Positions 1-64,000 of a stretch of 64,000 nucleotides of DNA are shown piece by piece; the stretch's first letter is position 1, and each line of letters starts with the position of its first letter. The DNA lies in the IMG/VR virus record IMGVR_UViG_3300032331_003609, positions 62,001 through 126,000 of that record. One strand, 5' to 3'. The notes below the pieces were generated by a model, which did not search any database, was not told where the DNA came from, and worked only from the letters and a program-made list of their open reading frames with translations. Both the position numbers and the translations under genes were made by a program.

Positions 1-285
1 AACTTCTATCACCTCATTATTCGCTTTTAGATCCTCCCTAATTGCACGATAAGGACAAACCATACTTATCACTACATCATGTCCCTTTTGGCTCATAAAG
101 CGAGCTATAGTGAACGATTTTTCGATGTTTCTGATCCTTCCAGAGTATGAATAATCGGTATTTGGGAAGATCTCTCTTAGATCATCTCCATCTATCCAAA
201 TAGTGCTATTCCCAAGTTTTTTTACCAGCCTGCTAGCCATCTCGGTCTTTCCCGTTCCTGGCTGTCCGATGAATAAATAAATCAT
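1..285 (-). CDS. cysC: Adenylylsulfate (APS) kinase-like P-loop kinase, runs off window start
   Basis: Hand translation (not in ORF track): MIYLFIGQPGTGKT...IWIDGDDLRE...GRIRNI...VVISMVCPYRAIRE; P-loop plus DGD-x-LR and S-x-V/I-x-PY motifs of CysC. Confidence 0.8.
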   Translation of the reverse strand, partial: MIYLFIGQPGTGKTEMASRLVKKLGNSTIWIDGDDLREIFPNTDYSYSGRIRNIEKSFTIARFMSQKGHDVVISMVCPYRAIREDLKANNEVIEV

Positions 286-296
286 ATGCTTAAAAT

Positions 297-413
297 TTAA
301 TGGTTATATGTAAATGGATCTCTTTTTCTAATTTCTTCTATTTTTTTTAGAAATTCTTTCTTTTTTTTCCTTTTTTGGAAGTAATTTTTAATCCAGTTGA
401 TTAGTTTTCTCAT
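297..413 (-). CDS. Small basic hypothetical protein (38 aa, MRKLINWIKNYF...RDPFTYNH)
   Basis: Internal ATG of track ORF 297..539; co-directional with cysC. Confidence 0.5.
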   Translation of the reverse strand: MRKLINWIKNYFQKRKKKKEFLKKIEEIRKRDPFTYNH

Positions 414-514
414 TGCATTTATTATATTAATTATATATTTTAAGTTTCCCACCCTATATGGCATATTATTTCGGAATTTTATTGCATTTTGCTCTAAAAT
501 ATTAAAATATAAAT

Positions 515-1741
515 ATGGTCTGGAATTACAAAGACACATTGCTAGTTCACGTTGAGCTTTCTAATATGTGTAATGCTGCTTGTCCGCTTTGTCCAAGATA
601 CGTGAATAACTCATTAAGAGTCAATCCCGAGCTTGATTTGGGTAGTGTTTCATTAGAAGATTTTAAAAAATGGTTCCCCTTAGATTTTGTTCAGAAAAGT
701 AAAAGCTGGATATTTTGCGGAACCAATGGTGATCCTATAATGGCAAGGGATGTTTACGAAATACTGGAATATGTACTTCGCAATTCGGAAGCGAAGGTTC
801 AGGTAAACACTAACGGATCCATCAGAGATGGGGAATTTTGGGAAAAAATGGGAGCATTATTTGCAGAACCCTGTGTCAATAGTAGATACGTTGTTTTTTC
901 AGTCGATGGATTGGAAGACACAAATCACATCTATAGAAGAAACGTCAAATGGGATAGGGTGATGGAAAATATGGGAGCATATTCCAAATCGGGTTCTACC
1001 GGAATTTGGGATTTTTTAATATTTAAACACAACGAACATCAGTTAGATGAGGCAGAGGCACTTTGTAAAAAAATAGGATTAGCGTTTTCTCCAAAAAGAC
1101 CTTTCGGGTTTGAGACAGGAAACCCAGATGAATATCAGGATCTAATGGTTTATGATTTAGATGGCAATTTTTTATACAGGATAGAACCTGCTAGCGAAGA
1201 GTGGAGATTAAACAGATCCCTCAATAAATTTCAAAAAGGGGAAGAAAAAATATGGGTTCCCGGGAAGGAGAAAAAAAGTAAGGATCAGACAGAAGAAAAA
1301 TGGAACGGATTAATAGAAAGAGATCTTCCTAAATATCAATTTCCAGAAAGATTCAAGGGAAAATCTGTTAGCTGTAAATCATGCCATCCTATAGGAAAGG
1401 AAATATACGTTGACTGTAAGGGTAATGTTATGCCTTGCTGTTTTGTAGGAACAATGTACAATAGTGATTTTCAACACCACGAAGCATTGCAGATCAAAAA
1501 GCACTTACAAGATTGGGGGTTAGATAAAATAAATTTAAACAACCATTCTCTTGAAGAAATATTAGACAGCAAGTATTTAGACGATGTATTTGCAAATAGA
1601 TGGGATGGTGCTAAAAAGGATGAGGATAAAATGGGATATTGTTTCAATACATGTTCGGTTGATCATATGAAAGACCTTTTCGTTAGAAAGGAGGAATTAC
1701 CTATATCCCCGGAAAAACACGAGATAAAAAGTCTTATATAG
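515..1741 (+). CDS. Radical SAM protein with SPASM/twitch-type C-terminal Cys cluster
   Basis: CNAACPLC CxxxCxxC motif, GTNGDP, TNGS, FSVDG, C-terminal C..G.VMPCC..C. Confidence 0.9.
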   Translation: MVWNYKDTLLVHVELSNMCNAACPLCPRYVNNSLRVNPELDLGSVSLEDFKKWFPLDFVQKSKSWIFCGTNGDPIMARDVYEILEYVLRNSEAKVQVNTNGSIRDGEFWEKMGALFAEPCVNSRYVVFSVDGLEDTNHIYRRNVKWDRVMENMGAYSKSGSTGIWDFLIFKHNEHQLDEAEALCKKIGLAFSPKRPFGFETGNPDEYQDLMVYDLDGNFLYRIEPASEEWRLNRSLNKFQKGEEKIWVPGKEKKSKDQTEEKWNGLIERDLPKYQFPERFKGKSVSCKSCHPIGKEIYVDCKGNVMPCCFVGTMYNSDFQHHEALQIKKHLQDWGLDKINLNNHSLEEILDSKYLDDVFANRWDGAKKDEDKMGYCFNTCSVDHMKDLFVRKEELPISPEKHEIKSLI

Positions 1742-1769
1742 AGGTATTTTTTAGTCGATATATAAAAAT

Positions 1770-4265
1770 ATGAACAATACTATAAATTTAGTTTATGATG
1801 ATTGGCCATTAGATCAGGATCATCCCAATCCTAATGGTGATAAATATTTTCCCGAACCTAATGCGTGGATGACAGGAGATGGTCCGATGGAAACCCTTAG
1901 ATATGATAATTATGTTCACAGAAGAATGGAGGACGTTGATAAGTATCAAGAGGAAAATTTCTTCTATGTTGTTTGGCATAGGCATTCTCTATACAATAGA
2001 TTTTTGCACTTTGACAGACTACCGATAGGTGATGACATGATTGGGCATTTTCAAAGAAAGCCTAATTTATTTCTTCTTTTGATAAATGATCAGGAAATCG
2101 AACCAAGAGAAACCATAAATAAACTTGATTTAGCTCTTGAAAGAAATAATATAGATCCAAGAAAAGTATTTTTAGTTAACAACAATTCAAGAAACTGGGA
2201 ATATAAAAGAGAACTTGGAAGTAACATCAATGTTCATAGCTGTAGAGCAATGCCCCTAGCTCTTGCAAAAACCCCCAAAAGTGTTTTCGTAGAGAATAAA
2301 GAGGGGTCATTTTTCATGTCACATAATCATTCTTTGAGAGAAAGCAGATCTGCTTTTGTTTGCCTTCTTAAGAAATATAATTTGATTGATGATTTTGATT
2401 GGTCCTATTTAAAACTCTGGAGAATGCCAACACAGGACTGGGAGACAATCTATAGAAGGATATTTAATGACTCTGATATGGAATTTTTAATGCCTGAGAT
2501 TGAATATTTCAATGCGTACGGGGTTAAGAAAAGCAATTATGAATCACATTTTCCATGGCTTGATGAAATAACCATGGATAGTCCTTCCTGGTGGGAAACA
2601 TTTAATCCTCAGCAGTACGAAAATACTTATTTCAATGTGACTGTAGAGACCCAATATTTCGGAAGGGATCTTCATATAACCGAAAAATCATTCAAGCCGT
2701 TTATACATTTGCAATTTCCTATGATACTAGCTTCTAGACATCATATTAAACATATGCGTGAATATTATGGCTACGATTTCTTTGATGATGTAATCAATCA
2801 TGATTATGATAACGTTAAGAGCGATAGAGATAGAATTTTTAGGTTTATAGAGGAATTAAAAAGGATTCAGGAAAATAAAGAATTCTTCATAGAATTTTAT
2901 AAGAATAATAAAGAAAGATTCTTAAAAAATCAAGAAATGGTTTATTCTTTTACTAATGAATATGATGCCAGCTATTTTTCTGCACTAACAAAATTTGATC
3001 ATCCAAAGGAAACGCTTAATTTAGTTTATGATAATTGGGACATGGAGACTAATCGTCCTATAAGGGGAAACTCTGAAGACCTATACACTAATACTTTTCA
3101 TATGAATTTGGATAGCGTTGTAGGATCACTTCAATTTGATAGGAGATTAATCAGAAGATTCAGACTAGAGGACGTTCCAAAAATGAAAAATCAAATATTT
3201 TTCTATTTCATAACTTTAATCCCCGGTATTTTATCCGAAAATATAAAAGCAGGGAAGCTTCCGATAAACAAAGATGCTATTAACACACTAAAGGAGTGTC
3301 CAAACTTTAATGTTATAATAATGAATGAACAGGAAGCTGAGAGGAAAGAAGCATTGGTACTTCTAGACAAATGGACAAGAGAAACAGGATTAGATCAGGG
3401 GCAAATATGGTTTTCCAATAACAATCCAAGGCTTGAAGAATTTAAGGAAGAAATAGGAACGGGAATAAACGTACATTCGACTGTTAGATTAGCTAACTTC
3501 ACTGCTAATTCTGTTATACATTCTGTAGGTAGAGTGGAATTTAAACCTAATAAAGATGGTGAATTTTTTATGTGTCATAACAGAAGACCAAGACCACATA
3601 GATATGGACTACTTTGCTTGCTTAAAAAGACAGGAATTTTAGAAGATGTTGATTGGTCCTTAGTTCAAGGATTTCAATTCAAGGATAATAAACACCCAGA
3701 AGCATTCTTTGGAGAAATATTCAACGGTGATGATATAGCAAATATGAGAGAAGAGATTGATTATTTTTCTAGCATCGAACAAAAGAAAAGTAGATATGAA
3801 GAGGAAAGAACATGGTTTGATGACAGAGATAATGAGAATAATGTTCCATGGAATGAAACATACGATAAGAATCAATTGGAAAATTCCTATTTTAATATCA
3901 CGACGGAAACGGAATTTGCTTCTGATTTAACACATATATCTGAGAAATCGTTTAAATCGTTTTGCGCAATGCAATTTCCATTAATACTTGCATCTGCACA
4001 TCATATTAGAGAAATTAAAAAGAAATATGATTTTGATTTCTTTGATGATGTTATCAATCATGATTATGATGAGGAGGAAAATCACAGAGATAGACTTTTT
4101 AAATTTGTTAAAGAGATAAAAAGAATAAATGACAATAAGGAATTCTTTATAGACTTTTATAAAAATAATAGGATGAGATTTGAAGAAAATTTAAGAAAAA
4201 TAGAAGAGAAGGTTAAGGATCAAACGGATTCAGATTTTCTTAAAAAAATATCAGGCATAATATGA
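1770..4265 (+). CDS. Tandem two-domain protein, putative GT-B glycosyltransferase-like (GT10-like ET...TEK motif)
   Basis: Internal duplication (NLVYDDW / NLVYDNW; YFNVTVET..ITEKSFK / YFNITTET..ISEKSFK). Confidence 0.55.
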   Translation: MNNTINLVYDDWPLDQDHPNPNGDKYFPEPNAWMTGDGPMETLRYDNYVHRRMEDVDKYQEENFFYVVWHRHSLYNRFLHFDRLPIGDDMIGHFQRKPNLFLLLINDQEIEPRETINKLDLALERNNIDPRKVFLVNNNSRNWEYKRELGSNINVHSCRAMPLALAKTPKSVFVENKEGSFFMSHNHSLRESRSAFVCLLKKYNLIDDFDWSYLKLWRMPTQDWETIYRRIFNDSDMEFLMPEIEYFNAYGVKKSNYESHFPWLDEITMDSPSWWETFNPQQYENTYFNVTVETQYFGRDLHITEKSFKPFIHLQFPMILASRHHIKHMREYYGYDFFDDVINHDYDNVKSDRDRIFRFIEELKRIQENKEFFIEFYKNNKERFLKNQEMVYSFTNEYDASYFSALTKFDHPKETLNLVYDNWDMETNRPIRGNSEDLYTNTFHMNLDSVVGSLQFDRRLIRRFRLEDVPKMKNQIFFYFITLIPGILSENIKAGKLPINKDAINTLKECPNFNVIIMNEQEAERKEALVLLDKWTRETGLDQGQIWFSNNNPRLEEFKEEIGTGINVHSTVRLANFTANSVIHSVGRVEFKPNKDGEFFMCHNRRPRPHRYGLLCLLKKTGILEDVDWSLVQGFQFKDNKHPEAFFGEIFNGDDIANMREEIDYFSSIEQKKSRYEEERTWFDDRDNENNVPWNETYDKNQLENSYFNITTETEFASDLTHISEKSFKSFCAMQFPLILASAHHIREIKKKYDFDFFDDVINHDYDEEENHRDRLFKFVKEIKRINDNKEFFIDFYKNNRMRFEENLRKIEEKVKDQTDSDFLKKISGII

Positions 4266-5959
4266 AAACAGTATTAATTACCGGATGTAACGGTTTAGTC
4301 GGAAGTTATCTTAGGGATATGTGTCTGAATAACGGATGGAAAGTTATTGGGGTCGATAGGAATTCGACGAAAAGAATCACAAAGAATTTAAATTACACAT
4401 TTAAAAAACTTGATCTTCTTTCAGAGATTAACATAATAAATTTATTTAAAGATTATAAATATGATGTTGTTTTTAATTGCTTTGGAATCAAAGGATCTCC
4501 GATAAAAGCAAAAGATAATCCGGCAGATTTTCTATATCCATCATTTAAAATAAACACCGAAATAATAAATCAGTGTTATCTGAATGATTCTTGGTTAGTT
4601 TTTGTCAGCTCTGTTGGTGTTTACAGTCCAGCAGAAAAATTCACGGAAGGAGATGTTTGGAAAACATTACCGTCAGAATCTGATTGGTTTCCTTCCTGGT
4701 CTAAAAGAATGGGAGAATTATTACTGGAATCATATAAAGTTCAGTATGGATACGATAAATGGACAATAGTAAGACCTGCAAATATTTTTGGGGAATACGA
4801 CGATTTTAGTGGAGGCGGAACCTTGATCTCAACGATGGTTAAAAAAGTATACGAAGCTAACGGAGAGATCGAAGCTTGGGGAGATGGTACTCCAATCAGA
4901 GATTTTATCTATGGAAAAGATGTCGCGTCTGCTTTAATTAAAGTGTATGAAAGAGGAGTAAGAGATATAGTAAATTGTGGATCTGGTATTGAGGTATCAA
5001 TAAAAGAGGTTATAGAAGAAATAATAAAAGCAAGCGGTAAACAAATATCTATCAATTGGAATTCATCCAAACCGAATGGGGATTTAAGAAGACTAATGGA
5101 CACAGATAAACAAGAGATACATGGTATAATGCCAGAAACTAAGTTTGAAGATGCTATTAAAAATGTATATGATTACTACATAAGATCTATTAAGGGGGAA
5201 GATCCAATAATACCAGCAAGCGATATATTAAAAGAAGGAGCATATTTGGGTAAAATATCAGATTTTTTAGAAGAAGACGAGCTAGAAAAATTCAAGGAAA
5301 TGATAAAATCAGTTAAAGAATATTCATCTGAAGATATAGAAAATAGACTTGTTTGTAGATATAATTATGACGATCTTGAAAATCCATATGATCATGCAAT
5401 TCCTCCAAGTAAAGTTCCGGAGAGGGATGCTTGGGTAAGGAAGAATAATTTTCATGTTTGGCAAAAGTGGTGGGAGTTTAAATACCCAGATCATGAATAT
5501 TTTGATAATATAGCAATTAAGATAATAAAGAATCTTTATCCCCAGGTATCGGAACATCTTGATAATCCTAGCAATGTAGATTCTAGGGGTAATATGGCAC
5601 TTTTTGAAGATGGACATTATATTGATATCCATAACGACGGAGCTAATGCTGGAAGATTATGTGTGATTATATTTTATTTATCTGACGAAAGCACATATCG
5701 TGACGGGGGTGGACAGCTTAAGATAATCACAAACTCAGGTAAAGAATGTTATATAGATCCATTTTTCGATAATTTTTGTGTTATGGATTTTGCTAGAAAT
5801 AATATAAAGCACGAAGTTAAGATGGTAAATAATGGATTTAAAAGGTACACGTATATAAATTTCATTAAATTCGAGGATAGCTCTCTTTTAGAAACTATCT
5901 TCCCGCCCATAGTAAAAGAGATTACTGAGACAAAAATAGAAAAGAAAAAAATAATATGA
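4262..5959 (+). CDS. NAD-dependent epimerase/reductase (GDP-fucose synthase-like) fused to a C-terminal 2OG-Fe(II) oxygenase domain
   Basis: TGCNGLVG, SSVGVY, WSKR, RPANIFG, WGDGTPIRDFIY; C-terminal HND...HEV...R..Y 2OG triad. Confidence 0.8.
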   Translation: MKTVLITGCNGLVGSYLRDMCLNNGWKVIGVDRNSTKRITKNLNYTFKKLDLLSEINIINLFKDYKYDVVFNCFGIKGSPIKAKDNPADFLYPSFKINTEIINQCYLNDSWLVFVSSVGVYSPAEKFTEGDVWKTLPSESDWFPSWSKRMGELLLESYKVQYGYDKWTIVRPANIFGEYDDFSGGGTLISTMVKKVYEANGEIEAWGDGTPIRDFIYGKDVASALIKVYERGVRDIVNCGSGIEVSIKEVIEEIIKASGKQISINWNSSKPNGDLRRLMDTDKQEIHGIMPETKFEDAIKNVYDYYIRSIKGEDPIIPASDILKEGAYLGKISDFLEEDELEKFKEMIKSVKEYSSEDIENRLVCRYNYDDLENPYDHAIPPSKVPERDAWVRKNNFHVWQKWWEFKYPDHEYFDNIAIKIIKNLYPQVSEHLDNPSNVDSRGNMALFEDGHYIDIHNDGANAGRLCVIIFYLSDESTYRDGGGQLKIITNSGKECYIDPFFDNFCVMDFARNNIKHEVKMVNNGFKRYTYINFIKFEDSSLLETIFPPIVKEITETKIEKKKII

Positions 5960-6930
5960 TAAACAAGAATTCAAGAATTTTGATTACCGGTGGATCTGGA
6001 TTGGTTGGGCAAAACCTAACTGAAAGATTGGTTGGGGAAGGCTATACAGATTTAAGAGTAAATCTTCACAGAAGAGGAGTTAGAAAAGTTCATGATAGTG
6101 TTAATTACACTTATCACGATCTTCAAACATATGACGGATGTCAAATTGCAACGCGAGATGTAGATGTTGTTTTTCATGCTGCTGCTTCCACGTCAAATGC
6201 TGTTGATACGGTAGTTGATCCACTGGCTCATGTTACACCAAATGTTGCAATGAATAATTTTCTTATTGATGCAGCTTGGAGAAATAATGTTCAGCATTAT
6301 ATTTTCATATCTTCCAATACAGTTTATCCTCCAAAAGGAGATGAGCCAGTGATCGAAACTGATTTTTTGTTTGACGAGCCATATCCTGTTTATTTTCCGG
6401 TTGGCTGGATGAAGAGATACGCAGAGGTTCAATGTGAACTGTATGGCAAATATCTTCCAAGAAAAATGAAATCAACTGTAATAAGACCAGCTAACCTGTT
6501 CGGTCCACATGACAAGTATGATTTTAATAAATGTCACGTTACACCAGCAACAATAAGAAAGGTAGCAGATAGGATGGATCCAATACCGGTATGGGGAGAC
6601 GGATCAGAATTGAGAGACCTTCTTTATATAGACGATTTCGTAGAAGCATTACAGACAGTGATGGAAAAAGAGACCGAAATGTTCGAAGTATATAACGTTG
6701 GATCTAATAAGGTATATTCAGTTTTAGAAGTTCTCGAAAAAATGAAAGAAATAGCACAGCATAATGCACCAACAGAGTTCATTAGTGGTAAACCTTCTAT
6801 GATACCTACTAGAAAAATAGATTCTAATAAGATTAAAGATAAATTAGGATGGGAAGCTAAAACACCGCTAGAAGATGGATTACTTAGTGCATATCAATGG
6901 TACTTAGAGAACAAAAAAGAATTTGAATAG
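5956..6930 (+). CDS. NAD-dependent epimerase/dehydratase (Fcl/WcaG-like extended SDR)
   Basis: TGGSGLVG, SSNTVYP, RPANLFGP, WGDGSELRDLLYIDD, YNVGS. Confidence 0.85.
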   Translation: MINKNSRILITGGSGLVGQNLTERLVGEGYTDLRVNLHRRGVRKVHDSVNYTYHDLQTYDGCQIATRDVDVVFHAAASTSNAVDTVVDPLAHVTPNVAMNNFLIDAAWRNNVQHYIFISSNTVYPPKGDEPVIETDFLFDEPYPVYFPVGWMKRYAEVQCELYGKYLPRKMKSTVIRPANLFGPHDKYDFNKCHVTPATIRKVADRMDPIPVWGDGSELRDLLYIDDFVEALQTVMEKETEMFEVYNVGSNKVYSVLEVLEKMKEIAQHNAPTEFISGKPSMIPTRKIDSNKIKDKLGWEAKTPLEDGLLSAYQWYLENKKEFE

Positions 6931-7834
6931 TATGAAAGGATTAATTTTTGCTGGATGTTCATTCACTTGGGGACAGGGATTGTATTACTATTCGGGTCTT
7001 GATACATTAGTTGAACCTGCACCAGATTGCTATGATGCTAAACTTGTTACCGATGCCCATAAAAAATATATGGAGACATTAAGATACCCAAGATTGGTTG
7101 CAAATCATTTTAAAACGTTTGAGGTTGTTTCTAAACAAAATGGAGGATCCGAAGAAACATCCGTACACTTTATAAATTCAGCATTTAATCCCGTTAATAA
7201 ATTTGATTTTCTGATAGATCAAACTTTCTCTTTTAGCGAGATCGAGTATGTAATAATACAAACTTCTCAGCCTAATAGAAATTCTTTTTATTTTGAATAT
7301 AAGGGAGAAGAGTGCCAATTTTTAATTCACGAGAAAACTACTAAGGGTAAGTTCTATGAATGGTTAATCGAAGAAAGAAAAATAACAATTGATGAATGGT
7401 TCGAAGATCATAAGAAGGATTATTTTGAAAAAATATCATCTTTAATGAAATTTCTAGAATCTAATGGGGTTAAAACAAAAATCCTTTGCTGGGAGGAAGA
7501 CTATTTAGATCTTATTAGATCTGATATTTTTATATACAATAGATTTATACCGATTAAATACAGAGATGAAAATTTTGATTCTATAAGAAAGATGATGGGT
7601 AAACATCCGCATCTCACTATAAATTCGGATTATGATAATTTTTCAGATCCCCCTAAGGATCATCACCCATCGAAAGAATGTCATCAAGTTATTTCTGAAT
7701 CTATAATTAATTCCATACAAAAAGATCTAGATAACAAAAAAGAATCTTACGTTTTTGACGGATCAAAAGAAGCGATAAAAGATTTTACTAGTACAATTCA
7801 ACCAATTAGAAAAAAAATAAAGAGTCTTATATAA
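6923..7834 (+). CDS. SGNH/GDSL hydrolase-like protein
   Basis: FAGCSFTWG block I and C-terminal DHHP (DxH-type) motif. Confidence 0.65.
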   Translation: MNSMKGLIFAGCSFTWGQGLYYYSGLDTLVEPAPDCYDAKLVTDAHKKYMETLRYPRLVANHFKTFEVVSKQNGGSEETSVHFINSAFNPVNKFDFLIDQTFSFSEIEYVIIQTSQPNRNSFYFEYKGEECQFLIHEKTTKGKFYEWLIEERKITIDEWFEDHKKDYFEKISSLMKFLESNGVKTKILCWEEDYLDLIRSDIFIYNRFIPIKYRDENFDSIRKMMGKHPHLTINSDYDNFSDPPKDHHPSKECHQVISESIINSIQKDLDNKKESYVFDGSKEAIKDFTSTIQPIRKKIKSLI

Positions 7835-9272
7835 TCTTCTCCGGAGGATATGGGTATGTTCCTGTTTCAAAATGTGTTATTCTTCCATCATTCAAATTAA
7901 CAACAGGAATTGATTGATCTACTTTTATAGTTTCGTACCATTCTGATAATTCGGGAAACGTCTCTTTGAAATTTTTTCCTCTTCTGCTATCATACTGAAC
8001 ATAAAAGCTTTTGAAGTCGTGGTGTAACACTGATTTATCATCTTCTGTTGTTGTGTGACCTTTTTCTACTACCTGAAGATAATCTAACAGTCTTTGCATT
8101 TGTGCAAATTCCCCTACACTAAATAGATTAGGTGTCATTTTTTCGTTAAACCATTTACTTATTTTCGAATGAAGTTCTATCTTTATCTCGTCAGGTAAAA
8201 CTAAGGGTGACATGAATGCTGGCCATCTTAGAATATTAAGATCCACGTTTGGCTTATTAGCTCCATACTTCTTTTTTAATACTATCATATCATCTAAGAA
8301 ATCTGTAATGCTAAATAAACAAAGACTATTGATTGTCATCATGATGGTCAATGATCTTAACTTGGCTCTTTCTAACAAACTAACTAAATTGTTTCTCCAT
8401 GTTTCATACACCAATCCATCTCTAATATACTCTGCATGTCTTCCGTAAGATTCGTTGCTGGTATAGATGTCCATTTCTTTAATGTCCATCGTATTTGACA
8501 TCTCAATCATTTTTTCCAGTGTCTGTTCTGTCATCCCAAGATTTGAGTTAACAGCAAGCCTTAAATTAGGTGCAGGGCTGGATTTAAGTATTTCTATAAA
8601 ATCCCAAAAATTATGGCTTAATGAAGGTTCTCCCCCTGTGATTCTAATCTCTTCTAATGTTTGAGATAATTCTGGCCACCATTCAAAAAATGCTTGAACG
8701 AATGGATTTCTTTCGTTATGTTTTCCAAATATCTCTGACCAAGATCCATCACTTCTGTAAGCACCCGCAGAATCAGTTCTCATTTTTTGGTATGGACCAA
8801 ATTTCTGAATTTCCTTTCCCCATGTTGTGCTATATCCAGCATTACAATAACTGCAAGCAAAATTACACGTTCTGTCAAAACTTATTTCTAGGGTCTTTAA
8901 AAGAACATCATCTCTGTAATCCATTTCTTGAATTTTAGAAATGTCATCTTCGTCATAAATGATACTCTTATAAACCCTATCTGATACGTTATTTCTTCCA
9001 ATATCCTCTATCTTCCAGCAATATGAGCACTCAGCAGGTCTAATCCCAGTTAGCATCATTTTCCTCATCTGTTTCTTGTGCTTAGTATTATGGATTGCTG
9101 AGGGGTTTGTTTTTATCTCCTCCAGATCTATTGGGTGGGGAAGAGGTAGATGACACGAACCCGTATACCCGTGGCCAAGATGTATGCTTGCATTGTACCA
9201 TTTTGCTGCACAAAAGCTTTTACTGACCTTATTTAGATTCTTTTCTCTCCATTCTATTAGTTCTTTTGACAT
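7827..9272 (-). CDS. Radical SAM protein with N-terminal twitch-like domain
   Basis: N-terminal CAAKW..CH..C..CW cluster; CNFACSYC; ITGGEP. Confidence 0.9.
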   Translation of the reverse strand: MSKELIEWREKNLNKVSKSFCAAKWYNASIHLGHGYTGSCHLPLPHPIDLEEIKTNPSAIHNTKHKKQMRKMMLTGIRPAECSYCWKIEDIGRNNVSDRVYKSIIYDEDDISKIQEMDYRDDVLLKTLEISFDRTCNFACSYCNAGYSTTWGKEIQKFGPYQKMRTDSAGAYRSDGSWSEIFGKHNERNPFVQAFFEWWPELSQTLEEIRITGGEPSLSHNFWDFIEILKSSPAPNLRLAVNSNLGMTEQTLEKMIEMSNTMDIKEMDIYTSNESYGRHAEYIRDGLVYETWRNNLVSLLERAKLRSLTIMMTINSLCLFSITDFLDDMIVLKKKYGANKPNVDLNILRWPAFMSPLVLPDEIKIELHSKISKWFNEKMTPNLFSVGEFAQMQRLLDYLQVVEKGHTTTEDDKSVLHHDFKSFYVQYDSRRGKNFKETFPELSEWYETIKVDQSIPVVNLNDGRITHFETGTYPYPPEKII

Positions 9273-9281
9273 GTGTCTAAA

Positions 9282-9863
9282 TTATATTTGGTGTAAAAAA
9301 TTGCAATTATCTGTTAGATCATAGCTTTTACCGTGTATGAACTCTTCGAATATATGCTTACTTATAGTTTCTTCGTCTCTTATTATTTCCAATTCATGAA
9401 TATTTACCCCTAAATAATTCAAATTAAATCCATTTTTTGGAAAATTCCCTGCTCCAAAGATGATATGGGAATTTGGATCTGCTGCTAATTTATTATTTAT
9501 AAAGTAAAGTGTTAAAGCATTTCCGTCTATATAAACAGTAATCGCATCTTGACCTTTCGTTATCAGCAGTTCATATCTTACATTTGCTTCCCACTGGAAA
9601 TTACATGTTAGATATTCGGTTTTTCCTGTGCTGTCTGTTACTATTAATAGAATCCCATATTCCTCTAAATCTATTCCAAAATAGCTAGGCAATTTTGCAA
9701 ATAGCGTAGACTTCTTTGTTACTGGTTCATCAAGTTCGAACACAAGCTTAAAACTAAAATCACCTTCATAATCAAATATGTGATTAGCAGGATCTTTTAT
9801 AAATTTTTGACCTAATATATTAGGCCACATTATCCAGGGTTCTCCCTCTTTAATTTTTAACAT
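9282..9863 (-). CDS. Hypothetical protein, LamG/concanavalin-like beta-sandwich
   Basis: Beta-rich, VYIDG, IFGAG motifs. Confidence 0.4.
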   Translation of the reverse strand: MLKIKEGEPWIMWPNILGQKFIKDPANHIFDYEGDFSFKLVFELDEPVTKKSTLFAKLPSYFGIDLEEYGILLIVTDSTGKTEYLTCNFQWEANVRYELLITKGQDAITVYIDGNALTLYFINNKLAADPNSHIIFGAGNFPKNGFNLNYLGVNIHELEIIRDEETISKHIFEEFIHGKSYDLTDNCNFLHQI

Positions 9864-11235
9864 CTTCGTAGAATTTTTTTAACTCGGGAAATGTCTTTAA
9901 AAAGTCAGTTCCTCTTCTTTTATCATGTTCGTCAACAAATGCTATAAAATCTTTTCTATTTTTTTCAACATCAAATCCGTCATCTGATATAGCATAATCA
10001 TAAGTTCTTTTTATCTTCTGTATTTCAACATCAGAGAATCCGTAATTATCATGATTGAATTCCGGTGTTGCATAATAGAATGCTTTTTGTGCGGCTTTAA
10101 ATATAAGCTCTTTATGTTCATCATTTAGGATTTTAACAGATTGATGCTCCGGCCATCTTAAATATGATGTATCAAGCTGTATTGCAGAAATCCAATATCT
10201 TTCCTTGTTCTGATATTTTTTCTTTAGCTGGAATATTTTTTCTATCAATTTAGAATATCCGAATACAGACATAGCATTAAAGGTTGCCATAACGTTCACT
10301 GTCACCTTTGGTAATTCAGATAAGATCATTTCTATGTTTTCAAAGAAGTGGTCAAAATCGAGCCCAAAACGTATGTACTCTGCTTGTTCTTTCCATGCTT
10401 CACATGACGTAAATACTATAAGCTCATTTACCCTTCCTTCTTCTATTATTTTCTTGCAAAGGCCAACAAATTTTTCCACCAAATTCTTAGGAATTCCGAG
10501 ATTAGTATTAATTGACAGATTTAAATTTCTATTAGGCTGGTCAGTGTTTGCTATGAATTCTAATAGCTTCCATGTATCCTTAGATAAAAGAGGTTCTCCT
10601 CCAGTTATTCTAAATGTGTGAAGATCCTGATAGAGATCTGGCCACCATTCCCAGAATGCTGCAACATAGGGATTTTCTTCCGAATGCTTATATGGTATTT
10701 GTCCTGTTTTTCTTGGCCAATCAAGATCGTTAAAATTTGTGGATGTTGGATATCCCCCGTGGGTTTCTATTTCTTCCATCCACTTAGATGAAAACATAGG
10801 ACTACAGTATGAGCATTTAAAGTTGCACGTATTGGAAAAATTAACTTCTACGTATTTTGGATTATAATCTTCGCTCCATCTTGATTCTTTAATTTCTTCC
10901 ATGTGAGGAAAGGACCAAGGTTCTGAGCTTTTAAAAATTCTATCAGAAAATGATTCAGAGTTATCTTCCACCTTCCAACAGTAATTACACTCTTCCGGTC
11001 TTTTACCCATCAACATTTCTCTTCTTACCTTCTTTTTGTGTTTGGTATTATGAAGAGCGGATGGATTATTTTCTAGTTCAGAAAGAGGTACCTTATGTGG
11101 TATAGGATGATGGCAAGAATGTGTCATTCCGTTATGTAAATGCATAGTTACCTGTGTCCATTTAGCTAGGCACATTCCACATCCTGTAGAATTTAGTTCA
11201 TTTCTCGTCTCCTCAAAAATTCTTTGATCGCTCAT
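9850..11235 (-). CDS. Radical SAM protein with twitch-like domain (paralogue of 7827..9272)
   Basis: CLAKW, CNYCW, CNFKCSYC, ITGGEP. Confidence 0.9.
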   Translation of the reverse strand: MSDQRIFEETRNELNSTGCGMCLAKWTQVTMHLHNGMTHSCHHPIPHKVPLSELENNPSALHNTKHKKKVRREMLMGKRPEECNYCWKVEDNSESFSDRIFKSSEPWSFPHMEEIKESRWSEDYNPKYVEVNFSNTCNFKCSYCSPMFSSKWMEEIETHGGYPTSTNFNDLDWPRKTGQIPYKHSEENPYVAAFWEWWPDLYQDLHTFRITGGEPLLSKDTWKLLEFIANTDQPNRNLNLSINTNLGIPKNLVEKFVGLCKKIIEEGRVNELIVFTSCEAWKEQAEYIRFGLDFDHFFENIEMILSELPKVTVNVMATFNAMSVFGYSKLIEKIFQLKKKYQNKERYWISAIQLDTSYLRWPEHQSVKILNDEHKELIFKAAQKAFYYATPEFNHDNYGFSDVEIQKIKRTYDYAISDDGFDVEKNRKDFIAFVDEHDKRRGTDFLKTFPELKKFYEDVKN

Positions 11236-12677
11236 TATGCTTTACAATTTATTAAAAGTACATTATTTCCAAGATCTTTTGTTGTAATTAGTTCATAATT
11301 CATGCTATTAATTCCATCTTTTTTGTAATCTATATTTCTTCTTTGCATTTCTGTTACAAATCTTCTCTCGTTCTTAGCTGTTGTTTTTCCCTTTGCCCAT
11401 TTATTATCAACAAATCCCTCGTCAACATGGGGCATACATTCAAAATCTCCTTCCCTTCTAAAAGGTATAGGCATATCAGTAACCGAAAAATCTCTCCTGC
11501 CAAAAAATACATTCTTGCAGTCTGCTCTTATGTCATTTATATTATCAAAAGTTTTACAGTCTTCTTCGTTTTCGAAATCAAAATGAACTATTGGTTTTAT
11601 TTTTCCGTTATGAAAATCTGAGATCTTAGATGGATCATCTATAAATTTATCAAATATAAGTAGTTCCGCAATTTCTCCTTTAAAATTTATAGGATTTGAT
11701 TTATCAGCATTAGTACCTAAGTACATTGGACTTGAATCGTCATAATTAAACATGCATTCTCTGATGTAAGTTGATTTTTTTTCTTTTATACCTTTATCAT
11801 TAGATCTTCCAAGCTCATCATTAAGAAAGAAACTAAACTTATACTCAGATTCGTTATACGATGTTGTTACCCACGACCAAACTTCATCGCTTCTTTTTAA
11901 CCAATTATAAATCATCCCTTTATTTTGTGTATGTATTATACTAGTAACAGATCTTGAATTGTTAAAATTTATTGAATAAGGACAATAGCTTTGTTTTCTA
12001 AACACTGGGAATTCTATAAATTTTTTATTATCCTCGCCTATTAGCCATTCGTTATATTTTTCATTCTGTTGTTCTGCCTTAAACAATACAGCAACTGTAT
12101 GATCTTTATTAAACAGATCCTTTATTTCTTTTCTAGCTGGAATTTTTATTGACGAATTATCTCCATTAAATATTGCTACACCTTTTTTCTTGTACTTTTT
12201 ATAGGTTCTGCAATCTGAATATCCTTCAAAATGAGCTCTATAGAAAAGGTCGTCGTCTTCCATACCCCAATCCCAGTAGTTATTGGAATACCCGTTTGTT
12301 TTTTCTACGTGTTCTTTTGTGAATAAAACAACGCCGCCAAAATATTGTTCATAATTTAGTTTAAAATCATACTTAGAAAGTTTTGTTGCGATATGAACTG
12401 GATCCTTTTCAGGATAAGAGTAGTCACAGTCTTCCGAAATTGGTATCATGTCAATATCATGCCATGCTATGTAATCACATCCATCATCGAATGCAAATTT
12501 AGCAGCAATATTTTTCATCAATCCCCGATTAAACAATTTATCGTCTATTTGATGTGCAACATAAAATTTGTGTTCTATCCCTTTCTTATTTAAAAACTCA
12601 GTTAGATGTGGAACTAGCTTTTGCAAATGCTCGTATCTATTTCTATATGGTATACAGATTCCTAATTTATGACTCAT
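11235..12677 (-). CDS. GT7 galactosyltransferase-like protein with inserted LamG-like domain
   Basis: IPYRNR, FNRG, HDID, YFGGV, GYSN.YWDWGMEDDD. Confidence 0.85.
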   Translation of the reverse strand: MSHKLGICIPYRNRYEHLQKLVPHLTEFLNKKGIEHKFYVAHQIDDKLFNRGLMKNIAAKFAFDDGCDYIAWHDIDMIPISEDCDYSYPEKDPVHIATKLSKYDFKLNYEQYFGGVVLFTKEHVEKTNGYSNNYWDWGMEDDDLFYRAHFEGYSDCRTYKKYKKKGVAIFNGDNSSIKIPARKEIKDLFNKDHTVAVLFKAEQQNEKYNEWLIGEDNKKFIEFPVFRKQSYCPYSINFNNSRSVTSIIHTQNKGMIYNWLKRSDEVWSWVTTSYNESEYKFSFFLNDELGRSNDKGIKEKKSTYIRECMFNYDDSSPMYLGTNADKSNPINFKGEIAELLIFDKFIDDPSKISDFHNGKIKPIVHFDFENEEDCKTFDNINDIRADCKNVFFGRRDFSVTDMPIPFRREGDFECMPHVDEGFVDNKWAKGKTTAKNERRFVTEMQRRNIDYKKDGINSMNYELITTKDLGNNVLLINCKA

Positions 12678-14086
12678 ATTCCTACGTTAATTTGTGTTAT
12701 ATTAGAGTTCACTATTTTCCCATGCTCTGTGAATTTTAGATCCCTTAAACCGTCGCCTTTTATCAAGCTCTCATTATTATATAGTACCTCGTTATGAAAT
12801 CTTAATTGATTCCATCTAGTTGATTTATCCTTCCATTTATTTTCAAAGAATCCATTCTCTTCGTGCTTTAATGATTCAAATGTGCATTCTCTTCTCATAG
12901 GAACATCTATATCTTGGAATTTATCTACGTTTCTTTCTACTATTTCACATTTGAATATAGATCCATCATTCCCATTTCCTGAAAGGTCTTTTAACTTATA
13001 AGATTCTATAAAATTAGAATCGTAATGTAAGTGTAGATCCCCCGAATTTTTATACTCTGAAAAATCCAATGTTTTACAAAGGCGTAAAATCTGATCTGGT
13101 GATAGTTCTTTTTCTATCACACCAAATGTGTCTATGAATCCTGAATAAAAATTAGGATCACCTTTTCTCTTAGGATTGCCTGCTCCTAGATAAAAATATC
13201 TTTGATCCTCATATGAATATGCATTTTCAAATCCCCCGGTTTCACCTAGGCATATACCATCTTGATAAACAAAAATCTTCCTAGATTTAGCATTTATTGT
13301 AACACAAATATTAGTTTGATAGTTAGGCTTTATCTCGGAGTTAACATAATATGCATCTCCGTTTTCGTCGAATGTGCAAAAATTATATCTCATAAATGAA
13401 TTATAAGATATTGCAGTATCATATCCAGGAATACTAAACGCAGTGAAATTATCAAAGTCCTTTTCAGGATCGTACATCATGCCAACAGGATTGAATGATA
13501 GAAATATTGTTATATCTTTATCAATGTCTATAGTGTTCTTTGCTCTTACATATGAATCTTTCCCGTTAAATAACAAAGAAGAGAAATTCCCGCTTCTTGA
13601 ATTTTTTAATTTCTTTGTATCAATCAATAAATTATTTCTTTTACACCTAAGAAATAAATCATCATCTTCAAATCCCCATCCCCAATATTTGTTAGAATAT
13701 CCATCTATTCTTCTAAATTCATCCATTGAAAAAAGAGTGACCCCTCCAAAATATTGATCAGCTGCAATCTTTAATTCTTTAGTATCTCCGTCAATAACCT
13801 TTGTTGCTAAATGTACAGGATAATCGGAATATGAATAATCAACATCTATCGGAATAAGATCTACATCATGAAATACAACATAATCACATCTAAGTTTTCT
13901 AGCATACTTAAATCCAATATTTAGAATCATTCCTCTATTGAATTGTCTAGCATCATCCTGATTTATTATTATGAATTCAAATGGGATTTTTTTATCCCTT
14001 AGATACATTGATATCTTAGCTCTAAATAAATTTAAATGATCCCATCTATTTCTATGTGGAATTATTATGCCTAGTTTTTTACTCAT
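12674..14086 (-). CDS. GT7 galactosyltransferase-like protein with inserted LamG-like domain (paralogue)
   Basis: IPHRNR, FNRG, FHDVD, YFGGV, WGWGFEDDD. Confidence 0.85.
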   Translation of the reverse strand: MSKKLGIIIPHRNRWDHLNLFRAKISMYLRDKKIPFEFIIINQDDARQFNRGMILNIGFKYARKLRCDYVVFHDVDLIPIDVDYSYSDYPVHLATKVIDGDTKELKIAADQYFGGVTLFSMDEFRRIDGYSNKYWGWGFEDDDLFLRCKRNNLLIDTKKLKNSRSGNFSSLLFNGKDSYVRAKNTIDIDKDITIFLSFNPVGMMYDPEKDFDNFTAFSIPGYDTAISYNSFMRYNFCTFDENGDAYYVNSEIKPNYQTNICVTINAKSRKIFVYQDGICLGETGGFENAYSYEDQRYFYLGAGNPKRKGDPNFYSGFIDTFGVIEKELSPDQILRLCKTLDFSEYKNSGDLHLHYDSNFIESYKLKDLSGNGNDGSIFKCEIVERNVDKFQDIDVPMRRECTFESLKHEENGFFENKWKDKSTRWNQLRFHNEVLYNNESLIKGDGLRDLKFTEHGKIVNSNITQINVGI

Positions 14087-14288
14087 TTATATTGTCCTTC
14101 TTTTTTCCGGAAGCTATTTCTAAGAATACAGAAAGATAATGTTGGATTCTATTGCTCCATTCATCTTTGTCAATGTCTTCCATCCACATTGAAATGTCTT
14201 CTAAAGAATTAGATATTTTTTCTAAAGCCTTAACTTTACGAATTTCTAATTCTGATCCTTCTTCGATTGTTTTTTTAGATACTGCCAT
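14079..14288 (-). CDS. Hypothetical protein
   Basis: Internal ATG (MAVSKK) of track ORF; fills operon gap. Confidence 0.6.
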   Translation of the reverse strand: MAVSKKTIEEGSELEIRKVKALEKISNSLEDISMWMEDIDKDEWSNRIQHYLSVFLEIASGKKKDNINE

Positions 14289-14299
14289 GATTTTTTGTT

Positions 14300-15145
14300 T
14301 TATATGGATATAATTGTTTTGATTAGTTTTTTCCATGATGTGTATCCATCATAGCTGTTTACATTCTTTTCGAACATAAATGCAGGATTATACACATCAA
14401 GCTTATTCTCTATTATAGCATCATACATCTTTTTATATTCAAGAGAAAATGCATATTGGGAATTTACGTCTGCTACAGCCTTGATTCTCTCCAGGCACGT
14501 AGAATCCCATTTGAAGTGGTGTACTTGAACGGAGTATTTTTCTACCGGAGCAATTAATGGATGATCCCAGCCTTGCCATTTCCATGTAGTGTATCCGTCT
14601 ATCTTTGCGTAATGTTGTCCGGGCGTTATTTCAACGTATCCTTTCATTAGGCACACCTTGTTCGGACAGGCATCACTTAGTGGATATCTAAAAAATCCTG
14701 CAAAAGGGAATTGTGAAAAAATATCTTTGTTCCTTCTTACTCTTGGAAATTCCCCATCCATTCCTATTCTATCTATAAATCCTCCTCTAACTAAATCCCA
14801 TCCATTAGTTTCGCAGTCACTTGCTATTCTTCTTGGGTGATCGTTATAAAGATGAAATTCGTCAATATCTGCAACGATCCACCAATCATTAGGATGCTCC
14901 AATTTACACAAATTGTAAATTCTAGTTACTTCTTCCCAATCAAAAATTCTGCTTTTTTGAGATCCGCAAATTTTTACATTGCTGTAGTCCTTTATTTTTT
15001 CTGAAACTAGTCTTTCTAAATCTGGATAAAGATCCGATTCGTACACATATAACAAAATTTCATCAACATTAAATTTATTATAATGTTGGATAAAATGAGG
15101 TATAAGATCAACCCCGTGTCCTATTACTGATATGACTCTAAGCAT
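14300..15145 (-). CDS. GT2-like (GT-A fold) glycosyltransferase
   Basis: HFIQHY, WWIVADIDEF DxD motif, GQH, HHFKW. Confidence 0.7.
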   Translation of the reverse strand: MLRVISVIGHGVDLIPHFIQHYNKFNVDEILLYVYESDLYPDLERLVSEKIKDYSNVKICGSQKSRIFDWEEVTRIYNLCKLEHPNDWWIVADIDEFHLYNDHPRRIASDCETNGWDLVRGGFIDRIGMDGEFPRVRRNKDIFSQFPFAGFFRYPLSDACPNKVCLMKGYVEITPGQHYAKIDGYTTWKWQGWDHPLIAPVEKYSVQVHHFKWDSTCLERIKAVADVNSQYAFSLEYKKMYDAIIENKLDVYNPAFMFEKNVNSYDGYTSWKKLIKTIISI

Positions 15146-15869
15146 TTTTTCTTTTTAGTATAGTTATACCGCTTGAAGCTGGTTTTTCTTTTAATCTACC
15201 ATAATTAAATAGATTAAAAAATTCCCATTCTTTATTATTAAAATCTTTTACAAATTGAGAAGGTCCTGAAAAATCATGGAAATCTTTCTTCTGGTCTTCC
15301 GTTACTATATAATTCTTTGAAAAGTTCGGATCGGTGTCGTGTATAGCAATTATTCCGTCCTTTTCCATTATCGTACTGTACAAATTAAAATCATTAGAAA
15401 CCCCATCATACGAATGATCCCCGTCTATAAATAAGAAGTCTATTTTAATATCCTGCATTATAAAGAAATCATAGAATGCCTTTTCCGATGTTTCTTTTAT
15501 AAATCTTGGATGAAAATTAGATCTATAAAAACCGGATTCGTCCAGCATATTAGATTGTCCTCCTATTCCATTACATGGATCTACGACATATGTTGCTCCA
15601 ATATCACCCCAATTATAATCGGGATTTCCTTCAAATATTCCCGATGAATGAAGATCTATCCTGGCCTGTGTTATAATTCTTGGAATAAATCCCCCGCCAC
15701 TTCCTATACAAACACAGTTCTTAGATCTTGTAAATTGAATTAATGAATATACTAGCAGGCCATCTCCCATATCTGTATCCGTTGCACCGTGTGACCAGCG
15801 GAAAGGTACCGGAATTTCCCCGTCGTTTGTTATCTTCCTCCTAATATAATCTGTATTCAATACCATCAT
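15138..15869 (-). CDS. Class I SAM-dependent methyltransferase (Methyltransf_24-like)
   Basis: IGSGGGF, IDFLFIDGDHSY, IIAIHD. Confidence 0.8.
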   Translation of the reverse strand: MMVLNTDYIRRKITNDGEIPVPFRWSHGATDTDMGDGLLVYSLIQFTRSKNCVCIGSGGGFIPRIITQARIDLHSSGIFEGNPDYNWGDIGATYVVDPCNGIGGQSNMLDESGFYRSNFHPRFIKETSEKAFYDFFIMQDIKIDFLFIDGDHSYDGVSNDFNLYSTIMEKDGIIAIHDTDPNFSKNYIVTEDQKKDFHDFSGPSQFVKDFNNKEWEFFNLFNYGRLKEKPASSGITILKRKNA

Positions 15870-15974
15870 TTTATTTTATCAATTCAAACGGAAAGATTTC
15901 ACCAAAATGAAACTTAGCAATAGATATAGAGTACTACATTGTATAAACGCGCGGAATTATATTACATTTACACC

Positions 15975-16757
15975 ATGGGGATAAAGATAATGACAATAGG
16001 GGATGTTCACGGAAGAGATACCTGGAAGTTTATGACCCATGGTAGTAGCTATGAGTTCGATCTATGGGTTACTATGTTAAACGAGGGTGCAAATCCAGAA
16101 GATGAGCTTTTTAAAGAAGATTACCCATATTTTGGAGTAGATAAGATTGTTTTTATTGGAGATTATGTAGACAGCTTTACAATTAGCAATGTTGAGATCA
16201 AGAAAAATTTAGAGGATATTATACTTTTTAAAAAAGCACTTCCTGATAAAGTTGTTTTACTCTGGGGAAATCATGATGTTCAGTATTTCATTCCTAATCA
16301 AATATGCAGTGGATTTAGAGCAGAGGCAAAATGGGATTTACACATTCTCTTTGAACACAATAAGGATCTTTTTCAAATGGCTTATCAGATCGACGATTAC
16401 CTTTGGACCCATGCTGGTGTTCTAAAACCCGTTCTTTCTGATATGCTAAAGATGTATCCTGAATTAAAAGAGTTTAAAACAGAAATGGACATTCTGAATC
16501 ATGCTTTTGAAATGGAAATACCGCAGATCTTTCAGGTTGATGGAGCAAGCGGAGGATGGAGCATGTATGGTGGTCCGCTCTGGGTAAGACCCAAACAGCT
16601 TGAACAATATGGTCTTAAATTAAATCAAATAGTTGGGCACACGCCACAAAAGAAATTAATAGAAATAGAAATGGGACACGGGAATAAAATTTGGTTAACT
16701 GACTATATTGAGCATAATGAAGAGTCTGATCTTATTCCATTTATATTAGAGATATGA
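15975..16757 (+). CDS. Calcineurin-like metallophosphoesterase
   Basis: IGDVHG, FIGDYVD, WGNHD, THAG, VGHT. Confidence 0.9.
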   Translation: MGIKIMTIGDVHGRDTWKFMTHGSSYEFDLWVTMLNEGANPEDELFKEDYPYFGVDKIVFIGDYVDSFTISNVEIKKNLEDIILFKKALPDKVVLLWGNHDVQYFIPNQICSGFRAEAKWDLHILFEHNKDLFQMAYQIDDYLWTHAGVLKPVLSDMLKMYPELKEFKTEMDILNHAFEMEIPQIFQVDGASGGWSMYGGPLWVRPKQLEQYGLKLNQIVGHTPQKKLIEIEMGHGNKIWLTDYIEHNEESDLIPFILEI

Positions 16758-17035
16758 AAAAAGAAATAAAAGAAAAAGCTAAAATGATAGCTAATGGAAC
16801 ATATACACCTCCCGAGAAGGAGAAGGTAGAATTGACTTTCGGGATAACAGAGAAGCAATATAAAAAATACCAAAGATGGCGAAATGCAAAAAAGAAAAAA
16901 GAAGGCGAACTTTATGTTGGTGCAATAGGTGGTGCATATTCATTCTGTTTCACGTCAACCGGTATTGGTGAGATAGTGACAGTGAAAGCAGCAGACGGTG
17001 ATGAATTAGATTTAACAGATTATAACACATGGTAA
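16754..17035 (+). CDS. Hypothetical protein
   Basis: ORF with overlapping start/stop inside operon. Confidence 0.7.
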   Translation: MKKEIKEKAKMIANGTYTPPEKEKVELTFGITEKQYKKYQRWRNAKKKKEGELYVGAIGGAYSFCFTSTGIGEIVTVKAADGDELDLTDYNTW

Positions 17036-17634
17036 TGAAAGTAATATTTTTAGATCACGATGGTGTGATATGTCTTTCCAATAACTGGGGAGGCAGAGCA
17101 AAGAAACAGAAGGAATATGGCAGAAAGATGAGTCAATCTATTAATGAACTTCCGGTAGAGGTTAGATTTGACGATTTTGACAAAAAAGCTATTGACGTTC
17201 TTAATTTAATTTTAGAAGAGACAGGAGCTGAAATAGTAGTGAGTTCAGATTGGAAGCGCTGGGCTTCAGCAGATGAACTTGGAGAATATTATGAACAGCA
17301 AGGTATTATAAAAAAACCAATTGCCTGCACTCCTTTTTTTAGGGATCTTCAGGCTGCAGGTAAAATACCAGGGTATGATGATTTTGTATGGAACAGAACA
17401 GATCAATTGGAGCAAGAAAGACATTTTGAAATTCTTGAATGGTTAAAAGAACATCCAGAGATAACACATTGGGTAGCAATAGATGATTTGAATATGGGTA
17501 TACCGGTTAGCACACATCACTACGGAGATTTTGATAGAGAATGGGGTTTAACAAATTTTGTTTGGACACCACAGGAATCCGAGGGAATCAAACAATCGGG
17601 TAAGAAAGAAAAGATTTTAGAATTTTTAAAATAA
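17029..17634 (+). CDS. HAD phosphatase, Swiss-army-knife RNA-repair type (HAD_SAK_2-like)
   Basis: IFLDHDGV, IVVSSDWK, WVAIDD. Confidence 0.75.
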   Translation: MVMKVIFLDHDGVICLSNNWGGRAKKQKEYGRKMSQSINELPVEVRFDDFDKKAIDVLNLILEETGAEIVVSSDWKRWASADELGEYYEQQGIIKKPIACTPFFRDLQAAGKIPGYDDFVWNRTDQLEQERHFEILEWLKEHPEITHWVAIDDLNMGIPVSTHHYGDFDREWGLTNFVWTPQESEGIKQSGKKEKILEFLK

Positions 17635-17639
17635 TAATT

Positions 17640-17990
17640 ATGGAATATGTACCAGTTTTTGCTTTAATGTTTGTCTTCATTGGATTAATCTCTTGGTCGT
17701 GGGTTAAAGGAATTGACCACATGAAAGAGAATCATCCAGATTATAAAGGCGATGATTTTTTGAATTGGGGAAATGAAAAGATCGACGATGAATTTAGTAG
17801 ACAAGCTCGAGCAAATCAGCCTGAGATTCTTGGTAAAAAACCTAAGACCCAGACTGATTATGCAAGGGAGCATAGCAAACCAAATCCCAAACAATTTGAT
17901 GGGATTGAAAGTGAAGAACCTTTTGTGAAAACTAGAAAGAAGAAGAAAAGAAATTGGGAAGATGAAATAGATATTGGAGGTTCAGAATAG
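17640..17990 (+). CDS. Hypothetical protein with N-terminal TM helix
   Basis: Hydrophobic N-terminus followed by charged tail. Confidence 0.6.
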   Translation: MEYVPVFALMFVFIGLISWSWVKGIDHMKENHPDYKGDDFLNWGNEKIDDEFSRQARANQPEILGKKPKTQTDYAREHSKPNPKQFDGIESEEPFVKTRKKKKRNWEDEIDIGGSE

Positions 17991-18041
17991 AAACTAAATC
18001 TATCATCGAATATATAACTCTCAATTAGTTCTTTAAAATAT

Positions 18042-18466
18042 GGGTCCGTCTGGCTTTGATCCGGATGCGAATGGTAATACTACACGCAGAGGTATGGTAC
18101 TCATCCTCTTTAATCTCGGTACAAACCAATAAACGACAACACAATAGCTCGTCAAGAAATCGGTGCATCAATTATCAACATGGCGTTTGCGAACGCTCCT
18201 GTTGCTTTAGCAGCGTAATTCTTCCCCTGGTGACTTGGGTGGAACAGTAAGTCATAAACCGGTATAGCAATATGCCAAACAGTTTTATCCTTTTTTACAA
18301 AATGGATTGGTGGTTAACGTACTTAAATCGTACGGCCCTTACTGATCAGCTTAAAACGTAGATCAAAAAATACGGAGCAGAATTAAAAACTCAGTTCTAA
18401 GCGTGTGAGACGTTAGTGTTATGATTACTTTCGGAGACAGGGGTTCGAATCCCCTCGGATCCACCA
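18042..18466 (+). ncRNA. ssrA: tmRNA with 27-aa tag DNTIARQEIGASIINMAFANAPVALAA
   Basis: 5' GGGTCCG pairs with 3' CGGATCC-ACCA; T-arm GGGGTTCGAATCCCC; tag ORF 18135..18218 after AATAAAC, ending ALAA-TAA. Confidence 0.92.
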
Positions 18467-18472
18467 TTATAT

Positions 18473-18547
18473 CGTAGGGTAGAGCAGTGGTAGCTCGACG
18501 GGCTCATAACCCGTAGGTCGGAGGTTCGAATCCTTCCCCTGCAACCA
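18473..18547 (+). tRNA. tRNA-fMet (CAT), initiator
   Basis: C1:A72 mismatch, GGG/CCC anticodon stem, encoded CCA. Confidence 0.92.
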
Positions 18548-18558
18548 AATTAAAAATC

Positions 18559-18942
18559 ATGTCTACAAATTGCAATATTTGCAGCGATAAATGTTTCGGG
18601 AAAGAGGGATATGATGGAAGTTGCTGTACAATAGAAGGACGTGACTATATTATAGGTCCTCATAGAGACGCTAAAGAATTCATTCAATCATTATCATTAA
18701 AGCTAGGAAGATCGATCAGCTATGAGTCAATATTCATAGATTATGAAGAAGGGAAAAGACTTTTTCCTGACAAATCTGCGTGGCAAAATCCTAATTCCTA
18801 TCCAGCATTTAGAGTCGATTTAAATAATTCTAGAAAACCCTGTATTTTTTATAACACAGTGGTTAAATCGTGTATGGTGTATGATATTAGACCAGAAACC
18901 TGTGAGGTGTATCAATGTGATTATCTTAAAGGTCAGATCTAA
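18559..18942 (+). CDS. YkgJ-family cysteine-cluster protein
   Basis: CNIC..C...CC and C-terminal PCIFY...CMVYDIRPETC..YQC. Confidence 0.8.
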   Translation: MSTNCNICSDKCFGKEGYDGSCCTIEGRDYIIGPHRDAKEFIQSLSLKLGRSISYESIFIDYEEGKRLFPDKSAWQNPNSYPAFRVDLNNSRKPCIFYNTVVKSCMVYDIRPETCEVYQCDYLKGQI

Positions 18943-19122
18943 TTCATTTTTCTTTCGTTGCTAAGTTTAGAAAACAAATTACAGAGGATATTTTTAACCT
19001 TAATATTTTATCCATCTAAGGACGTTTCTGTCCGTTATAAAATAAAATCGCCTTCTTTCCTGTTTAACTTAATTTCTTGAATATATAAATGAACTCGATA
19101 GAGTCAAAATTCAAAGAAATAG

Positions 19123-21612
19123 ATGCCATTAATTTTAAGAAATGTAAAGGGTTCAGCTTTAACCATCCAAGAGATGGATAATAACCTTGAGTATTTATAC
19201 AATAGAACATCCGTTGGAACTTCTGGATCTTCGGGTACTTCTGGTGTTCAAGGAGCTCAGGGTAATACTGGATCTACCGGAGCACAAGGAGCAGCAGGAT
19301 CGGGTGCTCAGGGAGCAGCAGGATCAACGGGAGCACAGGGTAATACTGGATCTACTGGAGCACAAGGAGCAGCAGGTGCAGGAGCACAAGGAGCAACAGG
19401 AGTTGGAGCACAAGGAGCACAAGGATCAACTGGGGCACAAGGTAATAGTGGATCGACAGGAGCACAAGGAGCAGCAGGTGCAGGAGCACAAGGAGCAGCA
19501 GGTGCAGGATCACAAGGAGCAGCAGGTGGAACAGGAGCACAGGGTAGTATTGGATCTACAGGAGCACAAGGATCTAAGGGAGACACAGGAGCTGGTGCTC
19601 AGGGAGCTACGGGAGCACAGGGTAATACTGGATCTACAGGAGCACAAGGATCTAAGGGAGACACAGGAGCTGGTGCTCAAGGAGCAGTAGGCGGAACAGG
19701 AGCACAAGGGGATACAGGATCTACAGGAGCACAAGGAGCAGCAGGTGCAGGAGCACAAGGAGCAACAGGATCAGGTGCTCAAGGAGCAGCAGGTGGAACA
19801 GGAGCACAGGGGGATACAGGATCTACAGGAGCGCAGGGAGCAGCAGGTGCAGGAGCGCAAGGAGCAGTAGGCGGAACAGGAGCACAAGGGGATACAGGAT
19901 CTACAGGAGCACAAGGAGCTAAAGGTGATACCGGAGCTGGTGCTCAGGGAGCACAAGGAACAGCGGGTGGAGAAGGAGCCCAAGGAGCAACTGGATTACA
20001 AGGAGATACAGGAGCTCAAGGATCTGATGGAGCACAAGGAGCTCAAGGATCTGATGGAGCACAAGGAGCTCAAGGATCTGATGGAGCACAAGGAACTAAA
20101 GGAGATAACGGAGCACAAGGTGACACAGGAGCACAAGGTACTAAAGGAGACGCTGGAGCACAAGGAGCTAAAGGAGACAACGGAGCACAAGGAGATACAG
20201 GAGCACAAGGTACTAAAGGAGACGCTGGAGCACAAGGAGCTAAAGGAGACAACGGAGCACAAGGTAACAATGGATCTGATGGAGCACAAGGAACTAAAGG
20301 AGATATAGGATCACAAGGATCAAAAGGTGATACTGGGGCACAAGGAGCTTCAGGAGCACAGGGATCAACAGGAGCACAGGGAACTGACGGAACATCAATT
20401 AAGTGGATGGGCGGATGGGTAAATAATATACCATATGGAAGAAATGATGTAGTTCAGTATAACGGGGATACCTATATAGGTCAAATTGATTCCATCACGG
20501 TCGGAACTTCCCCAGATAATAATTTGGCACAGTGGGATATATTTGTTCTTTCCGGAGAAGGAGCACAGGGAACAACTGGATCTAATGGAGCACAAGGAGC
20601 AACTGGATCTAATGGAGCACAAGGAGCAACTGGATTTGATGGAGCTCAGGGTGCTAAAGGGGATACAGGAACACAGGGAGCAGCTGGACCTCAAGGAGAA
20701 GCAGGAACATCAGGCGCTAGTGGAGCACAGGGTGTTGCAGGATCTTCTGGCATCACCGGTACATCAGGATCTTCTGGTAGTGCTGGTACATCAGGAAGTT
20801 CGGGTAGTACTGGAACATCAGGAAATTCTGGTAGTGCTGGTACATCAGGAAGTTCAGGAAGTTCGGGTAGCACTGGAACATCAGGAAGTTCGGGTGCTAC
20901 TGGAGGAGCAGGAACCTCAGGAACCTCAGGAACAAGAGGTACGTCAGGAAGTTCTGGGACTTCCGGTGCTACAGGAACCTCAGGAACATCAGGAGCAGTA
21001 GGAGCACAAGGAGCAGCAAATACAGGAGCACAAGGTTCAGACGGTGCACAGGGTGCTAAAGGAACTTCAGGAACATCTGGAGCTGTTGGGGGTGCAGGAA
21101 CATCAGGGACATCCGGTGCTAGTGGAGCACAAGGAGCAGCAAACACAGGAGCACAAGGAGCACAAGGAGCAACAGGAGCACAAGGAGCAGCAAACACAGG
21201 TGCACAAGGAGCAACCGGGTCTGGATTCTCAACAATCACTAGTTATTCAGATGGTAGAATCCTAATTTCAGATGGTGGATCTAATACTGCTAAATGTAAC
21301 TCTAGTGTTACAGTAAGTGGAAATAATATTTATGCAGATGCTTTCTATCAGAATTCAAGTATTCTATTAAAAACAAACGTAGAGACATATAAAGATAGCG
21401 CTATAAATCTATTAAAGGGAGTTGAAGTTGTTAAATTTAATTACAAACACGATTTAGATGTTAATCATATTGGATTTATAGCAGAAAATACTCCAGAGGA
21501 ATTATCTACATCAAAAAGAAATACTATGGATGTTCCCTCTGTTGTTGGTGTTTTAATTAAAGCTATACAAGAATTATCTGATAAAATAGAAGAGCTAAAA
21601 AATAAGAATTAA
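19123..21612 (+). CDS. Collagen-like tail fibre with C-terminal intramolecular chaperone (peptidase S74-like)
   Basis: Long Gly-X-Y (GAQ/GAT/GKD-type) tracts; C-terminal SS..LKTNV...IGFIAE coiled-coil end. Confidence 0.85.
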
Positions 21613-21617
21613 GTTTC

Positions 21618-24602
21618 ATGGCAAATGTTCAATGGTTAGGAGAATGGATTAGTAGCAGCCCTTATGGGAGAGGTGATATAGTTTCGTATCAAGGTATTAC
21701 GTATATCTTATCACCGCTAGATCCAGGAATCAATGGTGTGCCTGCATTTTCACCAAATCCGTATACTGATACTGCAAGTTGGAACGTGGTAGTTACTAGT
21801 GGAACTTCAGGATCTGCTGGATCTGCTGGATCATCAGGATCTGCTGGATCATCAGGATCGTCTGGATTTTCAGGAGCACAAGGGGATTCGGGATTACAGG
21901 GTGCTCAAGGATCTAATGGAGCACAGGGAGCAACAGGTTCAGGAGCACAGGGAGCAACAGGTTCAGGAGCACAAGGAGCTGCTGGAGCACAAGGCAATAC
22001 AGGATCTAATGGAGCACAAGGAACTAAAGGAGACACAGGAGCACAGGGATCAACAGGTTCAGGAGCACAGGGAGCAACAGGAACACAAGGAACCAAAGGT
22101 GACACAGGAGCACAAGGAACTAATGGATCTGATGGAGCACAAGGAGCTAAAGGCGACACAGGAGCACAAGGCAATACAGGATTTGATGGAGCACAAGGAA
22201 CTAAAGGTGACACAGGAGCACAGGGAGCAACCGGATTACAGGGAGCACAGGGAACTAATGGAGCACAAGGAGCAACCGGATTACAGGGAGCACAAGGAAC
22301 CAACGGAGCACAAGGAGCAACCGGATTACAGGGAGCACAAGGAACCAACGGGGCACAAGGAGCAACCGGATTACAGGGAGCACAAGGAGCACAGGGTGAC
22401 ACAGGAGCACAAGGTTCGGAAGGAGCACAGGGTACTAAAGGAGATACAGGAGCACAAGGATCAGTAGGAGCACAAGGATCTAAGGGTGAAACTGGATCAC
22501 AAGGATCTGATGGACTTCAGGGAGCACAAGGATATGGTGGGGATCACGGAGCACAAGGCGAGTCTGGTTTACAGGGTGCTCAGGGATTAACAGGAGCACA
22601 GGGATTAACAGGAGCGCAGGGCACTAAAGGTAGCACCGGATCCACAGGAGCACAAGGAGCAGCAGGAACTTCCGGAACATCAGGAGCAGTAGGAGCGCAG
22701 GGAGCAGCTAACACAGGAGCACAAGGAGCATCAGGAACTTCTGGAACATCAGGGGAAACAGGAGCACAAGGAGCAACTGGATCAGGAGCACAGGGATCAA
22801 CCGGGTCTGAAGGAGCACAGGGTTCTAAAGGAGATACAGGAGCACAAGGATCAGTAGGATCAGGAGCTCAAGGAGCAACAGGATCAGGAGCTCAAGGAGC
22901 GGCAGGATCTAGTGGATCTTCAGGATCTAGTGGAACATCAGGAACTAGTGTAAGTTTCAATACAACTTCTAATACGTCTTTAACCCTTTGTGGTAGTTTA
23001 TGTAATGACTATGATATAACTGATAGTACTTCAACAAGTACCTATTATGTATATCCAACAAGACAATTAGATTATAGCAGCTTTGTAGGAACAATAACAA
23101 TAAACTGGGAAGCATTTGATAACCCAAATAGATTTACAATAAAGGATGCAGCGGGTTCAACAGTTTGGACAAGTAACTGGGTTGGTTATGCAAGTTTTGC
23201 TGGACCGTGGGGAGCAAGTATTAACACGGTAACTACTGGATATACAACATTCAGTGCTTCAAATCAGATTTACACATTACTGGTAGAAACATCAGGTGAC
23301 GGAGGAGGGACTAGCGATGCATGGCACGTGTCTTCAACCTGTACTGGCGGCGGAAGCAGTCAGAGAACGATGACTGTAGGCAGCGGTCTTTCTTATGTTC
23401 CTGGCCATACTATTATAGTTAGCTATAATTCTTCTAACTATATTATTGGAACTGTAGTTTCGTATTCAGGATCAACCTTGATATTCAATGTTAATTCATG
23501 TTACGGATCTGGAACATACACTAACTGGTCAATAACACTATCAGGATTAAGGGGATTTGATGGCACATCAGGTACATCCGGAATATCAGGGTCTTCAGGT
23601 AGCAACGGATCATCAGGATCTTCTGGTAGTAATGGATCATCAGGATCCTCTGGCAGTAGCGGATCCTCGGGAGCTTCAGGAGTACAAGGATCAACAGGAG
23701 CACAAGGTGCTAAGGGAGATACGGGAGCACAGGGAACTAAAGGTGATACTGGATCTCAGGGAGCAGCAAATACTGGAGCACAAGGAGCAGCGGGAGCGCA
23801 GGGAACTAAAGGTGATACAGGTTCACAAGGGCTACAAGGAGATCCTTCACCAGTAGGTGCACAAGGAGCAGCAGGAGCCCAGGGAGCTCAAGGGCAAACT
23901 GGAGCAGGAGCGCAAGGAGCAGCAGGAGCGCAAGGAGTTAAAGGAGACGGAGGTGGAACCGGAGCACAGGGAGCACAAGGAGTTAAAGGAGCACCCGGAG
24001 TAGGAGATATAGGAGCACAGGGAGCAGCAGGAGCACAGGGAGCAGCAGGAGCACAAGGAGCTAAAGGAGACGCCGGTGGAACTGGAGCACAAGGAGCTAA
24101 AGGAGACGCCGGGGGAACTGGAGCACAAGGAGCTAAAGGAGATGCTGGTGAACCTTCACCAGCGGGAGCGCAGGGAGCAGCTGGTGGATTCACTACCGAT
24201 TCAAATGCCCAAGTTAATTCTCTAGGCGTTGGTGTTGGACCATCAGGAACCAAAGGAAGTATTATAGCAACAAACGATATCATAGGATATTACTCATCAG
24301 ATGAGAGATTGAAAGAAAATATCAAATTAATTCAAGGATCTTTGGAAAAGATGAAACAGATAGGAGGCTACGAATTTGATTGGATTCCCAACATAGGAAT
24401 ACACTCAAACGAAGGTCATGATGTTGGGGTAATCGCTCAACAAATAGAAAAGATCCTACCAGAGGTCGTAACCACTAGAGATAATGGATACAAGGCTGTT
24501 AAATACGAAAAAATAGTAGCTCTTCTGATTGAGGGTATTAAGGATTTACATTCTATGGTTCTTGATTTACATAAAGAAATTGAAAAAATTAAGAATGCTT
24601 AA
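21618..24602 (+). CDS. Collagen-like tail fibre with S74 chaperone domain
   Basis: Gly-X-Y tracts, central globular domain, [10 protein letters not shown]...[15 protein letters not shown]...AVKYEK. Confidence 0.9.
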
Positions 24603-24605
24603 GAA

Positions 24606-25448
24606 ATGGCAAGAGCAATAAAAGCACTAATTACCAGGCAGGATTTAATAGACATGGCTAATGATGGACTGGTACTTCTTCGCCCAGGATCGGGAATAGA
24701 AAGTTCTGGAAACTATATTAACAAAGTGTTATCAAGAGAAGAGATTGCTAATTTTGCTTATATTTATGGAGGAAATTATGATTTAGGAGGAGGGGTATTT
24801 ACAAGTAGCGTTGTTTTTACCGGGCCTGAAACAACAGCGCCAACTCCTGGATTTGCTTATGATCTTGCTACTGTTTCTATATTCAAACCTGATCCATCAG
24901 TAGACGGAAAGAATCCAAATTCGGGATCAATTACGGATGTTTACACAGGTATTCCCCAAGATAAAAATAGAATGACACATTATGGTACAGATGCTAGGTT
25001 TAGCGATACTATAGTTTCACCAACAGTGGGTGTCTACAGTAAAACGGTTCATATAAATAATCAAAGAGCAGAACAGGGTCTTTTTACAGCGACCCTAACT
25101 GTAGGAAAGAGCGGAACAACACCAACAGCTACATACACTAGATCTAGTGTCGGATCAACGGACCTTTCGGGTAACATTAGACTCGGTAATTTGGTAAATT
25201 TTAGTTTGGTTCCGCCATCCGTTTGGACTACTCCGGGAACGTTAATTCTGGAGGTGTTTGAAAATAGTGTTTTACAGTATAGCAAAAGCTTAGCAATTGC
25301 AGGATATAGTACAGGGTCGCTATCAATAACTAACTATCCAATAAGATTTGGCATAAATTATGAATTTAAAGGAAAATCAACAATGGTAACAGAATTCACT
25401 GGGGCATTTAGTAATGTAACGGGTCAAAGAGCTTGTAACTTATTGTAA
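24606..25448 (+). CDS. Putative virion/tail-associated protein
   Basis: Thr/Ser/Gly-rich beta composition, co-transcribed with fibres. Confidence 0.5.
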   Translation: MARAIKALITRQDLIDMANDGLVLLRPGSGIESSGNYINKVLSREEIANFAYIYGGNYDLGGGVFTSSVVFTGPETTAPTPGFAYDLATVSIFKPDPSVDGKNPNSGSITDVYTGIPQDKNRMTHYGTDARFSDTIVSPTVGVYSKTVHINNQRAEQGLFTATLTVGKSGTTPTATYTRSSVGSTDLSGNIRLGNLVNFSLVPPSVWTTPGTLILEVFENSVLQYSKSLAIAGYSTGSLSITNYPIRFGINYEFKGKSTMVTEFTGAFSNVTGQRACNLL

Positions 25449-25459
25449 AACAATTTAAA

Positions 25460-27067
25460 ATGGCAGCAACTACAACAACAATAACATTTGATTTTACAAA
25501 AACCAACCCGTTAAAAAGATGGCAGTTTAATCCAAATGGTGCAACATCTTATTTGTTTAGTGATACCACAATTAGCGGGCCAACGGCTCAAACAGTTGCT
25601 GATGGAAGTCTTTTTAAAATATCCAGATCCGACGATCAATATAACGGATTAACAGAGGGAACCGGAGCATCTATTTCTCTTGATGCGTCCATGAATGAGC
25701 TATTGGGTATATCAAGTACTAATACCTTTGTTAAACGTCTAATAATAGTTCCGCATTTTAAAGTGTTTAATAACTGGTCAGGCATGAACACATCAGCTTT
25801 ACAGACTATAGGAGAAGCGGGTAGATGGATTAATACAAACCAGCCCCTGTCAGTAATGTTTAAATCTAAGATCCGATTTATAAACAGATCTGATGGCTAT
25901 TATATGCAAGCCTGGCCTGCTAATGCTGGTGGATTTAATATTAGTAATACTGGTTGGGCTAATTTTGATACTGATATTAATCTTCTTTCTGTTGGATATG
26001 ACACAGTTGAATCCTATGCAGCAAATACTGAGGCATTAGATTATGTTGGAAATTCTGCTTCAAATGCTATCTTCATAGATGATTTTAACAACTATAGATA
26101 TACCTCAGATACTAGAATATTTAATACCGGAAAAATTAGTAACAGTGTAACTTCCAGTAGTGTTGCAACTCAGTATAAGGTTTTAAATTTTTCCCCAAAT
26201 AATTTTGATACTGCAACTCTTGAAGCAAGTAGCGATTTTGGTGAATATTGGGCATATCCTCTATTGACAACAGATAAAGTTAGATTTGAAATACCATTTG
26301 CTATAACAATTCCTCAATTCCAACACGTTTGGACAGATTGGCCATGGAATAAATCGAGAAAAACCCTAACCACCGATTTAGTATTTACAAAGATTGAATT
26401 CAAAGTGATGTATGATACGATATCAGAATATAAAGCTAAATTTTATGCACCAGTAGATCCAATATTTTCAGCTAATGTCGCTCCAGGTCAGGTGTGGCTA
26501 GATCCAGAAAAAACAATTCTTGTTCCTGCTGGATATTTGGCAAGAAGTGGAAAATACGCTCTTGTAAATGAATTCGGTGTAGCTAATGGATTAAGAAATT
26601 GCCAAGCTAAAATTATTCTTACCGCCTCTGATAACGGAACAGTATCATCATCATATCCAACAGCAGTAAGTGGTTATGGGGATTACAATTTTAATCCTGA
26701 TGTTTCTTATATCACATTAGATGCAGCTCCTAATTATCCGATAGTTTTTGACAGCTGGGAAGCTACAGATTTTGATGGTAATGTTACAACATTAAGCTAT
26801 GATTCAACAATTAATGTTTATAATGGACTTTACGCAAGTATAAAACCAATATTCACAGAGAGCACTCCTGGTCCAAGCCCAAGCCCAACTCCTGGACCAA
26901 CTCCTGGTGGATCCTGTAATCAATATATGACAACGTACGCAGGAACATACACATATACGAATTGTTATGGTAGTTCACAAACATCATATGTCGGAAGTGG
27001 TCAAGAAATATGCGCACAAGCTGCACCAGGTGTTCCTGCAGGTGGAGGATTCTGTCCGCAACCTTAA
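25460..27067 (+). CDS. Putative virion protein with Pro/Thr linker and small Cys-rich C-terminal domain
   Basis: TPGPSPSPTPGPTPGG linker then C..YTYTNC..C..C. Confidence 0.5.
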   Translation: MAATTTTITFDFTKTNPLKRWQFNPNGATSYLFSDTTISGPTAQTVADGSLFKISRSDDQYNGLTEGTGASISLDASMNELLGISSTNTFVKRLIIVPHFKVFNNWSGMNTSALQTIGEAGRWINTNQPLSVMFKSKIRFINRSDGYYMQAWPANAGGFNISNTGWANFDTDINLLSVGYDTVESYAANTEALDYVGNSASNAIFIDDFNNYRYTSDTRIFNTGKISNSVTSSSVATQYKVLNFSPNNFDTATLEASSDFGEYWAYPLLTTDKVRFEIPFAITIPQFQHVWTDWPWNKSRKTLTTDLVFTKIEFKVMYDTISEYKAKFYAPVDPIFSANVAPGQVWLDPEKTILVPAGYLARSGKYALVNEFGVANGLRNCQAKIILTASDNGTVSSSYPTAVSGYGDYNFNPDVSYITLDAAPNYPIVFDSWEATDFDGNVTTLSYDSTINVYNGLYASIKPIFTESTPGPSPSPTPGPTPGGSCNQYMTTYAGTYTYTNCYGSSQTSYVGSGQEICAQAAPGVPAGGGFCPQP

Positions 27068-27085
27068 TGATATATAAAATCAATT

Positions 27086-27307
27086 ATGAAAACATACTTT
27101 AATAAAGATTCATCTTTTTTCTGTCTAGACGACATAGAGCAATCGTACACACAGATAAATGTATTTGGTGATGAAAATGTTATAGTTAAAGGAACTAAAA
27201 CCCAAATCTTTGAGTATTTAATGAGCATAGCATCAGATTCTACAGAATCATCGGCAGGAGAATTTCTTCAGAAAAAATTAGATGCTTTAAATAATATTGG
27301 TCTTTAA
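27086..27307 (+). CDS. Hypothetical protein
   Basis: ORF preceded by GATATATA motif at 27069. Confidence 0.6.
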   Translation: MKTYFNKDSSFFCLDDIEQSYTQINVFGDENVIVKGTKTQIFEYLMSIASDSTESSAGEFLQKKLDALNNIGL

Positions 27308-27332
27308 TTCTCTCTTTATCGTAACTTTTTCT

Positions 27333-27370
27333 TATATTTGGATATAATTTAAATAGGGAAACGATATATA
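27333..27370 (+). promoter_or_regulatory. Promoter region of tRNA operon 1: TATATTTG (Bacteroidota -7 type) and GATATATA motif
   Basis: TATATTTG 27333-27340, GATATATA 27363-27370. Confidence 0.55.
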
Positions 27371-27377
27371 AATTAAA

Positions 27378-27470
27378 ATGAACAAAAGCTTCTACATATT
27401 GCCGCTTCACACTACGTCATCATCTTCATCAAGAAGACCGATAACTCATGTGGAGATACTGGGTAATTAG
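27378..27470 (+). CDS. Leader peptide 1 MNKSFYILPLHTTSSSSSRRPITHVEILGN (putative attenuator)
   Basis: 30-codon ORF between promoter motif and terminator; below ORF-track cutoff. Confidence 0.75.
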   Translation: MNKSFYILPLHTTSSSSSRRPITHVEILGN

Positions 27471-27495
27471 AAGAAACTTAAACTCATTTTCGTCT

Positions 27496-27533
27496 AAAAA
27501 GCCTAGATCCCTAATAAGATTTAGGCTTTTTTT
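27496..27533 (+). terminator. Intrinsic terminator/attenuator upstream of tRNA operon 1
   Basis: GCCTAGATC-loop-GATTTAGGC 9-bp stem plus T7. Confidence 0.85.
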
Positions 27534-27568
27534 ATTGGGTTCTTTGACATGGTGGGAAATTAAAAATT

Positions 27569-27656
27569 GGAGAGATGGCAGAGTTGGTCGATTGCGTCAG
27601 TCTTGAAAACTGAAGAACGGGAAACTGTTCCGTGGGTTCGAATCCTACTCTCTCCG
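27569..27656 (+). tRNA. tRNA-Ser (TGA)
   Basis: GGAGAGA/TCTCTCC, long variable arm, TTCGAAT, G73. Confidence 0.95.
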
Positions 27657-27699
27657 CAGGCGCAATTTCGTACCTTATACAGATATAGGGTATGAATAA

Positions 27700-27771
27700 G
27701 CATCTTAAGCATTGCAGGCGATGCGCCAGATTTGTAATCTGGATAACTCGGTTCGATTCCGGGCGGATGCT
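27700..27771 (+). tRNA. tRNA-Thr (TGT), atypical D-loop
   Basis: CCAGA-TTTGTAA-TCTGG anticodon arm, TTCGATT T-loop, GCATCT/GGATGC acceptor. Confidence 0.75.
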
Positions 27772-27864
27772 CAATACTAACGTAAAATAAGTACACTAAC
27801 ATAATATCTGTTAGAATACAAAAGTTCGGTAGCAAGGTTATTAACGCGTTTTATAAAGATATAG

Positions 27865-27985
27865 GCCGGTGTGGCGGAATGAATAATCTTGAATTCGAAT
27901 AGAGATTATTAGACGTCCCGTAATTCTAGAAAAGGTGGTGTATCCGAAATGGACATCGTGAAGGTAGTCAACCCTTCCACCGGCA
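27865..27985 (+). pseudogene. tRNA-Leu-like element with 30-nt D-loop hairpin insertion and no clear anticodon arm
   Basis: GCCGGTG/CACCGGC-A acceptor, TGGCGGAAT..AGACG, variable arm, GAAGG/CCTTC T-stem. Confidence 0.55.
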
Positions 27986-28094
27986 CCTTATTTAAGATAT
28001 TCTAAGAACAGCGTCGAGCCGGATTTTGCGTCGGTCTTAGATTAGATTTGTCCAATGGGAGAGCCGGCCGCGACCCCGGACAAATCACTATATT

Positions 28095-28168
28095 GGTTCT
28101 GTAGCTCAGTTGGATAGAGCGCCACCCTTCTAAGGTGGATGTCATTGGTTCGAATCCAATCGGGATCA
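28095..28168 (+). tRNA. tRNA-Arg (TCT)
   Basis: Canonical cloverleaf, CCACC-CTTCTAA-GGTGG. Confidence 0.93.
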
Positions 28169-28173
28169 CAATT

Positions 28174-28308
28174 AAGGTTGATTGGGGAATGGTTATGTCT
28201 ATAGCTCGAGCGTGGATACTGGCTGGCATAATCGGAGTTTGGAGGTATTCACCTAAGTAATGCCAATCGTAAAAGAGATCGTCCACTGAACCATCTTTCT
28301 CTTTCCTT
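28174..28308 (+). ncRNA. Candidate structured ncRNA inside the tRNA operon
   Basis: Nested helices AAGG/CCTT, ATGGTT/AACCAT, GTGGA/TCCAC, TGGCAT/ATGCCA, AGGT/ACCT. Confidence 0.5.
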
Positions 28309-28315
28309 AAAATAT

Positions 28316-28390
28316 GTTGGATGTAGCCTAATGGTAGGGCAAATGCTTGTGGCGCATTACGCGTGGGTTCGATCCCCATCATTCAACCCA
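28316..28390 (+). tRNA. tRNA-His (GTG)
   Basis: G-1:C73 8-bp acceptor, AATGC-TTGTGGC-GCATT, CCA. Confidence 0.93.
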
Positions 28391-28394
28391 ATAT

Positions 28395-28470
28395 CTAGAT
28401 GTAGAGGAGCCAAGTTTATCTCGCTGCTTTTGGAAAGCAGAGCACGCTGGGGCGGAGCCAGCCATTTAGA
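28395..28470 (+). tRNA. tRNA-Pro (TGG) with non-canonical D- and T-loops
   Basis: C1:G72, A73; CTGCT-TTTGGAA-AGCAG; T-arm GCTGG-GGCGGAG-CCAGC. Confidence 0.7.
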
Positions 28471-28538
28471 CAAAAAGATCAAAGAGACCGCTAAATCGAG
28501 TTAGTGAAAATCTACATTCTCTTTGGTCTTTTATATTA

Positions 28539-28612
28539 GGACTTGTAACTCAGTTGGTTAGAGTGCAACACTCATAATGTTGAAGCCCCTGGTTCGAGCC
28601 CAGGCTGGTCCA
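28539..28612 (+). tRNA. tRNA CAT, probably Ile2 (lysidine-modified, reads ATA); elongator Met not excluded
   Basis: Canonical cloverleaf CAACA-CTCATAA-TGTTG; G1:C72. Confidence 0.85.
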
Positions 28613-28698
28613 CGAAATAGTGTCTTGGTACGCTCTGAAGAAATTCAACGACAAGGTCTCGGTAAGCGAAACGCGTTCGATCTTGCCCAAAATATAAA

Positions 28699-28780
28699 GG
28701 CCCCCTGTTGTAATTGGTAGCCAATTCAGATTTAGGATCTGATGTCGCAAGACGTGTCGGTTCGAGTCCGACGGGGGTCA
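28699..28780 (+). tRNA. tRNA-Leu (TAG)
   Basis: TCAGA-TTTAGGA-TCTGA, variable arm TGTC-GCAA-GACG, TTCGAGT. Confidence 0.92.
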
Positions 28781-28852
28781 CAACAAGATTAGGTACAAAA
28801 AGATATTAAGAAACTAAACCTAAAAACGATATATAATATTCAACTAAACAAA

Positions 28853-28936
28853 ATGAGAAACCAGAATCAATATAATTATTACCCAATGCCTGAACAAGGT
28901 AATGAGGGAAATTATATGGACACAGATCTGGGATAA
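28853..28936 (+). CDS. Leader peptide 2 MRNQNQYNYYPMPEQGNEGNYMDTDLG (putative attenuator)
   Basis: 27-codon ORF after GATATATA (28828-28835) and before terminator. Confidence 0.75.
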   Translation: MRNQNQYNYYPMPEQGNEGNYMDTDLG

Positions 28937-28956
28937 CATTTTTTAAATATATTTTG

Positions 28957-28989
28957 AAAACCCAGATCTCAATAAGGTCTGGGTTTTTT
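28957..28989 (+). terminator. Intrinsic terminator/attenuator upstream of tRNA operon 2
   Basis: CCCAGATC-TCAATAA-GGTCTGGG stem plus T6. Confidence 0.85.
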
Positions 28990-28993
28990 ATTT

Positions 28994-29066
28994 GGGGATG
29001 TAGCTCCAGCGGTAGAGCGCGTGACTGTTAATCACTAGGTCGTAAGTTCGAATCTTACCATCCCCT
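28994..29066 (+). tRNA. tRNA-Asn (GTT)
   Basis: GGGGATG/CATCCCC, CTGTTAA loop, TTCGAAT. Confidence 0.93.
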
Positions 29067-29071
29067 CAGAT

Positions 29072-29145
29072 TGCAAGATAGTTCATTTGGTGAGAACACT
29101 GGATTCATAACCCAGAGGTGATGAGTTCGAATCTCATTCTTGCGA
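29072..29145 (+). tRNA. tRNA-Met (CAT), probably elongator
   Basis: TGCAAGA/TCTTGCG, TTCATAA loop, TTCGAAT. Confidence 0.85.
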
Positions 29146-29150
29146 CAAAT

Positions 29151-29222
29151 GCTCCCGTCGACTAGCGGTTAGGTCACCTCCCTTTCACGGAGGTAGCACG
29201 GATTCGAATTCCGTCGGGAGTA
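29151..29222 (+). tRNA. tRNA-Glu (TTC)
   Basis: CCTCC-CTTTCAC-GGAGG. Confidence 0.92.
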
Positions 29223-29227
29223 CAAAT

Positions 29228-29308
29228 TGGGATATCGCATAGTGGCAATTGCGGCTGACTGTAAATCAGCTCTCTTTGAGTTCGGCGGTTCGAGTCCGTC
29301 TATCCCAA
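29228..29308 (+). tRNA. tRNA-Tyr (GTA)
   Basis: GCTGA-CTGTAAA-TCAGC, long variable arm, TTCGAGT. Confidence 0.93.
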
Positions 29309-29314
29309 CAATAC

Positions 29315-29439
29315 GAGTTAACTGTCCAGTGAGGGAACTGGGGCCTGCCGGTAAATCAGGCGTCGCAAGATCAAGGTTAGTAAGTGATTCTGATACCTGC
29401 AGTACAACAGATCACGTGGTTCGAATCCCCCTTAACTCA
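29315..29439 (+). ncRNA. Enlarged tRNA-like element, anticodon ambiguous
   Basis: GAGTTAA/TTAACTC acceptor, GGTTCGAATCC T-loop, extra hairpins. Confidence 0.5.
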
Positions 29440-29502
29440 CTAAATCAGAAGCGGTAAAAAAGCGTGATATATAGGATAAATTAATCACGAATATAGCAAT
29501 CA

Positions 29503-29673
29503 ATGAAAATTGCTGACATTAAAACACATTTAAAAGGGAAAGGCCAGTATAAAGCCGAAATGATTCTAAGCGAAAAATTTGAGGGAGAAAATGTTTTTAC
29601 GAATGACAATGTCTCTATTCAACCCCAAAAATGGTTGTTATACACTATCACTTTAAAGGAGGATATTAAATAA
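29503..29673 (+). CDS. Hypothetical protein (56 aa, MKIADIKTHLKG...)
   Basis: Hand-found ORF after GATATATA at 29466. Confidence 0.55.
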   Translation: MKIADIKTHLKGKGQYKAEMILSEKFEGENVFTNDNVSIQPQKWLLYTITLKEDIK

Positions 29674-29712
29674 CTAATCAACTGAATTAATCTATATTCA
29701 TTTTATGCTCAT

Positions 29713-30879
29713 ATGAAAATTGATTTTTGGTATAGCAATATTATTCCAAAATCCGGAATTCAGGATCTACTTGAAGAAATAGACGAGGATGTTTTATTTA
29801 AGAATATTGATACTGATACAGTAAATACTAATAAATTAAATTTTTTAGTCTTTACGTGGGAAACAAAATGGGCATTTTCCAACACCTACTATACACATTC
29901 CGACGAGTTTATAAGATTACTATCAAGACTTCAGGATAAAGATTTTTATTTTATAGCAGATTTTTCTGGAGAAGCTCACACACGTCCTGACGAAAATAGT
30001 TTATTGTTCCTAAATAAATTAAGGGATAATAAGATCAATATAAATCGGATAATTGTTGCAAACAATGATTCTTCCAAAATAGGAATTAATAAAATAAGAT
30101 ATGAATCATTTATACTTAACACGTGCTTTTTTCCTAATTTCTTTTTGTCAACATGTAATCATCTGGATAATATCCTAGGTAACCAGCAAATAAAAAATTC
30201 TATAATACCTGATAAAAAATTCTTATGTCTCAATCGTAGAATGTTCCATCATAAGTACAAAGTTATAGAGGAATTATTCCATAGAGGATTATTAGAAGAT
30301 ACTAGATTTAGCTGGGTAGATAATAAGGATAAAAAAAATCTATTCAATAAAAATCTGAACTCATATTTAGGGATAGACATAAATAATTTTAAATCAATTC
30401 AATTAGAAGGTGATGTAATGTATGGTAGCGATTTATCAAGACATGAAGAATATCTTTATACTGTAAATCCTGATTGGTATTATAAGAGTAAAGTTAATAT
30501 TATCACTGAAACAATATTGGAGGGAAAAGAAATTCACATAACAGAAAAAACGTGGAAGGCAATTTATTTAGGAATTCCTTTTGTGATTTATGCATCAAAG
30601 AATCATCTTAAGATCCTAAGAGAAATGGGGTTTAAGACATTTAACACATTGATCAACGAAGATTATGATGAAATGATTGGAGATGCTAAACTAAAACAGA
30701 TTATAGATAGTGCTGAAGAATTAGCTAGAATTTATAATACCCCAGAAGTTTTAGAGATATGCAGATTTAATCAGAAAATTTATTCAGATAAAATACATCG
30801 TAAGAATATTTGTAAAAATTCTTTTTTGAATAGGATAGTTGATATTAAAAATAATACTATTAAATTAAAGATCTTTTAA
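29713..30879 (+). CDS. Single-domain paralogue of the 1770..4265 repeat (GT10-like ET..TEK motif)
   Basis: KFLCLNRR, SKVNIITET..IHITEKTWKAI..GIPFVI. Confidence 0.55.
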   Translation: MKIDFWYSNIIPKSGIQDLLEEIDEDVLFKNIDTDTVNTNKLNFLVFTWETKWAFSNTYYTHSDEFIRLLSRLQDKDFYFIADFSGEAHTRPDENSLLFLNKLRDNKININRIIVANNDSSKIGINKIRYESFILNTCFFPNFFLSTCNHLDNILGNQQIKNSIIPDKKFLCLNRRMFHHKYKVIEELFHRGLLEDTRFSWVDNKDKKNLFNKNLNSYLGIDINNFKSIQLEGDVMYGSDLSRHEEYLYTVNPDWYYKSKVNIITETILEGKEIHITEKTWKAIYLGIPFVIYASKNHLKILREMGFKTFNTLINEDYDEMIGDAKLKQIIDSAEELARIYNTPEVLEICRFNQKIYSDKIHRKNICKNSFLNRIVDIKNNTIKLKIF

Positions 30880-31489
30880 CTATAGGTTTGGTGTATCTAG
30901 TTTTGAAAATTTCAGCCAATTCGCTGTGTCCAACCTCACCATAATGTCCATCATCAACTTCACCTTCAGATTCTTCTGAAACTGTTAGGCATCTTATAAA
31001 TTCACATTTTGTTATAGCTCCTCCAAAAGGTGTCCAATGAATTATGTCATTATTAGGAAGAGCCTTGTTTATTAATCTTATCCAAGAATCCACTTCGTGT
31101 GCAAATTTATACGAAGATCTATTTAACATTATTTCGTCTATTGATTGCTTAGATAAATGATTGAAAAGAGAAAGATCATAATCATCACCAGGTCTTAGAC
31201 TAACCCATGTATCGTTTTTTGTCGTTAGTCTAAATCTAACTGGATTTGACCATCCGATTATAACAAAGTCATTTTCTTTTATTTCCCAGATATTTTTACA
31301 GATGTTTTCGAAAATAGCATAATTATCAGAGCCTCCTTCCCCTATATTCTTTTTAATGAAACTAAGATCCCTAGATAGAATATCAGAAAAGTTAAGAGGT
31401 TTATAACCCTTCCATTCTATGTATTTTTTTGCCCAGTGTCCAAATCCCTCTGTGTATGAGTCACCAAATGTCCAAAGTGTGTTCGCCAT
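30860..31489 (-). CDS. SGNH/GDSL hydrolase-like protein
   Basis: LWTFGDSYT, GSDN, DGHY; start moved to MANTLW. Confidence 0.7.
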   Translation of the reverse strand: MANTLWTFGDSYTEGFGHWAKKYIEWKGYKPLNFSDILSRDLSFIKKNIGEGGSDNYAIFENICKNIWEIKENDFVIIGWSNPVRFRLTTKNDTWVSLRPGDDYDLSLFNHLSKQSIDEIMLNRSSYKFAHEVDSWIRLINKALPNNDIIHWTPFGGAITKCEFIRCLTVSEESEGEVDDGHYGEVGHSELAEIFKTRYTKPIVKRSLI

Positions 31490-31558
31490 GTTGATAATAT
31501 ATACTATAGAAGTTAAAACTAAAATATTCCAACTATCATATATAAAATAAAACCCCGC

Positions 31559-32335
31559 ATGTTTAAATATCTTACAAGGGAGGAAGTTCAACAGCTTTCT
31601 TTCGATTGGAAATATAAAGGATACTCCGTAATAGATCTAATCACATCAGAAGAGGCTGATTTAATATCAGAAGATCTTGATAATCTAAGAAAAAGAAGAA
31701 ATTCAGTAGATGATAAGTACGGGGAGTATGATCCTTATATCCATCCTCACAAAGAATCAGAGATGGTTGAAAAAATTCTTGTACACCCTAAGATAGTGGA
31801 AGCCATGGAATTTATAATAAATTCTGAGATTCAAGGAATACAAACGTGGGCTTATTTTAAACCTCCGGGTGAACTTGGTAGAGACGCACACCAAGATGCT
31901 TTCTATGCTCAAACCCAATGGAATAAGACTGCTAATGTTAGTATATCTCTGGACGATACTGATGAGTCAAATGGAGGTATTTGGTTTTATGAGGCTTCTC
32001 ATTTACTTCCAATTCTACCTATAGGGATAGACGAGGAAAGAGCTAAGCTTAATCCTATTAGATGGAGAAACGAGAGAGGTAAGGCATGTGTTATGCCTGA
32101 AGGACATAATTTTACTAGAATAACCCCATCGATCAGAAAGGGACAAGCAGTTTTCCTGCATTCACATATAGTTCATGGATCTAATGAGAATAAAAGCGAT
32201 CGTTTCAGAAGATCTATTCTGAGCGGATATACAGGCAAAGGATCTCCATTCAGAAGCGGAGAACATATGAAAAGGGAACCAATTGACATTTATGAACTAA
32301 AATTAAAATACTGGGAGGTAAAAAAACTCCAATAG
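31559..32335 (+). CDS. Phytanoyl-CoA dioxygenase (PhyH)-like 2OG-Fe(II) oxygenase
   Basis: AHQD, LDD.DESNGG, HSHIVHGS..N.S..FRR. Confidence 0.85.
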   Translation: MFKYLTREEVQQLSFDWKYKGYSVIDLITSEEADLISEDLDNLRKRRNSVDDKYGEYDPYIHPHKESEMVEKILVHPKIVEAMEFIINSEIQGIQTWAYFKPPGELGRDAHQDAFYAQTQWNKTANVSISLDDTDESNGGIWFYEASHLLPILPIGIDEERAKLNPIRWRNERGKACVMPEGHNFTRITPSIRKGQAVFLHSHIVHGSNENKSDRFRRSILSGYTGKGSPFRSGEHMKREPIDIYELKLKYWEVKKLQ

Positions 32336-32342
32336 ATTTTGA

Positions 32343-33554
32343 ATGAAGCTAATACACACATTTGTTCCGAATAAGTTTGATCTAAAAAACGAGAAGGATA
32401 AAAACATAATCTGGAAGGATTTAATGTATGTCCAGATGCTTAGTGTTTTGCTTGCTAATAGGGAATATGGAGGTATTTCATTGTACACCAACAACACAAT
32501 AAAAAAACAAATATTAGATATAGGTGTTCCCTATTCTGACATAGACACTGACATATTACAAGACACCACATCAGATCTATTTTGTATACCTAAACTCAGG
32601 ATTTATAGAGAAATAAAAGAACCTTTTGTACATATTGATACAGATACTCTTATCTATAATAAGATAGATTTTTCAAAATTTGATTCGTCCGTAGTTTATT
32701 CACATTCGGATATTAGACCTCCGTTACATAAAAATGGCGACGATAAACTCTATGAGATCTTTAATAATTATCCATCCCTAGGAGATTCAGATTCGTTCTT
32801 TAAATCTGCTAAAATAACATACCTAGATCTGTTTAATAGATTGAATAATGATCATTCAGAATTTAAATTAAACAACATAAGGGTAGGTGATATACCTAAT
32901 ATGAATATTATAATTGTTAATGACCATGACAATTTTAATAAGGCATCTCAAATGTCCCTGGATCATTATATAAGAAATAAGGAAGTTATAGACAGCACTA
33001 AAAATGGGGAATGTTACATAGAGCAGCTAATGATACACCTGAATATGATGGAGATTAGCGAAAAGTATAGGGAAGAAGTTATAGCAAAAAAGACCTTCAT
33101 TCTTAAAGATTCACCATTTATGCTAGATGCTGATTTTGGGTCTCATTTAGATGATTTAAAATTTCCATTCACCATGATACACAATTCTCATAAAGATGTA
33201 GAAATAGATGAAACAATTCATATTAATGGAGTATTATATTCAAGGGCTCAAGAATATCACGAGCATTACGGTAGAACGACTAAGGTAAATTCGATGGAAG
33301 ACATTATAAAATTATTTGATTTTGATTTTTATGGTCTTTCCCACCTAACATTCTATAAATGGTCTGAATTTTTTCAAGCAATTGTAATAGGATATATTGT
33401 AAAAAACTTCGGAGAAGAATATGTTAGAAGTGTTTACGAATATTATAAAACAATTTATCCTGTAGTTTATAGTTTTCCTAGATTATCAAAAGGAGAAACA
33501 TTATACCAGGATCTAACAGGATTTAAATTTGAAAAGATAAAAAGCTTGGTCTGA
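32343..33554 (+). CDS. Hypothetical protein, glycosyltransferase-like (DxD)
   Basis: PKL.IY...EPFVHIDTD. Confidence 0.5.
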   Translation: MKLIHTFVPNKFDLKNEKDKNIIWKDLMYVQMLSVLLANREYGGISLYTNNTIKKQILDIGVPYSDIDTDILQDTTSDLFCIPKLRIYREIKEPFVHIDTDTLIYNKIDFSKFDSSVVYSHSDIRPPLHKNGDDKLYEIFNNYPSLGDSDSFFKSAKITYLDLFNRLNNDHSEFKLNNIRVGDIPNMNIIIVNDHDNFNKASQMSLDHYIRNKEVIDSTKNGECYIEQLMIHLNMMEISEKYREEVIAKKTFILKDSPFMLDADFGSHLDDLKFPFTMIHNSHKDVEIDETIHINGVLYSRAQEYHEHYGRTTKVNSMEDIIKLFDFDFYGLSHLTFYKWSEFFQAIVIGYIVKNFGEEYVRSVYEYYKTIYPVVYSFPRLSKGETLYQDLTGFKFEKIKSLV

Positions 33555-33562
33555 ACAAAAAA

Positions 33563-33635
33563 GCGGGAGTAGCTCATTTGGTAGAGCGATAGCCTTCCAA
33601 GCTATAGGTGGCCAGTTCGAGCCTGGTCTCCCGCT
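33563..33635 (+). tRNA. tRNA-Gly (TCC)
   Basis: GCGGGAG/CTCCCGC, U73, ATAGC-CTTCCAA-GCTAT. Confidence 0.95.
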
Positions 33636-33698
33636 CCGCCCTAAACCAGAATATGTCTAATAAACTATTCTGGTTTATTATTATAAAATAGGTTTAGC

Positions 33699-34244
33699 GT
33701 GGATATAGATCAATACTTACAAACAGAAAATTGGTTTGATTATCATTCTTTTTATGATTTTGTATCAGAAAAGAATTATAAAAAACTTGTAGAGGTTGGG
33801 GTCTGGAAAGGGCATTCAGTATCCTATCTGGCTGCTAAGAATATGAATAGTAAAATATATGCGGTGGATCTTTTTGAGTTATCGAGGGAATTGTTTCATG
33901 GGGAAATACAAAAACAGATCCCTTACATATATGACATCTACAATAAGAATCTTGAATTAACTGGAACAAGAAAGACAATTAGGGATATAAAGGGTCTATC
34001 GTGGGATGTTGCAAATCACTTTCAGGATCAGACGGTTGATTTTGTTTTTCTTGATGCTTCTCATAATTATGAGAGTGTTACAAAAGATATTAATGCATGG
34101 TTTCCTAAAGTTAGATCAGGAGGTATAATAGCAGGACATGACTATAGTTGGGATGGTGTTAATTTTGCAGTAAAAGAATTTGCAGGAGAAGAATTGGAAA
34201 TACTGACTTACGAAGGAAGTGTTTGGTATATAAATAAAATATAA
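33699..34244 (+). CDS. Class I SAM methyltransferase (Methyltransf_24-like)
   Basis: VEVGVWKG, DFVFLDASHNY, GGIIAGHDY. Confidence 0.88.
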   Translation: MDIDQYLQTENWFDYHSFYDFVSEKNYKKLVEVGVWKGHSVSYLAAKNMNSKIYAVDLFELSRELFHGEIQKQIPYIYDIYNKNLELTGTRKTIRDIKGLSWDVANHFQDQTVDFVFLDASHNYESVTKDINAWFPKVRSGGIIAGHDYSWDGVNFAVKEFAGEELEILTYEGSVWYINKI

Positions 34245-34249
34245 AAGAT

Positions 34250-34480
34250 ATGATTTGGATTATTTACATTTTAAGCGTGGGGTATTGCTTATACAAGTTA
34301 GCAAAAAGACATCAAAAAAATGATCTAGGTGGAGGTATTGGTACATCTCCTGGATTGGATACTATTATGGTAGTCGTATTGGCTCCTTTGTTGACCGTAG
34401 TGGACGTATCGTTAACATGGATCAGAATATATAAGGAAGCTGAAGAAGCAAGGCGTAGGAGAACTAATACAATGCTTTAA
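34250..34480 (+). CDS. Small membrane protein, hypothetical
   Basis: Two hydrophobic segments. Confidence 0.6.
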   Translation: MIWIIYILSVGYCLYKLAKRHQKNDLGGGIGTSPGLDTIMVVVLAPLLTVVDVSLTWIRIYKEAEEARRRRTNTML

Positions 34481-34493
34481 TAATTAAATACAC

Positions 34494-34654
34494 TGGCCGG
34501 TGATGAAAAGCGTACGCACGGCAGACATACCCTCCTGTCTCGGGGGCGCGGATAACAAGACAGATAAATGGTAATGGGTTGACCACACGCTTGCAAGCAT
34601 AAGTGCCATTTATTGAATTGCCGCATGGAGGTTCGAATCCTTCCTGGCCAGCCA
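34494..34654 (+). tRNA. tRNA-Asp (GTC) with very large variable-region insertion
   Basis: TGGCCGG/CTGGCCA, G73, CCA; CCCTC-CTGTCTC-GGGGG; GGAGG-TTCGAAT-CCTTC. Confidence 0.75.
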
Positions 34655-34680
34655 CTAGAAATATTCTGGATAAATTTGAA

Positions 34681-35673
34681 ATGAAAGAAATAATAATCGT
34701 AGGATCTTATTGTAATACTGAAAAAAAACTTCTCTGCCTAATTGATCTGATTGCTAAGGCCAAAGAAAATAATATGGACATATTGGTCTATGGAAGATAT
34801 CCTATTCCCGAATACGTCCAATCCATGTGCGACTATTGGATTTATGACAAATCCAATCCAGTATTTAAAACAGATAGAAAAAATTTCATTTGGTATAAAA
34901 ATTTTGGTAAAAAAATAATTAGAACTGTAGAGAATGACTGGGGATTTGCAGCAATAGAGCAAATTATAAAATCTCTAGGAGTAGTTAAAGCTTTCAGCTA
35001 TGAAATTGCTTACTGGGTTAACTATGATGTTGATCTAACTAATTTTCAAAAATTTAAATCTTTATGCTCTGAAAATTTTAAATCACATAGCTGTGTAATG
35101 TATCCCTGGTCAAATAATGGAATAGGGGTTTGTCTAACATCAATAGGATTTAAAATTAATGAATCATATGCTAGATTAAAAGGGGTTATAACAAAAACAA
35201 ACTATATCTCAATTTTTAAAAGTGACAATTTTATTCCGGAAGATATTTTTAGAAAGATGGTAGAAAGCTCTGAATTGGATTATTTTATATCAGAAGAGTA
35301 TACACCGATGAGGGCTTCAATTAACTCTGAAGGTGAAAGATTAAATGGAGAAATTCCCGAAGAGTTTAAGAAAACAAAATCGTATTTTGGGAGATGCTTT
35401 ATAGGAACAAGCAGAAATAGCGGTTCTAAGGTAGTTTACATGTCATCGGTTAGAGAGGAAATAAAAGAAATAGTTTTAAATTTTGGTAGTGATGATATCA
35501 CATTTTATGATTTGCAACTGGACAAGTACGGAGCAACTGAAATAAAAATTCCAGATGTCTTCCCCAAGAAGCTTTTGATCAAATCTATCAATGGGAATTC
35601 TATTGATGAATTATTGGACGATAAACTAGACGATGATTATTTTAGACTTAATGAGATAGAAAATATAATATAA
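34681..35673 (+). CDS. Hypothetical protein, GT-like
   Basis: Start moved to MKEII (track start lies inside the tRNA); YWVNYDVD. Confidence 0.55.
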   Translation: MKEIIIVGSYCNTEKKLLCLIDLIAKAKENNMDILVYGRYPIPEYVQSMCDYWIYDKSNPVFKTDRKNFIWYKNFGKKIIRTVENDWGFAAIEQIIKSLGVVKAFSYEIAYWVNYDVDLTNFQKFKSLCSENFKSHSCVMYPWSNNGIGVCLTSIGFKINESYARLKGVITKTNYISIFKSDNFIPEDIFRKMVESSELDYFISEEYTPMRASINSEGERLNGEIPEEFKKTKSYFGRCFIGTSRNSGSKVVYMSSVREEIKEIVLNFGSDDITFYDLQLDKYGATEIKIPDVFPKKLLIKSINGNSIDELLDDKLDDDYFRLNEIENII

Positions 35674-35726
35674 GAATAAAGTATGATTTGGATTATTTAC
35701 ATCGTAAGTGTGAAATAATAAGAATT

Positions 35727-35761
35727 AAAAAAAAACCCAGATCTTTTAGGTCTGGGTTTTA
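35727..35761. terminator. Bidirectional intrinsic terminator between convergent genes
   Basis: A-run, CCCAGATC-TTTTA-GGTCTGGG, T-run. Confidence 0.8.
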
Positions 35762-35781
35762 TTTTGAGAAAAATTTTATAT

Positions 35782-36492
35782 TTATGGGTAAGCATTATAT
35801 CCTTGGGCAAATTCGGTTAACTCACCAAAAATGTTTATTCTACATGTGTAGAATGAACCACCTCCTTGTGGTGAAATCCTGTAAAAATTACTTGAATTAC
35901 TATCACCCACAAAGTAAAGACCAGATGGTTTGCTATTAGTTACATCTTGTTGAGTGTATAAATATTGGTACTGGTTTATTTCATATCCTCCTTCTTGATA
36001 AACTGTTGTTCCTGGAGAAGAATCATTAGCAGCATCAGATCTTGTGCTGTACATAGTAGAGACACTAAGCATTCTTACCGGATCTGCTTCTCCGAATGAT
36101 GAATAAAATCCATTACCTCTTAGCCAGAAATCTGCATCATATCCAGTTGTAAACACATTCGGCTTAAATATTGGAATTTTATTTGCAAGTTCTACAAATG
36201 ATGCTTCGGTTTTTTCGTCCGATTTAAAAAATCTAAGTCTAGGCGAACCTGATACTACACCAGTTCCTCCTCCTGTTGGTCTTGATGTCGTTGAATACGT
36301 AGTAGAGGTTTCTCCTATAATGACATATCCGAACATATCAGATTTTGCTCCTCCTGTCCATTCTCCTACTGAATAGTTGACTGTTCCGGATTCTGCTGTT
36401 TGGTTGCCAGCAACTACAACATTGCCAAATATCTGACATCCTGCTATAGGATAAGAGTCTGCTCCTATATGTTTTGCATCAAATCTTTTCAT
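35782..36492 (-). CDS. Hypothetical, putative virion protein
   Basis: Gly/Ser/Thr-rich; GATATATA upstream on minus strand (36516-36523). Confidence 0.55.
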   Translation of the reverse strand: MKRFDAKHIGADSYPIAGCQIFGNVVVAGNQTAESGTVNYSVGEWTGGAKSDMFGYVIIGETSTTYSTTSRPTGGGTGVVSGSPRLRFFKSDEKTEASFVELANKIPIFKPNVFTTGYDADFWLRGNGFYSSFGEADPVRMLSVSTMYSTRSDAANDSSPGTTVYQEGGYEINQYQYLYTQQDVTNSKPSGLYFVGDSNSSNFYRISPQGGGSFYTCRINIFGELTEFAQGYNAYP

Positions 36493-36534
36493 ATTTTCTG
36501 TTTAATATTATGATCTATATATCTTAATGACCCC

Positions 36535-37143
36535 TTATTTTGAATGCATTTTTTTATCCGAGCATTTAATTTCAGATTTTTCCCATTCAACTAAAGGTCT
36601 TTCATTAGGAAAAGAAAAACATCTCCACTTCTTTTGTTTTTCGAAATAAATATGCTCTTTTAATATGGAGGGAATAGCAGCATTTGTCTCAACTCTTTTT
36701 GCTGGATTATCAAAAATTAAATCGATTATAACAGTAATACTTTCAGTATCATCCCATTTACGAATTTGTTCTTCAAGAAGTCTCCATTCTCCCCTATTTA
36801 GGTATTGGTTTTGTAATATACTATTTAAGTATGAAAAAGTTTGTCTAAGATTTTCCATATTATCAGAGAACGTTGCAGCAGGAGCTCCGTGACCTTTGTC
36901 ATAAACATTTGATCTATAGTCATCCTCGTCTGATGTTTTAATATTTGGCTCTTTATAGAAATCCATCGATCCTCTATTCACATTTGTTGGTCTATTAGTA
37001 GATCTATACTTGATCCATACTGGTTGTTCTAATTTTTGGGAATAAAGAATTTCAAAAACTTGATTCTTTACTCTAACTGTATCCTCTGCATTAACACCTA
37101 TTGATAGTGTTATAATTAATAATAATGCTAGAATTTTTTTCAT
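36535..37143 (-). CDS. DNA/RNA non-specific endonuclease (His-Me finger) with signal peptide
   Basis: MKKILALLLIITLSIGVNA signal; YDKGHGAPAA, N..LQ...LNRG.W..LE. Confidence 0.88.
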   Translation of the reverse strand: MKKILALLLIITLSIGVNAEDTVRVKNQVFEILYSQKLEQPVWIKYRSTNRPTNVNRGSMDFYKEPNIKTSDEDDYRSNVYDKGHGAPAATFSDNMENLRQTFSYLNSILQNQYLNRGEWRLLEEQIRKWDDTESITVIIDLIFDNPAKRVETNAAIPSILKEHIYFEKQKKWRCFSFPNERPLVEWEKSEIKCSDKKMHSK

Positions 37144-38762
37144 CTGTTTAATTTTAATTTATTAACCGGAACATTTACATGTTTACCGAATGGCATCTTA
37201 TGACTAGTAGTCATTGCCCATATCATCTTTCTGTGCCATTTTGGTTTCTCTGGATCTTCTGCCCCTCCGTCAGTGAAGTAAATCATGCAAGCTAAATCTT
37301 TACCTTTTTTGATTAGATTTTCTTCTACCCACTTAATAGGAGGATCGAATCCACCTCCGTTACCCCCAGTAGACATTTGTTTAGATTTATCTAATGGCTG
37401 AGCTGCAGATGCTAATCTATCAATTCCTCCAGAAGGAGGTTCCATACCATCGCTGCAGTAAATGATGTATATCTCTTTTGGCTGGAACGTCTTTAATACA
37501 CTTCTAGATTCTGCTAAGAAAGTATTATATTCATCCTGACCTATACTTCCTGACGTATCAACTGCAATAACTACAGTTCCGAATCCCTCTTCCTTTCCCT
37601 TTAATCCCGGAAGATATATGTCTCTTGATGCATATCTTCTATTAGGTATCTTATACATAGTAGGATCATCATCAGATTCAGATACGTATCTTTGTAAAAT
37701 TTTTCTCCAATCAACCTGTGGGTTTACTAAGTCCTCTATGAATTTCCTAAGAGCCGGAGAAACCCCTCCGCCACCTGTTCCTTTATTGGCTGCTCTTTCT
37801 GTTATCTCCTGTATTTTCTTAGAAATGTCTTTTTTATCTACTGGTTCTTTCTTCTCTATTTTCTCGTCCCAGTCTTTTTTATCCTTGTCTTCACCTTCAT
37901 CACTCCACTCTTCACCAGGTTCTCCCTCTTCGTCAGATAGCTCACCGTCTTCTCCTTCACCATCTCCAGGTTCACCATCTTCACCCTCACCATCTCCGGG
38001 TTCGCCATCTCCAGGTTCGCCATCCCCAGGTTCGCCATCTTCACTCTCACCATCTCCAGGTTCACCGTCTTTACCGTCTCCCTCTTCATCAGATGGCTCA
38101 CCGTCTTCCCCTTTGTCATCTTCTTTACCGTCTTCCTTCTTTTTGTCAAATTCTTTTTTGTCTAATTCTTGATCTTCACCCCTTACAGAATCAAGTTCTC
38201 CCATTATTGTTTCCGATGTTTTTTCTGTGTTTATTTCACCAGGTTCTAAAACATCACAATATGATTTATATGAGCTGTCTCCTCCTGATTTTTCTAATTC
38301 AGAATATATTTCTTCTGCAGATTTTCCTTCAAATTTAGGATCTTTGTATTTAATAGGAAGTATAGATTTTCCTATTCCTTCTAAATATGGCTCAGCTGCT
38401 ATATCGCATGCTTGATTCCATATAGATTGATCCTTATCTTGTTTTCTATCAAAGTGCTGTAGTGCAAGATGTATAATCCCCTGGTTAATTGCCCAGATGA
38501 CTTCATCATCACTCATTTCTAGTACATTTTCTGGATTAAATATAAAAACAGTTCCATCAGTTGAAAAGAATTTGCATTCTTTAGAAACTGCTACTGGAAT
38601 TTCTGATAGTACATTTCCAAAAAATCCTCCTTTCATTAAGATTTTAGAAATACACCTTTTCACCTTCATGATGGATTTTTCGTAATCCTCCTGTGTCATT
38701 CCATAATTGGAAAAGTTTTCCTTTAATAATTGATACTCTTTAAAATTTCTTAGTCTTCTCAT
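37140..38762 (-). CDS. VWA-domain partner of MoxR ATPase (degenerate N-terminal metallopeptidase-like domain, acidic linker, C-terminal VWA)
   Basis: FSTDGT, N.ACDIA, DGEPG repeats, VVIAVDTSGSI, MIYFTDG. Confidence 0.85.
   Translation of the reverse strand: MRRLRNFKEYQLLKENFSNYGMTQEDYEKSIMKVKRCISKILMKGGFFGNVLSEIPVAVSKECKFFSTDGTVFIFNPENVLEMSDDEVIWAINQGIIHLALQHFDRKQDKDQSIWNQACDIAAEPYLEGIGKSILPIKYKDPKFEGKSAEEIYSELEKSGGDSSYKSYCDVLEPGEINTEKTSETIMGELDSVRGEDQELDKKEFDKKKEDGKEDDKGEDGEPSDEEGDGKDGEPGDGESEDGEPGDGEPGDGEPGDGEGEDGEPGDGEGEDGELSDEEGEPGEEWSDEGEDKDKKDWDEKIEKKEPVDKKDISKKIQEITERAANKGTGGGGVSPALRKFIEDLVNPQVDWRKILQRYVSESDDDPTMYKIPNRRYASRDIYLPGLKGKEEGFGTVVIAVDTSGSIGQDEYNTFLAESRSVLKTFQPKEIYIIYCSDGMEPPSGGIDRLASAAQPLDKSKQMSTGGNGGGFDPPIKWVEENLIKKGKDLACMIYFTDGGAEDPEKPKWHRKMIWAMTTSHKMPFGKHVNVPVNKLKLNR
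37900..38115 (-). repeat. Low-complexity (DGEPG)n coding repeat
   Basis: About 15-nt tandem units inside the VWA gene. Confidence 0.8.
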
Positions 38763-38763
38763 A

Positions 38764-40254
38764 TTAGATTTCTTTCATGAAACCCTTATATTTAGTAACA
38801 AAAGGTGTTACATATTGTTCAAGAGAAGTATCTCCTAAATAGTTTTTAACTTCTGGATGTGTTCTCTTAATCATATTTAATCCGCTCATTGCAATTTCTC
38901 CAGAGTTTAAATTTGTTAGATAAGTGATGAAATTGGTAAATTCATCTTTGCTTAACTGCTGTCCCGAATTATATTTAGAAATCATATACATAACAGCATA
39001 AGATTTTCTTAGGTCATATTTGCCAGAGGAAGACATTGGTAATTGTATAGTTGGATCTGTCGGATCAGAAAACACTTTAGTGATTCTATTAATAGGCCAA
39101 ACCTTAGTTGTCTCTAAGAAGTCTGTGATAACTGAAGATACTTTTTTTCCAAGATGCTTATTGAATATCTTAGATATTTCCAATTCACTTAATTGAGTAC
39201 CGTTTGTCTCTGCTTCTTCTTTTCTGTCCTGATATTCTCTAGCTGCATAATCCCATGCTCTAGGTGTAACACCCATTGTTGTATCATAGGATGATAAAGA
39301 TCCTGGCATCATATAGAAATACTCCTGCATTAAATCAACAAATGAAACCACATCATCGCTTAATCCTTTTTTTCTTGCCCAGCCTGTCCAACTCGAAGGA
39401 TCAGATATAAGATTTACCTGTGCAAATCTATTAGCAAGTGCAAAACTCATTGGTCTAATTAATCCTCCTGGTTCATCTTCTGGTCTATTTGCAGCAGCAA
39501 GAATTAACCATTTGCTAGGTATCTTATAATTAGCACCTGCGATTTCTCTGTCTAGTACAACTTTAAGCATTGCAGCTTGAACCGACGGATGAGCTCTGTT
39601 GATCTCATCTAGGAATATAATTCCGCCTTTATCATCTGGACCATTATCTAATGGCCATATCATAGGAAGGTAATTTACAGATCTTTTAACATCACCATAT
39701 TTTTTATCAGCTTCTGCTCCAGGTAGACCTGCAACGTCAGTTGGCTCCATCAGACTAAGAATAACCTCTATTACAGGAACACCCATATCTTCAAGACCAA
39801 ATGACTTTACTATCGAGGTTTTTCCTATTCCAGGAGCACCCCAAATTAAAAGGGGTCTTCCAGATTCTGGGTTTTTAAAATGATATGTTAACTCCTTTTT
39901 AAGTTCAGGTGCGCTGACATCATCTATTTCTGGATCTTGTGTCTTTTGTGCAATCTTCCAAGCTGGATCTGATTCGCTCATTTCGTTTTCAAATTTTCTT
40001 GTGAATTTATAATCGCTTCCTTTTGCTCCTTCAGGAAGATGTATCTTTATGAATGGCTCTGGTGATGCCTTGTCATCAAAGCTTTCCGATTCAGGATTAT
40101 ACTTCTTATCCCTAACAGGAATTTCATTCTTATCCTGAGCTTTTACTAAATTCATTAGCCAATTTCCAGCTTTTCTAGCAATATCAACCCCTTTCGAAAA
40201 AAGATTAGCCTCATTTACCGAGTTGAATGTTTTAAAGTTCTGTATTCTTTTCAT
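38764..40254 (-). CDS. MoxR-family AAA+ ATPase
   Basis: WGAPGIGKT, IIFLDEINRA, AAANR, ALANRF. Confidence 0.92.
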   Translation of the reverse strand: MKRIQNFKTFNSVNEANLFSKGVDIARKAGNWLMNLVKAQDKNEIPVRDKKYNPESESFDDKASPEPFIKIHLPEGAKGSDYKFTRKFENEMSESDPAWKIAQKTQDPEIDDVSAPELKKELTYHFKNPESGRPLLIWGAPGIGKTSIVKSFGLEDMGVPVIEVILSLMEPTDVAGLPGAEADKKYGDVKRSVNYLPMIWPLDNGPDDKGGIIFLDEINRAHPSVQAAMLKVVLDREIAGANYKIPSKWLILAAANRPEDEPGGLIRPMSFALANRFAQVNLISDPSSWTGWARKKGLSDDVVSFVDLMQEYFYMMPGSLSSYDTTMGVTPRAWDYAAREYQDRKEEAETNGTQLSELEISKIFNKHLGKKVSSVITDFLETTKVWPINRITKVFSDPTDPTIQLPMSSSGKYDLRKSYAVMYMISKYNSGQQLSKDEFTNFITYLTNLNSGEIAMSGLNMIKRTHPEVKNYLGDTSLEQYVTPFVTKYKGFMKEI

Positions 40255-40266
40255 TTATTATTTTTA

Positions 40267-41082
40267 TTAATCTTCAAAAAATCCTGCTGATTTTAGATCA
40301 CTAAGATTGTCTATTGTTTTTGCAACCTCTTCGGTTCCAGTTTCTTTTGCTAGTGATGATATTTTTTCAAATGTTCCTTCTGAGAAGTTTAGTTCTACAA
40401 ATCCTGAAGGATTTTTTGTGAACATCTTTAGTAGAAGCTCTGTAGAATCATAATTTTTAGCTATTTCTTGATCCTCAAACTTTAATCCAATATCTTCAGA
40501 GCTTGCTGCAAATAATTCTTTAATAAGTTTAGCAGCTTCCTCTATTCCACCAAATGCCAAATATGTTAGGGTTTTATTGGAGGAAAATCCATTTCCTATT
40601 TTTCTTCCCTTAATATCGTCAATATTCTCTTCGTCCCATCCTTCTTTTTTCATTAACTCCTCTAGAATTAATGCGTTTCCTGATTTAAAGTAATATCCTG
40701 CGTTTTGCCCAAATCCAGGGACTTTAGCAGTTATTGATGCTACACCTGTTGCTGCACCTGTAGTAAATTCGTCTCCGCCATTCATTACTATAATTCCATC
40801 ATTTGCTGGGGATTTTGTATATCTCATATGCCCTGATACCCCATATTTAGCTCCCATCATATATGGGCTTTTCATTAATTCATTTGTTTCTACAGTTGCA
40901 GGTACAACCAAATAACCAGCTACGCCAGCATTACTTCTTTGCGAAGGCAATAATAGTTTAGAATTCGGGATGTCAGTATCTACAGATTTAAAATTCTTAT
41001 CTACTGGGACAAATACAAATGCACTTAATGATCCAAATGCACCCTCATTTAAAAATCCTTTAAAATTTAAAACTTTTCCCAT
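40267..41082 (-). CDS. Hypothetical protein with capsid-targeting-like N-terminus (MGKVLNFKGFLNE)
   Basis: Start placed 5 nt after GATATATA (41088-41095, minus strand). Confidence 0.65.
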   Translation of the reverse strand: MGKVLNFKGFLNEGAFGSLSAFVFVPVDKNFKSVDTDIPNSKLLLPSQRSNAGVAGYLVVPATVETNELMKSPYMMGAKYGVSGHMRYTKSPANDGIIVMNGGDEFTTGAATGVASITAKVPGFGQNAGYYFKSGNALILEELMKKEGWDEENIDDIKGRKIGNGFSSNKTLTYLAFGGIEEAAKLIKELFAASSEDIGLKFEDQEIAKNYDSTELLLKMFTKNPSGFVELNFSEGTFEKISSLAKETGTEEVAKTIDNLSDLKSAGFFED

Positions 41083-41165
41083 TTGTTTATATATCAAAAA
41101 ATAAATGCCTGATGTTTGAAATATTTCTTCCTTTTTGGGATAGAAATACAAGATAAAACACCATA

Positions 41166-41945
41166 ATGAAGGCTTTCGGAAAATTTAACACCGCTATTGA
41201 TTGGACAAAAGATAAAATGAATGACTTCTGCTATGAGGTTCACACAGAAAAATGGCAAGGTAAGGATATAAAAAATGACGATAAATTCGCCATGATTGAG
41301 ATCCTAAATCATTCATTTACATGCACTATGGTAGAAGATATTCCGGAATTAGTGGAGCAGATTAAGCCTAACCTACCATGGGCAGATGATCATTTTGAAG
41401 AAAGGGTCAGCGGCAAACCATTAAATCCTCCTCCATCTCACAATTGGTGGCCATTTGCTCAAAAGAATAATGCAGAATTTGGGGGAACAACTAAATTTTC
41501 CCATACCTACCCCGAAAGAATGTGGCCAAAGTATGCTAATGATGCAGAAATACCTCACGAGGGAATAAGATTTAATTACGGCGATTTTGATGATGTTATA
41601 GATTTATTGACCAAAGAACCTTTTACCAGGCAGGCATTTTTACCTATTTGGTTTCCTGAAGATACCGGAGGGGCAAACGGAGAAAGAGTCCCGTGTACAA
41701 TTGGCTATCATTTTATCAGAAGACATAACTATCTCCACATTGTTTACTATATTAGATCTTGCGATTTCTTTAGACATTTTAGAGACGACATCTATTTAGC
41801 ATGTAGGAAGGTTATTTGGCTTCTTGAAAGATTAAGAGAGAAAGATCCAGATTCTTGGAATGACGTGAAGCCTGGTATGTATACGATGCATATAACATCA
41901 TTACATGCATTTAAGCACGAAAAATTCTTATTGAAGAAAAAGTAA
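41166..41945 (+). CDS. Thymidylate synthase-family enzyme, likely dCMP-modifying
   Basis: TRQA, VPCT, YIRSCD..HFRDDIY. Confidence 0.85.
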   Translation: MKAFGKFNTAIDWTKDKMNDFCYEVHTEKWQGKDIKNDDKFAMIEILNHSFTCTMVEDIPELVEQIKPNLPWADDHFEERVSGKPLNPPPSHNWWPFAQKNNAEFGGTTKFSHTYPERMWPKYANDAEIPHEGIRFNYGDFDDVIDLLTKEPFTRQAFLPIWFPEDTGGANGERVPCTIGYHFIRRHNYLHIVYYIRSCDFFRHFRDDIYLACRKVIWLLERLREKDPDSWNDVKPGMYTMHITSLHAFKHEKFLLKKK

Positions 41946-42000
41946 AACATTTTTATCTGTCGAATAATCTTTTTATATTTACGTCTAAACTTTAAAATAA

Positions 42001-42252
42001 ATGGCCGATTTTTGTAACAAATGCGCTGAAGAAATGGGATTTCCAACCCCTGATATTGATGTGTATAAAATATTTGATTCTTTACAACCTGGATTTTTTG
42101 AAAACCATATTTGTGAAGGATGCGGATTTGTTGGAATAGCAAAGAGCGAAAATGATGAGCTATTTGTGATACACCAAAACGGAGATGGTGAATCAGTTTT
42201 TTACAACTATGAAAAATATGAGGGATTAAAAACAGACGACAATGAACGATAG
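42001..42252 (+). CDS. Hypothetical Zn-finger-like protein
   Basis: CNKC ... CEGC. Confidence 0.6.
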   Translation: MADFCNKCAEEMGFPTPDIDVYKIFDSLQPGFFENHICEGCGFVGIAKSENDELFVIHQNGDGESVFYNYEKYEGLKTDDNER

Positions 42253-42787
42253 CCCATCATACCTTAGAGCATCATTAAAGACTAACAAGCCTCTCGTATA
42301 TGTTGACATGGACGGGGTGTTATGTGACTTTGATAAAAGACATGAAGAATTGATGTCCAAAGGAATAAATCAATTCCAAGCATTTAATCACGCATTTGCT
42401 TTTAAGGATTTAGATCCAATACCAGGAGCAATAGAAGCCTGGCAATCTTTACAAGAAAAATATGATACCTATATTCTTTCTACTGCTATGTGGTCTAATA
42501 CGTATGCATGGACAGATAAAAGAATATGGGTTCAAAAGTACTTAGGAAAAAGTGCAAACAAAAAACTAATACTATCGCACAATAAAGGATTATTAAGAGG
42601 CGATTATTTAATAGATGATAGAATTGCTAACGGTGTAGCGGATTTCGAGGGTGAACATATACATTTTGGAACTGAAAAATTTCCATCATGGAAACAGGTT
42701 TTAGACTATTTACTAACCACAGAGGAAAAAGAGAATGAAGAAAATCAAAACGATGATATGGCACAGAATAAAGCGTTATCTAAGTAA
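42242..42787 (+). CDS. 5'(3')-deoxyribonucleotidase (NT5C, HAD)
   Basis: YVDMDGVLCDF, K.LL.GDYLIDD. Confidence 0.9.
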   Translation: MNDSPSYLRASLKTNKPLVYVDMDGVLCDFDKRHEELMSKGINQFQAFNHAFAFKDLDPIPGAIEAWQSLQEKYDTYILSTAMWSNTYAWTDKRIWVQKYLGKSANKKLILSHNKGLLRGDYLIDDRIANGVADFEGEHIHFGTEKFPSWKQVLDYLLTTEEKENEENQNDDMAQNKALSK

Positions 42788-43160
42788 GAGAAGAAAATTT
42801 GAATTTAGAAAAGCTATTTCCGGTTTAAAAGAGAACCAATCTAAAATAGTAGACATAGCAAATTATTTAATGTCCAACAAAGGATCTAAATTAGTTTATT
42901 CGGCTATTTCAGAAACTTTCTTCATAGAGTATAAGGATGTAATTTGCCGAATAGAGAGTGATAGAATTATTATAACCAACGGATTATATTCATACGATAT
43001 TTCAATACCACATGCTATAACACTTGATTTAACTAAAAGATTTTTAAACCATTTGGAGTCAAGAAAAAGAGCAGTAGAGAGAAAAATAAATCTAAAATTG
43101 ACATCCTCTTTAGGGAAAGTACATCAACAAATAATTTCCGTGTCTGAGTCTGGTATTTAA
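42735..43160 (+). CDS. Hypothetical protein
   Basis: ORF in operon context. Confidence 0.6.
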   Translation: MKKIKTMIWHRIKRYLSKRRKFEFRKAISGLKENQSKIVDIANYLMSNKGSKLVYSAISETFFIEYKDVICRIESDRIIITNGLYSYDISIPHAITLDLTKRFLNHLESRKRAVERKINLKLTSSLGKVHQQIISVSESGI

Positions 43161-43169
43161 AAAAATATA

Positions 43170-43862
43170 TTATGTTGGCTGTGGAGGCATTGATCTTATA
43201 AATTCTGCCCAGCTTTCATCTCCGGTTGAAGCAATTCTAGGATCCATCATTTTTTCTGCATACGATGCCTTTCCCCCCGGAATGAGCCATTCTCCAACCT
43301 TTATCATAGTTTTATATCCTCTTCTTCCTCCTGCAGTAGCAATTTTTCCAAGTGCACCAGTTGTTTTTCCGGTGGCCGAAAATTCTTTAAGGGATACTAA
43401 CATTTTATCAGTATACTTTCCAATTCCTTTGAATTTGGAAAGAAATGATGAGCTTTTGAAAAATCCAACAATTTTTGGGAAGAATTTTCCTACCAATTTA
43501 ACAACAGGTGAAAGGATCTTAGCCCCTATTTTTCCTCCTCCTCTTAAAGCCTTTATAAGAAGTGATCCCCCTGCTCCAATATATTGCCCGAATATCGGAA
43601 TAAGTCCTATTGCACATAATCCAGCAAGTAGGTATTCCCCCTGTTTAGCATAAGAAACAAGATTTATTCCTTCAAAAAATGATCCAATACCCGGTATTAA
43701 AGCTGCAAAATCGAACACCGTGTTCCACCAATGTTCAAAAAGATTCTCACTGAAATCAACAGATTCAAACATCTTAAGATTTTCTGATATCTGATCCTTG
43801 CTAAATTCAAAGCTTTCTATTAGGCCTGATCTATATTCGCTATAAGTAGACAAAAAATTCAT
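43170..43862 (-). CDS. Protein with capsid-targeting-like N-terminus and pre-toxin TG-like hydrophobic domain
   Basis: FDFAALIPGIGSFFEGIN..Y..QGEY..AGL..IGLIP.FG. Confidence 0.55.
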   Translation of the reverse strand: MNFLSTYSEYRSGLIESFEFSKDQISENLKMFESVDFSENLFEHWWNTVFDFAALIPGIGSFFEGINLVSYAKQGEYLLAGLCAIGLIPIFGQYIGAGGSLLIKALRGGGKIGAKILSPVVKLVGKFFPKIVGFFKSSSFLSKFKGIGKYTDKMLVSLKEFSATGKTTGALGKIATAGGRRGYKTMIKVGEWLIPGGKASYAEKMMDPRIASTGDESWAEFIRSMPPQPT

Positions 43863-43904
43863 ATTTTTATATATCCGCTACTGTATTTAAATATATATAA
43901 TCAG

Positions 43905-44564
43905 ATGAAAACTTTAAAGACATATAAAAACTTTCTTAACGAAGGAATTTTAGATCAGATCTTTGGCGGGGAGGTCGACCAGAAAGCAAATACTGAATTA
44001 GTTCCTCAGGAAAAAGAGGTGGCAACACAGCAATTAATAGATTTTTTAGGTAAAAAAATAGGAAATGCTGAAGATTCCCCGATTTATGTTTTTAGTCAGT
44101 CCGATTCGGTTCAAGACCTCTACATATCAGTTGAGCTTTTTAATGAAGCTAGGAGATTAGGGTTTGAGGCTGAGAAACAAGGCACTCTATACACTGCATC
44201 AGGGAGATATTCATATTCGGTTTTGGATTGTTCTTCTATGCAATCATTTGACCTAGAAGGAGTGAGATCTGGCCTTTATAACATAATAAAAAAGAACGAG
44301 TCAGGCGGGATAAAAACAATTATCGAATTTGCAAATATTTCATCGCTACAAAAAGATCAGATATCCAATATATGTGATATTATATCCTCCAGACAAATAT
44401 CTGACCATTCATTAAAATCCGGGGATTTTTTCATTTTATCCGATAATAGTAGCAATCGCAAGGGGGGAAAGGACATTTCAAATTTTATCCCATCTTTATT
44501 TCCCAAAATAGCAGTAGAAAAATTTAAACACATATTTTTAACACAGGTTAAAGATCCAGCATAG
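43905..44564 (+). CDS. Degenerate (probably inactive) MoxR-AAA paralogue with capsid-targeting-like N-terminus
   Basis: By-eye alignment to 38764..40254; Walker motifs lost. Confidence 0.55.
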   Translation: MKTLKTYKNFLNEGILDQIFGGEVDQKANTELVPQEKEVATQQLIDFLGKKIGNAEDSPIYVFSQSDSVQDLYISVELFNEARRLGFEAEKQGTLYTASGRYSYSVLDCSSMQSFDLEGVRSGLYNIIKKNESGGIKTIIEFANISSLQKDQISNICDIISSRQISDHSLKSGDFFILSDNSSNRKGGKDISNFIPSLFPKIAVEKFKHIFLTQVKDPA

Positions 44565-44610
44565 ATTTGAAACATTTTTTAAATTCGTAAAATCCTTGTA
44601 TATTTGTATC

Positions 44611-44838
44611 ATGGAAAATATAAATATCATAAAGGAAGATATTCAGATAATAGATGATTCTATATCAGAAGCTTATAACAATCTATACGAGTGCTTAGAA
44701 TCGCCTAATATAGATTATATTCTTTTAAAAAATGATGCAAAGAAGACATTAAGATCCATGCTAGATCATTTTAGTAATCAGGAAGAATACGAGAAATGCT
44801 CATTAATTTCCTCTATTTTAAAAAAATACGAACAATAA
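44611..44838 (+). CDS. Hypothetical protein with UVR-like C-terminal helix
   Basis: EEYEKCSLI; TATATTTG at 44599. Confidence 0.55.
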   Translation: MENINIIKEDIQIIDDSISEAYNNLYECLESPNIDYILLKNDAKKTLRSMLDHFSNQEEYEKCSLISSILKKYEQ

Positions 44839-44905
44839 GAACAATTTTTAAGGGAAATTATTGGAGTAAGGAATATATAAGACGTAAAGAAATATAAAAC
44901 ATTCT

Positions 44906-45289
44906 ATGCAGAACTTAAAACAAATGGAGGATTACAAAAAAGATAAGCTTTCCAAAGCAGCTCAAGGTGATGATTTAAATACACCTGATGTATCTGCTGA
45001 TACTGATATGGGTATGGAGCCAGAAATCGATTCTACTGACGAATTTCCAGTAGATGAGCCAGCAACAGATACATTTTCTGCTGAGGACCCTGCTCATTTA
45101 GAGGTAGAAGCTAATGCTCCTAGACCTTATATGGTAATTACTAATCTTAAAAAGATCGCAGATCAAGCTAATCAATTAATAGGAATGGTACAGGCATCAG
45201 GTAAAGTTGAGCAATGGGCAGTAGATCACATCACGACATCTGCTGATGACGTTGAAGAAGTATTCAACTATTACAAGTATAAAGATTAA
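44906..45289 (+). CDS. Hypothetical protein (acidic linker)
   Basis: AATATATA upstream, terminator downstream. Confidence 0.65.
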   Translation: MQNLKQMEDYKKDKLSKAAQGDDLNTPDVSADTDMGMEPEIDSTDEFPVDEPATDTFSAEDPAHLEVEANAPRPYMVITNLKKIADQANQLIGMVQASGKVEQWAVDHITTSADDVEEVFNYYKYKD

Positions 45290-45307
45290 CTTTTTTAACT
45301 AATATTT

Positions 45308-45336
45308 AAAAGCCTCGGAAACCCCGGGGCTTTTTT
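45308..45336 (+). terminator. Intrinsic terminator
   Basis: GCCTCGG/CCGGGGC stem plus T6. Confidence 0.8.
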
Positions 45337-45364
45337 ATTGTATAATAGTTAAATATAAAAAAGC

Positions 45365-45634
45365 ATGATCGACCGTAATTTCAGAAAAGTTAAAAACATC
45401 GAAAAAGATCTCCAAAAGTATTACAGAGATTATTTTGAAAGAAATGCAACAAAATTTATTTGGAAGTGGCCTTATAAGATGTCGGATCTAGGAGCAACCT
45501 TTATCTACGAAAATGAGGAATACACATTAATTGGTCAAATAAGCGAGGCAACATTTTTTCTTAAAAAAAGCGATGATGAATCTCAATGGTTTGTTGCTGG
45601 CCATATATTTCAGGATAAATTCACTAGAAAATAG
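45365..45634 (+). CDS. Hypothetical protein
   Basis: ORF track. Confidence 0.6.
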   Translation: MIDRNFRKVKNIEKDLQKYYRDYFERNATKFIWKWPYKMSDLGATFIYENEEYTLIGQISEATFFLKKSDDESQWFVAGHIFQDKFTRK

Positions 45635-45645
45635 AAAAATAATAG

Positions 45646-46107
45646 GTGTCAGTGAGGGAGTTTAAAAAAATTGGCAGTAGCGAAACTGTGGACCTATTAA
45701 AATATGTTAAATACATATTAGAAAAAAATCCAGAGACAAAAATCTATATTGGATGTGACAGCCAGAGCTATTCGGGTAAAACCATTTACGTAACAACTGT
45801 TGTTTTTAGATATGATAATAGGGGCGCACATGTTATTTATAAGAAAGAGATACTTCCCAAGGTAAAGGATATGTGGACCAAATTGTGGGGGGAATTACAA
45901 AGATCTATAGATATTGCGGGTTACCTTAGGATAGAAGGAGGTATTAATATACATCAAATAGATCTAGATTATAATAATAACCCAAAATATAGATCTAACA
46001 TGATTGTAAAGACAGCTATTGGATATATGGAAAGCATGGGATATAACTATGCAATAAAACCAGAAACACTTATAGCTATTAGCGTTGCTAATGAACTTTG
46101 CAGATGA
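45646..46107 (+). CDS. RNase H-like YkuK/DUF458 family protein
   Basis: IYIGCDSQ, L..E..RS, IDLDYN. Confidence 0.8.
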   Translation: MSVREFKKIGSSETVDLLKYVKYILEKNPETKIYIGCDSQSYSGKTIYVTTVVFRYDNRGAHVIYKKEILPKVKDMWTKLWGELQRSIDIAGYLRIEGGINIHQIDLDYNNNPKYRSNMIVKTAIGYMESMGYNYAIKPETLIAISVANELCR

Positions 46108-46153
46108 AACAATAGATTGAAATGGATATATAATACTTAAATTAAAAACAATT

Positions 46154-46324
46154 ATGAAAAAAACACTAGCAATTTTAGCAGTTTTAGCATTAACATCATG
46201 TGGAAACGGAGCTAACAATGAGGCAACTGCAGATTCAACTGCTGCTCAAGTTGATTCATCTGCAATATCTGCAACTGATTCTACAACTGCGCAAATTCCA
46301 ACAGACAGCACAGAAAAGAAATAA
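46154..46324 (+). CDS. Small lipoprotein (56 aa) with repeated D-S-T motifs
   Basis: MKK-hydrophobic-LTSC lipobox; DST x3; GATATATA upstream; terminator downstream. Confidence 0.8.
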   Translation: MKKTLAILAVLALTSCGNGANNEATADSTAAQVDSSAISATDSTTAQIPTDSTEKK

Positions 46325-46341
46325 CTGGTCTTAAAAAATAG

Positions 46342-46369
46342 AAAAGCAGGTTTTTACCTGCTTTTTTTT
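46342..46369 (+). terminator. Intrinsic terminator
   Basis: GCAGGT/ACCTGC stem plus T8. Confidence 0.8.
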
Positions 46370-46447
46370 GTGGGTAATGAAAATGGTTCAATAAAATCGG
46401 AAATCTAATCAGTCTATTGTCTATAATGATCAAATAATTAATGAATT

Positions 46448-47629
46448 ATGGCTAAAGAAAAATCAGCGTCCAAGAAGGAATTCTCTTTCTTAGACTTGGA
46501 TAAACAACTTTCAAAAATCGAAGGATTTGAAGCAGGATCTATTTTAGAAGAGAATGAATTCTCTGAAGTTTCCGATTGGATTGGAACAGGCAATTATGTT
46601 TTAAATGCACAACTTTCTGGAAGTCTTTTTGGAGGGGTAGCTAATAACAGATCAATGGGAATTGCAGGAGATCCACAAACAGGAAAAAGCTTCCTCTGTA
46701 TGAATATTGTAAGAGAATCTCAAAAACAGGGATACAACGTAATATATTGTGATACTGAAGGAGCTATAGATAAATCAATGGCAAAGAAATTTGGAATTGA
46801 TACCACTACAGTCAGATATCAGCCAATTAAATCTATTTCAGATTTCAAAATATTTGTTGCTAATTTAGTAGATAAGGTAAAAGCACTTCGTAAAGATGGT
46901 GCAGAACCTAAACTACTTTTAGTTCTAGATTCTTTAGGAATGCTTACCACAATGAAAGAATCTGCAGATGCTTTAAAAGGAAAAACTGCAATGGATATGG
47001 GTATTAGATCCAAAGAACTTCGTGGTTTATTTAGAGAGATAACATTGGATCTTACTGGTGTTAGAATTCCATTAATTTGTACCAATCACACGACGACAGC
47101 AGGAATAGGAAGCTTTATGACAACAAAAGAAGCTTCAGGCGGTGATGGTCCTATATTCTCTATGAGCAATGTTATCATGCTATCTAAAGCTCAATTAAAA
47201 GATAGTAATGATAAAAGAACAGGAATTATTGTTACGTCCACGCCAAAAAAGACCAGATTCACCAGACCATATCCTACTAAATTTCATATTTCCTTTATTA
47301 ATGGTATGAATCCATATGTAGGATTAGAGGAATTTGTTTCTTGGGAAACGTGCGGAATTGAAAGAGGTAAATTGGAAGTTGATAAAAAAACTGGAGAATT
47401 GGTATTTACTGCTAGTGCATCATCAACCAAATGGGCTATTGCTCATTTAGGAAAAAGTATATTCTCATCTCAGTTGTTTACACCAGAGGTTTTCACTGAA
47501 GAAGTTTTAAGAAAAATAGACGAAAAAGCAATTAAGCCGCATTTCTTATTGCCAGATCTTTTTGATATAAAAGAACTTGATGCTATAATTAACGGTGAAG
47601 AAGAAACTGAAGAAGATGGAGAAGAATAA
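46448..47629 (+). CDS. uvsX: UvsX/RecA-like recombinase
   Basis: TGNYVLNAQLSG, GDPQTGKS, DTEGA, LDSLGML, NHT, GG. Confidence 0.93.
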   Translation: MAKEKSASKKEFSFLDLDKQLSKIEGFEAGSILEENEFSEVSDWIGTGNYVLNAQLSGSLFGGVANNRSMGIAGDPQTGKSFLCMNIVRESQKQGYNVIYCDTEGAIDKSMAKKFGIDTTTVRYQPIKSISDFKIFVANLVDKVKALRKDGAEPKLLLVLDSLGMLTTMKESADALKGKTAMDMGIRSKELRGLFREITLDLTGVRIPLICTNHTTTAGIGSFMTTKEASGGDGPIFSMSNVIMLSKAQLKDSNDKRTGIIVTSTPKKTRFTRPYPTKFHISFINGMNPYVGLEEFVSWETCGIERGKLEVDKKTGELVFTASASSTKWAIAHLGKSIFSSQLFTPEVFTEEVLRKIDEKAIKPHFLLPDLFDIKELDAIINGEEETEEDGEE

Positions 47630-47909
47630 AATCAAAATGAAATATCATATGGGAATATGGAAAGAACTTCCAGCATATCCCACAGAAGAAGATATAATTT
47701 TTGAGTTGAATAGCTATTTAATCAGAGACGGAAGACCACATGGCGAATTTTCAGAGCAAACATTTAATTCTTTTTTACCTTCAGGATGGGAAAATAGTAA
47801 GCACGGGGAACTAGTAAAATCCCTAATAGAAAAAGGAACATTTAGTAAACAAAAAGAAAAACAAAGCGCTAAGACTGTTTATAAAATCAAAGATAACCCC
47901 CATTATTAA
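47616..47909 (+). CDS. Hypothetical protein
   Basis: Couples uvsX to helicase; start moved to MEKNK. Confidence 0.65.
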   Translation: MEKNKIKMKYHMGIWKELPAYPTEEDIIFELNSYLIRDGRPHGEFSEQTFNSFLPSGWENSKHGELVKSLIEKGTFSKQKEKQSAKTVYKIKDNPHY

Positions 47910-47911
47910 TT

Positions 47912-49216
47912 ATGATTAATTCCCATTTAGAGAATGTATGGTTCTGTAGTATAGTCTCAGATGCAATATATGTTGAATCTGCTAAGCCTTCATTTTTTAA
48001 AGATGTTAGATACCAAGAGGCATTTAAGATCGTAAAATCTTTCTGGAAAAAATATTCGCAAATCCCTTCGACACAGCAAGTTAAAGAGATTGTAAAAATG
48101 CTTAAACTTGGGGATAAGCTTCCTGAAAATCAGGTTGATACAATATTTGATATTAAGCTAAGTGAATATGATCCTGAATGGTTAAGAGAAAATACTGAAT
48201 CTTGGATAGAATGGAAAAATCTGGAGCAAAGTGCAATGGATGCCATAACCTATATTAAATCGACAGAGGTTAGCCCAGAAAATATCAAAGACGTAGTTAA
48301 TACATTTAAAACTATTGTTAATGAAAGAAATAGTTTAGATTTCTCATTTGATCTTGGATTGGATTTTACTGATCCTGAGAATCACAAACAACCCAAATCC
48401 AGCACATTTTCTTCTGGATATGACTTCATAGATCTTGTTCTTGGCGGAGGTTTTTCTGCTAAGAATCTTTACGTGTTTTTAGGACAGCCTAAAGTCGGTA
48501 AAACACTATGGCTTGGAAATATAGCAGCACAGGCTATTAGAGCTTCTAGTAATGTTGCTGTAATAACTTTAGAATTAAGTGATAGAAAATACATGAAGAG
48601 AATGGGATCTAATCTCTTAGGTATTAAAATGTCTGATTATAATAATGCAACAGAGGATGGAGAGATCATTAAGAAAAAGATTAGAAATTTAGCTTTTGAT
48701 AACTTAGCAACACCCGGTCAATTATATGTTAAAGAATTTGGAACAAGCCAAGCATCAGTTTTAGACGTTGAAAAATGGTTAAGAAAGGTAGAGGAGGTTA
48801 AAGGAATTAGATTTAAGATCGTTGTTATTGATTATATCAATATTATGAAGAACTGGAGAAATCCAAATACAGAAAATACTTACATGAAGATCAAACAGAT
48901 AGCAGAAGATCTAAGAGCAATGGGACAAAGAAACGAATGGGCTATTGTTACTGCAACACAGACAAAACAATCTGAATTTGATGCAACAGATCTTTCAATG
49001 AATTCAGCTTCTGAATCTTCAGGATTAGTTGCAACGGTTGATGGTATGTTTGGTATTATACAGGATCCTTTAATGTATTCAAATAATGAATATAAAATAA
49101 AAGTTCTTGCAAATAGAGATGAAGGATATAAAAATTCATACAAAAAATTTATAGTAGACTATACACATATGAGGATCACAGAGGATCCCAACTCCCAAAT
49201 AATGAATGAAAATTAA
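47912..49216 (+). CDS. gp41: DnaB-like replicative helicase (T4 gp41-like)
   Basis: GQPKVGKT, TLEL, VIDYINIM, ATQT, SESSG. Confidence 0.92.
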   Translation: MINSHLENVWFCSIVSDAIYVESAKPSFFKDVRYQEAFKIVKSFWKKYSQIPSTQQVKEIVKMLKLGDKLPENQVDTIFDIKLSEYDPEWLRENTESWIEWKNLEQSAMDAITYIKSTEVSPENIKDVVNTFKTIVNERNSLDFSFDLGLDFTDPENHKQPKSSTFSSGYDFIDLVLGGGFSAKNLYVFLGQPKVGKTLWLGNIAAQAIRASSNVAVITLELSDRKYMKRMGSNLLGIKMSDYNNATEDGEIIKKKIRNLAFDNLATPGQLYVKEFGTSQASVLDVEKWLRKVEEVKGIRFKIVVIDYINIMKNWRNPNTENTYMKIKQIAEDLRAMGQRNEWAIVTATQTKQSEFDATDLSMNSASESSGLVATVDGMFGIIQDPLMYSNNEYKIKVLANRDEGYKNSYKKFIVDYTHMRITEDPNSQIMNEN

Positions 49217-49674
49217 TGAAACAAAAAAAGCTAATCGAGGAAGTAGAGGTTCCTGAAACAGAAGCAATCCCGATAGATCCTTCATATGCTGAATATCTAC
49301 AAATAGAAGACACATCAAAAGACTATAGATCTTTCAAATCATCAAGAGACGAAGATGATGAAGATTATTTACATCTTGCTGCTTTAAATGATCTTGTTTA
49401 TGAAATTTTTCACAGATCAAGATGGTCTGCGCTTGGTCCTAATAAGAAAATACCAAAAGATCTGATACCTTTTTTATTCCAGGATCTATTAGAAGAAATG
49501 GCAGAAACTGAATTTAGCACGGTAGAAAAATTTGTTGCAATATGTGATTTTATGAATGTTGGTTATTTAAAAGCCTATGAATTAATCCATATGAAGTATA
49601 AAGAATTAATAGTTAACGAAATGGATCAAAAATTTGGGATAGTTTCCAAAAAGAAGATCAAGAAAATATTTTAG
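49216..49674 (+). CDS. Hypothetical protein
   Basis: Translationally coupled ORF. Confidence 0.7.
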   Translation: MKQKKLIEEVEVPETEAIPIDPSYAEYLQIEDTSKDYRSFKSSRDEDDEDYLHLAALNDLVYEIFHRSRWSALGPNKKIPKDLIPFLFQDLLEEMAETEFSTVEKFVAICDFMNVGYLKAYELIHMKYKELIVNEMDQKFGIVSKKKIKKIF

Positions 49675-49675
49675 A

Positions 49676-50773
49676 ATGAATGTAGCGAAAGCAAAAAGGG
49701 TTTGGATGGTAACGGACACCCATTTAGGAGTTAGGAATAGCTCAGAAGAATGGATACAGATCATGAGAAAATACTTTTTTGAATGGTTTATACCATTGGT
49801 TAAAAAAGAATACAAACCCGGAGATATCCTAATCCATCTGGGAGATGTTTATGATTCCAGACAAAGTATTAATTTAAAGGTTTTAAATCTTTGTGTTGAA
49901 ATTTTTGGTGAGTTATCCAAAATATTTTCCGATGGTGTTTATGTTATAGTAGGAAATCATGACATTTATGCAAAAGAATCCAACGAAATAAATTCATTAG
50001 CTTCCCTTAAATGGATTCCAAATATTAATATATTTGAAGATCCAGTATCTATGAAGCTTGGAAAAAGAACGGCTTTCATGATGCCATGGAGATCAAATGA
50101 AGAAGTTGCAGTGGAATTATTGGCAGAAACGGAAAAACATGATTATCTTTTTTGTCACTCGGATATCAGGGGTTTAAGTTTTAATAAATACACCAAGATT
50201 GAGGATGGAATAGGCTATAATAAATTAGACAATTTTGATAGAGTATATTCTGGGCATATTCATTACTCTCAGAATTTTGGTAAGGTCCGAATGTTAGGAT
50301 CACCATATCAGTTAACAAGATCTGATATGGATAATAGAAAGTCAATTCTAGTATTAGATTTAGATTCACAAGAAGAAATTCTTTACGATAATAACTTCTC
50401 ACCTAAGTTTATTAAAATTGGGTTTGATCAGGTCTTAGAAAAAACACCTTTTGAATTAGAGGATATGTTCAGAAACAATTTTGTGGATGTTTTAATCGAT
50501 CCTAAGATAGCAGTTAAAGCTTCATTAGGGATATTAACAGAAATGGTAGCTACACAGCTTAAAACCACCTTTACACCGATTAAGGATGTAGAGATGATAG
50601 ATCAAAATTTAGAAGATGCACTTTTCAATCTTGACGGTAAGAATTTTTCAATTGTCGATTTCGCAGATGAATACATTAACGCCTTAAATGAGCCTGATGA
50701 GGTAAAAGATAAAATGAAAAAAACAATTAGGGTACTATATAAAAGAACAACAGATAAAGAAGTAGAAGCATGA
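49676..50773 (+). CDS. gp47: Recombination endonuclease, Mre11/SbcD-like (T4 gp47)
   Basis: TDTHLG, HLGDVYD, VGNHD, YSGHIH. Confidence 0.93.
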   Translation: MNVAKAKRVWMVTDTHLGVRNSSEEWIQIMRKYFFEWFIPLVKKEYKPGDILIHLGDVYDSRQSINLKVLNLCVEIFGELSKIFSDGVYVIVGNHDIYAKESNEINSLASLKWIPNINIFEDPVSMKLGKRTAFMMPWRSNEEVAVELLAETEKHDYLFCHSDIRGLSFNKYTKIEDGIGYNKLDNFDRVYSGHIHYSQNFGKVRMLGSPYQLTRSDMDNRKSILVLDLDSQEEILYDNNFSPKFIKIGFDQVLEKTPFELEDMFRNNFVDVLIDPKIAVKASLGILTEMVATQLKTTFTPIKDVEMIDQNLEDALFNLDGKNFSIVDFADEYINALNEPDEVKDKMKKTIRVLYKRTTDKEVEA

Positions 50774-52434
50774 GATTAACCAAAATAGAATGGAGGAATT
50801 TTGCATCGTATGGTAATAAGATCCAAAATTTATCTTTTGATGAAAATACAGGATTATATTTAGTAGTTGGGGAAAATGGTGCAGGTAAATCAACAATTTC
50901 CGATGTTATAACATATGGGCTATATGGAAAATTAGAAGGAAAAAAACTTAAAGATATTCCAAACAGAATTAATGGTAATGCATGGGTAAGAATAACTTTC
51001 ATTTCTAATGGGGAAGAATATAGTGTAGAAAGAGGAATAGACCCATCTATATTTAATCTTTATGTCAATGGAAATTTATACGATAAAGCAGGGTCTAGAT
51101 CGGTTCAAGAATATCTAACCGACGATATTATACAAATACCTAATTACGTTTTTAATAACACAATATCCCTCTCGATTAATGATTTTAAAAGCTTTCTTAA
51201 AATGTCTCCTGCTGATAAGAAATCTATCATTGATAAAATATTTGGATTCTATGTGATTAATGAAATGAGAGATTTGTTGAAAGAAGAATCCAAATCGATC
51301 AAAGAAAACATGGCTAGGCTAAATGGTGAAATAGATGGCCTTACAAGAACTCTTTCTAGAACACAAGAAGAATTACAATCTCTGTCAGAAAAAATAAAGG
51401 AAGATTCTAAAGACAAAATAGGTGATTTAGAAGATAAGATTTCTAAATTCTCATCCTTATTGGAAATACACAAAGAAAAGGTTAAAGAATTCAATCAACT
51501 GGATTTAGAAATTTCAGGGCAGGTAAAATCTGCATACAGAGCTTTAACCACAGCAAAGGAATCTAAAAGAACTATAGAACAAAAAATTAGACTTTACGAA
51601 AATGATAAATGTCCAACGTGCACCACAGATCTTTCCGGAGCATTTCATCAAAGTTTAAAGGATGATCTTAATAAACAGCTTAATGATTTTGAAGATAGCA
51701 TAAAATCTTCTCAAGATAGTTATGACGAAGCCCTAGAGAAAGAATCGGAGGTAAGAAAAGAAAAAGCATCTATAACCGAAAAGGGAAATAGAATAATGGT
51801 TAATATAAATTCAACCAAAGAGGAGCTTAAAAAAATAAAATCAGCATCTGCAATACAGGGATTAGATTCTCTAAAAAGGATATCAGAAGAAACAAGAGAT
51901 AGCATTCAGGATTTCTCACAGGAGAGAGTTAAAGAGGATAAAAAATCTGAATGGATAAAAAAGATAGAGGATATTCTTGGAGACAGAGGAGTTAAACAAT
52001 TAGCTTTGAAAACTATACTTCCTTCTCTAAACGGAAATATATCAGAATTAATGGAATCCCTACATCTTCCATATACTGTTACGTTCGATGAGGATTTTAA
52101 CGCATCGGTTGTTCATATGGGTGAAGAGATATCAACATCTACTCTCAGTACTGGTGAAATGAAGAAAGTTGATTTTGCAGTGCTTTTATCGGTTATAAAA
52201 TTGATGAAAATAAGATTTAGCTCAATTAATTTGCTTTTCCTAGATGAGATTTTCAGTTCGGTGGATCCTGATGGTGTTTATACTATACTAAACACACTTA
52301 GAAAAATATGTGATGATCTTGGTTTAAATGTTTTTGTTATAAACCATGCCCCAATGCCTACTGAGATATTTGATTACAAGATGGAAATACAGAAAAGAAA
52401 CAACTTTTCTGACCTTCTTGTAGAGAAGGTATAG
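50770..52434 (+). CDS. gp46: Recombination ATPase, Rad50/SbcC-like (T4 gp46)
   Basis: GENGAGKST, CPTC hook, LSTGE, LFLDE, H-switch. Confidence 0.95.
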   Translation: MRLTKIEWRNFASYGNKIQNLSFDENTGLYLVVGENGAGKSTISDVITYGLYGKLEGKKLKDIPNRINGNAWVRITFISNGEEYSVERGIDPSIFNLYVNGNLYDKAGSRSVQEYLTDDIIQIPNYVFNNTISLSINDFKSFLKMSPADKKSIIDKIFGFYVINEMRDLLKEESKSIKENMARLNGEIDGLTRTLSRTQEELQSLSEKIKEDSKDKIGDLEDKISKFSSLLEIHKEKVKEFNQLDLEISGQVKSAYRALTTAKESKRTIEQKIRLYENDKCPTCTTDLSGAFHQSLKDDLNKQLNDFEDSIKSSQDSYDEALEKESEVRKEKASITEKGNRIMVNINSTKEELKKIKSASAIQGLDSLKRISEETRDSIQDFSQERVKEDKKSEWIKKIEDILGDRGVKQLALKTILPSLNGNISELMESLHLPYTVTFDEDFNASVVHMGEEISTSTLSTGEMKKVDFAVLLSVIKLMKIRFSSINLLFLDEIFSSVDPDGVYTILNTLRKICDDLGLNVFVINHAPMPTEIFDYKMEIQKRNNFSDLLVEKV

Positions 52435-52454
52435 AAATTTCAATATATAGGAGT

Positions 52455-52775
52455 ATGGCAATATCATCTAGAAACGATATAGAAAAATACTCTTATTTCT
52501 TTGTTACAAAGAATAATAAAAGATCGCTCTCAAATCTCCCTGCAAGCGAATTTCTAATTTACAAATTCGAAAATCCGGTGTCTGCCCAAAGAGGAAAGAC
52601 CTTTTTGACCGATGAATATGTTACTAATGTATACGAGCTAGGAGATAATACATATAATGAAGGGTCATTTCTTCATCCAAAATACACGAATCAGAAGAAT
52701 TTGCCCATAGAATTCAAATATAATGAACTCCCTGTTATAGATGTATTTGTAGAGGAGAGTAGAAACATAAAATAA
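52455..52775 (+). CDS. Hypothetical protein
   Basis: AATATATA at 52442 upstream. Confidence 0.65.
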   Translation: MAISSRNDIEKYSYFFVTKNNKRSLSNLPASEFLIYKFENPVSAQRGKTFLTDEYVTNVYELGDNTYNEGSFLHPKYTNQKNLPIEFKYNELPVIDVFVEESRNIK

Positions 52776-52780
52776 AATTT

Positions 52781-53578
52781 ATGAATTTTTTAGATAAATT
52801 TAATAGCGATGATATCTTCTTTAGGGGGCTTATCATAGGTATGCTTAAGTCGTTGAATGAAAAAATAACATACTTCCAAACAACTAGCGGAGGTAAAATA
52901 CAAGAGATTTACATTCCCTTCTTTTATTCTTTAGCTGGAGATGAATCTTTTTTGCAGGATTTCTACATAAATTACGGGGATTGCGACGGTAATCCAGCTT
53001 TTGCAGAAGGAAATTATGATGTTATACCTAGGGGGGTTTTAGAATATTCAGGATCTAGGGTTAATAATGCATCTACGACGAATAAGTATGTAAGGGGAAC
53101 ATACGAAAAAGAAATCATGCAAGATAGCGGGGGTTCCGAAATGAGAGCGTATTCGGCTTATCTTGCGCCTATTCCAATTGATGCAGCATTTAATCTTAAA
53201 ATTAAAGTTGATACCACGACGGATGCACTTAAAATACAAGCAAGGGTAATTGAGGTTCTATTTAAAAATTTCATCTATTACTTTGAATACAACGGATTTA
53301 GAATTCCAGTCCAGGTTTCTTTGCCAGATACTGTTCCAGAAAAAACACCAAATCAGTTTAATTTCAGCTATGGAAGTACTAGAGGGGAGGGAATAACATT
53401 ATCTCTTTCCGTAAATACCGAGACCTATCTTCCTCAGTTAGATATGTCCACTGAAAGATTTAGGGGTAATTTGATGCAAGGGGGCATTAAAGTAAAAACA
53501 GAGCTTGGTGTAGTTCCCGATGATAATTCTACTATTTTAAAGGGGATTGATATCCTTTCCGAAAAGACCATTAAATAA
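52781..53578 (+). CDS. Tail terminator / sheath stabiliser (T4 gp15-like)
   Basis: P..PIDAAFNLKIKVDTTTDALKI resembles gp15 motif; morphogenesis context. Confidence 0.6.
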   Translation: MNFLDKFNSDDIFFRGLIIGMLKSLNEKITYFQTTSGGKIQEIYIPFFYSLAGDESFLQDFYINYGDCDGNPAFAEGNYDVIPRGVLEYSGSRVNNASTTNKYVRGTYEKEIMQDSGGSEMRAYSAYLAPIPIDAAFNLKIKVDTTTDALKIQARVIEVLFKNFIYYFEYNGFRIPVQVSLPDTVPEKTPNQFNFSYGSTRGEGITLSLSVNTETYLPQLDMSTERFRGNLMQGGIKVKTELGVVPDDNSTILKGIDILSEKTIK

Positions 53579-53598
53579 TTCGCTGATATATAGAAGCG

Positions 53599-55761
53599 AT
53601 GACAGATCCTATCATATTTTCGTCTATAGGTAACTATAGAATCATAAACTACAATGCTCCGTTCAAAGGCGTTGAAAAATTCAATGGGTGGATTATAGAG
53701 ACAGAGGAGGAGCAAGAGCCAAGTAGTTATTTATTAAAAGAATTCAGATGGAGTACCAATAATAGCAATTGGTCCCTATGGATGCCACTTCATCAAGAAG
53801 TTATAGACGGATTGGAATTAAATCCAGATAAAGATCTTTATTTGGAATTTAAATTTACTGCTCATTCTAACGAGGATTCAAGTCCATATCTTTCGGAGGG
53901 GACCAATTTACATCCCCAGATAGTGTTAAACAACTTTGATTTGGATCTTAAATATAAGGTCATAGATTACAGAGATCTTGCTACTAAACCTGCAATAATG
54001 TGTTCTAAAGAGCTATACACAAAGTCTATTATTTTTAATAGTTGCTCTCCTGATAAGCTTTTTAAACCTTACGATGTGAATAGGGGTATAAATATCTACC
54101 AGGATCTAAGTAAGACAGTAAACACGCTATTTGGACATGAAGTTAGTTATTACTCAGTTCAGCCTAATGGTAGAGGTAAAGATGTTGTATTAAAAGAATA
54201 CAGCTTATTTGATGTTGTTGATGAGAAGTGCATTAAAGTAATGGTTCCTGGAAATAACTTCCCTGATAATAAACCAATATTCGACACATTTGGTATTCAA
54301 TTTGAACAACCATTAGAGATACACATAGACAGAAAATACTTTGAAGAATTTTTTGGAAAGGGTGCTGCTCCTAGAAAAAGAGATATTATTTTCTTCCCTT
54401 TAACGAATAGGATCTATCAGATAGAATCTACCTATCTGCACAGAGATTTTAATCTATATCCGGTTTACTTCAAATGTCAACTGATGAAGTATGAGGTAAA
54501 ACAAAATACTCAGTTTAATAATAAAGTTGCAGAAAAAGAGCTCCTTGATTACACGGTAAACACCCAAGATCTTTTTGGCGAAGAGACCAAGAATGAAATA
54601 GAAAAGGTAACTAAAAAGCAACAGTATTTCGTTTCATCTCAAAGAAGAAATGAGGATCCTACCAGATCTTATATTGACCATTATCTCCCAATCATAGAAT
54701 TTGATTTAAATAACAATTGGACTATCATATTAAATAGCTATTACGATTTAGAAAGATTTGTTTATGACGATCCTAATGCTACTAGTAAATCTGAGATAGA
54801 AAGACAAGCTGTTAGATATAAATCAATTCCTGCTTTAAACGATGGTGAAGAATTATCTTTCACGTGTTGGTTTAAAACTAGAAATTATATAGACAAAACA
54901 AAATTAGTTAATAGACCAGCAGCTAAGGCTTCAATATCATCGTACACACAAGGAGCTGGATTTATAACATATTCAACGTGGCCCAATACACACAAATTAA
55001 CAACATCTGATGAGTATATTTCTATACTAGCCGATGCTCCGAGATCTGGAGGATTCCGTATATTAGAAATTCCTGACGAATACACATTTAAGGTAAAAGA
55101 TAACGGAACCGAGATAACAGCATCTCTTGCAACATGGAAAGTACAGAAGGCACAGGCTAGAACATTAGTATACGGCAGAAACGATCATAATAAAGGGATC
55201 TGGATACAAATGATCTGGTCAGGAACAAATACAACACCAACAAGCACTGAATATATTCAAACGGGATCATTCAGAATTTTGGTTAATGACCTTGAAATTC
55301 TATCACCATTCGGAGCAGGAACCCCGACAGCAAACGGAAATTTCATTCCATCCCTTGATGAATGGTACGGATTTGTATTTAATTTCTCAAATATTTTTAA
55401 ACAATATTCTATTAATGTTTGGCAAATGCTTTATGATCCCGAAAATCCAGAAGCACAAACATCAGATTTGGGAATTGTACATTACAAAGAGGGATTAAAT
55501 ACAGATAAGTATACATACACCTTAGAATCTAACGTCGAGTCAGATAACCAAAAGGTAACTTGGGGTACAGATAATAATGCATATAAAGTTTTGGGAGGAC
55601 CCCTATATTTAAGCAATTTAAGAATCTTCCAAAATATGATAGAAAAAGAAAAACAATCAGCAATCTTAAACCAAAACGTAGTTGGGGATTCACAATTAGC
55701 AATCATAATAGATAATGCTAAACCTGTTCTGAAATTACCTAAGATTGCTAAAAACCGATAA
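53599..55761 (+). CDS. Neck/head-completion protein (gp14-like core) with extra domains
   Basis: LFGHEVSYY, FGIQF..., DIIFFP..NRIYQI. Confidence 0.55.
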   Translation: MTDPIIFSSIGNYRIINYNAPFKGVEKFNGWIIETEEEQEPSSYLLKEFRWSTNNSNWSLWMPLHQEVIDGLELNPDKDLYLEFKFTAHSNEDSSPYLSEGTNLHPQIVLNNFDLDLKYKVIDYRDLATKPAIMCSKELYTKSIIFNSCSPDKLFKPYDVNRGINIYQDLSKTVNTLFGHEVSYYSVQPNGRGKDVVLKEYSLFDVVDEKCIKVMVPGNNFPDNKPIFDTFGIQFEQPLEIHIDRKYFEEFFGKGAAPRKRDIIFFPLTNRIYQIESTYLHRDFNLYPVYFKCQLMKYEVKQNTQFNNKVAEKELLDYTVNTQDLFGEETKNEIEKVTKKQQYFVSSQRRNEDPTRSYIDHYLPIIEFDLNNNWTIILNSYYDLERFVYDDPNATSKSEIERQAVRYKSIPALNDGEELSFTCWFKTRNYIDKTKLVNRPAAKASISSYTQGAGFITYSTWPNTHKLTTSDEYISILADAPRSGGFRILEIPDEYTFKVKDNGTEITASLATWKVQKAQARTLVYGRNDHNKGIWIQMIWSGTNTTPTSTEYIQTGSFRILVNDLEILSPFGAGTPTANGNFIPSLDEWYGFVFNFSNIFKQYSINVWQMLYDPENPEAQTSDLGIVHYKEGLNTDKYTYTLESNVESDNQKVTWGTDNNAYKVLGGPLYLSNLRIFQNMIEKEKQSAILNQNVVGDSQLAIIIDNAKPVLKLPKIAKNR

Positions 55762-55765
55762 TTTT

Positions 55766-56560
55766 ATGCCGAGAAGACCCCCAAAAAATACCACAGAAAA
55801 GCCTAATATAGAAGAGGCTCTTAAAAAGAAACAGCAGCTAGAGGACCTTATTTTTTCGAATGAGACATTAGATGGATTAACTTCACCTGATATTCCAGCG
55901 ATGAGACCAGAGAGGATAATGAATTTTGATGCTCTGAAAACAGAGGTTGAAGCAGAGTCAAAAGCTATATTGAATTCTTTAATCAAATTTCACATGGATA
56001 CTGATGTTATCAGTGAGGATGATTATGTTAATTATAGAGCTAAGATTGATGCATTAAGTATTTCTACTATGGCATTTCAAATCAGAACAGCTCAGCACGC
56101 AGTTACTAAGATGCTTGACGAAATTGATGCAGGTGGTCAATATCAGGCAAGAAATTTTGAGGTATTAACATCTATGCAGAATCAATTAATGCAAATGCCT
56201 ATAAAATTTCAGGAGTATCTTTCAAAGATGGAAAAGACCTATAAGGATCTAAACAATGAAGCAAAAAATTCAGGTAATGTCCAACAAAGAGAAATAACAG
56301 ATAGCGAGGGAAATCCTGTTATGATACCAGGGATAAACGGAGAAGGTGGAACAGTAAAGGTGAGAGGGAATAAAACCCTAATGGAAGGATTACAGAATGT
56401 TATTAAAACTGAGGTTATAATTAAGAAGGCTCAGATAATAGAAGATGAAGATAAAAATCTAATCGATCCTAAAATGAAGGATCTAATAACTCCAGAAAGT
56501 GAACTAAAACAACAAATGGAAGACGAGACTAGAATAGATCTCGACGACGATTTATTTTAA
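55766..56560 (+). CDS. Hypothetical helical protein upstream of terminase (possible small terminase)
   Basis: Position only; start moved to MPRRPP. Confidence 0.45.
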   Translation: MPRRPPKNTTEKPNIEEALKKKQQLEDLIFSNETLDGLTSPDIPAMRPERIMNFDALKTEVEAESKAILNSLIKFHMDTDVISEDDYVNYRAKIDALSISTMAFQIRTAQHAVTKMLDEIDAGGQYQARNFEVLTSMQNQLMQMPIKFQEYLSKMEKTYKDLNNEAKNSGNVQQREITDSEGNPVMIPGINGEGGTVKVRGNKTLMEGLQNVIKTEVIIKKAQIIEDEDKNLIDPKMKDLITPESELKQQMEDETRIDLDDDLF

Positions 56561-56563
56561 TAT

Positions 56564-58372
56564 ATGGCCGAGGAAAAACAAGTAAGTAATTATTGGACAA
56601 CTGAGAGGGTCAATAAAATTATCCAGAATGCGGATGAAAATGGGGTAGATTTTAAAGATGTCGACAATCCATTTCATGAGAACGATCCTGAGTTAAGAAG
56701 GGGTGGAATATTATACGAATATACCGAATGGGAGGTTGATGAATTTAAAAAATGTGCTTCTGACGTTACTTATTTTGCTAATACCTATTGTAATGCTATG
56801 ACTGATGAGGGTATTAGAAAGATCACTCTTAGGGATTATCAGGAGCAAATTCTTACCCAATACCAAGAACACCGGTTTAATATATTTTTAAGCCCCAGAC
56901 AAAGTGGTAAGACCGTTACATCTTCTATATTTCTTCTCTGGTACCTTCTTTTCAATTTTGATAAGAATGCCATGATTCTTGCAAATATCGGTGATACTGC
57001 AACTGAATTAATGGATAAGATTAAGATTATTATGAAGGGTCTGCCATTCTTCTTAAAGCCTGGTGTATTTGTGTACAATGTCATGACCATGAAGTTTGAT
57101 AACGGATGTAGAATAATGGCTAAGACGACAACTAAACAGTCCTCTATTGGTTTTACTGTTCACTTCTTGTATATGGATGAGTTTGCACACATCAATCCTA
57201 ACTTTATAGGCCAATTCTTTAAATCTGTATATCCTACTATATCATCATCTAAAATATCAAGGATCATTATTACATCCACACCAAACGGGATGAATAAGTT
57301 CTATGAGATCTATAAATCTGCTATCGAAGGTCATAATGAATTTAATCCAATCAGGGTGGATTGGTGGCAAGTTCCTGGAAGAGACGAGGAATGGAAAAAG
57401 AAAGAGATAGCCAATTTAGGATCGGAAGAGGATTTTAACCAGGAATATGGAAATCAATTTTTAAGTTCATCTAAGCTATTATTGGATTCATACACTCTTA
57501 AAAAATTAAAGAAGACTGAGGTACAATTTGTTCATAAAGAACTTTTGCCTTTTCAAAATTCAATCATAGATTATAAAGACCTGACTTGGCATCCTAGTTT
57601 TGATCCCTGTAATTTATGGGAAGATGGGGAAAACAAAAGATTTATAATTTCAGTAGATACTGCAGGGGGAGGGGGAGGTGATTATAGTGTGGTCAATATA
57701 TTAAAGATATCGCCAAAGCCTCTGGCAATGATCGAGGAAAAGAAATTTTTTGAAGACGAGTCTGATTTTTTCTCCCTTCTTCAGGTTGGTTTATTCAGAT
57801 CTAACCTGATACAAATAGAAGAATTGAAGGTATTTTTAGAAATTTTATGCACCGAGGTATTTAATCCGGAACAAATAAAGATAGTAATGGAGGTTGACTA
57901 TAGGGGGGAATATTTAATTGAAAAATTATTAAGTGGTGAAAAACTATTTTCCGAAATGTTCGTCTACACAAAACACACTGAGAGTTCTAGACAAATGAAG
58001 ACTGGCGTTAAAGTTACACCTAAGACAAAAGAAAAGTATTGTGAGGACCTAAAAATTAACACAAGAAATTCAAGAATTATCCCAACAGAAATAAATACTA
58101 TCCTAGAATTGAGCAATTTTGGTGAATCTAGTAAGGGAATTTACCAAAGCCAAATAGGTAAGGATGATATAGCAATGACCCTAGTTAACGCAAATTCAGT
58201 TTTTGAGTACCAAGATTTCATGTATCTAGTCATGGATATTTATGATACAGTTTCAGAAAAATACAAAAATGCAATCAATAAAAAGATAGCAGAATCCGGC
58301 GAAGGAGGCCTATCCGGAGATGCTGGAGCAAGGGAAATGGAAACTTATAATGTTTTTAGAGACTTCTTTTAG
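56564..58372 (+). CDS. gp17: Terminase large subunit (T4 gp17-like)
   Basis: LRDYQ, PRQSGKT, YMDEFAH, TSTPNG, SVDTAGG, DDIAM. Confidence 0.96.
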   Translation: MAEEKQVSNYWTTERVNKIIQNADENGVDFKDVDNPFHENDPELRRGGILYEYTEWEVDEFKKCASDVTYFANTYCNAMTDEGIRKITLRDYQEQILTQYQEHRFNIFLSPRQSGKTVTSSIFLLWYLLFNFDKNAMILANIGDTATELMDKIKIIMKGLPFFLKPGVFVYNVMTMKFDNGCRIMAKTTTKQSSIGFTVHFLYMDEFAHINPNFIGQFFKSVYPTISSSKISRIIITSTPNGMNKFYEIYKSAIEGHNEFNPIRVDWWQVPGRDEEWKKKEIANLGSEEDFNQEYGNQFLSSSKLLLDSYTLKKLKKTEVQFVHKELLPFQNSIIDYKDLTWHPSFDPCNLWEDGENKRFIISVDTAGGGGGDYSVVNILKISPKPLAMIEEKKFFEDESDFFSLLQVGLFRSNLIQIEELKVFLEILCTEVFNPEQIKIVMEVDYRGEYLIEKLLSGEKLFSEMFVYTKHTESSRQMKTGVKVTPKTKEKYCEDLKINTRNSRIIPTEINTILELSNFGESSKGIYQSQIGKDDIAMTLVNANSVFEYQDFMYLVMDIYDTVSEKYKNAINKKIAESGEGGLSGDAGAREMETYNVFRDFF

Positions 58373-58454
58373 TGAATTATTTGATATATAGTTAAAGAGC
58401 AGGACTCCCCAAAGTTCTAGCCTCGAAAAGATATATACAAGTAAAAAATACAAA

Positions 58455-61400
58455 ATGGCAAAGAAGTTAACTCTGGATCTATCCGTTTTTAAAAGTTCTG
58501 GTGTCTACACCTTAGAATTTGATGCTTCTGAAAATATTGTAGTAAATCCTCAGACAGTTAGATTGGTGGTTGGTTTTTCAACCAAAGGGCCTTTCAACAC
58601 TCCGGTTTATGTACCTGATGTTCAGACAGCACTTAAAGTTTTTGGCGATATCGACAGATCTTTAGAGAAAAAAGGATCATTCTTTCATCGATCAATATTC
58701 ACTTGCTTAAACAGCGGTCCTGTTTTTGCTTTGAATCTATTAAAATTAAATAACACCGTTACTGAATTATCAGAGCCTGATGTAGCAAACGGTGCTGATG
58801 TTGCAAGATACAGATCTTTCTCTTTAGATACAGCGGAAGTGAATGGTTTAAATCCAACAGAAGAATACACGAAAACAAATGCTAATCTTCCTAACCAGGA
58901 TAAATTAGTATCATCATATTACAATAAAGAGAAATTTTGGTTTCCTGATCCTAATATGCTTCTTGCCACGGTACATACAACGGACAAATCAAAATTGTTT
59001 AGCTTAGTTAATATAAGCCAAAACCCAATAAGCGTAATAATCAAGAAATCAGTTGATTCTAGATTGCCTATTAAAGGTTTTGATATAACTGCTAAAGAAT
59101 ATTTTGGAGCTAATAACGTTCCTTCTTTCATAAACCCTAACGATTACATCTCTGATTATTTTGTAGATGTTATTGCAGTAAGTGGAAATTGGGCTAATTA
59201 TTCAAAATTATCTCTAGATCCTTTATACTCTAGCTATTTCACATCAAAAGGATTTATTAAAGATCAGATTGATAATTTCTTATCACTTAAAGAAGTGAAT
59301 GTAGTTTTCTCTATTACAGGATGTTTAATTCCTGATTTTATAGATCAAAACGGAATTACCCAATACATAAAGACATTAATAAATAATCAAATAGGAAGCA
59401 CAGGAATTTTATGTGCTGTTAACGAAGAAGGATTAGATGATCTTGAATCTGGAGAATATTCATATTTAGATCTGGTTGGACACCACTTAACTGGGGTATT
59501 GGATCCTTCTAATCCTGTAATCACCGAAATTGATTTCTTAAGTTATAGTTCTCCTCTATCTGCAGATTTAACATATCAAATAGACGAACCAAATTCTCTA
59601 AATGATGCTAATAATCCTTCAGAGGAATTAGCAGAGGTAGCTACTGTATTCAGTTCTGAGTTTGAATCACCATCAACAACTGGTATCAATAAAGATGAAT
59701 TTGTTACATACAGTAGTTCAGCATTAGATGGCGGATATCCTTATTTACAAACATCTATCAGCGGAGCTACTAAAGCAGATAAGTTAGCAGCTCTTAAGAG
59801 CTTCTTAACAACAACAGCAGGATCACCTTCACCTAAATTTATAGTAGGTAAAGTTACTGGAAATTTAACGGGCAATTCTAATGCATTAATAGATTTTGCA
59901 AATAATGATCTAGTTAAATTAAAAGTTGTAGAGGTTAAAGAAGTAACAGTTGCACCAGGCAATGTTCAATTAAGAATTAAATGGTCTCACCCTTTATTCA
60001 CATCTTCTGCTCCTTTAGTTAGTCCTTATTATGATACTAGTTTATCTGATAATCATTATCAATTCTGTAAATCAGATTATTTTGATCTTATCACAGATCC
60101 AACCACAACTAAAGATGCTTATTACGGATACGAGGAATCTCCTATCTATATGGATTATGAAAAGGGTGTTATTAGCACGGGAGACGTTATTCATAAAACG
60201 TATGATGGATCTTCAGTTCAATACGTTAAATTTGAAAAATCTATCGACAGAGACGATTTCAAAATTATAGAAATGAAAGCTTATGTAGATGACGTATTTA
60301 CTACAGTAGAAGACGTAGTTGGATGGAACGCTAGTTACATGATTAATTCTAACGGATCAGGAGATACTGTAGGAAATCACATTACAAAGGCAGCTGGTTT
60401 AAATATTATCTCTTTAATAGGTAATTTAAATGAATATGTAGATATTGTTGGACCTATCACAGACAATCAGGTAGAAATGACAACGACTCAGGTTGCTGAC
60501 TCAGGTTTAAAAGTTGGTGATTATCTTGTTTCAGAGGAAACCGATCTATTCAGCAACTCAGCAGGTAACTACTTAAACAGATTAACAAAAATTATTGAAG
60601 CAAAGAGGGTTGCAGTACCGGGATCTCCTGGAAATTATACGATCTACGTTAAAACAGATAGACCTATTAAATTATTCTCAGGAAAGGTAAATAAATTTAA
60701 GCCTATTCACCAATTCATTGATACATTCAAATTTACATATCTTCCAGGATTTCAATTGAAAGCCAGCCATAGACCAAACGGAAGCGATGATAGATTAGAT
60801 GAAATACTTAATGTTCTATCAGAAACTAACATCTCTAAGACATTATCAGACAGAAATATTATCACATTTAGATATGTGGTTGATACATTCGATGGTCAAG
60901 TACAGACTAATTCTAAATACCAATTAGCATTGCTTGCTAAGAACAGACAAAAATGCTTAGCAATCATAAATGCTCCTTCTATGGAGAAATTCAAAAATTC
61001 AGTAGATCCTAGATTTACCGAATCACCTTCATCAACTAATCCTTCACCTTTATTAAACGCGAAGTATATTGCAGATGGTGGTAACTTAGAATTAAATCCT
61101 TCATTCAGATTTACACTACCTGATGAGGACAGTGGCGCTAAATTCTGCGGTGTATTTGCTCCGTTCTTAACAATTAGAGAGAATGGTAAGAATTTCAATA
61201 TACCTCCAGCAGCACACGTAAGTAATAACTTTATTAGAAAATTCGTTACAGGCGAACCTTATTCAATCGTAGCTGGTCAAAAAAGAGGTGTATTATCAGG
61301 TTCAAACTTAGTAGGTTTAGAATATGATTTCTCTCAGGACGATAGGGATTACTTAGAACCATTCGGAATTAATCCGATCGTAAGAAAAAGGAATATTGGA

Positions 61401-61787
61401 TTGGTAATCTTCGGTAACCAAACAGGATATCAAAGAACTAACTCAGCATTTAATAACTTACACGTTAGAGATTTATTAATCACACTTGAAGAGAGTGTAG
61501 AAGATATCTTAGCTAACTATGTGTTTGACTTCAATGAAGATTCAATTAGACTTGAAATTAAGACTATAGTAGACAACTACTTATCAGGCGTTAAAAACGT
61601 AGGTGGTATTTACAACTTCTTGAGTATTATGGATTCTTCGAACAATACTCCAGCTATTATCGACCAAAACATCGGTATTATTGATATCATTATCGAACCA
61701 GCTAGAGGTATCCACAAGTTTATCAACAGAGTAACTGTTGCTAGAACAGGCGGTATTGCTTCAGGAGGATTCATTCAATTTAGTTAA
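58455..61787 (+). CDS. gp18: Tail sheath protein
   Basis: SSGVYTLEFDAS, KGPFNTP, C-terminal INPI...GNQT...VRDL..FDFN. Confidence 0.93.
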   Translation: MAKKLTLDLSVFKSSGVYTLEFDASENIVVNPQTVRLVVGFSTKGPFNTPVYVPDVQTALKVFGDIDRSLEKKGSFFHRSIFTCLNSGPVFALNLLKLNNTVTELSEPDVANGADVARYRSFSLDTAEVNGLNPTEEYTKTNANLPNQDKLVSSYYNKEKFWFPDPNMLLATVHTTDKSKLFSLVNISQNPISVIIKKSVDSRLPIKGFDITAKEYFGANNVPSFINPNDYISDYFVDVIAVSGNWANYSKLSLDPLYSSYFTSKGFIKDQIDNFLSLKEVNVVFSITGCLIPDFIDQNGITQYIKTLINNQIGSTGILCAVNEEGLDDLESGEYSYLDLVGHHLTGVLDPSNPVITEIDFLSYSSPLSADLTYQIDEPNSLNDANNPSEELAEVATVFSSEFESPSTTGINKDEFVTYSSSALDGGYPYLQTSISGATKADKLAALKSFLTTTAGSPSPKFIVGKVTGNLTGNSNALIDFANNDLVKLKVVEVKEVTVAPGNVQLRIKWSHPLFTSSAPLVSPYYDTSLSDNHYQFCKSDYFDLITDPTTTKDAYYGYEESPIYMDYEKGVISTGDVIHKTYDGSSVQYVKFEKSIDRDDFKIIEMKAYVDDVFTTVEDVVGWNASYMINSNGSGDTVGNHITKAAGLNIISLIGNLNEYVDIVGPITDNQVEMTTTQVADSGLKVGDYLVSEETDLFSNSAGNYLNRLTKIIEAKRVAVPGSPGNYTIYVKTDRPIKLFSGKVNKFKPIHQFIDTFKFTYLPGFQLKASHRPNGSDDRLDEILNVLSETNISKTLSDRNIITFRYVVDTFDGQVQTNSKYQLALLAKNRQKCLAIINAPSMEKFKNSVDPRFTESPSSTNPSPLLNAKYIADGGNLELNPSFRFTLPDEDSGAKFCGVFAPFLTIRENGKNFNIPPAAHVSNNFIRKFVTGEPYSIVAGQKRGVLSGSNLVGLEYDFSQDDRDYLEPFGINPIVRKRNIGLVIFGNQTGYQRTNSAFNNLHVRDLLITLEESVEDILANYVFDFNEDSIRLEIKTIVDNYLSGVKNVGGIYNFLSIMDSSNNTPAIIDQNIGIIDIIIEPARGIHKFINRVTVARTGGIASGGFIQFS

Positions 61788-61827
61788 TTTGATATAAAAA
61801 TCCGAAAGGAAATATATAAAATAAAAA

Positions 61828-62400
61828 ATGGCAGGATTACCACATTATACATCTTCTAAGGCAGCGGTTAATAAATTTGAACCGATTTTTACTAATCAGT
61901 TCGAGGTATTGATCACTCCGCCTACTGCTGTAGTTCCCCCACAGGGAAGTCCTAATAACGGGAACATACTTTTAGAGCATGTGAAGAGTATAGAGGGATT
62001 AGCAGTTGATCAAAACCCTGGTGAGATCACTCAACAGTATAAGAATGCTAAAAGATATTATGCAGGAGCAAGACCACAAAGAACCGGTCTTGATCTTACT
62101 ATAAATTTTGAAGTTAACTTAGATGAAAACAATTCGATGTATGTTTTCAAAACTATGAGACAATGGGCAGATTTAATCTACAACCCATTAACAGGAGCAT
62201 TGGGTCTTAAAAAAGACTATACTGGAAATATACTTATCAGTGTATTTAATAAAGCAGGCGACGTACACAGAAGAATAAGTTGCAAAGATTGCTTTATTAT
62301 GACCCCATTATCACAAATGGATTTAAACTACACCAATACTAACTTGTTTGCTTTAAGAGTTACATGGGCAGTTGATTATTTCGATGACGTATTTATATAA
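61828..62400 (+). CDS. gp19: Tail tube protein
   Basis: Follows sheath; NQFEV..., WADLIYN, tube-like fold. Confidence 0.75.
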   Translation: MAGLPHYTSSKAAVNKFEPIFTNQFEVLITPPTAVVPPQGSPNNGNILLEHVKSIEGLAVDQNPGEITQQYKNAKRYYAGARPQRTGLDLTINFEVNLDENNSMYVFKTMRQWADLIYNPLTGALGLKKDYTGNILISVFNKAGDVHRRISCKDCFIMTPLSQMDLNYTNTNLFALRVTWAVDYFDDVFI

Positions 62401-62409
62401 AAATAAAAA

Positions 62410-62988
62410 ATGGCAGGATTACCACATTTTACTAGTGCAAAAGCGGCAGTAAGCCTTTACGAACCGGTATATTTAAACCAGTTCGAGGTTATTATTCAGC
62501 CACCTGCTGCGGTTTCTAACCCAGCTGGTACTGCGGGAAGAACCTTAATGGTAGAGAATGTAACACAGATTGGCGGATTAGCAGTGGATAAAACTCCAGC
62601 ACCAGTAATGCAAAACTATAAATTTGCAGGAAGAAGATACGCAGGTGCAGCAGTTGATGATACTGGTGTTAAGATCACAGTTAACTTTCAAACAAATTTA
62701 GACGATAATAACTCTAACTATGTCCACAAGACACTTAGACAATGGAGTGATTTAGTTTATAACCCATTAACGGGTGCTATGGGAATTAAATCTAACTATG
62801 CTGGCGGAACGTACATTCTAATTAGCATATTTAATAAACAAGGAGATGTTTTTAGAAGAATGAAATTCTTAAATTGCTTTCCGACTAAAGCTATAGATCC
62901 TATGCCACTTACATATGACAATGGAGCAAATATGTACACGATTGCTGCTGAATTTAGAGCAGATTATTTTGAAGATGTGTTCAATTAA
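62410..62988 (+). CDS. gp19: Tail tube protein paralogue
   Basis: MAGLPH start; W..LVYNP..G; FPTK.IDPM.L.Y. Confidence 0.75.
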   Translation: MAGLPHFTSAKAAVSLYEPVYLNQFEVIIQPPAAVSNPAGTAGRTLMVENVTQIGGLAVDKTPAPVMQNYKFAGRRYAGAAVDDTGVKITVNFQTNLDDNNSNYVHKTLRQWSDLVYNPLTGAMGIKSNYAGGTYILISIFNKQGDVFRRMKFLNCFPTKAIDPMPLTYDNGANMYTIAAEFRADYFEDVFN

Positions 62989-63009
62989 GAATTACTTAAA
63001 ATGATATAT

Positions 63010-63039
63010 AAAAGGCTTATCCTACCGATAAGCCTTTTT
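63010..63039. terminator. Intrinsic terminator
   Basis: AAAA-GGCTTATC/GATAAGCC-TTTTT. Confidence 0.8.
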
Positions 63040-63041
63040 AT

Positions 63042-63323
63042 TTGCACATCATTTTAAAAAGGAATAGAACTCCAACATGGACGACCCCGGTGATAGAAAA
63101 AACAATCAAAAAATACAAAGAAAAAGAAAAAAGACTAGTCTTTTACAAAGATACGTCCCTAATGTTAGCTATGTTCTTTCTCCCATTTGGCTACGACGCA
63201 TTGTTCAAGTTAATAATGGACATGAGTGGTTCATATTGGGTAGCAGATATTGTTTTTTATTCAATTTCAGGTTGCTTCTGGTTGTCGTATATCTTACTTA
63301 CGAAACGTTTAAGTAGAAAATAG
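63042..63323 (+). CDS. Small membrane protein, hypothetical
   Basis: Two TM-like segments; start uncertain. Confidence 0.5.
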   Translation: MHIILKRNRTPTWTTPVIEKTIKKYKEKEKRLVFYKDTSLMLAMFFLPFGYDALFKLIMDMSGSYWVADIVFYSISGCFWLSYILLTKRLSRK

Positions 63324-63404
63324 GATAAAACCCTTGCATTTTCTGAATTATATTTTGTCTTAGATACTAAAAGAGTATAGATAGATAAAATATAAAATAG
63401 CTTC

Positions 63405-64000
63405 ATGGAAGATAATTTAGACGAGATAGCTTTAAAGCATTTGTCACAAAAAGAAAGCGAAAGCGGATTAGAGTATGACAATATCCCAGAAATTCAAGAA
63501 CCCCCTAAATCTTTAGGTAAAGCTTCATTTGTCCAAGAGATCGAAGAAACAGCATTAGGAATGGAATCTCCATGGAAAAAGATTCCGTTTACAAATTTAC
63601 CCTCAGAAGGGTTTGGCTATCCTCCGGAAACTGAAATAACAATCAGATCAGCAGAGGTAGGAGAAATTCGTCATTTTTCAACAATAGATGAAAACGATCC
63701 TATTGATATAGATGATAAAATAAATCATATAATTTCTAAATGCTGTGTAATTAGATGGAAGGAAGGCGTTTTAAATTACATGGACATTTATCAAGAAGAT
63801 AGATTCTATATCTTTATGTCTGTCAGGGATTTGACATTTGTCAAAGGAGAGAACCGAATTTACATCCCTGTTCAAAAAACTTGCGATAAAGATGAGTGTC
63901 CTATTCCGAGCGATATAGAATTGACATCTGCTATACTTTCTAATTTTAAGCTGGATCTAAAATTAAAGAAATATTATGACCATGAAAATGGATTCTTTCA
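63405..64000 (+). CDS. Baseplate hub assembly protein (gp26-like), partial
   Basis: Hand translation MEDNLDE...NLPSEGFGYP..ITIRSAEVGEI; runs off window. Confidence 0.55.
   Translation, partial: MEDNLDEIALKHLSQKESESGLEYDNIPEIQEPPKSLGKASFVQEIEETALGMESPWKKIPFTNLPSEGFGYPPETEITIRSAEVGEIRHFSTIDENDPIDIDDKINHIISKCCVIRWKEGVLNYMDIYQEDRFYIFMSVRDLTFVKGENRIYIPVQKTCDKDECPIPSDIELTSAILSNFKLDLKLKKYYDHENGFF

What the first reader, a model, noticed from the sequence alone, without database searches (positions are those of the whole stretch)
515..33554. Shared C-terminal K-(S/K)-(L/I)-(I/V) tail on unrelated modification enzymes
Ends: rSAM 515 HEIKSLI; epimerase-2OG 4262 IEKKKII; SGNH 6923 KKIKSLI; rSAM 7827 PPEKII; SGNH 30860 IVKRSLI; 32343 EKIKSLV. 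Weaker matches: 1770 KKISGII and 29713 IKLKIF. These proteins have different folds, sit in two separate clusters and on both strands, while most core replication and structural genes lack the tail. S-x-I/V-COOH matches the class I PDZ-ligand consensus. Inference: a docking signal that assembles the enzymes on a scaffold or compartment, or a protease (Tsp/Prc-type) tag.
Basis: partly seen in the sequence, partly recalled or inferred. Interest (0 to 1): 0.62.

Follow-up and report, generated by a model that had tools for sequence, protein, structure and literature searches.

The report
Shared C-terminal tag on phage enzymes
About a dozen unrelated enzymes of one accessory gene block in this large marine T4-like phage all end in the same short tail (K-x-x-K-S/T-L-I), a real and widely conserved peptide signal that travels with one unusual ligase-plus-self-cleaving protein and has not been described before.

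Summary
All eight ends were verified. In the 244.8-kb phage record, [KR][ST][LI][ILV]-COOH ends 10 of 265 ORFs (about 0.7 expected from AT-rich frames). All 10 lie in one 40-kb region that starts about 5.5 kb upstream of the window.

The signal is a peptide, not DNA. Ser at -3 uses both codon boxes at background rates, and tails occur in every downstream context. The six KSL[IV] proteins are not paralogues.

It is not AT bias. P-SSM2, HTVC008M and Syn9 carry homologous enzymes without tails. In IMG/VR, equally AT-rich loci without the tail show 2/125 tailed neighbours, against 151/340 in tail-type loci.

The tail (187 variants: K-x-x-K-[S/T]-[L/I]-[I/L]) marks nearly every gene within about six genes of one protein, F500, which never has it (0/74). 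F500 is an ATP-grasp-ligase-like domain, then a Hint domain ending in His-Asn, then a hypervariable Cys-rich peptide.

Best reading (0.42): a common docking or recognition handle, with F500 as candidate receptor. This is inferred, not shown. Rivals are a degron and a membrane tag. A PDZ/Tsp reading is poorly supported: no PDZ, S41 or ClpP gene was found, and S/T is present in only 56% of tails.

The parts
515..1741 (+). Radical SAM/SPASM enzyme, 408 aa. Tail K-S-L-I is encoded at 1727-1738, stop TAG.
   Evidence: Pfam PF04055 and PF13186. Tail verified. Orthologues at 83-86% identity end KSII and KNLI. The 72-78% group alternates ISEII with ISEIK, and more distant homologues have no tail.
1770..4265 (+). 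831-aa protein with no Pfam family. Weak tail S-G-I-I at 4251-4262. Its stop overlaps the next gene's ATG (ATATGA).
   Evidence: The orthologue in L037 ends AGII and the one in L002 ends KNLI.
4262..5959 (+). NAD-epimerase/dehydratase fused to a 2OG-Fe(II) oxygenase, 565 aa. Tail K-K-I-I at 5945-5956.
   Evidence: Pfam PF01370 and PF13640. The orthologue in L037 ends KKKLI.
5956..6930 (+). Second NAD-epimerase, 324 aa, without tail (ends KEFE). An internal negative example.
   Evidence: Pfam. The orthologue in L037 also lacks the tail (EEFR).
6932..7834 (+). 300-aa protein (TTG start at 6923 also possible) with no Pfam family. Tail K-S-L-I at 7820-7831. Its stop lies in the palindrome TTATATAA shared with the convergent gene.
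   Evidence: Homologues at 41-42% identity in L001 and L002 are shorter and lack the tail.
7827..9272 (-). Radical SAM enzyme, 481 aa. Tail E-K-I-I at 7830-7841. Not independent of the previous gene (8-nt overlap).
   Evidence: Pfam PF04055. Its paralogue at 9850-11235 (36% identity) has no tail.
29713..30879 (+). 388-aa protein, related to part of the 831-aa protein. Ends L-K-I-F at 30865-30876. It overlaps the next gene by 20 nt in a palindrome.
30860..31489 (-). 209-aa protein (the ORF extends to 31591 if TTG is used). Tail R-S-L-I at 30863-30874.
   Evidence: Close relatives end KRSLI, KKSLI and KRPII (L003-L005).
32343..33554 (+). DUF6734 protein, 403 aa. Tail K-S-L-V at 33540-33551, stop TGA, followed 9 nt later by tRNA-Gly, so there is no coupled downstream gene.
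   Evidence: Pfam PF20508. tRNA. Relatives end IKSLV, TTGLL and NPGLI.
1..285 (-). 5' part of the P-loop (APS-kinase/zeta-toxin-like) kinase gene. It opens the conserved trio kinase, 125-aa protein, DUF2061, which precedes the tailed block. The rest of the core lies upstream of the window at genome 53.7-62.3 kb (locus L006), including the tail-less F500 at L006:12933-14435(-).
   Evidence: Pfam. Operon order is conserved in 74 loci.

Best explanation
The tail is a C-terminal short linear motif under selection at the protein level, with consensus K-x-x-K-[S/T]-[L/I]-[I/L]-COOH. In one lineage of large, AT-rich T4-like phages it has been placed on almost every enzyme of an accessory operon: a flavin halogenase, several 2OG-Fe(II) oxygenases, radical-SAM enzymes, an epimerase-oxygenase fusion, DUF6734 and several unknowns.

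I propose that it is a common recognition handle. One partner reads the free, hydrophobic, Lys-flanked C-terminus and so brings enzymes of unrelated folds to the same place or substrate.

The best candidate partner is F500, the only protein in the block that never carries the tail. F500 has three parts:
- an ATP-grasp carboxylate-amine-ligase-like domain, of a kind whose relatives bind the free C-terminal carboxylate of a peptide or protein tail;
- a Hint (intein-like) domain ending in His-Asn;
- a hypervariable peptide of about 30 residues with 6-8 Cys, often Trp-rich. Asn cyclisation would release it, and it is a plausible substrate of the halogenase, oxygenases and radical-SAM enzymes.

Shown: the motif, its enrichment, its peptide-level conservation, its restriction to this lineage, its positional link to F500, and the F500 folds.

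Inferred: that the tail is bound by a partner, that the partner is F500, that F500 self-cleaves, and that the peptide is the pathway's substrate.
For: (1) Enrichment cannot come from composition. 10/265 ORFs carry the strict tail against about 0.7 expected.

(2) Peptide-level selection. The six KSL[IV] proteins show no pairwise BLAST similarity. Ser at -3 is coded AGT 28%, TCT 26%, TCA 18%, TCG 15%, AGC 8%, TCC 5%, so both codon boxes are used at about background rates. Leu codons are about background. Tails occur with overlapping (89), close (38), distant (31) and convergent or absent (13) downstream genes.

(3) Conservation. Halogenase homologues of about 400 aa, down to 44% identity, end in a basic linker plus [LIF][ILVM]. 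The 375-395-aa and roughly 510-aa forms lack it. Orthologues in L003-L005, L031 and L037 keep the final two hydrophobic residues while the residues before them drift.

(4) Lineage specificity at matched GC. Tail-type halogenase loci have 151/340 tailed neighbours. Non-tail loci have 32/887, and those with GC<=32% have 2/125 (p=4e-23). Within single families: halogenase 87% against 0%, 2OG cluster 78% against 7%, a 198-aa family 100% against 0%. P-SSM2 (3/290), HTVC008M (5/178) and the Syn9 dioxygenase/halogenase cluster show none.

(5) Link to F500. The F500 profile is found in 16 of 22 tail-type loci and in none of 54 non-tail loci, P-SSM2 or HTVC008M. In 74 further F500 loci, 585/1203 neighbours are tailed and F500 is tailed in 0/74. 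Tail frequency is 58-100% at gene positions -6 to +5 and at most 20% beyond +-7. F500 homologues with far weaker profile scores (profile E 1e-36 to 1e-76; L119-L121), Hint-terminated forms (L032, L037) and L036 also have tailed neighbours.

(6) F500 anatomy. The AF2 model has pLDDT 90.1. Residues 288-470 match inteins, BIL and Hedgehog Hint domains (Z 15.8; PDB profile E 2.9e-8 to the KlbA intein). Residues 1-282 match YgiC (Z 9.6), glutathionylspermidine synthetase (Z 9.1), glutathione synthetases, TTLL, LysX/ArgX and RimK. E21-x-N23, R112, D122 and R229 are invariant and H467-N468 nearly so across 90 sequences. After His-Asn comes a hypervariable Cys-rich peptide or a canonical Hint domain.
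Against: No binding evidence exists. The single complex prediction (F500 with the last 40 residues of the 214-aa oxygenase) scored 0.00, which the tool says counts neither way.

Co-occurrence of F500 and tails could partly reflect shared descent within one phage clade rather than function.

The ATP-grasp assignment rests on fold matches of moderate Z (9-10) and an atlas lead. Pfam finds nothing above threshold.

Known C-terminus-reading ATP-grasp ligases mostly read acidic tails, and this one is basic and hydrophobic.

In this genome tails also sit on enzymes 10-40 kb from F500, so any receptor must act in trans. A host factor would fit that equally well.
Confidence: 0.42

Rival explanations
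1. Degron. The tail is a C-terminal degradation signal read by a host AAA+ protease: nonpolar last residues preceded by basic ones, like the MuA-type ClpX 'C-motif 2' (RRKKAI), or the nonpolar-tail rule for FtsH/Clp. The pathway enzymes would then be short-lived while the untagged F500 product persists.
For: The sequence resembles basic-then-nonpolar C-terminal degrons (knowledge of ClpX motif classes and C-terminal destabilising rules; not tested here). The motif depends strictly on the free C-terminus. F500, the presumed product precursor, is the one untagged protein in the block. The phage record encodes no protease of its own that would be needed, so a host protease is compatible.
Against: It does not explain why homologous enzymes in P-SSM2, HTVC008M, Syn9 and 54 other phage loci never carry it. 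It does not explain why the tag tracks F500 so tightly. Keeping destabilising tags on about a dozen enzymes through deep divergence of a lytic phage lineage lacks an obvious benefit. The preference for S/T at -3 and K at -4 and -7 is more specific than a generic nonpolar-tail rule.
Confidence: 0.2
2. Membrane tag. The polybasic stretch plus two terminal hydrophobic residues is a minimal peripheral-membrane anchor. It would concentrate enzymes that act on a lipid-linked or envelope substrate at the inner membrane, perhaps next to the conserved DUF2061 membrane protein.
For: Lys is enriched at -4 to -8 and L/I at the end. In several tails the hydrophobic residues fall at i, i+3, i+4 (IKSLI). A predicted small membrane protein (DUF2061) is conserved just upstream of the block. 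Sugar, LPS-type and GDSL-like enzymes lie in the neighbourhood.
Against: Two hydrophobic residues next to a charged alpha-carboxylate make a very weak anchor. Known bacterial membrane-targeting sequences are amphipathic helices of 8-15 residues. The near-invariance of the very last two residues and the S/T preference point to a pocket rather than a bilayer. The kinase, the 126-aa protein and DUF2061 itself lack the tail. Nothing was tested.
Confidence: 0.12
3. PDZ class I ligand or Tsp/Prc tag. A PDZ-domain scaffold or tail-specific protease binds [S/T]-x-hydrophobic-COOH.
For: There is a formal match: S/T at P-2 in 56% of 187 distinct tails (4-5-fold enriched) and L/I/V at P0 in 100%, though the tails were selected for that ending.
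Against: S/T is replaceable by K, N, E, P or G in orthologues. P-1 is 96% L/I, whereas PDZ class I leaves P-1 free. No PDZ (PF00595, PF13180, PF17820) or S41 peptidase is in the 244.8-kb record, which is 86% complete. I saw no signal peptides by eye in the tailed proteins (not tested with a predictor), while bacterial Prc/Ctp and most PDZ proteins are periplasmic (knowledge).
Confidence: 0.04
4. No function. The tails are a by-product of AT-rich codon usage, of signals for the next gene (overlapping start, promoter, ribosome loading), or of common descent of the proteins.
For: The genome is 34% GC. I and K are each the last residue of about 17% of ORFs. ATA and TGA are somewhat over-used at tails because of ATATGA start overlaps. 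Two pairs of convergent genes share palindromic ends.
Against: Expected counts from the same DNA are more than 10-fold too low. Equally AT-rich loci without F500 have 2/125. Ser uses both codon boxes, and tails occur without any downstream gene. Tightly coupled replication genes of the same genome lack them. The proteins are not paralogues.
Confidence: 0.02

Closest known systems
C-terminal cargo or sorting peptides that mark a functional set of unrelated proteins (encapsulin cargo-loading peptides, PTS1 -SKL, KDEL/KKXX)
   Same: A very short motif at the extreme C-terminus, shared by proteins of different folds that work together, absent from the rest of the proteome, and read in trans by one receptor.
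   Different: The sequence differs (K-x-x-K-S/T-L-I). No encapsulin shell, microcompartment shell or organelle is evident. The receptor is unknown. I know of no phage operon described with such a motif.
RiPP leader peptide / RRE recognition
   Same: Many unrelated tailoring enzymes (halogenase, oxygenases, radical SAM/SPASM) are clustered with a precursor that has a conserved part and a hypervariable Cys-rich part. A common recognition element would explain how all of them find one substrate.
   Different: The polarity would be reversed. Here the short peptide is on the enzymes and the globular element is on the precursor. The 'leader' is a 470-aa ATP-grasp-plus-Hint protein. No RRE domain was looked for or found. 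No product is known.
ATP-grasp ligases that read a free peptide or protein C-terminus (glutathionylspermidine synthetase/YgiC, glutathione synthetase, RimK on S6, LysX on LysW, tubulin-tyrosine ligase)
   Same: The F500 N-domain matches these structures (Z 9.6 down to 5.7) and keeps an invariant E-x-N plus Arg/Asp residues. The tail requires a free C-terminus.
   Different: Those enzymes mostly read acidic or glutathione-like termini. No activity, substrate or binding is shown for F500. Pfam does not recognise the domain.
ClpX C-motif 2 (MuA RRKKAI) and ssrA-type C-terminal degrons
   Same: Basic residues followed by nonpolar residues at the free C-terminus.
   Different: The tail is confined to one phage operon and tied to F500. 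It prefers S/T at -3 and LI at the end. Degradation was not tested.
Class I PDZ ligands; Tsp/Prc tail recognition
   Same: [S/T]-x-hydrophobic-COOH fits 56% of tails.
   Different: P-2 is not conserved and P-1 is conserved. No PDZ or S41 gene was found. The proteins look cytoplasmic by eye (not tested).
Pre-toxin HINT (PT-HINT) domains of polymorphic toxins and bacterial intein-like domains
   Same: The F500 Hint domain ends in His-Asn and is followed by a hypervariable C-terminal module. Relatives are hit by PF07591/PF14890.
   Different: The released module would be a Cys-rich peptide of about 30 residues rather than a toxin domain. It is fused to an ATP-grasp-like domain. Found only in viral contigs so far (limited sensitivity).

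Membership tests
Class I PDZ-binding motif | Free C-terminus with hydrophobic P0 | tested here: met
   All tails directly precede the stop. In the 187 distinct tails, which were selected for ending in two hydrophobic residues, P0 is I 68%, L 29%, V 3%.
Class I PDZ-binding motif | Ser/Thr at P-2 as the specificity-determining residue, with P-1 variable | tested here: not met
   S/T at P-2 in only 56%. Orthologues swap it for E, P, G, N or K. P-1 is L/I in 96%.
Class I PDZ-binding motif | A PDZ-domain (or S41/Tsp) reader in the same system | tested here: not met
   PF00595, PF13180, PF17820 and PF03572 are all absent from the 244.8-kb record, with controls positive. The host is unknown, so a host reader is not excluded.
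ClpX C-motif 2 / nonpolar C-terminal degron | Basic residues followed by nonpolar residues at the free C-terminus | tested here: met
   K 55% at -4 and 43% at -7. L/I at -2 and -1.
ClpX C-motif 2 / nonpolar C-terminal degron | Tail-dependent degradation by an AAA+ protease | not testable with these tools
   No ClpP in the phage record. Needs stability assays.
Encapsulin or microcompartment cargo peptide | A shell protein encoded with the cargo, and a matching peptide consensus | not tested
   No shell gene was noticed in the annotated block, but no dedicated search was run. The consensus differs from the GSL-type cargo-loading peptide as I recall it.
Hint/intein superfamily (for F500 residues 288-470) | Hint fold | tested here: met
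   VIA Z 15.8, rmsd 2.0 over 139 residues to the NpuDnaB intein. BIL, Hedgehog and many inteins also match. Foldseek E 4e-8.
Hint/intein superfamily (for F500 residues 288-470) | Terminal His-Asn at the C-terminal junction | tested here: met
   H467 and N468 are nearly invariant in 90 sequences. The PDB profile hits the KlbA intein at E 2.9e-8.
Hint/intein superfamily (for F500 residues 288-470) | Conserved +1 nucleophile (needed for splicing, not for C-terminal cleavage) | tested here: not met
   The +1 residue is S, T, G, P, Q, E, V, F or I. Cleavage rather than splicing is therefore expected. Cleavage itself was not tested.
ATP-grasp carboxylate-amine ligases (for F500 residues 1-282) | ATP-grasp fold | tested here: met
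   YgiC Z 9.6 (202 residues aligned), GspS Z 9.1, glutathione synthetases Z 8-9, TTLL/LysX/RimK Z 5.7-6.4. Foldseek finds YjfC at E 1e-5. Atlas look-alikes are ATP-grasp families. Z values are moderate.
ATP-grasp carboxylate-amine ligases (for F500 residues 1-282) | Sequence-family membership and catalytic residues | tested here: inconclusive
   No Pfam family passes (best is RimK at E 0.27 in one member). An invariant E-x-N and invariant Arg/Asp fit a Mg/ATP site but were not mapped onto a template.

The most novel reading that the evidence does not exclude
The tails are substrates, not just docking sites. The F500 ATP-grasp domain would activate the free Ile/Leu carboxylate of each tailed enzyme and ligate it to an amine, for instance the new N-terminus of the Cys-rich peptide released by the Hint domain. 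That would be an ATP-driven, phage-encoded protein C-terminal tagging or conjugation system built from a ligase and a self-cleaving domain.
Probability: 0.1. Interest if true: 0.95.

Novelty: new variant of a known kind. Interest (0 to 1): 0.78.

Why it matters
Cyanophage-type clusters of halogenases and dioxygenases have been known since 2010 without a function or a substrate (PMC2938197; PMC7824862). This result does three things.

First, in one widespread lineage of large aquatic phages these enzymes are tied together by a shared C-terminal peptide. The F500 search matched 310 IMG/VR stretches, and F500 has 318 clusters in the 50%-identity representative library.

Second, it points to the one untagged protein in the block as hub and probable precursor: an ATP-grasp-like ligase, a Hint domain and a hypervariable Cys-rich peptide.

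Third, it makes the question testable with a seven-residue synthetic peptide.

It could also serve as a small portable tag.

Tried and rejected
- **Complex prediction.** F500 (90-row alignment) with the last 40 residues of the 214-aa oxygenase scored 0.00. The tool's verdict is 'no answer', so it counts neither way.
- **First AF2 model of F500.** With 15 close sequences it was unusable (pLDDT 48.6). A 90-sequence alignment fixed this.
- **Pfam on F500 and several tailed proteins.** Nothing was found.
- **Known phages.** Megablast of the replication module against INPHARED phages found no match. tblastn of the 300-aa tailed protein found none either.
- **sHSP idea** (the I-x-I groove of a phage Hsp20). 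Dropped: no HSP20 in this record, Hsp20 is common in phages without tails, and the tail is not I-x-I.
- **Sliding-clamp idea** (Q-x-S-L-I resembling QL[SD]LF). Dropped: Q is not conserved and T4-type clamp motifs are acidic. Not tested further.
- **DNA-level signal** (late promoter TATAAATA, start-codon coupling). Rejected by the codon and context analysis.
- **Paralogy.** Rejected.
- **General property of marine T4-like phages.** Rejected with P-SSM2, HTVC008M and Syn9.
- **F500 in cellular genomes.** A scan of 185,579 species' genomes found nothing, but only one peptide pattern could be used. The widest F500 alignment was too divergent to scan IMG/VR.
- **Host.** Not determined. The one-piece tmRNA argues weakly against an alphaproteobacterial or marine picocyanobacterial origin of that gene.
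- **Not used.** The read-mapping tools.
Full report
**What the window is.** The window is bases 62,001-126,000 of a single 244,850-bp IMG/VR virus record (34.4% GC, CheckV about 86% complete). It is a T4-like myophage: UvsX, gp41-type helicase, gp46/47 nuclease and large terminase are recognised by PHROGs. It carries a one-piece tmRNA and 13 tRNAs. It is not close to any phage in the INPHARED collection at nucleotide level.

**Check of the observation.** Two of the weaker cases are not independent. The 6932-7834(+) and 7827-9272(-) genes converge and share the palindrome TTATATAA, which reads L-I-stop on one strand and I-I-stop on the other. The 29713-30879(+) and 30860-31489(-) genes overlap by 20 nt in another palindrome.

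Directly upstream of the window a run of minus-strand genes ends RTIL, RTLI, KSLI (a Trp-halogenase homologue), KSLI (2OG oxygenase), KSII, QNLI (2OG oxygenase) and KTLI (2OG oxygenase).

Genome-wide, [KR][ST][LI][ILV]-COOH ends 10 of 265 ORFs, and all 10 lie within genome 56.4-95.6 kb (10/43 against 0/222, p=4.8e-9). Position-specific C-terminal composition predicts 0.05-0.10 such ends in that region. All stop-to-stop frames of the same DNA give 0.26%, or about 0.7 for the genome. Shuffling the last 12 residues gives a mean of 0.23 and never more than 3.

**Peptide or DNA?** The six KSL[IV] proteins show no pairwise similarity at E<1e-3, so this is not paralogy. In 22 related loci plus this genome, Ser at -3 is encoded by all six codons from both boxes at roughly background frequencies, and Leu codons are at background. 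Tails occur whether the next gene overlaps (89), is within 15 nt (38), is further away (31), or is convergent or absent (13). The only DNA-level trace is a moderate excess of ATA and TGA caused by ATATGA start overlaps. Tightly coupled replication genes in the same window lack the tail. Selection therefore acts on the peptide.

**Conservation.** The halogenase has thousands of homologues. Those of about 400 aa, down to 44% identity, end in a Lys-rich linker followed by two hydrophobic residues (KSLI, LELI, PPLI, KELI, KTFI, GKLI, KKLL and so on). The 375-395-aa forms stop just before this extension, and the roughly 510-aa forms end differently. Close relatives of the window genes behave the same way: IKSLV becomes TTGLL and NPGLI, and KRSLI becomes KKSLI and KRPII. 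The radical-SAM/SPASM enzyme keeps a tail only in its nearest relatives, and one subgroup alternates ISEII with ISEIK. A logo from 187 distinct tails in 44 sequence clusters gives K 43% at -7, K 55% at -4, S 32%/T 24%/K 14%/N 11% at -3, L 72%/I 24% at -2 and I 68%/L 29% at -1.

**Lineage specificity.** P-SSM2 (3/290 ORFs with basic plus two hydrophobic ends), Pelagibacter phage HTVC008M (5/178) and the Syn9 dioxygenase/halogenase cluster have homologous enzymes but no shared tail.

Eighty IMG/VR loci found with a halogenase alignment, 76 of which had a callable halogenase, fall into two classes. In 22 loci the halogenase has the tail, and 151 of 340 neighbouring ORFs have it too. In 54 loci it lacks the tail, and 32 of 887 neighbours have one. 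Restricting the second class to GC<=32% gives 2 of 125 (p=4e-23). Within single families the contrast is as sharp: halogenase 87% against 0%, 2OG oxygenases 78% against 7%, a 198-aa family 100% against 0%.

**The tail-less centre.** Gene order in the tail-type loci is conserved: P-loop kinase, a protein of about 125 aa, DUF2061 (none tailed), then 2OG oxygenase, halogenase, a 214-aa oxygenase, a 242-aa protein and a 101-aa protein (all tailed). Next comes a roughly 500-aa protein without tail (F500). After it come a 273-aa protein, another oxygenase, and 174-, 414-, 352- and 232-aa proteins (all tailed).

An F500 profile finds the protein in 16 of the 22 tail-type loci and in this genome. It finds it in none of the 54 non-tail loci, P-SSM2 or HTVC008M. 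In 74 further loci fetched with F500 itself, 585 of 1,203 neighbours carry the tail and F500 never does. Tail frequency is 58-100% from six genes before to five genes after F500 and falls to 20% or less beyond seven genes. Much more weakly scoring F500 homologues (L119-L121), versions that end in a canonical Hint domain (L032, L037) and L036 also sit among tailed genes. In the present genome F500 is at genome 54,933-56,435(-), 5.6 kb upstream of the window. The tail has spread here to sugar-type enzymes up to 40 kb away.

**What F500 is.** Pfam finds nothing. The family has 318 clusters in a 1.84-billion-protein representative library. With a 90-sequence alignment AlphaFold gives pLDDT 90.1, with only residues 472-500 disordered.

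- Residues 288-470 are a Hint/intein fold (Z 15.8; Foldseek E 4e-8; PDB profile E 2.9e-8 to the KlbA intein).
- Residues 1-282 match ATP-grasp carboxylate-amine ligases: YgiC Z 9.6, glutathionylspermidine synthetase Z 9.1, glutathione synthetases, and more weakly TTLL, LysX/ArgX and RimK. An independent language-model look-alike search also lists ATP-grasp families, as a lead only.
- E21-x-N23, R112, D122 and R229 are invariant, and H467-N468 nearly so.
- After His-Asn the family carries either a hypervariable peptide of 25-60 residues with 6-8 Cys (here and in its near relatives Trp-rich, C-W-C...C-G..C....C-P.C) or a canonical Hint domain.
- The +1 residue is not a conserved nucleophile, so C-terminal cleavage by Asn cyclisation, not splicing, is the expected chemistry. 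This is inferred from intein biochemistry and was not tested.

**Interpretation.** The data show a lineage-specific C-terminal motif, selected at the peptide level, that labels the enzymes of one operon and spares its central protein. The simplest mechanism is a common handle read by one partner.

I favour F500 as that partner for three reasons. It is the only consistent exception in the block. It co-occurs with tails across F500 forms that have diverged greatly from one another. Its N-domain belongs to a structural class whose characterised members bind the free carboxyl end of a peptide or protein tail; this last point rests on established knowledge of GspS, glutathione synthetase, RimK/S6, LysX/LysW and TTL.

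A conserved globular 'leader' that recruits many tailoring enzymes to a hypervariable Cys/Trp-rich peptide would resemble RiPP logic with reversed polarity. None of the binding, cleavage or substrate steps is demonstrated. The one co-folding attempt gave no answer. I put this reading at about 0.42.

A C-terminal degron (0.20) and a polybasic-hydrophobic membrane tag (0.12) remain open. Both fit the sequence, but neither explains the restriction to F500-bearing phages as well.

The PDZ/Tsp version (0.04) is weak: S/T is only preferred, P-1 is conserved, no PDZ, S41 or ClpP gene is present, and I saw no signal peptides by eye in the tailed proteins. Chance, AT bias, downstream-gene signals and paralogy are excluded as far as computation allows.

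**Known context.** Clusters of tandem dioxygenases and halogenases in cyanophages were described and attributed to peptide or secondary-metabolite modification (PMC2938197; PMC7824862). Neither passage mentions a shared C-terminal motif or an ATP-grasp-Hint protein. My literature searches found no description of either. The search covers open-access texts only.

**Verdict.** This is a real, robust and apparently undescribed feature. It is a new variant of the known idea of C-terminal sorting or docking peptides, embedded in an uncharacterised phage pathway. Interest 0.78.

Noticed in passing
L006:12933-14435(-) (genome 54,933-56,435; 5.6 kb upstream of the window): F500: an ATP-grasp-ligase-like domain, a Hint domain ending His-Asn, and a hypervariable 6-8-Cys (here Trp-rich) peptide of about 30 residues. 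The family has 318 representative clusters, and some members replace the peptide with a canonical Hint domain. It looks like a self-cleaving precursor of a Cys-rich peptide. Six Cys and about 30 residues, with an adjacent ligase domain, make head-to-tail cyclisation conceivable (speculation).
   Followed up: yes
window 19123-21612 and 21618-24602 (+): Two collagen-like proteins (829 and 994 aa; G-X-Y repeats such as [10 protein letters not shown]; 25-28% Gly; local GC 47% against 34%). They lie next to two GT7 (beta-1,4-galactosyltransferase-like) genes, one of which carries a Laminin_G domain. They are possible targets of Lys hydroxylation and glycosylation. The C-terminal ends look like intramolecular-chaperone domains (not tested).
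   Followed up: partly
window 18042-18466 (+) and 27569-29309, 33563-33637: A one-piece tmRNA (Rfam RF00023, 80 bits; tag ending ...APVALAA) followed by tRNA-Met, a block of 11 tRNAs and a lone tRNA-Gly. A tmRNA in a T4-like phage is uncommon and may hint at the host.
   Followed up: partly
window 38764-40254 (-) and 37140-38762 (-): A MoxR-type AAA+ ATPase followed by a DUF2201_N putative metallopeptidase plus VWA-like domain, conserved in relatives L003-L005. It is a conceivable tail-reading machine, but it is not specific to the tail lineage as far as I recall (CobS/CobT-like pairs are common in cyanophages).
   Followed up: no
window 7820-7841 and 30860-30879: Convergent gene pairs whose stop codons and last codons overlap in palindromes (TTATATAA; TTAAAGATCTTTAA). 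One DNA stretch therefore encodes a hydrophobic tail on both strands.
   Followed up: yes
window 1-285 (-) with L006:19265-19851(-): A conserved untailed trio precedes the tailed block in most loci: a P-loop kinase (APS-kinase/zeta-toxin-like, 145 aa), a protein of about 125 aa with no family, and the small predicted membrane protein DUF2061. The kinase and the 125-aa protein also occur in phages without tails (the two fell into a single BLAST cluster). DUF2061 was seen only in tail-type loci, though short ORFs may have been missed.
   Followed up: partly
IMG/VR loci L063, L079, L122: Some contigs carrying the halogenase/F500 block are labelled GVMAG (giant-virus bins), although the block sits in T4-like phage contigs of 237-333 kb elsewhere (L042, L050, L057, L078). 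This is probably a binning artefact.
   Followed up: no
window 17029-17634 (+), 15975-16757 (+): A HAD_SAK_2 (RNA-repair-type HAD) protein and a calcineurin-like phosphoesterase lie next to the tmRNA/tRNA region.
   Followed up: no

Follow-up and report, generated by a model that had tools for sequence, protein, structure and literature searches.

Putative leader-peptide attenuators preceding two tRNA gene clusters in a large uncultured phage

Each of two consecutive tRNA gene clusters in a large uncultured phage was found to be preceded by a short reading frame rich in the codons that its own tRNAs read and by an intrinsic transcription terminator, an arrangement that looks like a trp/his-type attenuator applied to tRNA genes. 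No description of such an arrangement was found in full-text literature searches, although their coverage was incomplete. The units lie in a 64,000-nucleotide window (positions 62,001 to 126,000) of the 244,850-bp contig IMG/VR UViG_3300032331_003609, and the large terminase, tail sheath, and tail fibre genes are also in the window. On computational evidence alone, the likely interpretation is that ribosome-mediated attenuation gives feedback control of phage tRNA supply.

An earlier note had described the first unit from the sequence alone and proposed that it is a leader-peptide attenuator whose codons mirror the downstream tRNA operon. All of the listed elements of that unit were confirmed, with the single exception of a "Leu-like" tRNA, and a second unit with the same layout was found directly downstream. 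The features of the two units are as follows.

27343..27348 (+): TATAAT hexamer 14 nt upstream of GATATATA, a possible second (host-type) promoter element
27363..27370 (+): GATATATA, promoter-like motif of unit 1, resembling the T4 late promoter TATAAATA
27378..27470 (+): leader ORF 1, 30 codons plus stop, MNKSFYILPLHTTSSSSSRRPITHVEILGN
27396..27449 (+): putative regulatory codons 7 to 24 of leader 1
27416..27445 (+): conserved predicted hairpin inside leader 1 (core TCTTC/GAAGA, 27423-27437), a candidate 1:2 or pause hairpin
27453..27464 (+): putative antiterminator 5' strand of unit 1, GAGATACTGGGT, leader codons 26 to 29, complementary to 27501-27511
27501..27533 (+): intrinsic terminator 1, a 9-bp stem with an 8-nt loop (GCCTAGATC / CCTAATAA / GATTTAGGC, 27501-27526) and T7 (27527-27533)
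27569..27657 (+): tRNA-Ser(tga), Rfam 58.7 bits
27700..27772 (+): tRNA-Thr(tgt), 41.5 bits
27865..27985 (+): conserved tRNA-like RNA with no callable anticodon
28095..28169 (+): tRNA-Arg(tct), 67.4 bits
28317..28390 (+): tRNA-His(gtg)
28395..28471 (+): tRNA-Pro(tgg), with an atypical T loop
28539..28613 (+): tRNA with anticodon CAT (Ile2 or Met)
28699..28781 (+): tRNA-Leu(tag)
28828..28835 (+): GATATATA, promoter-like motif of unit 2
28853..28936 (+): leader ORF 2, 27 codons plus stop, MRNQNQYNYYPMPEQGNEGNYMDTDLG
28924..28932 (+): putative antiterminator 5' strand of unit 2, AGATCTGGG, the last leader codons, a perfect complement of 28961-28969
28961..28989 (+): intrinsic terminator 2, CCCAGATCT / CAATA / AGGTCTGGG, then T6
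28994..29309 (+): tRNA array 2, Asn(gtt), CAT, Glu(ttc), and Tyr(gta)
29315..29439 (+): second conserved tRNA-like RNA without a call

The 11 tRNA genes at 27569-29309 were called by ARAGORN and, except for tRNA-Pro(tgg), by Rfam; tRNA-Pro(tgg) was below the Rfam threshold, whereas two loci from related phages, L003 and L049, carry a canonical Pro(tgg). The element at 27865-27985, which the earlier note had listed as a Leu-like tRNA, was called a tRNA by neither program; it has six homologues, and its consensus fold contains a 7-bp acceptor stem and a T arm. In relatives, a genuine tRNA-Leu(taa) sits next to it, and this gene is absent from the window. Similarly, the second tRNA-like RNA is followed in L003 by tRNA-Gln and tRNA-Asp, which are missing here. 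The tRNA-Thr gene is absent from another related locus, L002, and differs in sequence from the Thr gene of L003 and L049. The identity of the CAT tRNAs was not resolved by BLAST against E. coli, in which the array 1 gene hit both tRNA-Ile and tRNA-Met and the array 2 gene hit nothing; leader 1, with three ATA codons and no internal ATG, predicts Ile2 for array 1.

The GATATATA motif had 13 copies in the window, all of which were intergenic, co-oriented with the next gene, and 5 to 31 nt before its ATG, including that of the tail sheath gene, and the motif was conserved in all relatives. The upstream hexamer is TATAAT in L002 and L049 and TACAAT in L003. The leader ORFs begin 7 and 17 nt after GATATATA and have A-rich starts lacking a Shine-Dalgarno motif, which are typical of this phage, in that only 2 of 51 phage genes have such a motif. 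The terminator hairpins were not listed by a terminator scan, probably because the flanking A run lets the stem extend into the T run and leaves too few T residues after it, but both were verified by folding, with stem energies of -11.0 kcal/mol for unit 1 (-16.3 with the A5/T pairs) and -12.7 kcal/mol for unit 2. Terminator 1 was conserved in all relatives. The stop-to-T-run spacing was 63 nt in unit 1 and 53 nt in unit 2. Notably, tRNA-Asn starts only 4 nt after the T run of unit 2, leaving no room for another promoter, so that array 2 can only be transcribed by reading through the terminator.

Each leader was enriched in the amino acids of its own array and not of the other array. Residues 7 to 24 of leader 1 are all I, L, P, H, T, S, or R, the set of the downstream tRNAs, and include four TCA, two AGA, and three ATA codons as well as CAC/CAT, as the earlier note had stated. 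This run of 18 in-set residues exceeds the maximum of 13 seen in about 20,000 coding codons. In total, 15 of 29 codons of leader 1 were strictly decodable by its array (background, 0.18; binomial, 4e-5), as were 13 of 26 codons of leader 2 (background, 0.19; binomial, 4e-4), and only 38 of 18,386 coding windows of the phage did as well as either leader. The exact amino-acid-set test gave 0.0012 for the own array versus 0.56 for the other array for leader 1 and 0.026 versus 0.87 for leader 2; for leader 2 of relatives, it gave 0.0027 (L003), 0.0013 (L054), and 0.0094 (L049). In addition, the phage strongly prefers the A-ending codons that these tRNAs read (AGA, 81% of Arg; ATA, 49% of Ile; ACA, 47% of Thr; TTA, 42% of Leu).

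In both units, the last leader codons were complementary to the 5' arm of the terminator, with 9 of 9 bases paired in unit 2 and 9 to 11 pairs with one bulge and one mismatch in unit 1. A ribosome at the stop codon would cover this strand, whereas a ribosome stalled in mid-leader would leave it free. In nascent-transcript folds, the terminator arm was sequestered when a ribosome was placed at mid-leader codons (codon 15 or 20 in unit 1) and released when it was placed at the stop codon, in all 7 unit 1 variants and all 4 unit 2 variants. At equilibrium, however, RNAfold always preferred the terminator (P > 0.93 for every ribosome position), so the switch would have to be kinetic, as in classical attenuators. 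The pairing was kept in 92% of cells in unit 1 (7 sequences), against 16 to 47% in slid registers, and in 94% of cells in unit 2, against 6 to 50%, but no base pair showed a change on both sides.

Searches for relatives found only one lineage, comprising 4 to 5 IMG/VR contigs and about 8 metagenome contigs; one locus (L048) was cut off at the contig end, and four others (L058 and L062 to L064) were chance matches in unrelated GC-rich DNA. The frame and stop position of leader 1 were kept without indels in seven related metagenomic phages whose neighbouring protein is only 69 to 85% identical, and the variable columns were biased to the third codon position (2/6/12). Every nonsynonymous change in codons 7 to 24 (T>S, S>L twice, and H>P) stayed inside the amino-acid set. 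However, the most conserved 20-mer of leader 1 is also a hairpin (TCTTC/GAAGA), so RNA structure rather than codon identity could explain part of its conservation and the Ser/Arg codons. The frame of leader 2 was kept in 4 homologues, including those in L003, L049, and L054, with one extra in-frame codon in L049. Interestingly, there were hints of covariation between leader and array: TTA TTA was present in all 5 variants with tRNA-Leu(taa) and replaced by TCA TCA in the 2 without it, TGC was present only in L049, the only array with tRNA-Cys(gca), and the Q and D codons were explained by tRNA-Gln and tRNA-Asp in L003 and L054. Each of these hints may be a single evolutionary event, however, and the relatives are close (mean column identity, 91 to 94%). 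Furthermore, the match was imperfect in several places: L002 lacks tRNA-Thr but keeps the Thr codons, L049 and L054 lack the CAT tRNA in array 2 but keep the ATG codons, the window lacks Gln and Asp tRNAs at this locus but keeps the Q and D codons, and L049 and another related locus, L053, have AGC without tRNA-Ser(gct). The 42 loci found with the 388-amino-acid neighbouring protein carried no tRNA arrays. No module of a small ORF, terminator, and tRNAs with matched composition was found in 8 other phage tRNA regions, those of two huge phages (LR756501 and LR756502), crAss cr7_1, Acinetobacter phiAbaA1, Cronobacter S13 and GAP32, Aeromonas avDM5, and mycobacteriophage D29.

Taken together, the findings support the interpretation in the earlier note, and they probably reflect two tandem ribosome-mediated transcription attenuators, each controlling one phage tRNA operon. 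In this model, a phage promoter (GATATATA, probably late) starts a transcript at or a few bases before the AUG of a leader whose middle is packed with codons for Ser, Thr, Leu, Arg, His, Pro, and Ile(ATA) in unit 1 and for Asn, Tyr, Glu, Met, and, in relatives, Gln, Asp, or Cys in unit 2, and whose last 3 to 4 codons are complementary to the 5' arm of a terminator 25 to 30 nt beyond the stop codon. It is inferred that, if the cognate charged tRNAs are plentiful, the ribosome quickly reaches the stop codon and covers that strand, the terminator forms, and RNA polymerase stops before the tRNA genes. If decoding of any of these codons is slow, possibly because of the heavy use of A-ending codons by the phage, host tRNA loss or cleavage, or poor charging, the ribosome would stall in mid-leader, the free 3' end of the leader would sequester the terminator arm, and polymerase would read on into the array. 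The tRNAs produced would relieve the stall, giving negative feedback that matches tRNA supply to decoding demand. Leader translation, termination at the T runs, the response of readthrough to tRNA supply, and the trigger proposed in the earlier note (starvation or an anticodon nuclease) are all inferred.

Among the alternatives, all considered unlikely, the best surviving is that the hairpins are constitutive, leaky terminators or insulators that simply end short late transcripts or upstream operons, that the ORFs are incidental or encode small peptides, that the tRNAs are made by unregulated readthrough or from unrecognised promoters, and that the codon resemblance is a by-product of composition. 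This possibility is consistent with the equilibrium folds, with the imperfect leader/array match in several relatives, and with a similar pair of GATATATA and hairpin with no ORF in between at 63003-63045. Against it are the match of each of two independent units to its own array and not the other, the absence of room for a promoter before tRNA-Asn, and the complementarity of each leader end to the terminator arm in both units and in all relatives; in addition, low-complexity peptides such as SSSSSRR and NQNQYNYY are unlikely to be functional proteins. Slightly less likely still is an untranslated structured leader RNA, such as an sRNA, an RNase processing or stability element, or a protein- or tRNA-binding riboregulator, with the open frame being an accident of close relatedness. 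Both leaders contain extended conserved hairpins, the closeness of the relatives makes an intact frame weak evidence on its own, and variation in leader 2 was not biased to the third position (3/5/4). However, this reading does not explain the match of composition to tRNA set, and the third-position bias in leader 1, the change of its stop codon from TAG to TAA in place, the 3-nt in-frame insertion in L049, the gene-like start context, and the absence of a T-box or other Rfam riboregulator hit, apart from a subthreshold leader-type hit described below, argue against it. The least likely alternative, a translation-dependent attenuator sensing general translation capacity (such as ribosome availability or transcription-translation coupling late in infection), draws on the facts that many leader codons (AGA, ATA, TCA, AAT, TAT, GAA, and CAA) are the commonest synonymous choices of the phage and that synonymous resampling gave only p = 0.04 for leader 1 and no signal for leader 2, but the signal is at the amino-acid level, the two leaders use nearly disjoint sets that track the two arrays, which a general sensor would not need, and the TTA/Leu(taa) and TGC/Cys coincidences also argue against it.

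A further reading, judged only slightly more likely than not, is that the units are codon-demand sensors, which would be the first leader-peptide attenuators known to control RNA genes, each testing in real time whether the ribosome can decode a panel of 5 to 7 codon families and switching on the matching tRNA operon when it cannot. Such sensors would give homeostatic control of viral tRNA supply and could also act as an inducible counter-defence when the host degrades its own tRNAs or cleaves them with anticodon nucleases; the unit 2 set (Tyr, Asn, Asp, Glu, and Gln) overlaps classic anticodon-nuclease targets. Current debate concerns why phages carry tRNA genes, whether for codon supplementation, compensation for host tRNA decay, or escape from tRNA-cleaving defences, and a translated sensor of this kind would show that at least one phage lineage measures decoding capacity and adjusts tRNA production to it. 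It would extend classical attenuation from amino-acid metabolism to the decoding machinery itself and from cells to viruses, and the compact module, about 160 nt reporting the availability of chosen tRNAs, would be useful as a natural design for tRNA or codon biosensors.

As in the tRNA arrays of T4, T5, and jumbo phages, the phage carries tRNAs for codons that it uses heavily, and the tRNA classes overlap known targets of tRNA-cleaving defences such as PARIS AriB and Retron-Eco7: viruses encode tRNAs that overcome tRNA cleavage (PMC12409363), and tRNA-Tyr is degraded by Retron-Eco7 (PMC12673091). No account of regulation of such arrays by a codon-matched leader peptide was found in the literature searched. 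T-box riboswitches also sense the state of a specific tRNA through a leader RNA that switches between terminator and antiterminator, but a T-box binds uncharged tRNA directly and needs no translation, a translated ORF is central to the present model, and no T-box match was found at the gathering threshold or at E <= 1. In the pheM-pheST attenuator, a leader peptide likewise appears to control a component of the decoding machinery, with low charged tRNA raising expression of something that restores charged tRNA (related attenuators are surveyed in PMC1262725), but the target there is a protein, phenylalanyl-tRNA synthetase, for one amino acid, whereas here it is the tRNA genes themselves, for many amino acids. 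The multivalent leader-peptide attenuators of amino-acid operons of Proteobacteria (thrL and ilvL/ivbL, also trpL, hisL, leuL, and pheL) share the order of promoter, 14- to 32-codon leader with clustered regulatory codons, mutually exclusive antiterminator and terminator, and T run, and several amino acids are sensed at once in thr (Thr and Ile) and ilv (Ile, Val, and Leu). Unit 2 gave a weak full-length match to the Rfam family Thr_leader (RF00506; 23.2 bits against a gathering score of 55; E = 0.19) and unit 1 gave none, so the element belongs to no Rfam leader family. It differs from these attenuators in being phage-encoded, behind a phage-type promoter, and without a Shine-Dalgarno motif, in that seven amino acids would be sensed in one leader, and in that the controlled genes are tRNAs rather than biosynthetic enzymes, so that the product would act directly on the sensor, giving decoding feedback rather than metabolite feedback.

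The stretch examined is part of the 244,850-bp IMG/VR contig UViG_3300032331_003609, has 35% G+C, and carries a large terminase gene, a tail sheath gene, and collagen-like tail fibre genes. The terminase was closest (31-40% amino-acid identity) to those of uncultured huge phages, Sphingomonas phage PAU, Tenacibaculum phages PTm1/PTm5, and Flavobacterium phage MaF61, and no phage in INPHARED matched the region except through single tRNAs. All elements of the first unit, which the earlier note had described as a leader-peptide attenuator preceding a tRNA operon, were confirmed at the stated coordinates, except that the Leu-like element was not callable as a tRNA, and a second unit of the same design was found directly after tRNA-Leu(tag). 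The elements of the two units were as follows:

27363-27370: GATATATA, the promoter-like motif of unit 1
27378-27470: leader ORF 1, encoding MNKSFYILPLHTTSSSSSRRPITHVEILGN
27501-27533: terminator 1, the hairpin GCCTAGATC / CCTAATAA / GATTTAGGC followed by T7
Array 1: tRNAs Ser-tga, Thr-tgt, Arg-tct, His-gtg, Pro-tgg, CAT, and Leu-tag
27865-27985: conserved tRNA-like RNA within array 1
28828: GATATATA, the promoter-like motif of unit 2
28853-28936: leader ORF 2, encoding MRNQNQYNYYPMPEQGNEGNYMDTDLG
28961-28989: terminator 2, CCCAGATCT / CAATA / AGGTCTGGG followed by T6
28994-29309: array 2, tRNAs Asn-gtt, CAT, Glu-ttc, and Tyr-gta
29315-29439: second conserved tRNA-like RNA

The consensus terminator scan missed the hairpin of unit 1, probably because the flanking A5 run lets the stem extend into the T run; folding gave -11.0 kcal/mol for the stem alone. 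In unit 2, the tRNAs begin 4 nt after the T run, leaving no room for a promoter between terminator and tRNA, and the array can therefore be transcribed only by readthrough. The element at 27865-27985, which the earlier note had listed as a Leu-like tRNA, was called as a tRNA by neither ARAGORN nor Rfam. This RNA and the one at 29315-29439 (homologues, for example, at 3865-3983 and 5681-5805 of L003, one of the related metagenomic phages considered below) are conserved RNAs of about 120-125 nt, each with a 7-bp acceptor-like stem and a T-arm-like hairpin with long inserts. Neither was called by ARAGORN, with or without introns, or by Rfam, and they could be degenerate or interrupted tRNAs or another kind of RNA.

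The motif GATATATA occurred 13 times in the window, against 6.6 expected. All 13 copies were intergenic, pointed towards the next gene, and lay 5-31 nt before its ATG, and one of these genes was the tail sheath gene. The motif appears to resemble the T4 late promoter TATAAATA. Several copies (for example, those at 1757, 41095-, 43875-, and 53585) ended only 5-7 nt before the ATG, and where the spacing is 5-9 nt, as in unit 1, the mRNA would be leaderless or nearly so. Only 2 of 51 genes had a Shine-Dalgarno (SD) motif; the A-rich, SD-less starts of the two leaders are therefore normal for this phage and would fit a Bacteroidota-type host, although this host assignment is an inference. In addition, at 63003-63045, GATATATA was followed 3 nt later by a terminator-like hairpin (GGCTTATC / CTACC / GATAAGCC, then T5) with no ORF in between. 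This element lies just after the stop of gene 62410-62988 and before an ATG at 63078, and it may be a gene-end terminator overlapping the next promoter or another regulatory arrangement.

Under strict wobble rules, 15 of 29 codons of leader 1 were read by array 1 (background, 0.18; binomial probability, 4e-5), and 13 of 26 codons of leader 2 were read by array 2 (background, 0.19; binomial probability, 4e-4). Among about 18,400 same-length windows of the phage's coding sequence, 38 did as well as either leader; most coding low-complexity sequence here is collagen-like or PT-rich. Notably, the run of 18 consecutive in-set residues exceeded the longest run, 13, in about 20,000 coding codons. An exact test that needs no background model was also run, in which the amino-acid sets covering the leader at least as well were counted among all sets of the same size; for both leaders of the window, the match was to the leader's own array and not to the other.

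Exact amino-acid-set test of leaders against tRNA arrays in the window and in the related phages L003, L054, and L049 (-, no value)
Leader; own array; other array
Window leader 1; 0.0012; 0.56
Window leader 2; 0.026; 0.87
L003 leader 1; 0.0046; -
L003 leader 2; 0.0027; -
L054 leader 2; 0.0013; -
L049 leader 2; 0.0094; -

Most of the signal was at the amino-acid level; synonymous resampling added only P = 0.04 for leader 1 and nothing for leader 2. The tRNAs read the A-ending codons that the phage prefers, with AGA constituting 81% of Arg codons, ATA 49% of Ile codons, ACA 47% of Thr codons, and TTA 42% of Leu codons.

The last codons of leader 2 contain AGATCTGGG (28924-28932), which is the perfect complement of the terminator's 5' arm, CCCAGATCT. 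In unit 1, 27453-27464 pairs with 27501-27511 through 9-11 pairs and one bulge, and the bulged base is the wobble base of an Ile codon, which is ATA, ATC, or ATT in different relatives. At equilibrium the terminator always won (P > 0.93); the same is true of classical attenuators, whose decision is kinetic. In folds of the nascent transcript (up to the terminator loop), the 5' arm was sequestered by the end of the leader when a 30-nt ribosome footprint was placed at codons 6-21 (unit 1) or 1-20 (unit 2), and it was released when the ribosome sat at the last codons or the stop. The same behaviour was predicted for all 7 unit-1 variants and all 4 unit-2 variants. Both leaders also contain an internal hairpin (27416-27445 in unit 1), which may be the counterpart of the 1:2 or pause hairpin. 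The distance from the stop codon to the T run is 63 nt in unit 1 and 53 nt in unit 2.

Pattern and protein searches found one lineage only, consisting of the related phages L002 (same as L061), L003 (same as L059), L049 (same as L055), L053, L054 (same as L056 and L060), and L057, whose neighbouring 535-aa protein is 69-85% identical to that of the window. Leader 1 had no indel in 7 distinct sequences, its stop codon stayed in place while changing from TAG to TAA, and its variable columns fell 2/6/12 by codon position. All nonsynonymous changes within codons 7-24 stayed inside the tRNA set (T>S, S>L twice, and H>P), and leader 2 of L049 carried one extra codon, in frame. Antiterminator pairs were standard in 92% (unit 1) and 94% (unit 2) of cells, against 6-50% for slid registers; three one-sided changes kept the pairing, but no pair showed a change on both sides.

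Interestingly, the arrays differed between phages, and the leaders partly followed. The five variants with tRNA-Leu(taa) had TTA TTA, whereas the two without it (the window and L002) had TCA TCA at the same positions; L049 was the only phage whose array 2 starts with tRNA-Cys(gca) and the only one with a TGC codon; and tRNA-Gln and tRNA-Asp in L003 and L054 accounted for the Q and D codons of leader 2. However, the match was not perfect, as L002 lacks tRNA-Thr, L049 and L054 lack the CAT tRNA of array 2, and the window lacks Gln and Asp tRNAs at this locus, and in all these cases the corresponding codons persist; each hint of covariation may also be a single evolutionary event. Furthermore, tRNA-Pro(tgg) of the window (28395-28471) and of L002 had a noncanonical T loop (GGCGGAG) and fell below the Rfam tRNA threshold, whereas L003 and L049 carry a canonical Pro(tgg) at the same place, and the window's tRNA-Thr(tgt) (27700-27772) differed in sequence from the Thr gene of L003/L049. 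The arrays turn over while the leader stays. The spacers between tRNAs (70-150 nt; 28170-28316, 28472-28538, and 28614-28698) were conserved in L002 and partly in L049 and L003, far more than expected for neutral spacers, and may hold further small RNAs or processing signals.

Taken together, the anatomy, the composition match, the complementarity, and the conservation support, in silico, the interpretation offered in the earlier note, and the most likely reading, held with fairly good confidence, is a pair of ribosome-mediated attenuators that gate two tRNA operons; in this reading, translation of the leaders, termination at the hairpins, switching of the fold by stalling, and the natural cause of stalling are all inferred. 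The rival explanations are a constitutive leaky terminator with an incidental ORF, an untranslated structured leader, and a general translation-capacity sensor. Each of these fails to explain at least one of three facts, namely, that the two leaders use nearly disjoint amino-acid sets that track their own arrays, that the end of each ORF is the antiterminator strand, and that the frame is kept, with third-position and in-frame changes. Notably, at 18042-18547 the phage also encodes a tmRNA (tag peptide, ARQEIGASIINMAFANAPVALAA; Rfam, 80 bits), followed directly by a tRNA with anticodon CAT, with AATATATAA lying about 30 nt upstream, and a phage that rescues stalled ribosomes and also appears to sense stalling is a notable combination.

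Leader-peptide control of tRNA genes in phages or cells was not found in full-text literature searches, although these did not cover most subscription journals and the absence is therefore not proof. A small survey of 8 other phage tRNA regions found no analogue, and the element is for now known from one lineage only. Unrelated phages repeatedly cluster a tRNA set similar to that at 28994-29309, namely, Asn, Gln, Glu, and Tyr, plus Trp in mycobacteriophage D29 (4209-4671), but in D29 the array follows a tail gene by 9 nt, with no leader or terminator. The element is not a member of any Rfam leader family, the best hit being Thr_leader at 23 bits against a gathering score of 55, and it is not a T-box. 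In its design, it works like the multivalent thr and ilv leaders and like pheM-pheST.

What the first reader, a model, noticed from the sequence alone, without database searches (positions are those of the whole stretch)
27453..35761. The attenuator hairpins form a homologous sequence family, with a third copy
Terminator 1 (GCCTAGATC-CCTAATAA-GATTTAGGC), terminator 2 (CCCAGATC-TCAATAA-GGTCTGGG) and the hairpin at 35736-35756 (CCCAGATC-TTTTA-GGTCTGGG) share the stem sequence. The first two also share an AATAA loop, and both leaders end in GAT(A)CTGGG encoding L-G. This suggests a duplicated regulatory cassette whose leader codons were re-tuned, or a hairpin bound by a phage antitermination factor. 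The third copy has only an 11-codon ORF upstream and no tRNAs downstream.
Basis: partly seen in the sequence, partly recalled or inferred. Interest (0 to 1): 0.6.

Follow-up and report, generated by a model that had tools for sequence, protein, structure and literature searches.

The report
Paralogous attenuators before phage tRNA arrays
Two of the three look-alike hairpins are the terminators of duplicated leader-peptide switches that appear to let a large freshwater phage transcribe its own tRNA genes only when those tRNAs run short; the third is an ordinary two-way terminator.

Summary
T1 and T2 belong to two paralogous cassettes. Each has a phage promoter-like motif (GATATATAA), a 27-30 codon leader ORF, a terminator and then a tRNA array.

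Leader 1 is rich in Ser, Thr, Arg, His, Pro and Leu codons, matching array 1. Leader 2 is rich in Asn, Tyr, Glu and Met codons, matching array 2. The cross-comparisons show no enrichment.

I found 24 distinct cassettes in related freshwater phage contigs.
- All 24 keep the terminator and the antiterminator pairing, with compensatory changes in cassette 1.
- Leader codons track gain and loss of tRNA-Cys, tRNA-Lys and tRNA-Leu(UAA).
- A more distant phage group has the same design with unrelated stems, so the stem sequence reflects paralogy and is not a required signal.
- Loops are not conserved, which argues against a protein-bound hairpin.

H3 matches in the hairpin only. It is a conserved bidirectional terminator between convergent genes, and its 11-codon ORF is a truncated gene duplicate. 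There is no expression evidence, and I found no precedent in the literature searched.

The parts
27360..27371 (+). Promoter-like 12-mer AACGATATATAA of cassette 1 (core GATATATAA), 7 nt before the leader ATG
   Evidence: Identical 12-mer at 28825. GATATATAA occurs 27 times in the genome, and 15 copies lie within 60 nt upstream of the ATG of an ORF of 80 aa or more. Conserved in relatives.
27378..27470 (+). Leader ORF 1 (P0001): 30 codons plus stop. Codons 8-21 are an unbroken run of Leu/Pro/His/Thr/Ser/Arg codons.
   Evidence: 12-19 of 29 codons are cognate to array-1 tRNAs (p from 1e-3 to 2e-5), with no enrichment for array 2. Length and frame are kept in 13 distinct versions; variable sites by codon position are 7/8/18; the stop varies TAA/TAG.
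27398..27412 (+). Candidate region 1 (leader codons 7-11), predicted to pair with the leader end as an anti-antiterminator
   Evidence: MFE fold and consensus fold of 11 cassette-1 sequences (one pair reads GU:5 GC:3 AU:3). No double compensatory change, so this is inferred only.
27454..27463 (+). Region 2 of cassette 1 (GATACTGGGT, leader codons 26-29): the antiterminator strand, complementary to the T1 5' arm with one bulge
   Evidence: Duplex -9.4 kcal/mol against a mean of about -3.4 for random genome windows. 92% of cells are paired across 11 cassette-1 sequences, and one pair switches AU to GC together with the terminator arm.
27496..27533 (+). Terminator T1: A5, stem 27501-27509 / 27518-27526, loop CCTAATAA, T7
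   Evidence: -16.3 kcal/mol. 100% paired in 19 sequences, with two compensatory pairs.
27569..28781 (+). tRNA array 1: Ser-UGA, Thr-UGU, Arg-UCU, His-GUG, Pro-UGG, CAU tRNA, Leu-UAG, with unassigned conserved spacers
   Evidence: ARAGORN; Rfam tRNA.
28825..28836 (+). Promoter-like 12-mer of cassette 2, 17 nt before the leader ATG
   Evidence: conserved as GATATATAA in L020, L122 and L024.
28853..28936 (+). Leader ORF 2 (P0002): 27 codons plus stop, rich in Asn, Tyr, Glu, Met, Gln and Asp
   Evidence: 13 of 26 codons are cognate to array 2 (background 0.19, p = 4e-4), with no enrichment for array 1. Nine distinct versions exist in relatives.
28923..28931 (+). Region 2 of cassette 2 (AGATCTGGG): a perfect complement of the T2 5' arm that ends 2 nt before the stop codon TAA
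   Evidence: exact reverse complement. The MFE of 28840-28995 forms this antiterminator rather than the terminator. Duplex -13.9 kcal/mol; 0.03% of random windows do as well.
28957..28989 (+). Terminator T2: A4, stem 28961-28968 / 28976-28983 (one G.U pair), loop TCAATAA, T6. tRNA-Asn starts 5 nt after the T-run.
   Evidence: -17.2 kcal/mol. The stem is invariant in 8 cassette-2 sequences.
28994..29309 (+). tRNA array 2: Asn-GUU, CAU tRNA, Glu-UUC, Tyr-GUA
   Evidence: Relatives add Cys, Lys, Gln and Asp.
35727..35765 (.). H3: a bidirectional intrinsic terminator (A9, stem 35736-35743 / 35749-35756, loop TTTTA, T-rich tail) between convergent ORFs 34603-35673 (+) and 35782-36492 (-)
   Evidence: -18.2 kcal/mol on the + strand, -14.1 on the - strand. 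The model scores the hairpin part only. Identical over 32-33 nt in L178, L213, L226 and L256, whose flanks are 77-81% identical.
35663..35719 (+). Truncated duplicate of the 5' end of ORF 34250-34480. It contains the '11-codon ORF' (35684-35719). The repeat 35663-35712 matches 34228-34279.
   Evidence: Local alignment of about 52 nt, with 20 identical bases from the ATG on; the same repeat is seen in L121.

Best explanation
T1 and T2 are the terminators of two paralogous ribosome-mediated transcription attenuators that gate the phage's two tRNA arrays. H3 is an ordinary conserved bidirectional terminator that shares only the hairpin.

Each cassette has four parts: a phage promoter-like motif GATATATAA, a short leader ORF, a terminator, and then the tRNA genes. 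In cassette 2 the first tRNA starts 5 nt after the T-run, so array 2 can only be transcribed by reading through T2.

The last codons of each leader are complementary to the 5' arm of the terminator.
- If the ribosome runs to the stop codon, it covers that segment, the terminator folds and transcription stops.
- If the ribosome stalls earlier, the segment is free and pairs with the 5' arm. This is the antiterminator, and RNA polymerase runs into the tRNA genes.
- The stalling codons are the ones read by the tRNAs encoded downstream.

The result would be negative feedback on the supply of exactly those tRNAs.

Shown here: the hairpins, the leader ORFs, the complementarity, the codon bias, and conservation and covariation in relatives. 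Inferred: translation of the leaders, ribosome stalling and regulated read-through.

The shared stem sequence reflects duplication of the cassette plus a three-way constraint on the stem: coding leader end, 5' arm and 3' arm. It is not a sequence-specific signal.
For: 1. Anatomy. A promoter-like 12-mer is shared by both cassettes, and its core is a genome-wide motif before gene starts. Leader ORFs. Hairpins with T-runs.

2. Antiterminator.
- GATCTGGG at the leader-2 end is the exact complement of the T2 5' arm, and it wins the MFE fold.
- In all 24 distinct cassettes the last 24 nt of the leader pair with the 5' arm at -7.5 to -14.7 kcal/mol, against about -3 for random windows (fraction of random windows as good: 0-0.037).
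- In the 22 cassettes of types 1 and 2 this pairing ends 2-6 nt before the end of the stop codon; in the two type-3 cassettes it ends 15 nt before.

3. Covariation.
- The terminator is 100% paired in 19 sequences, with two pairs changed on both sides.
- The cassette-1 antiterminator is 92% paired. One pair reads AU:5 GC:5 GU:1 and switches together with the terminator's own partner.

4. Codons.
- Leader 1 against array 1: 12-19 of 29, p from 1e-3 to 2e-5. Leader 2 against array 2: 13 of 26, p = 4e-4.
- Cross-controls are not significant. The reciprocal Fisher test gives p = 0.001.

5. Relatives.
- The leader has a Cys codon if and only if tRNA-Cys heads the array (4 against 4 sequences, at least two independent events).
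- Lys codons number 2-3 with tRNA-Lys and 0-1 without.
- TTA/TTG codons number 2-3 with Leu-UAA and 1 without.

6. Generality. L194 and L211 carry further cassettes with unrelated stems and the same logic.
- Phe-Ile-Val-Ala-Asn-Asp-Tyr-Trp-Lys array: 24 of 35 leader codons match.
- Ser-His-Leu-Arg-Gln-Met-Thr array: 24-27 of 28 match, p from 4e-9 to 2e-10.
- Each leader matches its own array best.

7. Coding signature. Frame and length are kept. Variable sites by codon position are 7/8/18 in cassette 1.

8. Shine-Dalgarno. Its absence is normal here: 6 of 236 ORFs have one.

9. H3. Hairpin-only model score, no significant antiterminator, convergent-gene context and orthologous conservation.
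Against: - There is no expression, 3'-end or ribosome data. RNA-library contigs covered only tRNA-like parts.
- Host and polymerase are unknown. If the GATATATAA promoters are read by a phage polymerase that ignores intrinsic terminators, the model fails.
- Several tRNAs do not co-vary with leader codons: Met, Asp, Ser-GCU, Ser-GGA.
- The window's leader 2 keeps Gln and Asp codons although no tRNA-Gln or tRNA-Asp was found in its array.
- The covariation events are few and the sequences are related. Stems of cassette 2 are invariant, so they neither support nor oppose pairing.
- Cassette 3 (Pro-Arg-Cys) is weak: 5 of 29 codons, p = 0.08, and its pairing lies further from the stop.
- No anti-antiterminator was found in cassette 2, so naked RNA would read through by default.
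- The identity of T2 and H3 could be chance or convergence in a GATC-rich genome.
Confidence: 0.75

Rival explanations
1. All three are plain intrinsic terminators that mark transcription-unit ends. The short ORFs upstream are fortuitous and untranslated, and the stem similarity is chance or convergence in an AT-rich, GATC-rich genome.
For: - The same stem with A and T flanks occurs at about 60 unrelated, mostly palindromic terminator sites with no tRNA and in a large unrelated phage family.
- GATC and AGATCT are over-represented.
- H3 is such a terminator.
- There are no expression data.
Against: - tRNA-Asn begins 5 nt after the T2 T-run, which leaves no room for a promoter.
- Leader frame, length and stop are kept in 22 distinct cassette-1 and cassette-2 versions, with third-position bias in cassette 1.
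- The codon enrichment is reciprocal.
- The leader-end complementarity is present in every cassette.
- Leader codons follow tRNA gain and loss.
Confidence: 0.08
2. The conserved stem is a recognition site for a phage protein: an antitermination factor of the boxB or put kind, or a processing nuclease that releases the pre-tRNA. This would explain why the same stem recurs at three places.
For: - The stem ACCCAGATC / GGTCTGGGT is invariant in all cassette-2 copies.
- H3 is identical over 32-33 nt in relatives whose flanks are only 77-81% identical. That is more conservation than a terminator needs.
- Loops are A-rich on the 3' side in all copies.
Against: - Loop sequences and lengths differ freely.
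- The stem changes by compensatory substitutions in cassette 1.
- Cassettes in L194 and L211 use unrelated stems with the same architecture.
- In the attenuators, stem invariance is explained by the triple constraint of coding leader end, 5' arm and 3' arm.
- No candidate factor was identified.
Confidence: 0.07
3. The leader ORFs encode functional micro-proteins. The hairpins are simply their terminators, and the tRNA arrays are transcribed by constitutive partial read-through.
For: - The peptide sequence is well conserved in cassette 1: ten codons vary only synonymously.
- The promoter-to-ATG layout is like that of ordinary phage genes.
Against: - It does not explain why leader composition mirrors the downstream tRNA set in four different cassette types.
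- It does not explain why the replacements are swaps among array amino acids.
- It does not explain why the ORF end always mimics the terminator's 3' arm.
- The peptides have no fold-like or membrane-like composition.
Confidence: 0.05
4. H3 is a true third member by descent: a copy of the T2-type terminator duplicated without its leader, or kept alike by gene conversion. It would not be an independent terminator that happens to match.
For: - Both arms are identical over 10 + 10 nt, including the same G.U position.
- This is the only identical stem pair among about 20 terminator-like hairpins in the 245-kb genome.
- H3 is the best non-cassette hit of the model, 35-39 bits against 28 or less for other terminators.
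- Both hairpins sit at boundaries of inserted modules.
Against: - There is no similarity outside the hairpin and its A and T runs.
- The same stem arises in unrelated genomes.
- The sequence is too short for any test of descent.
- This reading concerns origin only and is compatible with the main explanation.
Confidence: 0.4

Closest known systems
Leader-peptide (ribosome-mediated) transcription attenuators of amino-acid operons, especially the multivalent thr (Thr + Ile codons) and ilvGMEDA (Leu, Val, Ile codons) leaders of enterobacteria
   Same: Short leader ORF with clustered regulatory codons, an intrinsic terminator, and an alternative antiterminator that uses the terminator's 5' arm and the leader's 3' end. 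Ribosome position decides which structure forms. Several amino acids are sensed by one leader. Cassette 1 even has a candidate 1:2 helix.
   Different: The regulated genes are tRNA genes, not biosynthetic enzymes, so the sensed molecule is the operon's own product. Each leader covers six to nine amino acids. The elements are phage-borne and duplicated. They are not members of any Rfam leader family: the best match is a sub-threshold Thr_leader hit of 23 bits against a gathering score of 55.
T-box riboswitches
   Same: They also couple tRNA charging status to read-through of a terminator by way of an antiterminator.
   Different: T-boxes bind uncharged tRNA directly and need no ORF. No T-box or specifier structure was found. 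Here a translated leader is the sensor, and tRNA genes are the target rather than synthetase or biosynthesis genes.
Ordinary bidirectional intrinsic terminators between convergent genes
   Same: H3 has a GC-containing stem flanked by an A-run and a T-run, lies between convergent ORFs and folds on both strands.
   Different: H3 is unusually conserved in sequence and shares its stem with T2. T1 and T2 differ in having a leader, an antiterminator and tRNAs directly downstream.
Phage tRNA clusters such as that of T4 (recalled from general knowledge, not tested here)
   Same: A clustered set of phage tRNA genes transcribed as polycistronic precursors.
   Different: As far as I recall, no leader-peptide control has been described for them, and six full-text searches found none. 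I have a vague, unverified memory of attenuator-like features reported upstream of an E. coli tRNA-Phe gene in the 1980s. I could not confirm it.

Membership tests
Ribosome-mediated leader-peptide attenuators | Short translatable leader ORF between the promoter and the regulated genes | tested here: met
   ORFs 27378-27470 and 28853-28936. The frame is kept in 22 distinct versions. The promoter-like motif lies 7 and 17 nt upstream. Translation itself is not shown.
Ribosome-mediated leader-peptide attenuators | Regulatory codons enriched for what is sensed | tested here: met
   own-array enrichment at p from 1e-3 to 2e-5 (leader 1) and 4e-4 (leader 2), with cross-controls not significant. Cassette type 5 in L211 reaches 24-27 of 28 codons.
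Ribosome-mediated leader-peptide attenuators | Intrinsic terminator directly upstream of the regulated genes | tested here: met
   T1 and T2 have stems of 9 and 8 bp plus A-U extension and T6-7. They are 100% paired with compensatory changes.
Ribosome-mediated leader-peptide attenuators | Mutually exclusive antiterminator involving the leader's 3' end, placed so that a terminating ribosome masks it | tested here: met
   In cassettes 1 and 2 the pairing segment ends 2-6 nt before the end of the stop codon.
Ribosome-mediated leader-peptide attenuators | Anti-antiterminator (1:2) helix | tested here: inconclusive
   Predicted for cassette 1 with one-sided changes only. Not found for cassette 2.
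Ribosome-mediated leader-peptide attenuators | Read-through responds to charged-tRNA supply through ribosome stalling | not testable with these tools
   Needs reporter, Term-seq or Ribo-seq experiments. Public RNA runs were uninformative.
Curated Rfam leader families (Thr_leader, His_leader, Leu_leader, Trp_leader and others) | Score at or above the family's gathering threshold | tested here: not met
   No match at gathering. The best match is Thr_leader at 23.2 bits against 55, E = 0.19, at 28864-28992.
Intrinsic (Rho-independent) terminators | GC-containing hairpin followed by a U-tract | tested here: met
   All three hairpins. H3 also has this on the minus strand, with T9.
Protein-dependent antitermination hairpins (boxB- or put-like) | Conserved loop or sequence recognised by the factor | tested here: not met
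   Loops vary in sequence and length among orthologues, and unrelated stems are used in L194 and L211.
T-box riboswitch | Specifier loop and T-box motif (Rfam RF00230) | tested here: not met
   No match even with E-value up to 1 over 27300-29500.
Dispersed repeated palindromes (REP- or MITE-like) | Many dispersed copies in the genome | tested here: not met
   There are two exact copies and one diverged copy in 244,850 bp.

The most novel reading that the evidence does not exclude
Phage tRNA arrays are under product feedback. Modular leader-peptide attenuators read the supply of exactly the tRNAs encoded behind them. They duplicate with the arrays and are re-tuned codon by codon as tRNA genes are gained or lost. 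At least five cassette types were seen in two groups of freshwater phages. Such a switch would turn phage tRNA genes on when the host pool does not serve phage codons, or when host defences deplete or cleave particular tRNAs, and off again once supply is restored.
Probability: 0.6. Interest if true: 0.9.

Novelty: new variant of a known kind. Interest (0 to 1): 0.8.

Why it matters
Why phages carry tRNA genes, and how those genes are controlled, is an open question. The current ideas are codon-usage compensation and escape from tRNA-targeting host defences.

A leader-peptide switch in front of tRNA arrays would be, to my knowledge, the first case in which classical attenuation regulates the tRNAs themselves. 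It would make tRNA supply a sensed and homeostatically controlled quantity during infection.

The comparative series found here is a natural experiment on how a sensor is re-tuned: paralogous cassettes, codon changes that follow tRNA gain and loss, and the same design on unrelated stems. It also gives compact parts (about 170 nt) that can be tested directly in reporter assays.

For annotation, it shows that short ORFs followed by a terminator upstream of tRNA arrays should not be dismissed as noise.

Tried and rejected
- The built-in terminator scan missed all three hairpins, because it extends the stem into the A and T runs and then finds too few T. I used my own scan instead.
- Megablast of 26000-36000 against GenBank phages found no match. 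A tail-fibre protein search gave only domain-level hits to cyanophages and pelagiphages.
- A bare-stem scan of IMG/VR gave more than 118 contigs, mostly unrelated and without T tails. It was useful only after filtering for downstream tRNAs.
- Rfam found no family for the cassettes, for the tRNA-like RNA at 34494-34654, or for the unassigned spacers. ARAGORN with introns gave only a low-confidence call at 34494-34654.
- I tried to type the CAU tRNAs as Ile2 or Met by comparison with annotated E. coli tRNAs. 28539-28613 hit both tRNA-Ile and tRNA-Met, and 29072-29146 hit nothing. This is unresolved.
- Public runs: the stretch occurs in freshwater metagenomes. RNA-library contigs overlapped only tRNA-like parts, mostly with unlike flanks, so they say nothing on transcription, starts or ends.
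- The antiterminator test for H3 gave -8.2 kcal/mol on the + strand, with 7% of random windows as good, and nothing on the - strand. I rejected it.
- The shared AATAA loop as a signal: rejected, because the loops differ in relatives.
- Six literature searches found no description of leader-peptide control of phage tRNA arrays. The one paper I opened was irrelevant.
I repeated the step by reference to stored loci.
- I did not use the large protein searches, structure prediction or complex prediction, because no protein claim needed them.

Full report
SETTING. The window is bases 62001-126000 of a 244,850-bp IMG/VR virus record, 34% G+C, estimated 86% complete. It encodes a tail sheath, a DnaB-like helicase, an SbcC-like protein, radical-SAM proteins and a collagen-repeat tail fibre, so it is a large myovirus. 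The DNA occurs in freshwater metagenomes. The window holds a tmRNA and 13 tRNA genes. Only 6 of 236 ORFs of 100 aa or more have a Shine-Dalgarno-like motif, which is below the 8.7% seen at random positions. Missing ribosome-binding sites therefore mean nothing here.

THE OBSERVATION. All three hairpins are exactly as described.
- T1 is 27501-27526, T2 is 28961-28983 and H3 is 35736-35756.
- The exact T2/H3 motif occurs twice in the window and in the whole genome, and never in shuffles.
- My own scan finds about 20 terminator-like hairpins in the genome. T2 and H3 are the only pair with identical arms.
- T1 and T2 stems are only moderately alike, and GATC and AGATCT are over-represented genome-wide. 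Stem similarity alone would not establish homology.

T1 AND T2 BELONG TO PARALOGOUS CASSETTES.
- The same 12-mer AACGATATATAA lies 7 and 17 nt before the two leader ATGs.
- Its core GATATATAA occurs 27 times in the genome, and 15 copies lie within 60 nt upstream of ORF starts. It behaves as a general phage promoter-like element with very short 5' leaders.
- Downstream of the divergent sensor codons, the cassettes align through the leader end, an AT-rich spacer (TTAAA...ATTTT...AAAA), the terminator and the T-run.
- In relatives of the L120, L183 and L228 groups, cassette 1 carries the T2-type stem itself (ACCCAGATC with GGTCTGGGT). The window's T1 stem is therefore a variant of the same stem, reached by two compensatory pair changes.

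WHAT THE SHARED LEADER END IS. GATCTGGG at 28924-28931 is the exact reverse complement of the T2 5' arm. In the minimum-energy fold of 28840-28995 it pairs with that arm in place of the terminator's own 3' arm, which has one G.U pair. In cassette 1, GATACTGGGT (27454-27463) pairs with GCCTAGATC with one bulged base.

Across the 24 distinct cassettes recovered:
- The last 24 nt of the leader always pair with the terminator's 5' arm, at -7.5 to -14.7 kcal/mol. Random genome windows average about -3, and 0-3.7% of them do as well.
- In the 22 cassettes of types 1 and 2 the paired segment ends 2-6 nt before the end of the stop codon, so a terminating ribosome would cover it. In the two type-3 cassettes it ends 15 nt before.

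In cassette 1 the position that distinguishes the two stem classes changes in all three strands together. The 5' arm goes T to C, the 3' arm A to G, and the leader end A to G. The window itself is a G.U intermediate. The bulged base is the free third position of an Ile codon (ATA, ATC, ATT). Cassette 1 also has a candidate 1:2 helix between codons 7-11 and the leader end. That helix is supported by one-sided changes only.

LEADER CODONS MATCH THE tRNAs BEHIND THEM.
- Leader 1 (P0001) has an unbroken run of 14 Leu/Pro/His/Thr/Ser/Arg codons (codons 8-21). Array 1 encodes Ser-UGA, Thr-UGU, Arg-UCU, His, Pro-UGG, a CAU tRNA and Leu-UAG.
- Leader 2 (P0002) is rich in Asn, Tyr, Glu and Met. Array 2 encodes Asn, a CAU tRNA, Glu and Tyr.
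- Against the phage's own codon usage, leader 1 has 12-19 of 29 codons cognate to array 1 (p from 1e-3 to 2e-5).
- Leader 2 has 13 of 26 codons cognate to array 2 (p = 4e-4).
- The two cross-comparisons are not enriched, and the reciprocal Fisher test gives 0.001.

RELATIVES. Two close relatives were found through the upstream gene (L121 and L122). Others came from pattern scans of viral contigs and one scan of metagenome contigs.

The extended-hairpin pattern gave 142 oriented matches, because palindromic sites are counted on both strands. Of these, 27 lie 5-39 nt upstream of a tRNA array and have a leader ORF of about 27-40 codons ending 19-27 nt before the hairpin. The remaining matches, about 60 sites, are mostly palindromic bidirectional terminators in unrelated contigs without tRNAs. 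The stem motif is therefore not specific to attenuators.

Leader codons follow the arrays.
- A Cys codon is present exactly where tRNA-Cys heads array 2. That is four sequences with and four without, on both sides of the deepest splits, so at least two events.
- Lys codons number 2-3 with tRNA-Lys and 0-1 without.
- In cassette 1, TCA TCA is replaced by TTA TTA or TTA TCA exactly where Leu-UAA is present.
- Met, Asp, Ser-GCU and Ser-GGA do not co-vary.
- The window's leader 2 keeps Gln and Asp codons although only relatives have those tRNAs in the array.

Coding signature.
- Cassette-1 leaders keep 30 codons and an in-frame TAA or TAG in all 13 versions.
- Variable sites by codon position are 7, 8 and 18.
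- Most replacements are swaps among array amino acids.

L121 lacks window 28790-30867, which is cassette 2, array 2 and two ORFs. The cassette therefore travels with its array as a module.

THE DESIGN DOES NOT NEED THIS STEM. A more distant group (L194, L211) has three further cassettes behind the same promoter motif.
- One uses GCCCAGATC before Pro-Arg-Cys. It is weak: 5 of 29 codons, p = 0.08.
- One uses an unrelated stem (AACCTCTGAAT) before Phe-Ile-Val-Ala-Asn-Asp-Tyr-Trp-Lys. 24 of 35 leader codons match the set, including the single Trp.
- One uses another unrelated stem before Ser-His-Leu-Arg-Gln-Met-Thr-Leu. 24-27 of 28 codons match, p from 4e-9 to 2e-10.

In a leader-by-array matrix, four of the five leaders match their own array best. 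Each has leader-end complementarity to its own terminator arm.

Loops of orthologous hairpins differ in sequence and length. The AATAA loop is not conserved. A loop-reading or stem-reading protein is therefore unnecessary and unlikely.

THE THIRD COPY.
- A covariance model of leader end plus hairpin scores 98.7 and 82.8 bits on the two cassettes. It scores 38.7 and 35.3 bits on H3, on the minus and plus strands. Other terminators score 28 bits or less. The genome therefore has two cassettes, and H3 matches in the hairpin only.
- H3 lies between convergent ORFs (34603-35673 on the plus strand, 35782-36492 on the minus strand), has A9 and T-rich flanks, and folds on both strands.
- No significant antiterminator precedes it.
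- In relatives it follows tRNA-Gly and a 76-aa ORF. It is identical over 32-33 nt where the flanks are 77-81% identical.
- The '11-codon ORF' is the start of that 76-aa ORF, duplicated in a 52-nt repeat (34228-34279 and 35663-35712) that brackets a 1.4-kb insert.
- Thirty nucleotides cannot decide whether H3 shares ancestry with T2. I put that at about 0.4.

MECHANISM PROPOSED. Transcripts start after GATATATAA and the leader is translated at once.
- With ample charged tRNA, the ribosome reaches the stop codon and masks region 2. The terminator forms and RNA polymerase stops before the tRNAs.
- If any of the sensed tRNAs is scarce, the ribosome stalls in codons 8-20 (leader 1) or 3-18 (leader 2). 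Region 2 pairs with the 5' arm and the array is transcribed.
- This is multivalent attenuation as in the thr and ilv leaders, but with the tRNAs themselves as product, so it gives feedback control.

Shown: the anatomy, the complementarity, the codon statistics, and conservation and covariation. Inferred: translation, stalling and regulated read-through.

LIMITS. There are no expression data, because the RNA-library contigs covered only tRNA-like parts. Host and polymerase are unknown. The covariation events are few and phylogenetically linked. The CAU tRNAs could not be typed. No precedent turned up in six full-text searches, but the library lacks most older subscription papers.

Noticed in passing
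window 34494-34654 (+): A conserved RNA of about 160 nt with a tRNA-like acceptor stem and T-arm, an encoded CCA end and a large internal insert. It is 93-97% identical in relatives whose flanks are about 80% identical. It has no Rfam family. ARAGORN calls it only at relaxed threshold, as a 'tRNA-Ser with an 88-nt intron'.
   Followed up: partly
window 27773-28094, 28170-28316 and 29310-29440 (+): Unassigned G+C-richer segments inside and after the tRNA arrays, some with tRNA-like ends. ARAGORN and Rfam find nothing. In relatives, Ser-GGA and Leu-UAA occupy the first gap, and Gln and Asp follow Tyr. The segments may be decayed tRNAs or other small RNAs.
   Followed up: partly
window 28790-30867 against L121 5040-5080: A 2.1-kb presence/absence module. 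The close relative L121 lacks cassette 2, array 2 and the two ORFs 29503-29673 and 29713-30879. Its tRNA-Leu is joined directly to the sequence found at window 30868.
   Followed up: partly
window 34228-34279 and 35663-35712: A 52-nt direct repeat (gene end plus the start of the 76-aa ORF) brackets a 1.4-kb insert holding the tRNA-like RNA and ORF 34683-35673. ORF 35782-36492 (-) is likewise an insert next to H3 that is absent from several relatives. Terminators here mark module boundaries.
   Followed up: partly
whole genome G000, e.g. window 1757, 27069, 27363, 28828, 46125: GATATATAA is a genome-wide promoter-like motif placed 3-30 nt before start codons (27 copies). 50 of 236 ORFs have a similar motif within 45 nt upstream. 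Almost no gene has a Shine-Dalgarno sequence (6 of 236).
   Followed up: partly
G000:C1:1189-1212 (-), outside the window; window 33640-33680: The loop CCTAATAA of T1 recurs exactly in an unrelated terminator at the far end of the genome. CTAATAA also sits in the loop of the hairpin after tRNA-Gly. TAATAA-type loops look enriched, but they are not conserved in relatives.
   Followed up: no
L194 132-340, 2555-2730 and 7043-7196; L211 (reverse strand) 2348-2494: A more distant phage group with more than 20 tRNAs has three further leader-terminator cassettes before tRNA sub-arrays, two of them with unrelated stems. Leader composition matches each sub-array.
   Followed up: yes
window 18042-18547 (+): A phage-encoded tmRNA (80 bits, with a tag peptide ending ALAA) is followed 6 nt later by a CAU tRNA. 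No leader or terminator cassette precedes it.
   Followed up: no
window 28864-28992 (+): A sub-threshold full-length match of cassette 2 to Rfam Thr_leader (23.2 bits, gathering score 55, E = 0.19). It is a resemblance in architecture only and does not show membership.
   Followed up: yes
window 27534-27568 (+): The 35-nt spacer between T1 and tRNA-Ser holds a conserved GGGTTCTTTGAC block, with TTGACA at 27545-27550, in all cassette-1 versions. No -10 element follows at the right distance. It could be a precursor-processing signal.
   Followed up: no
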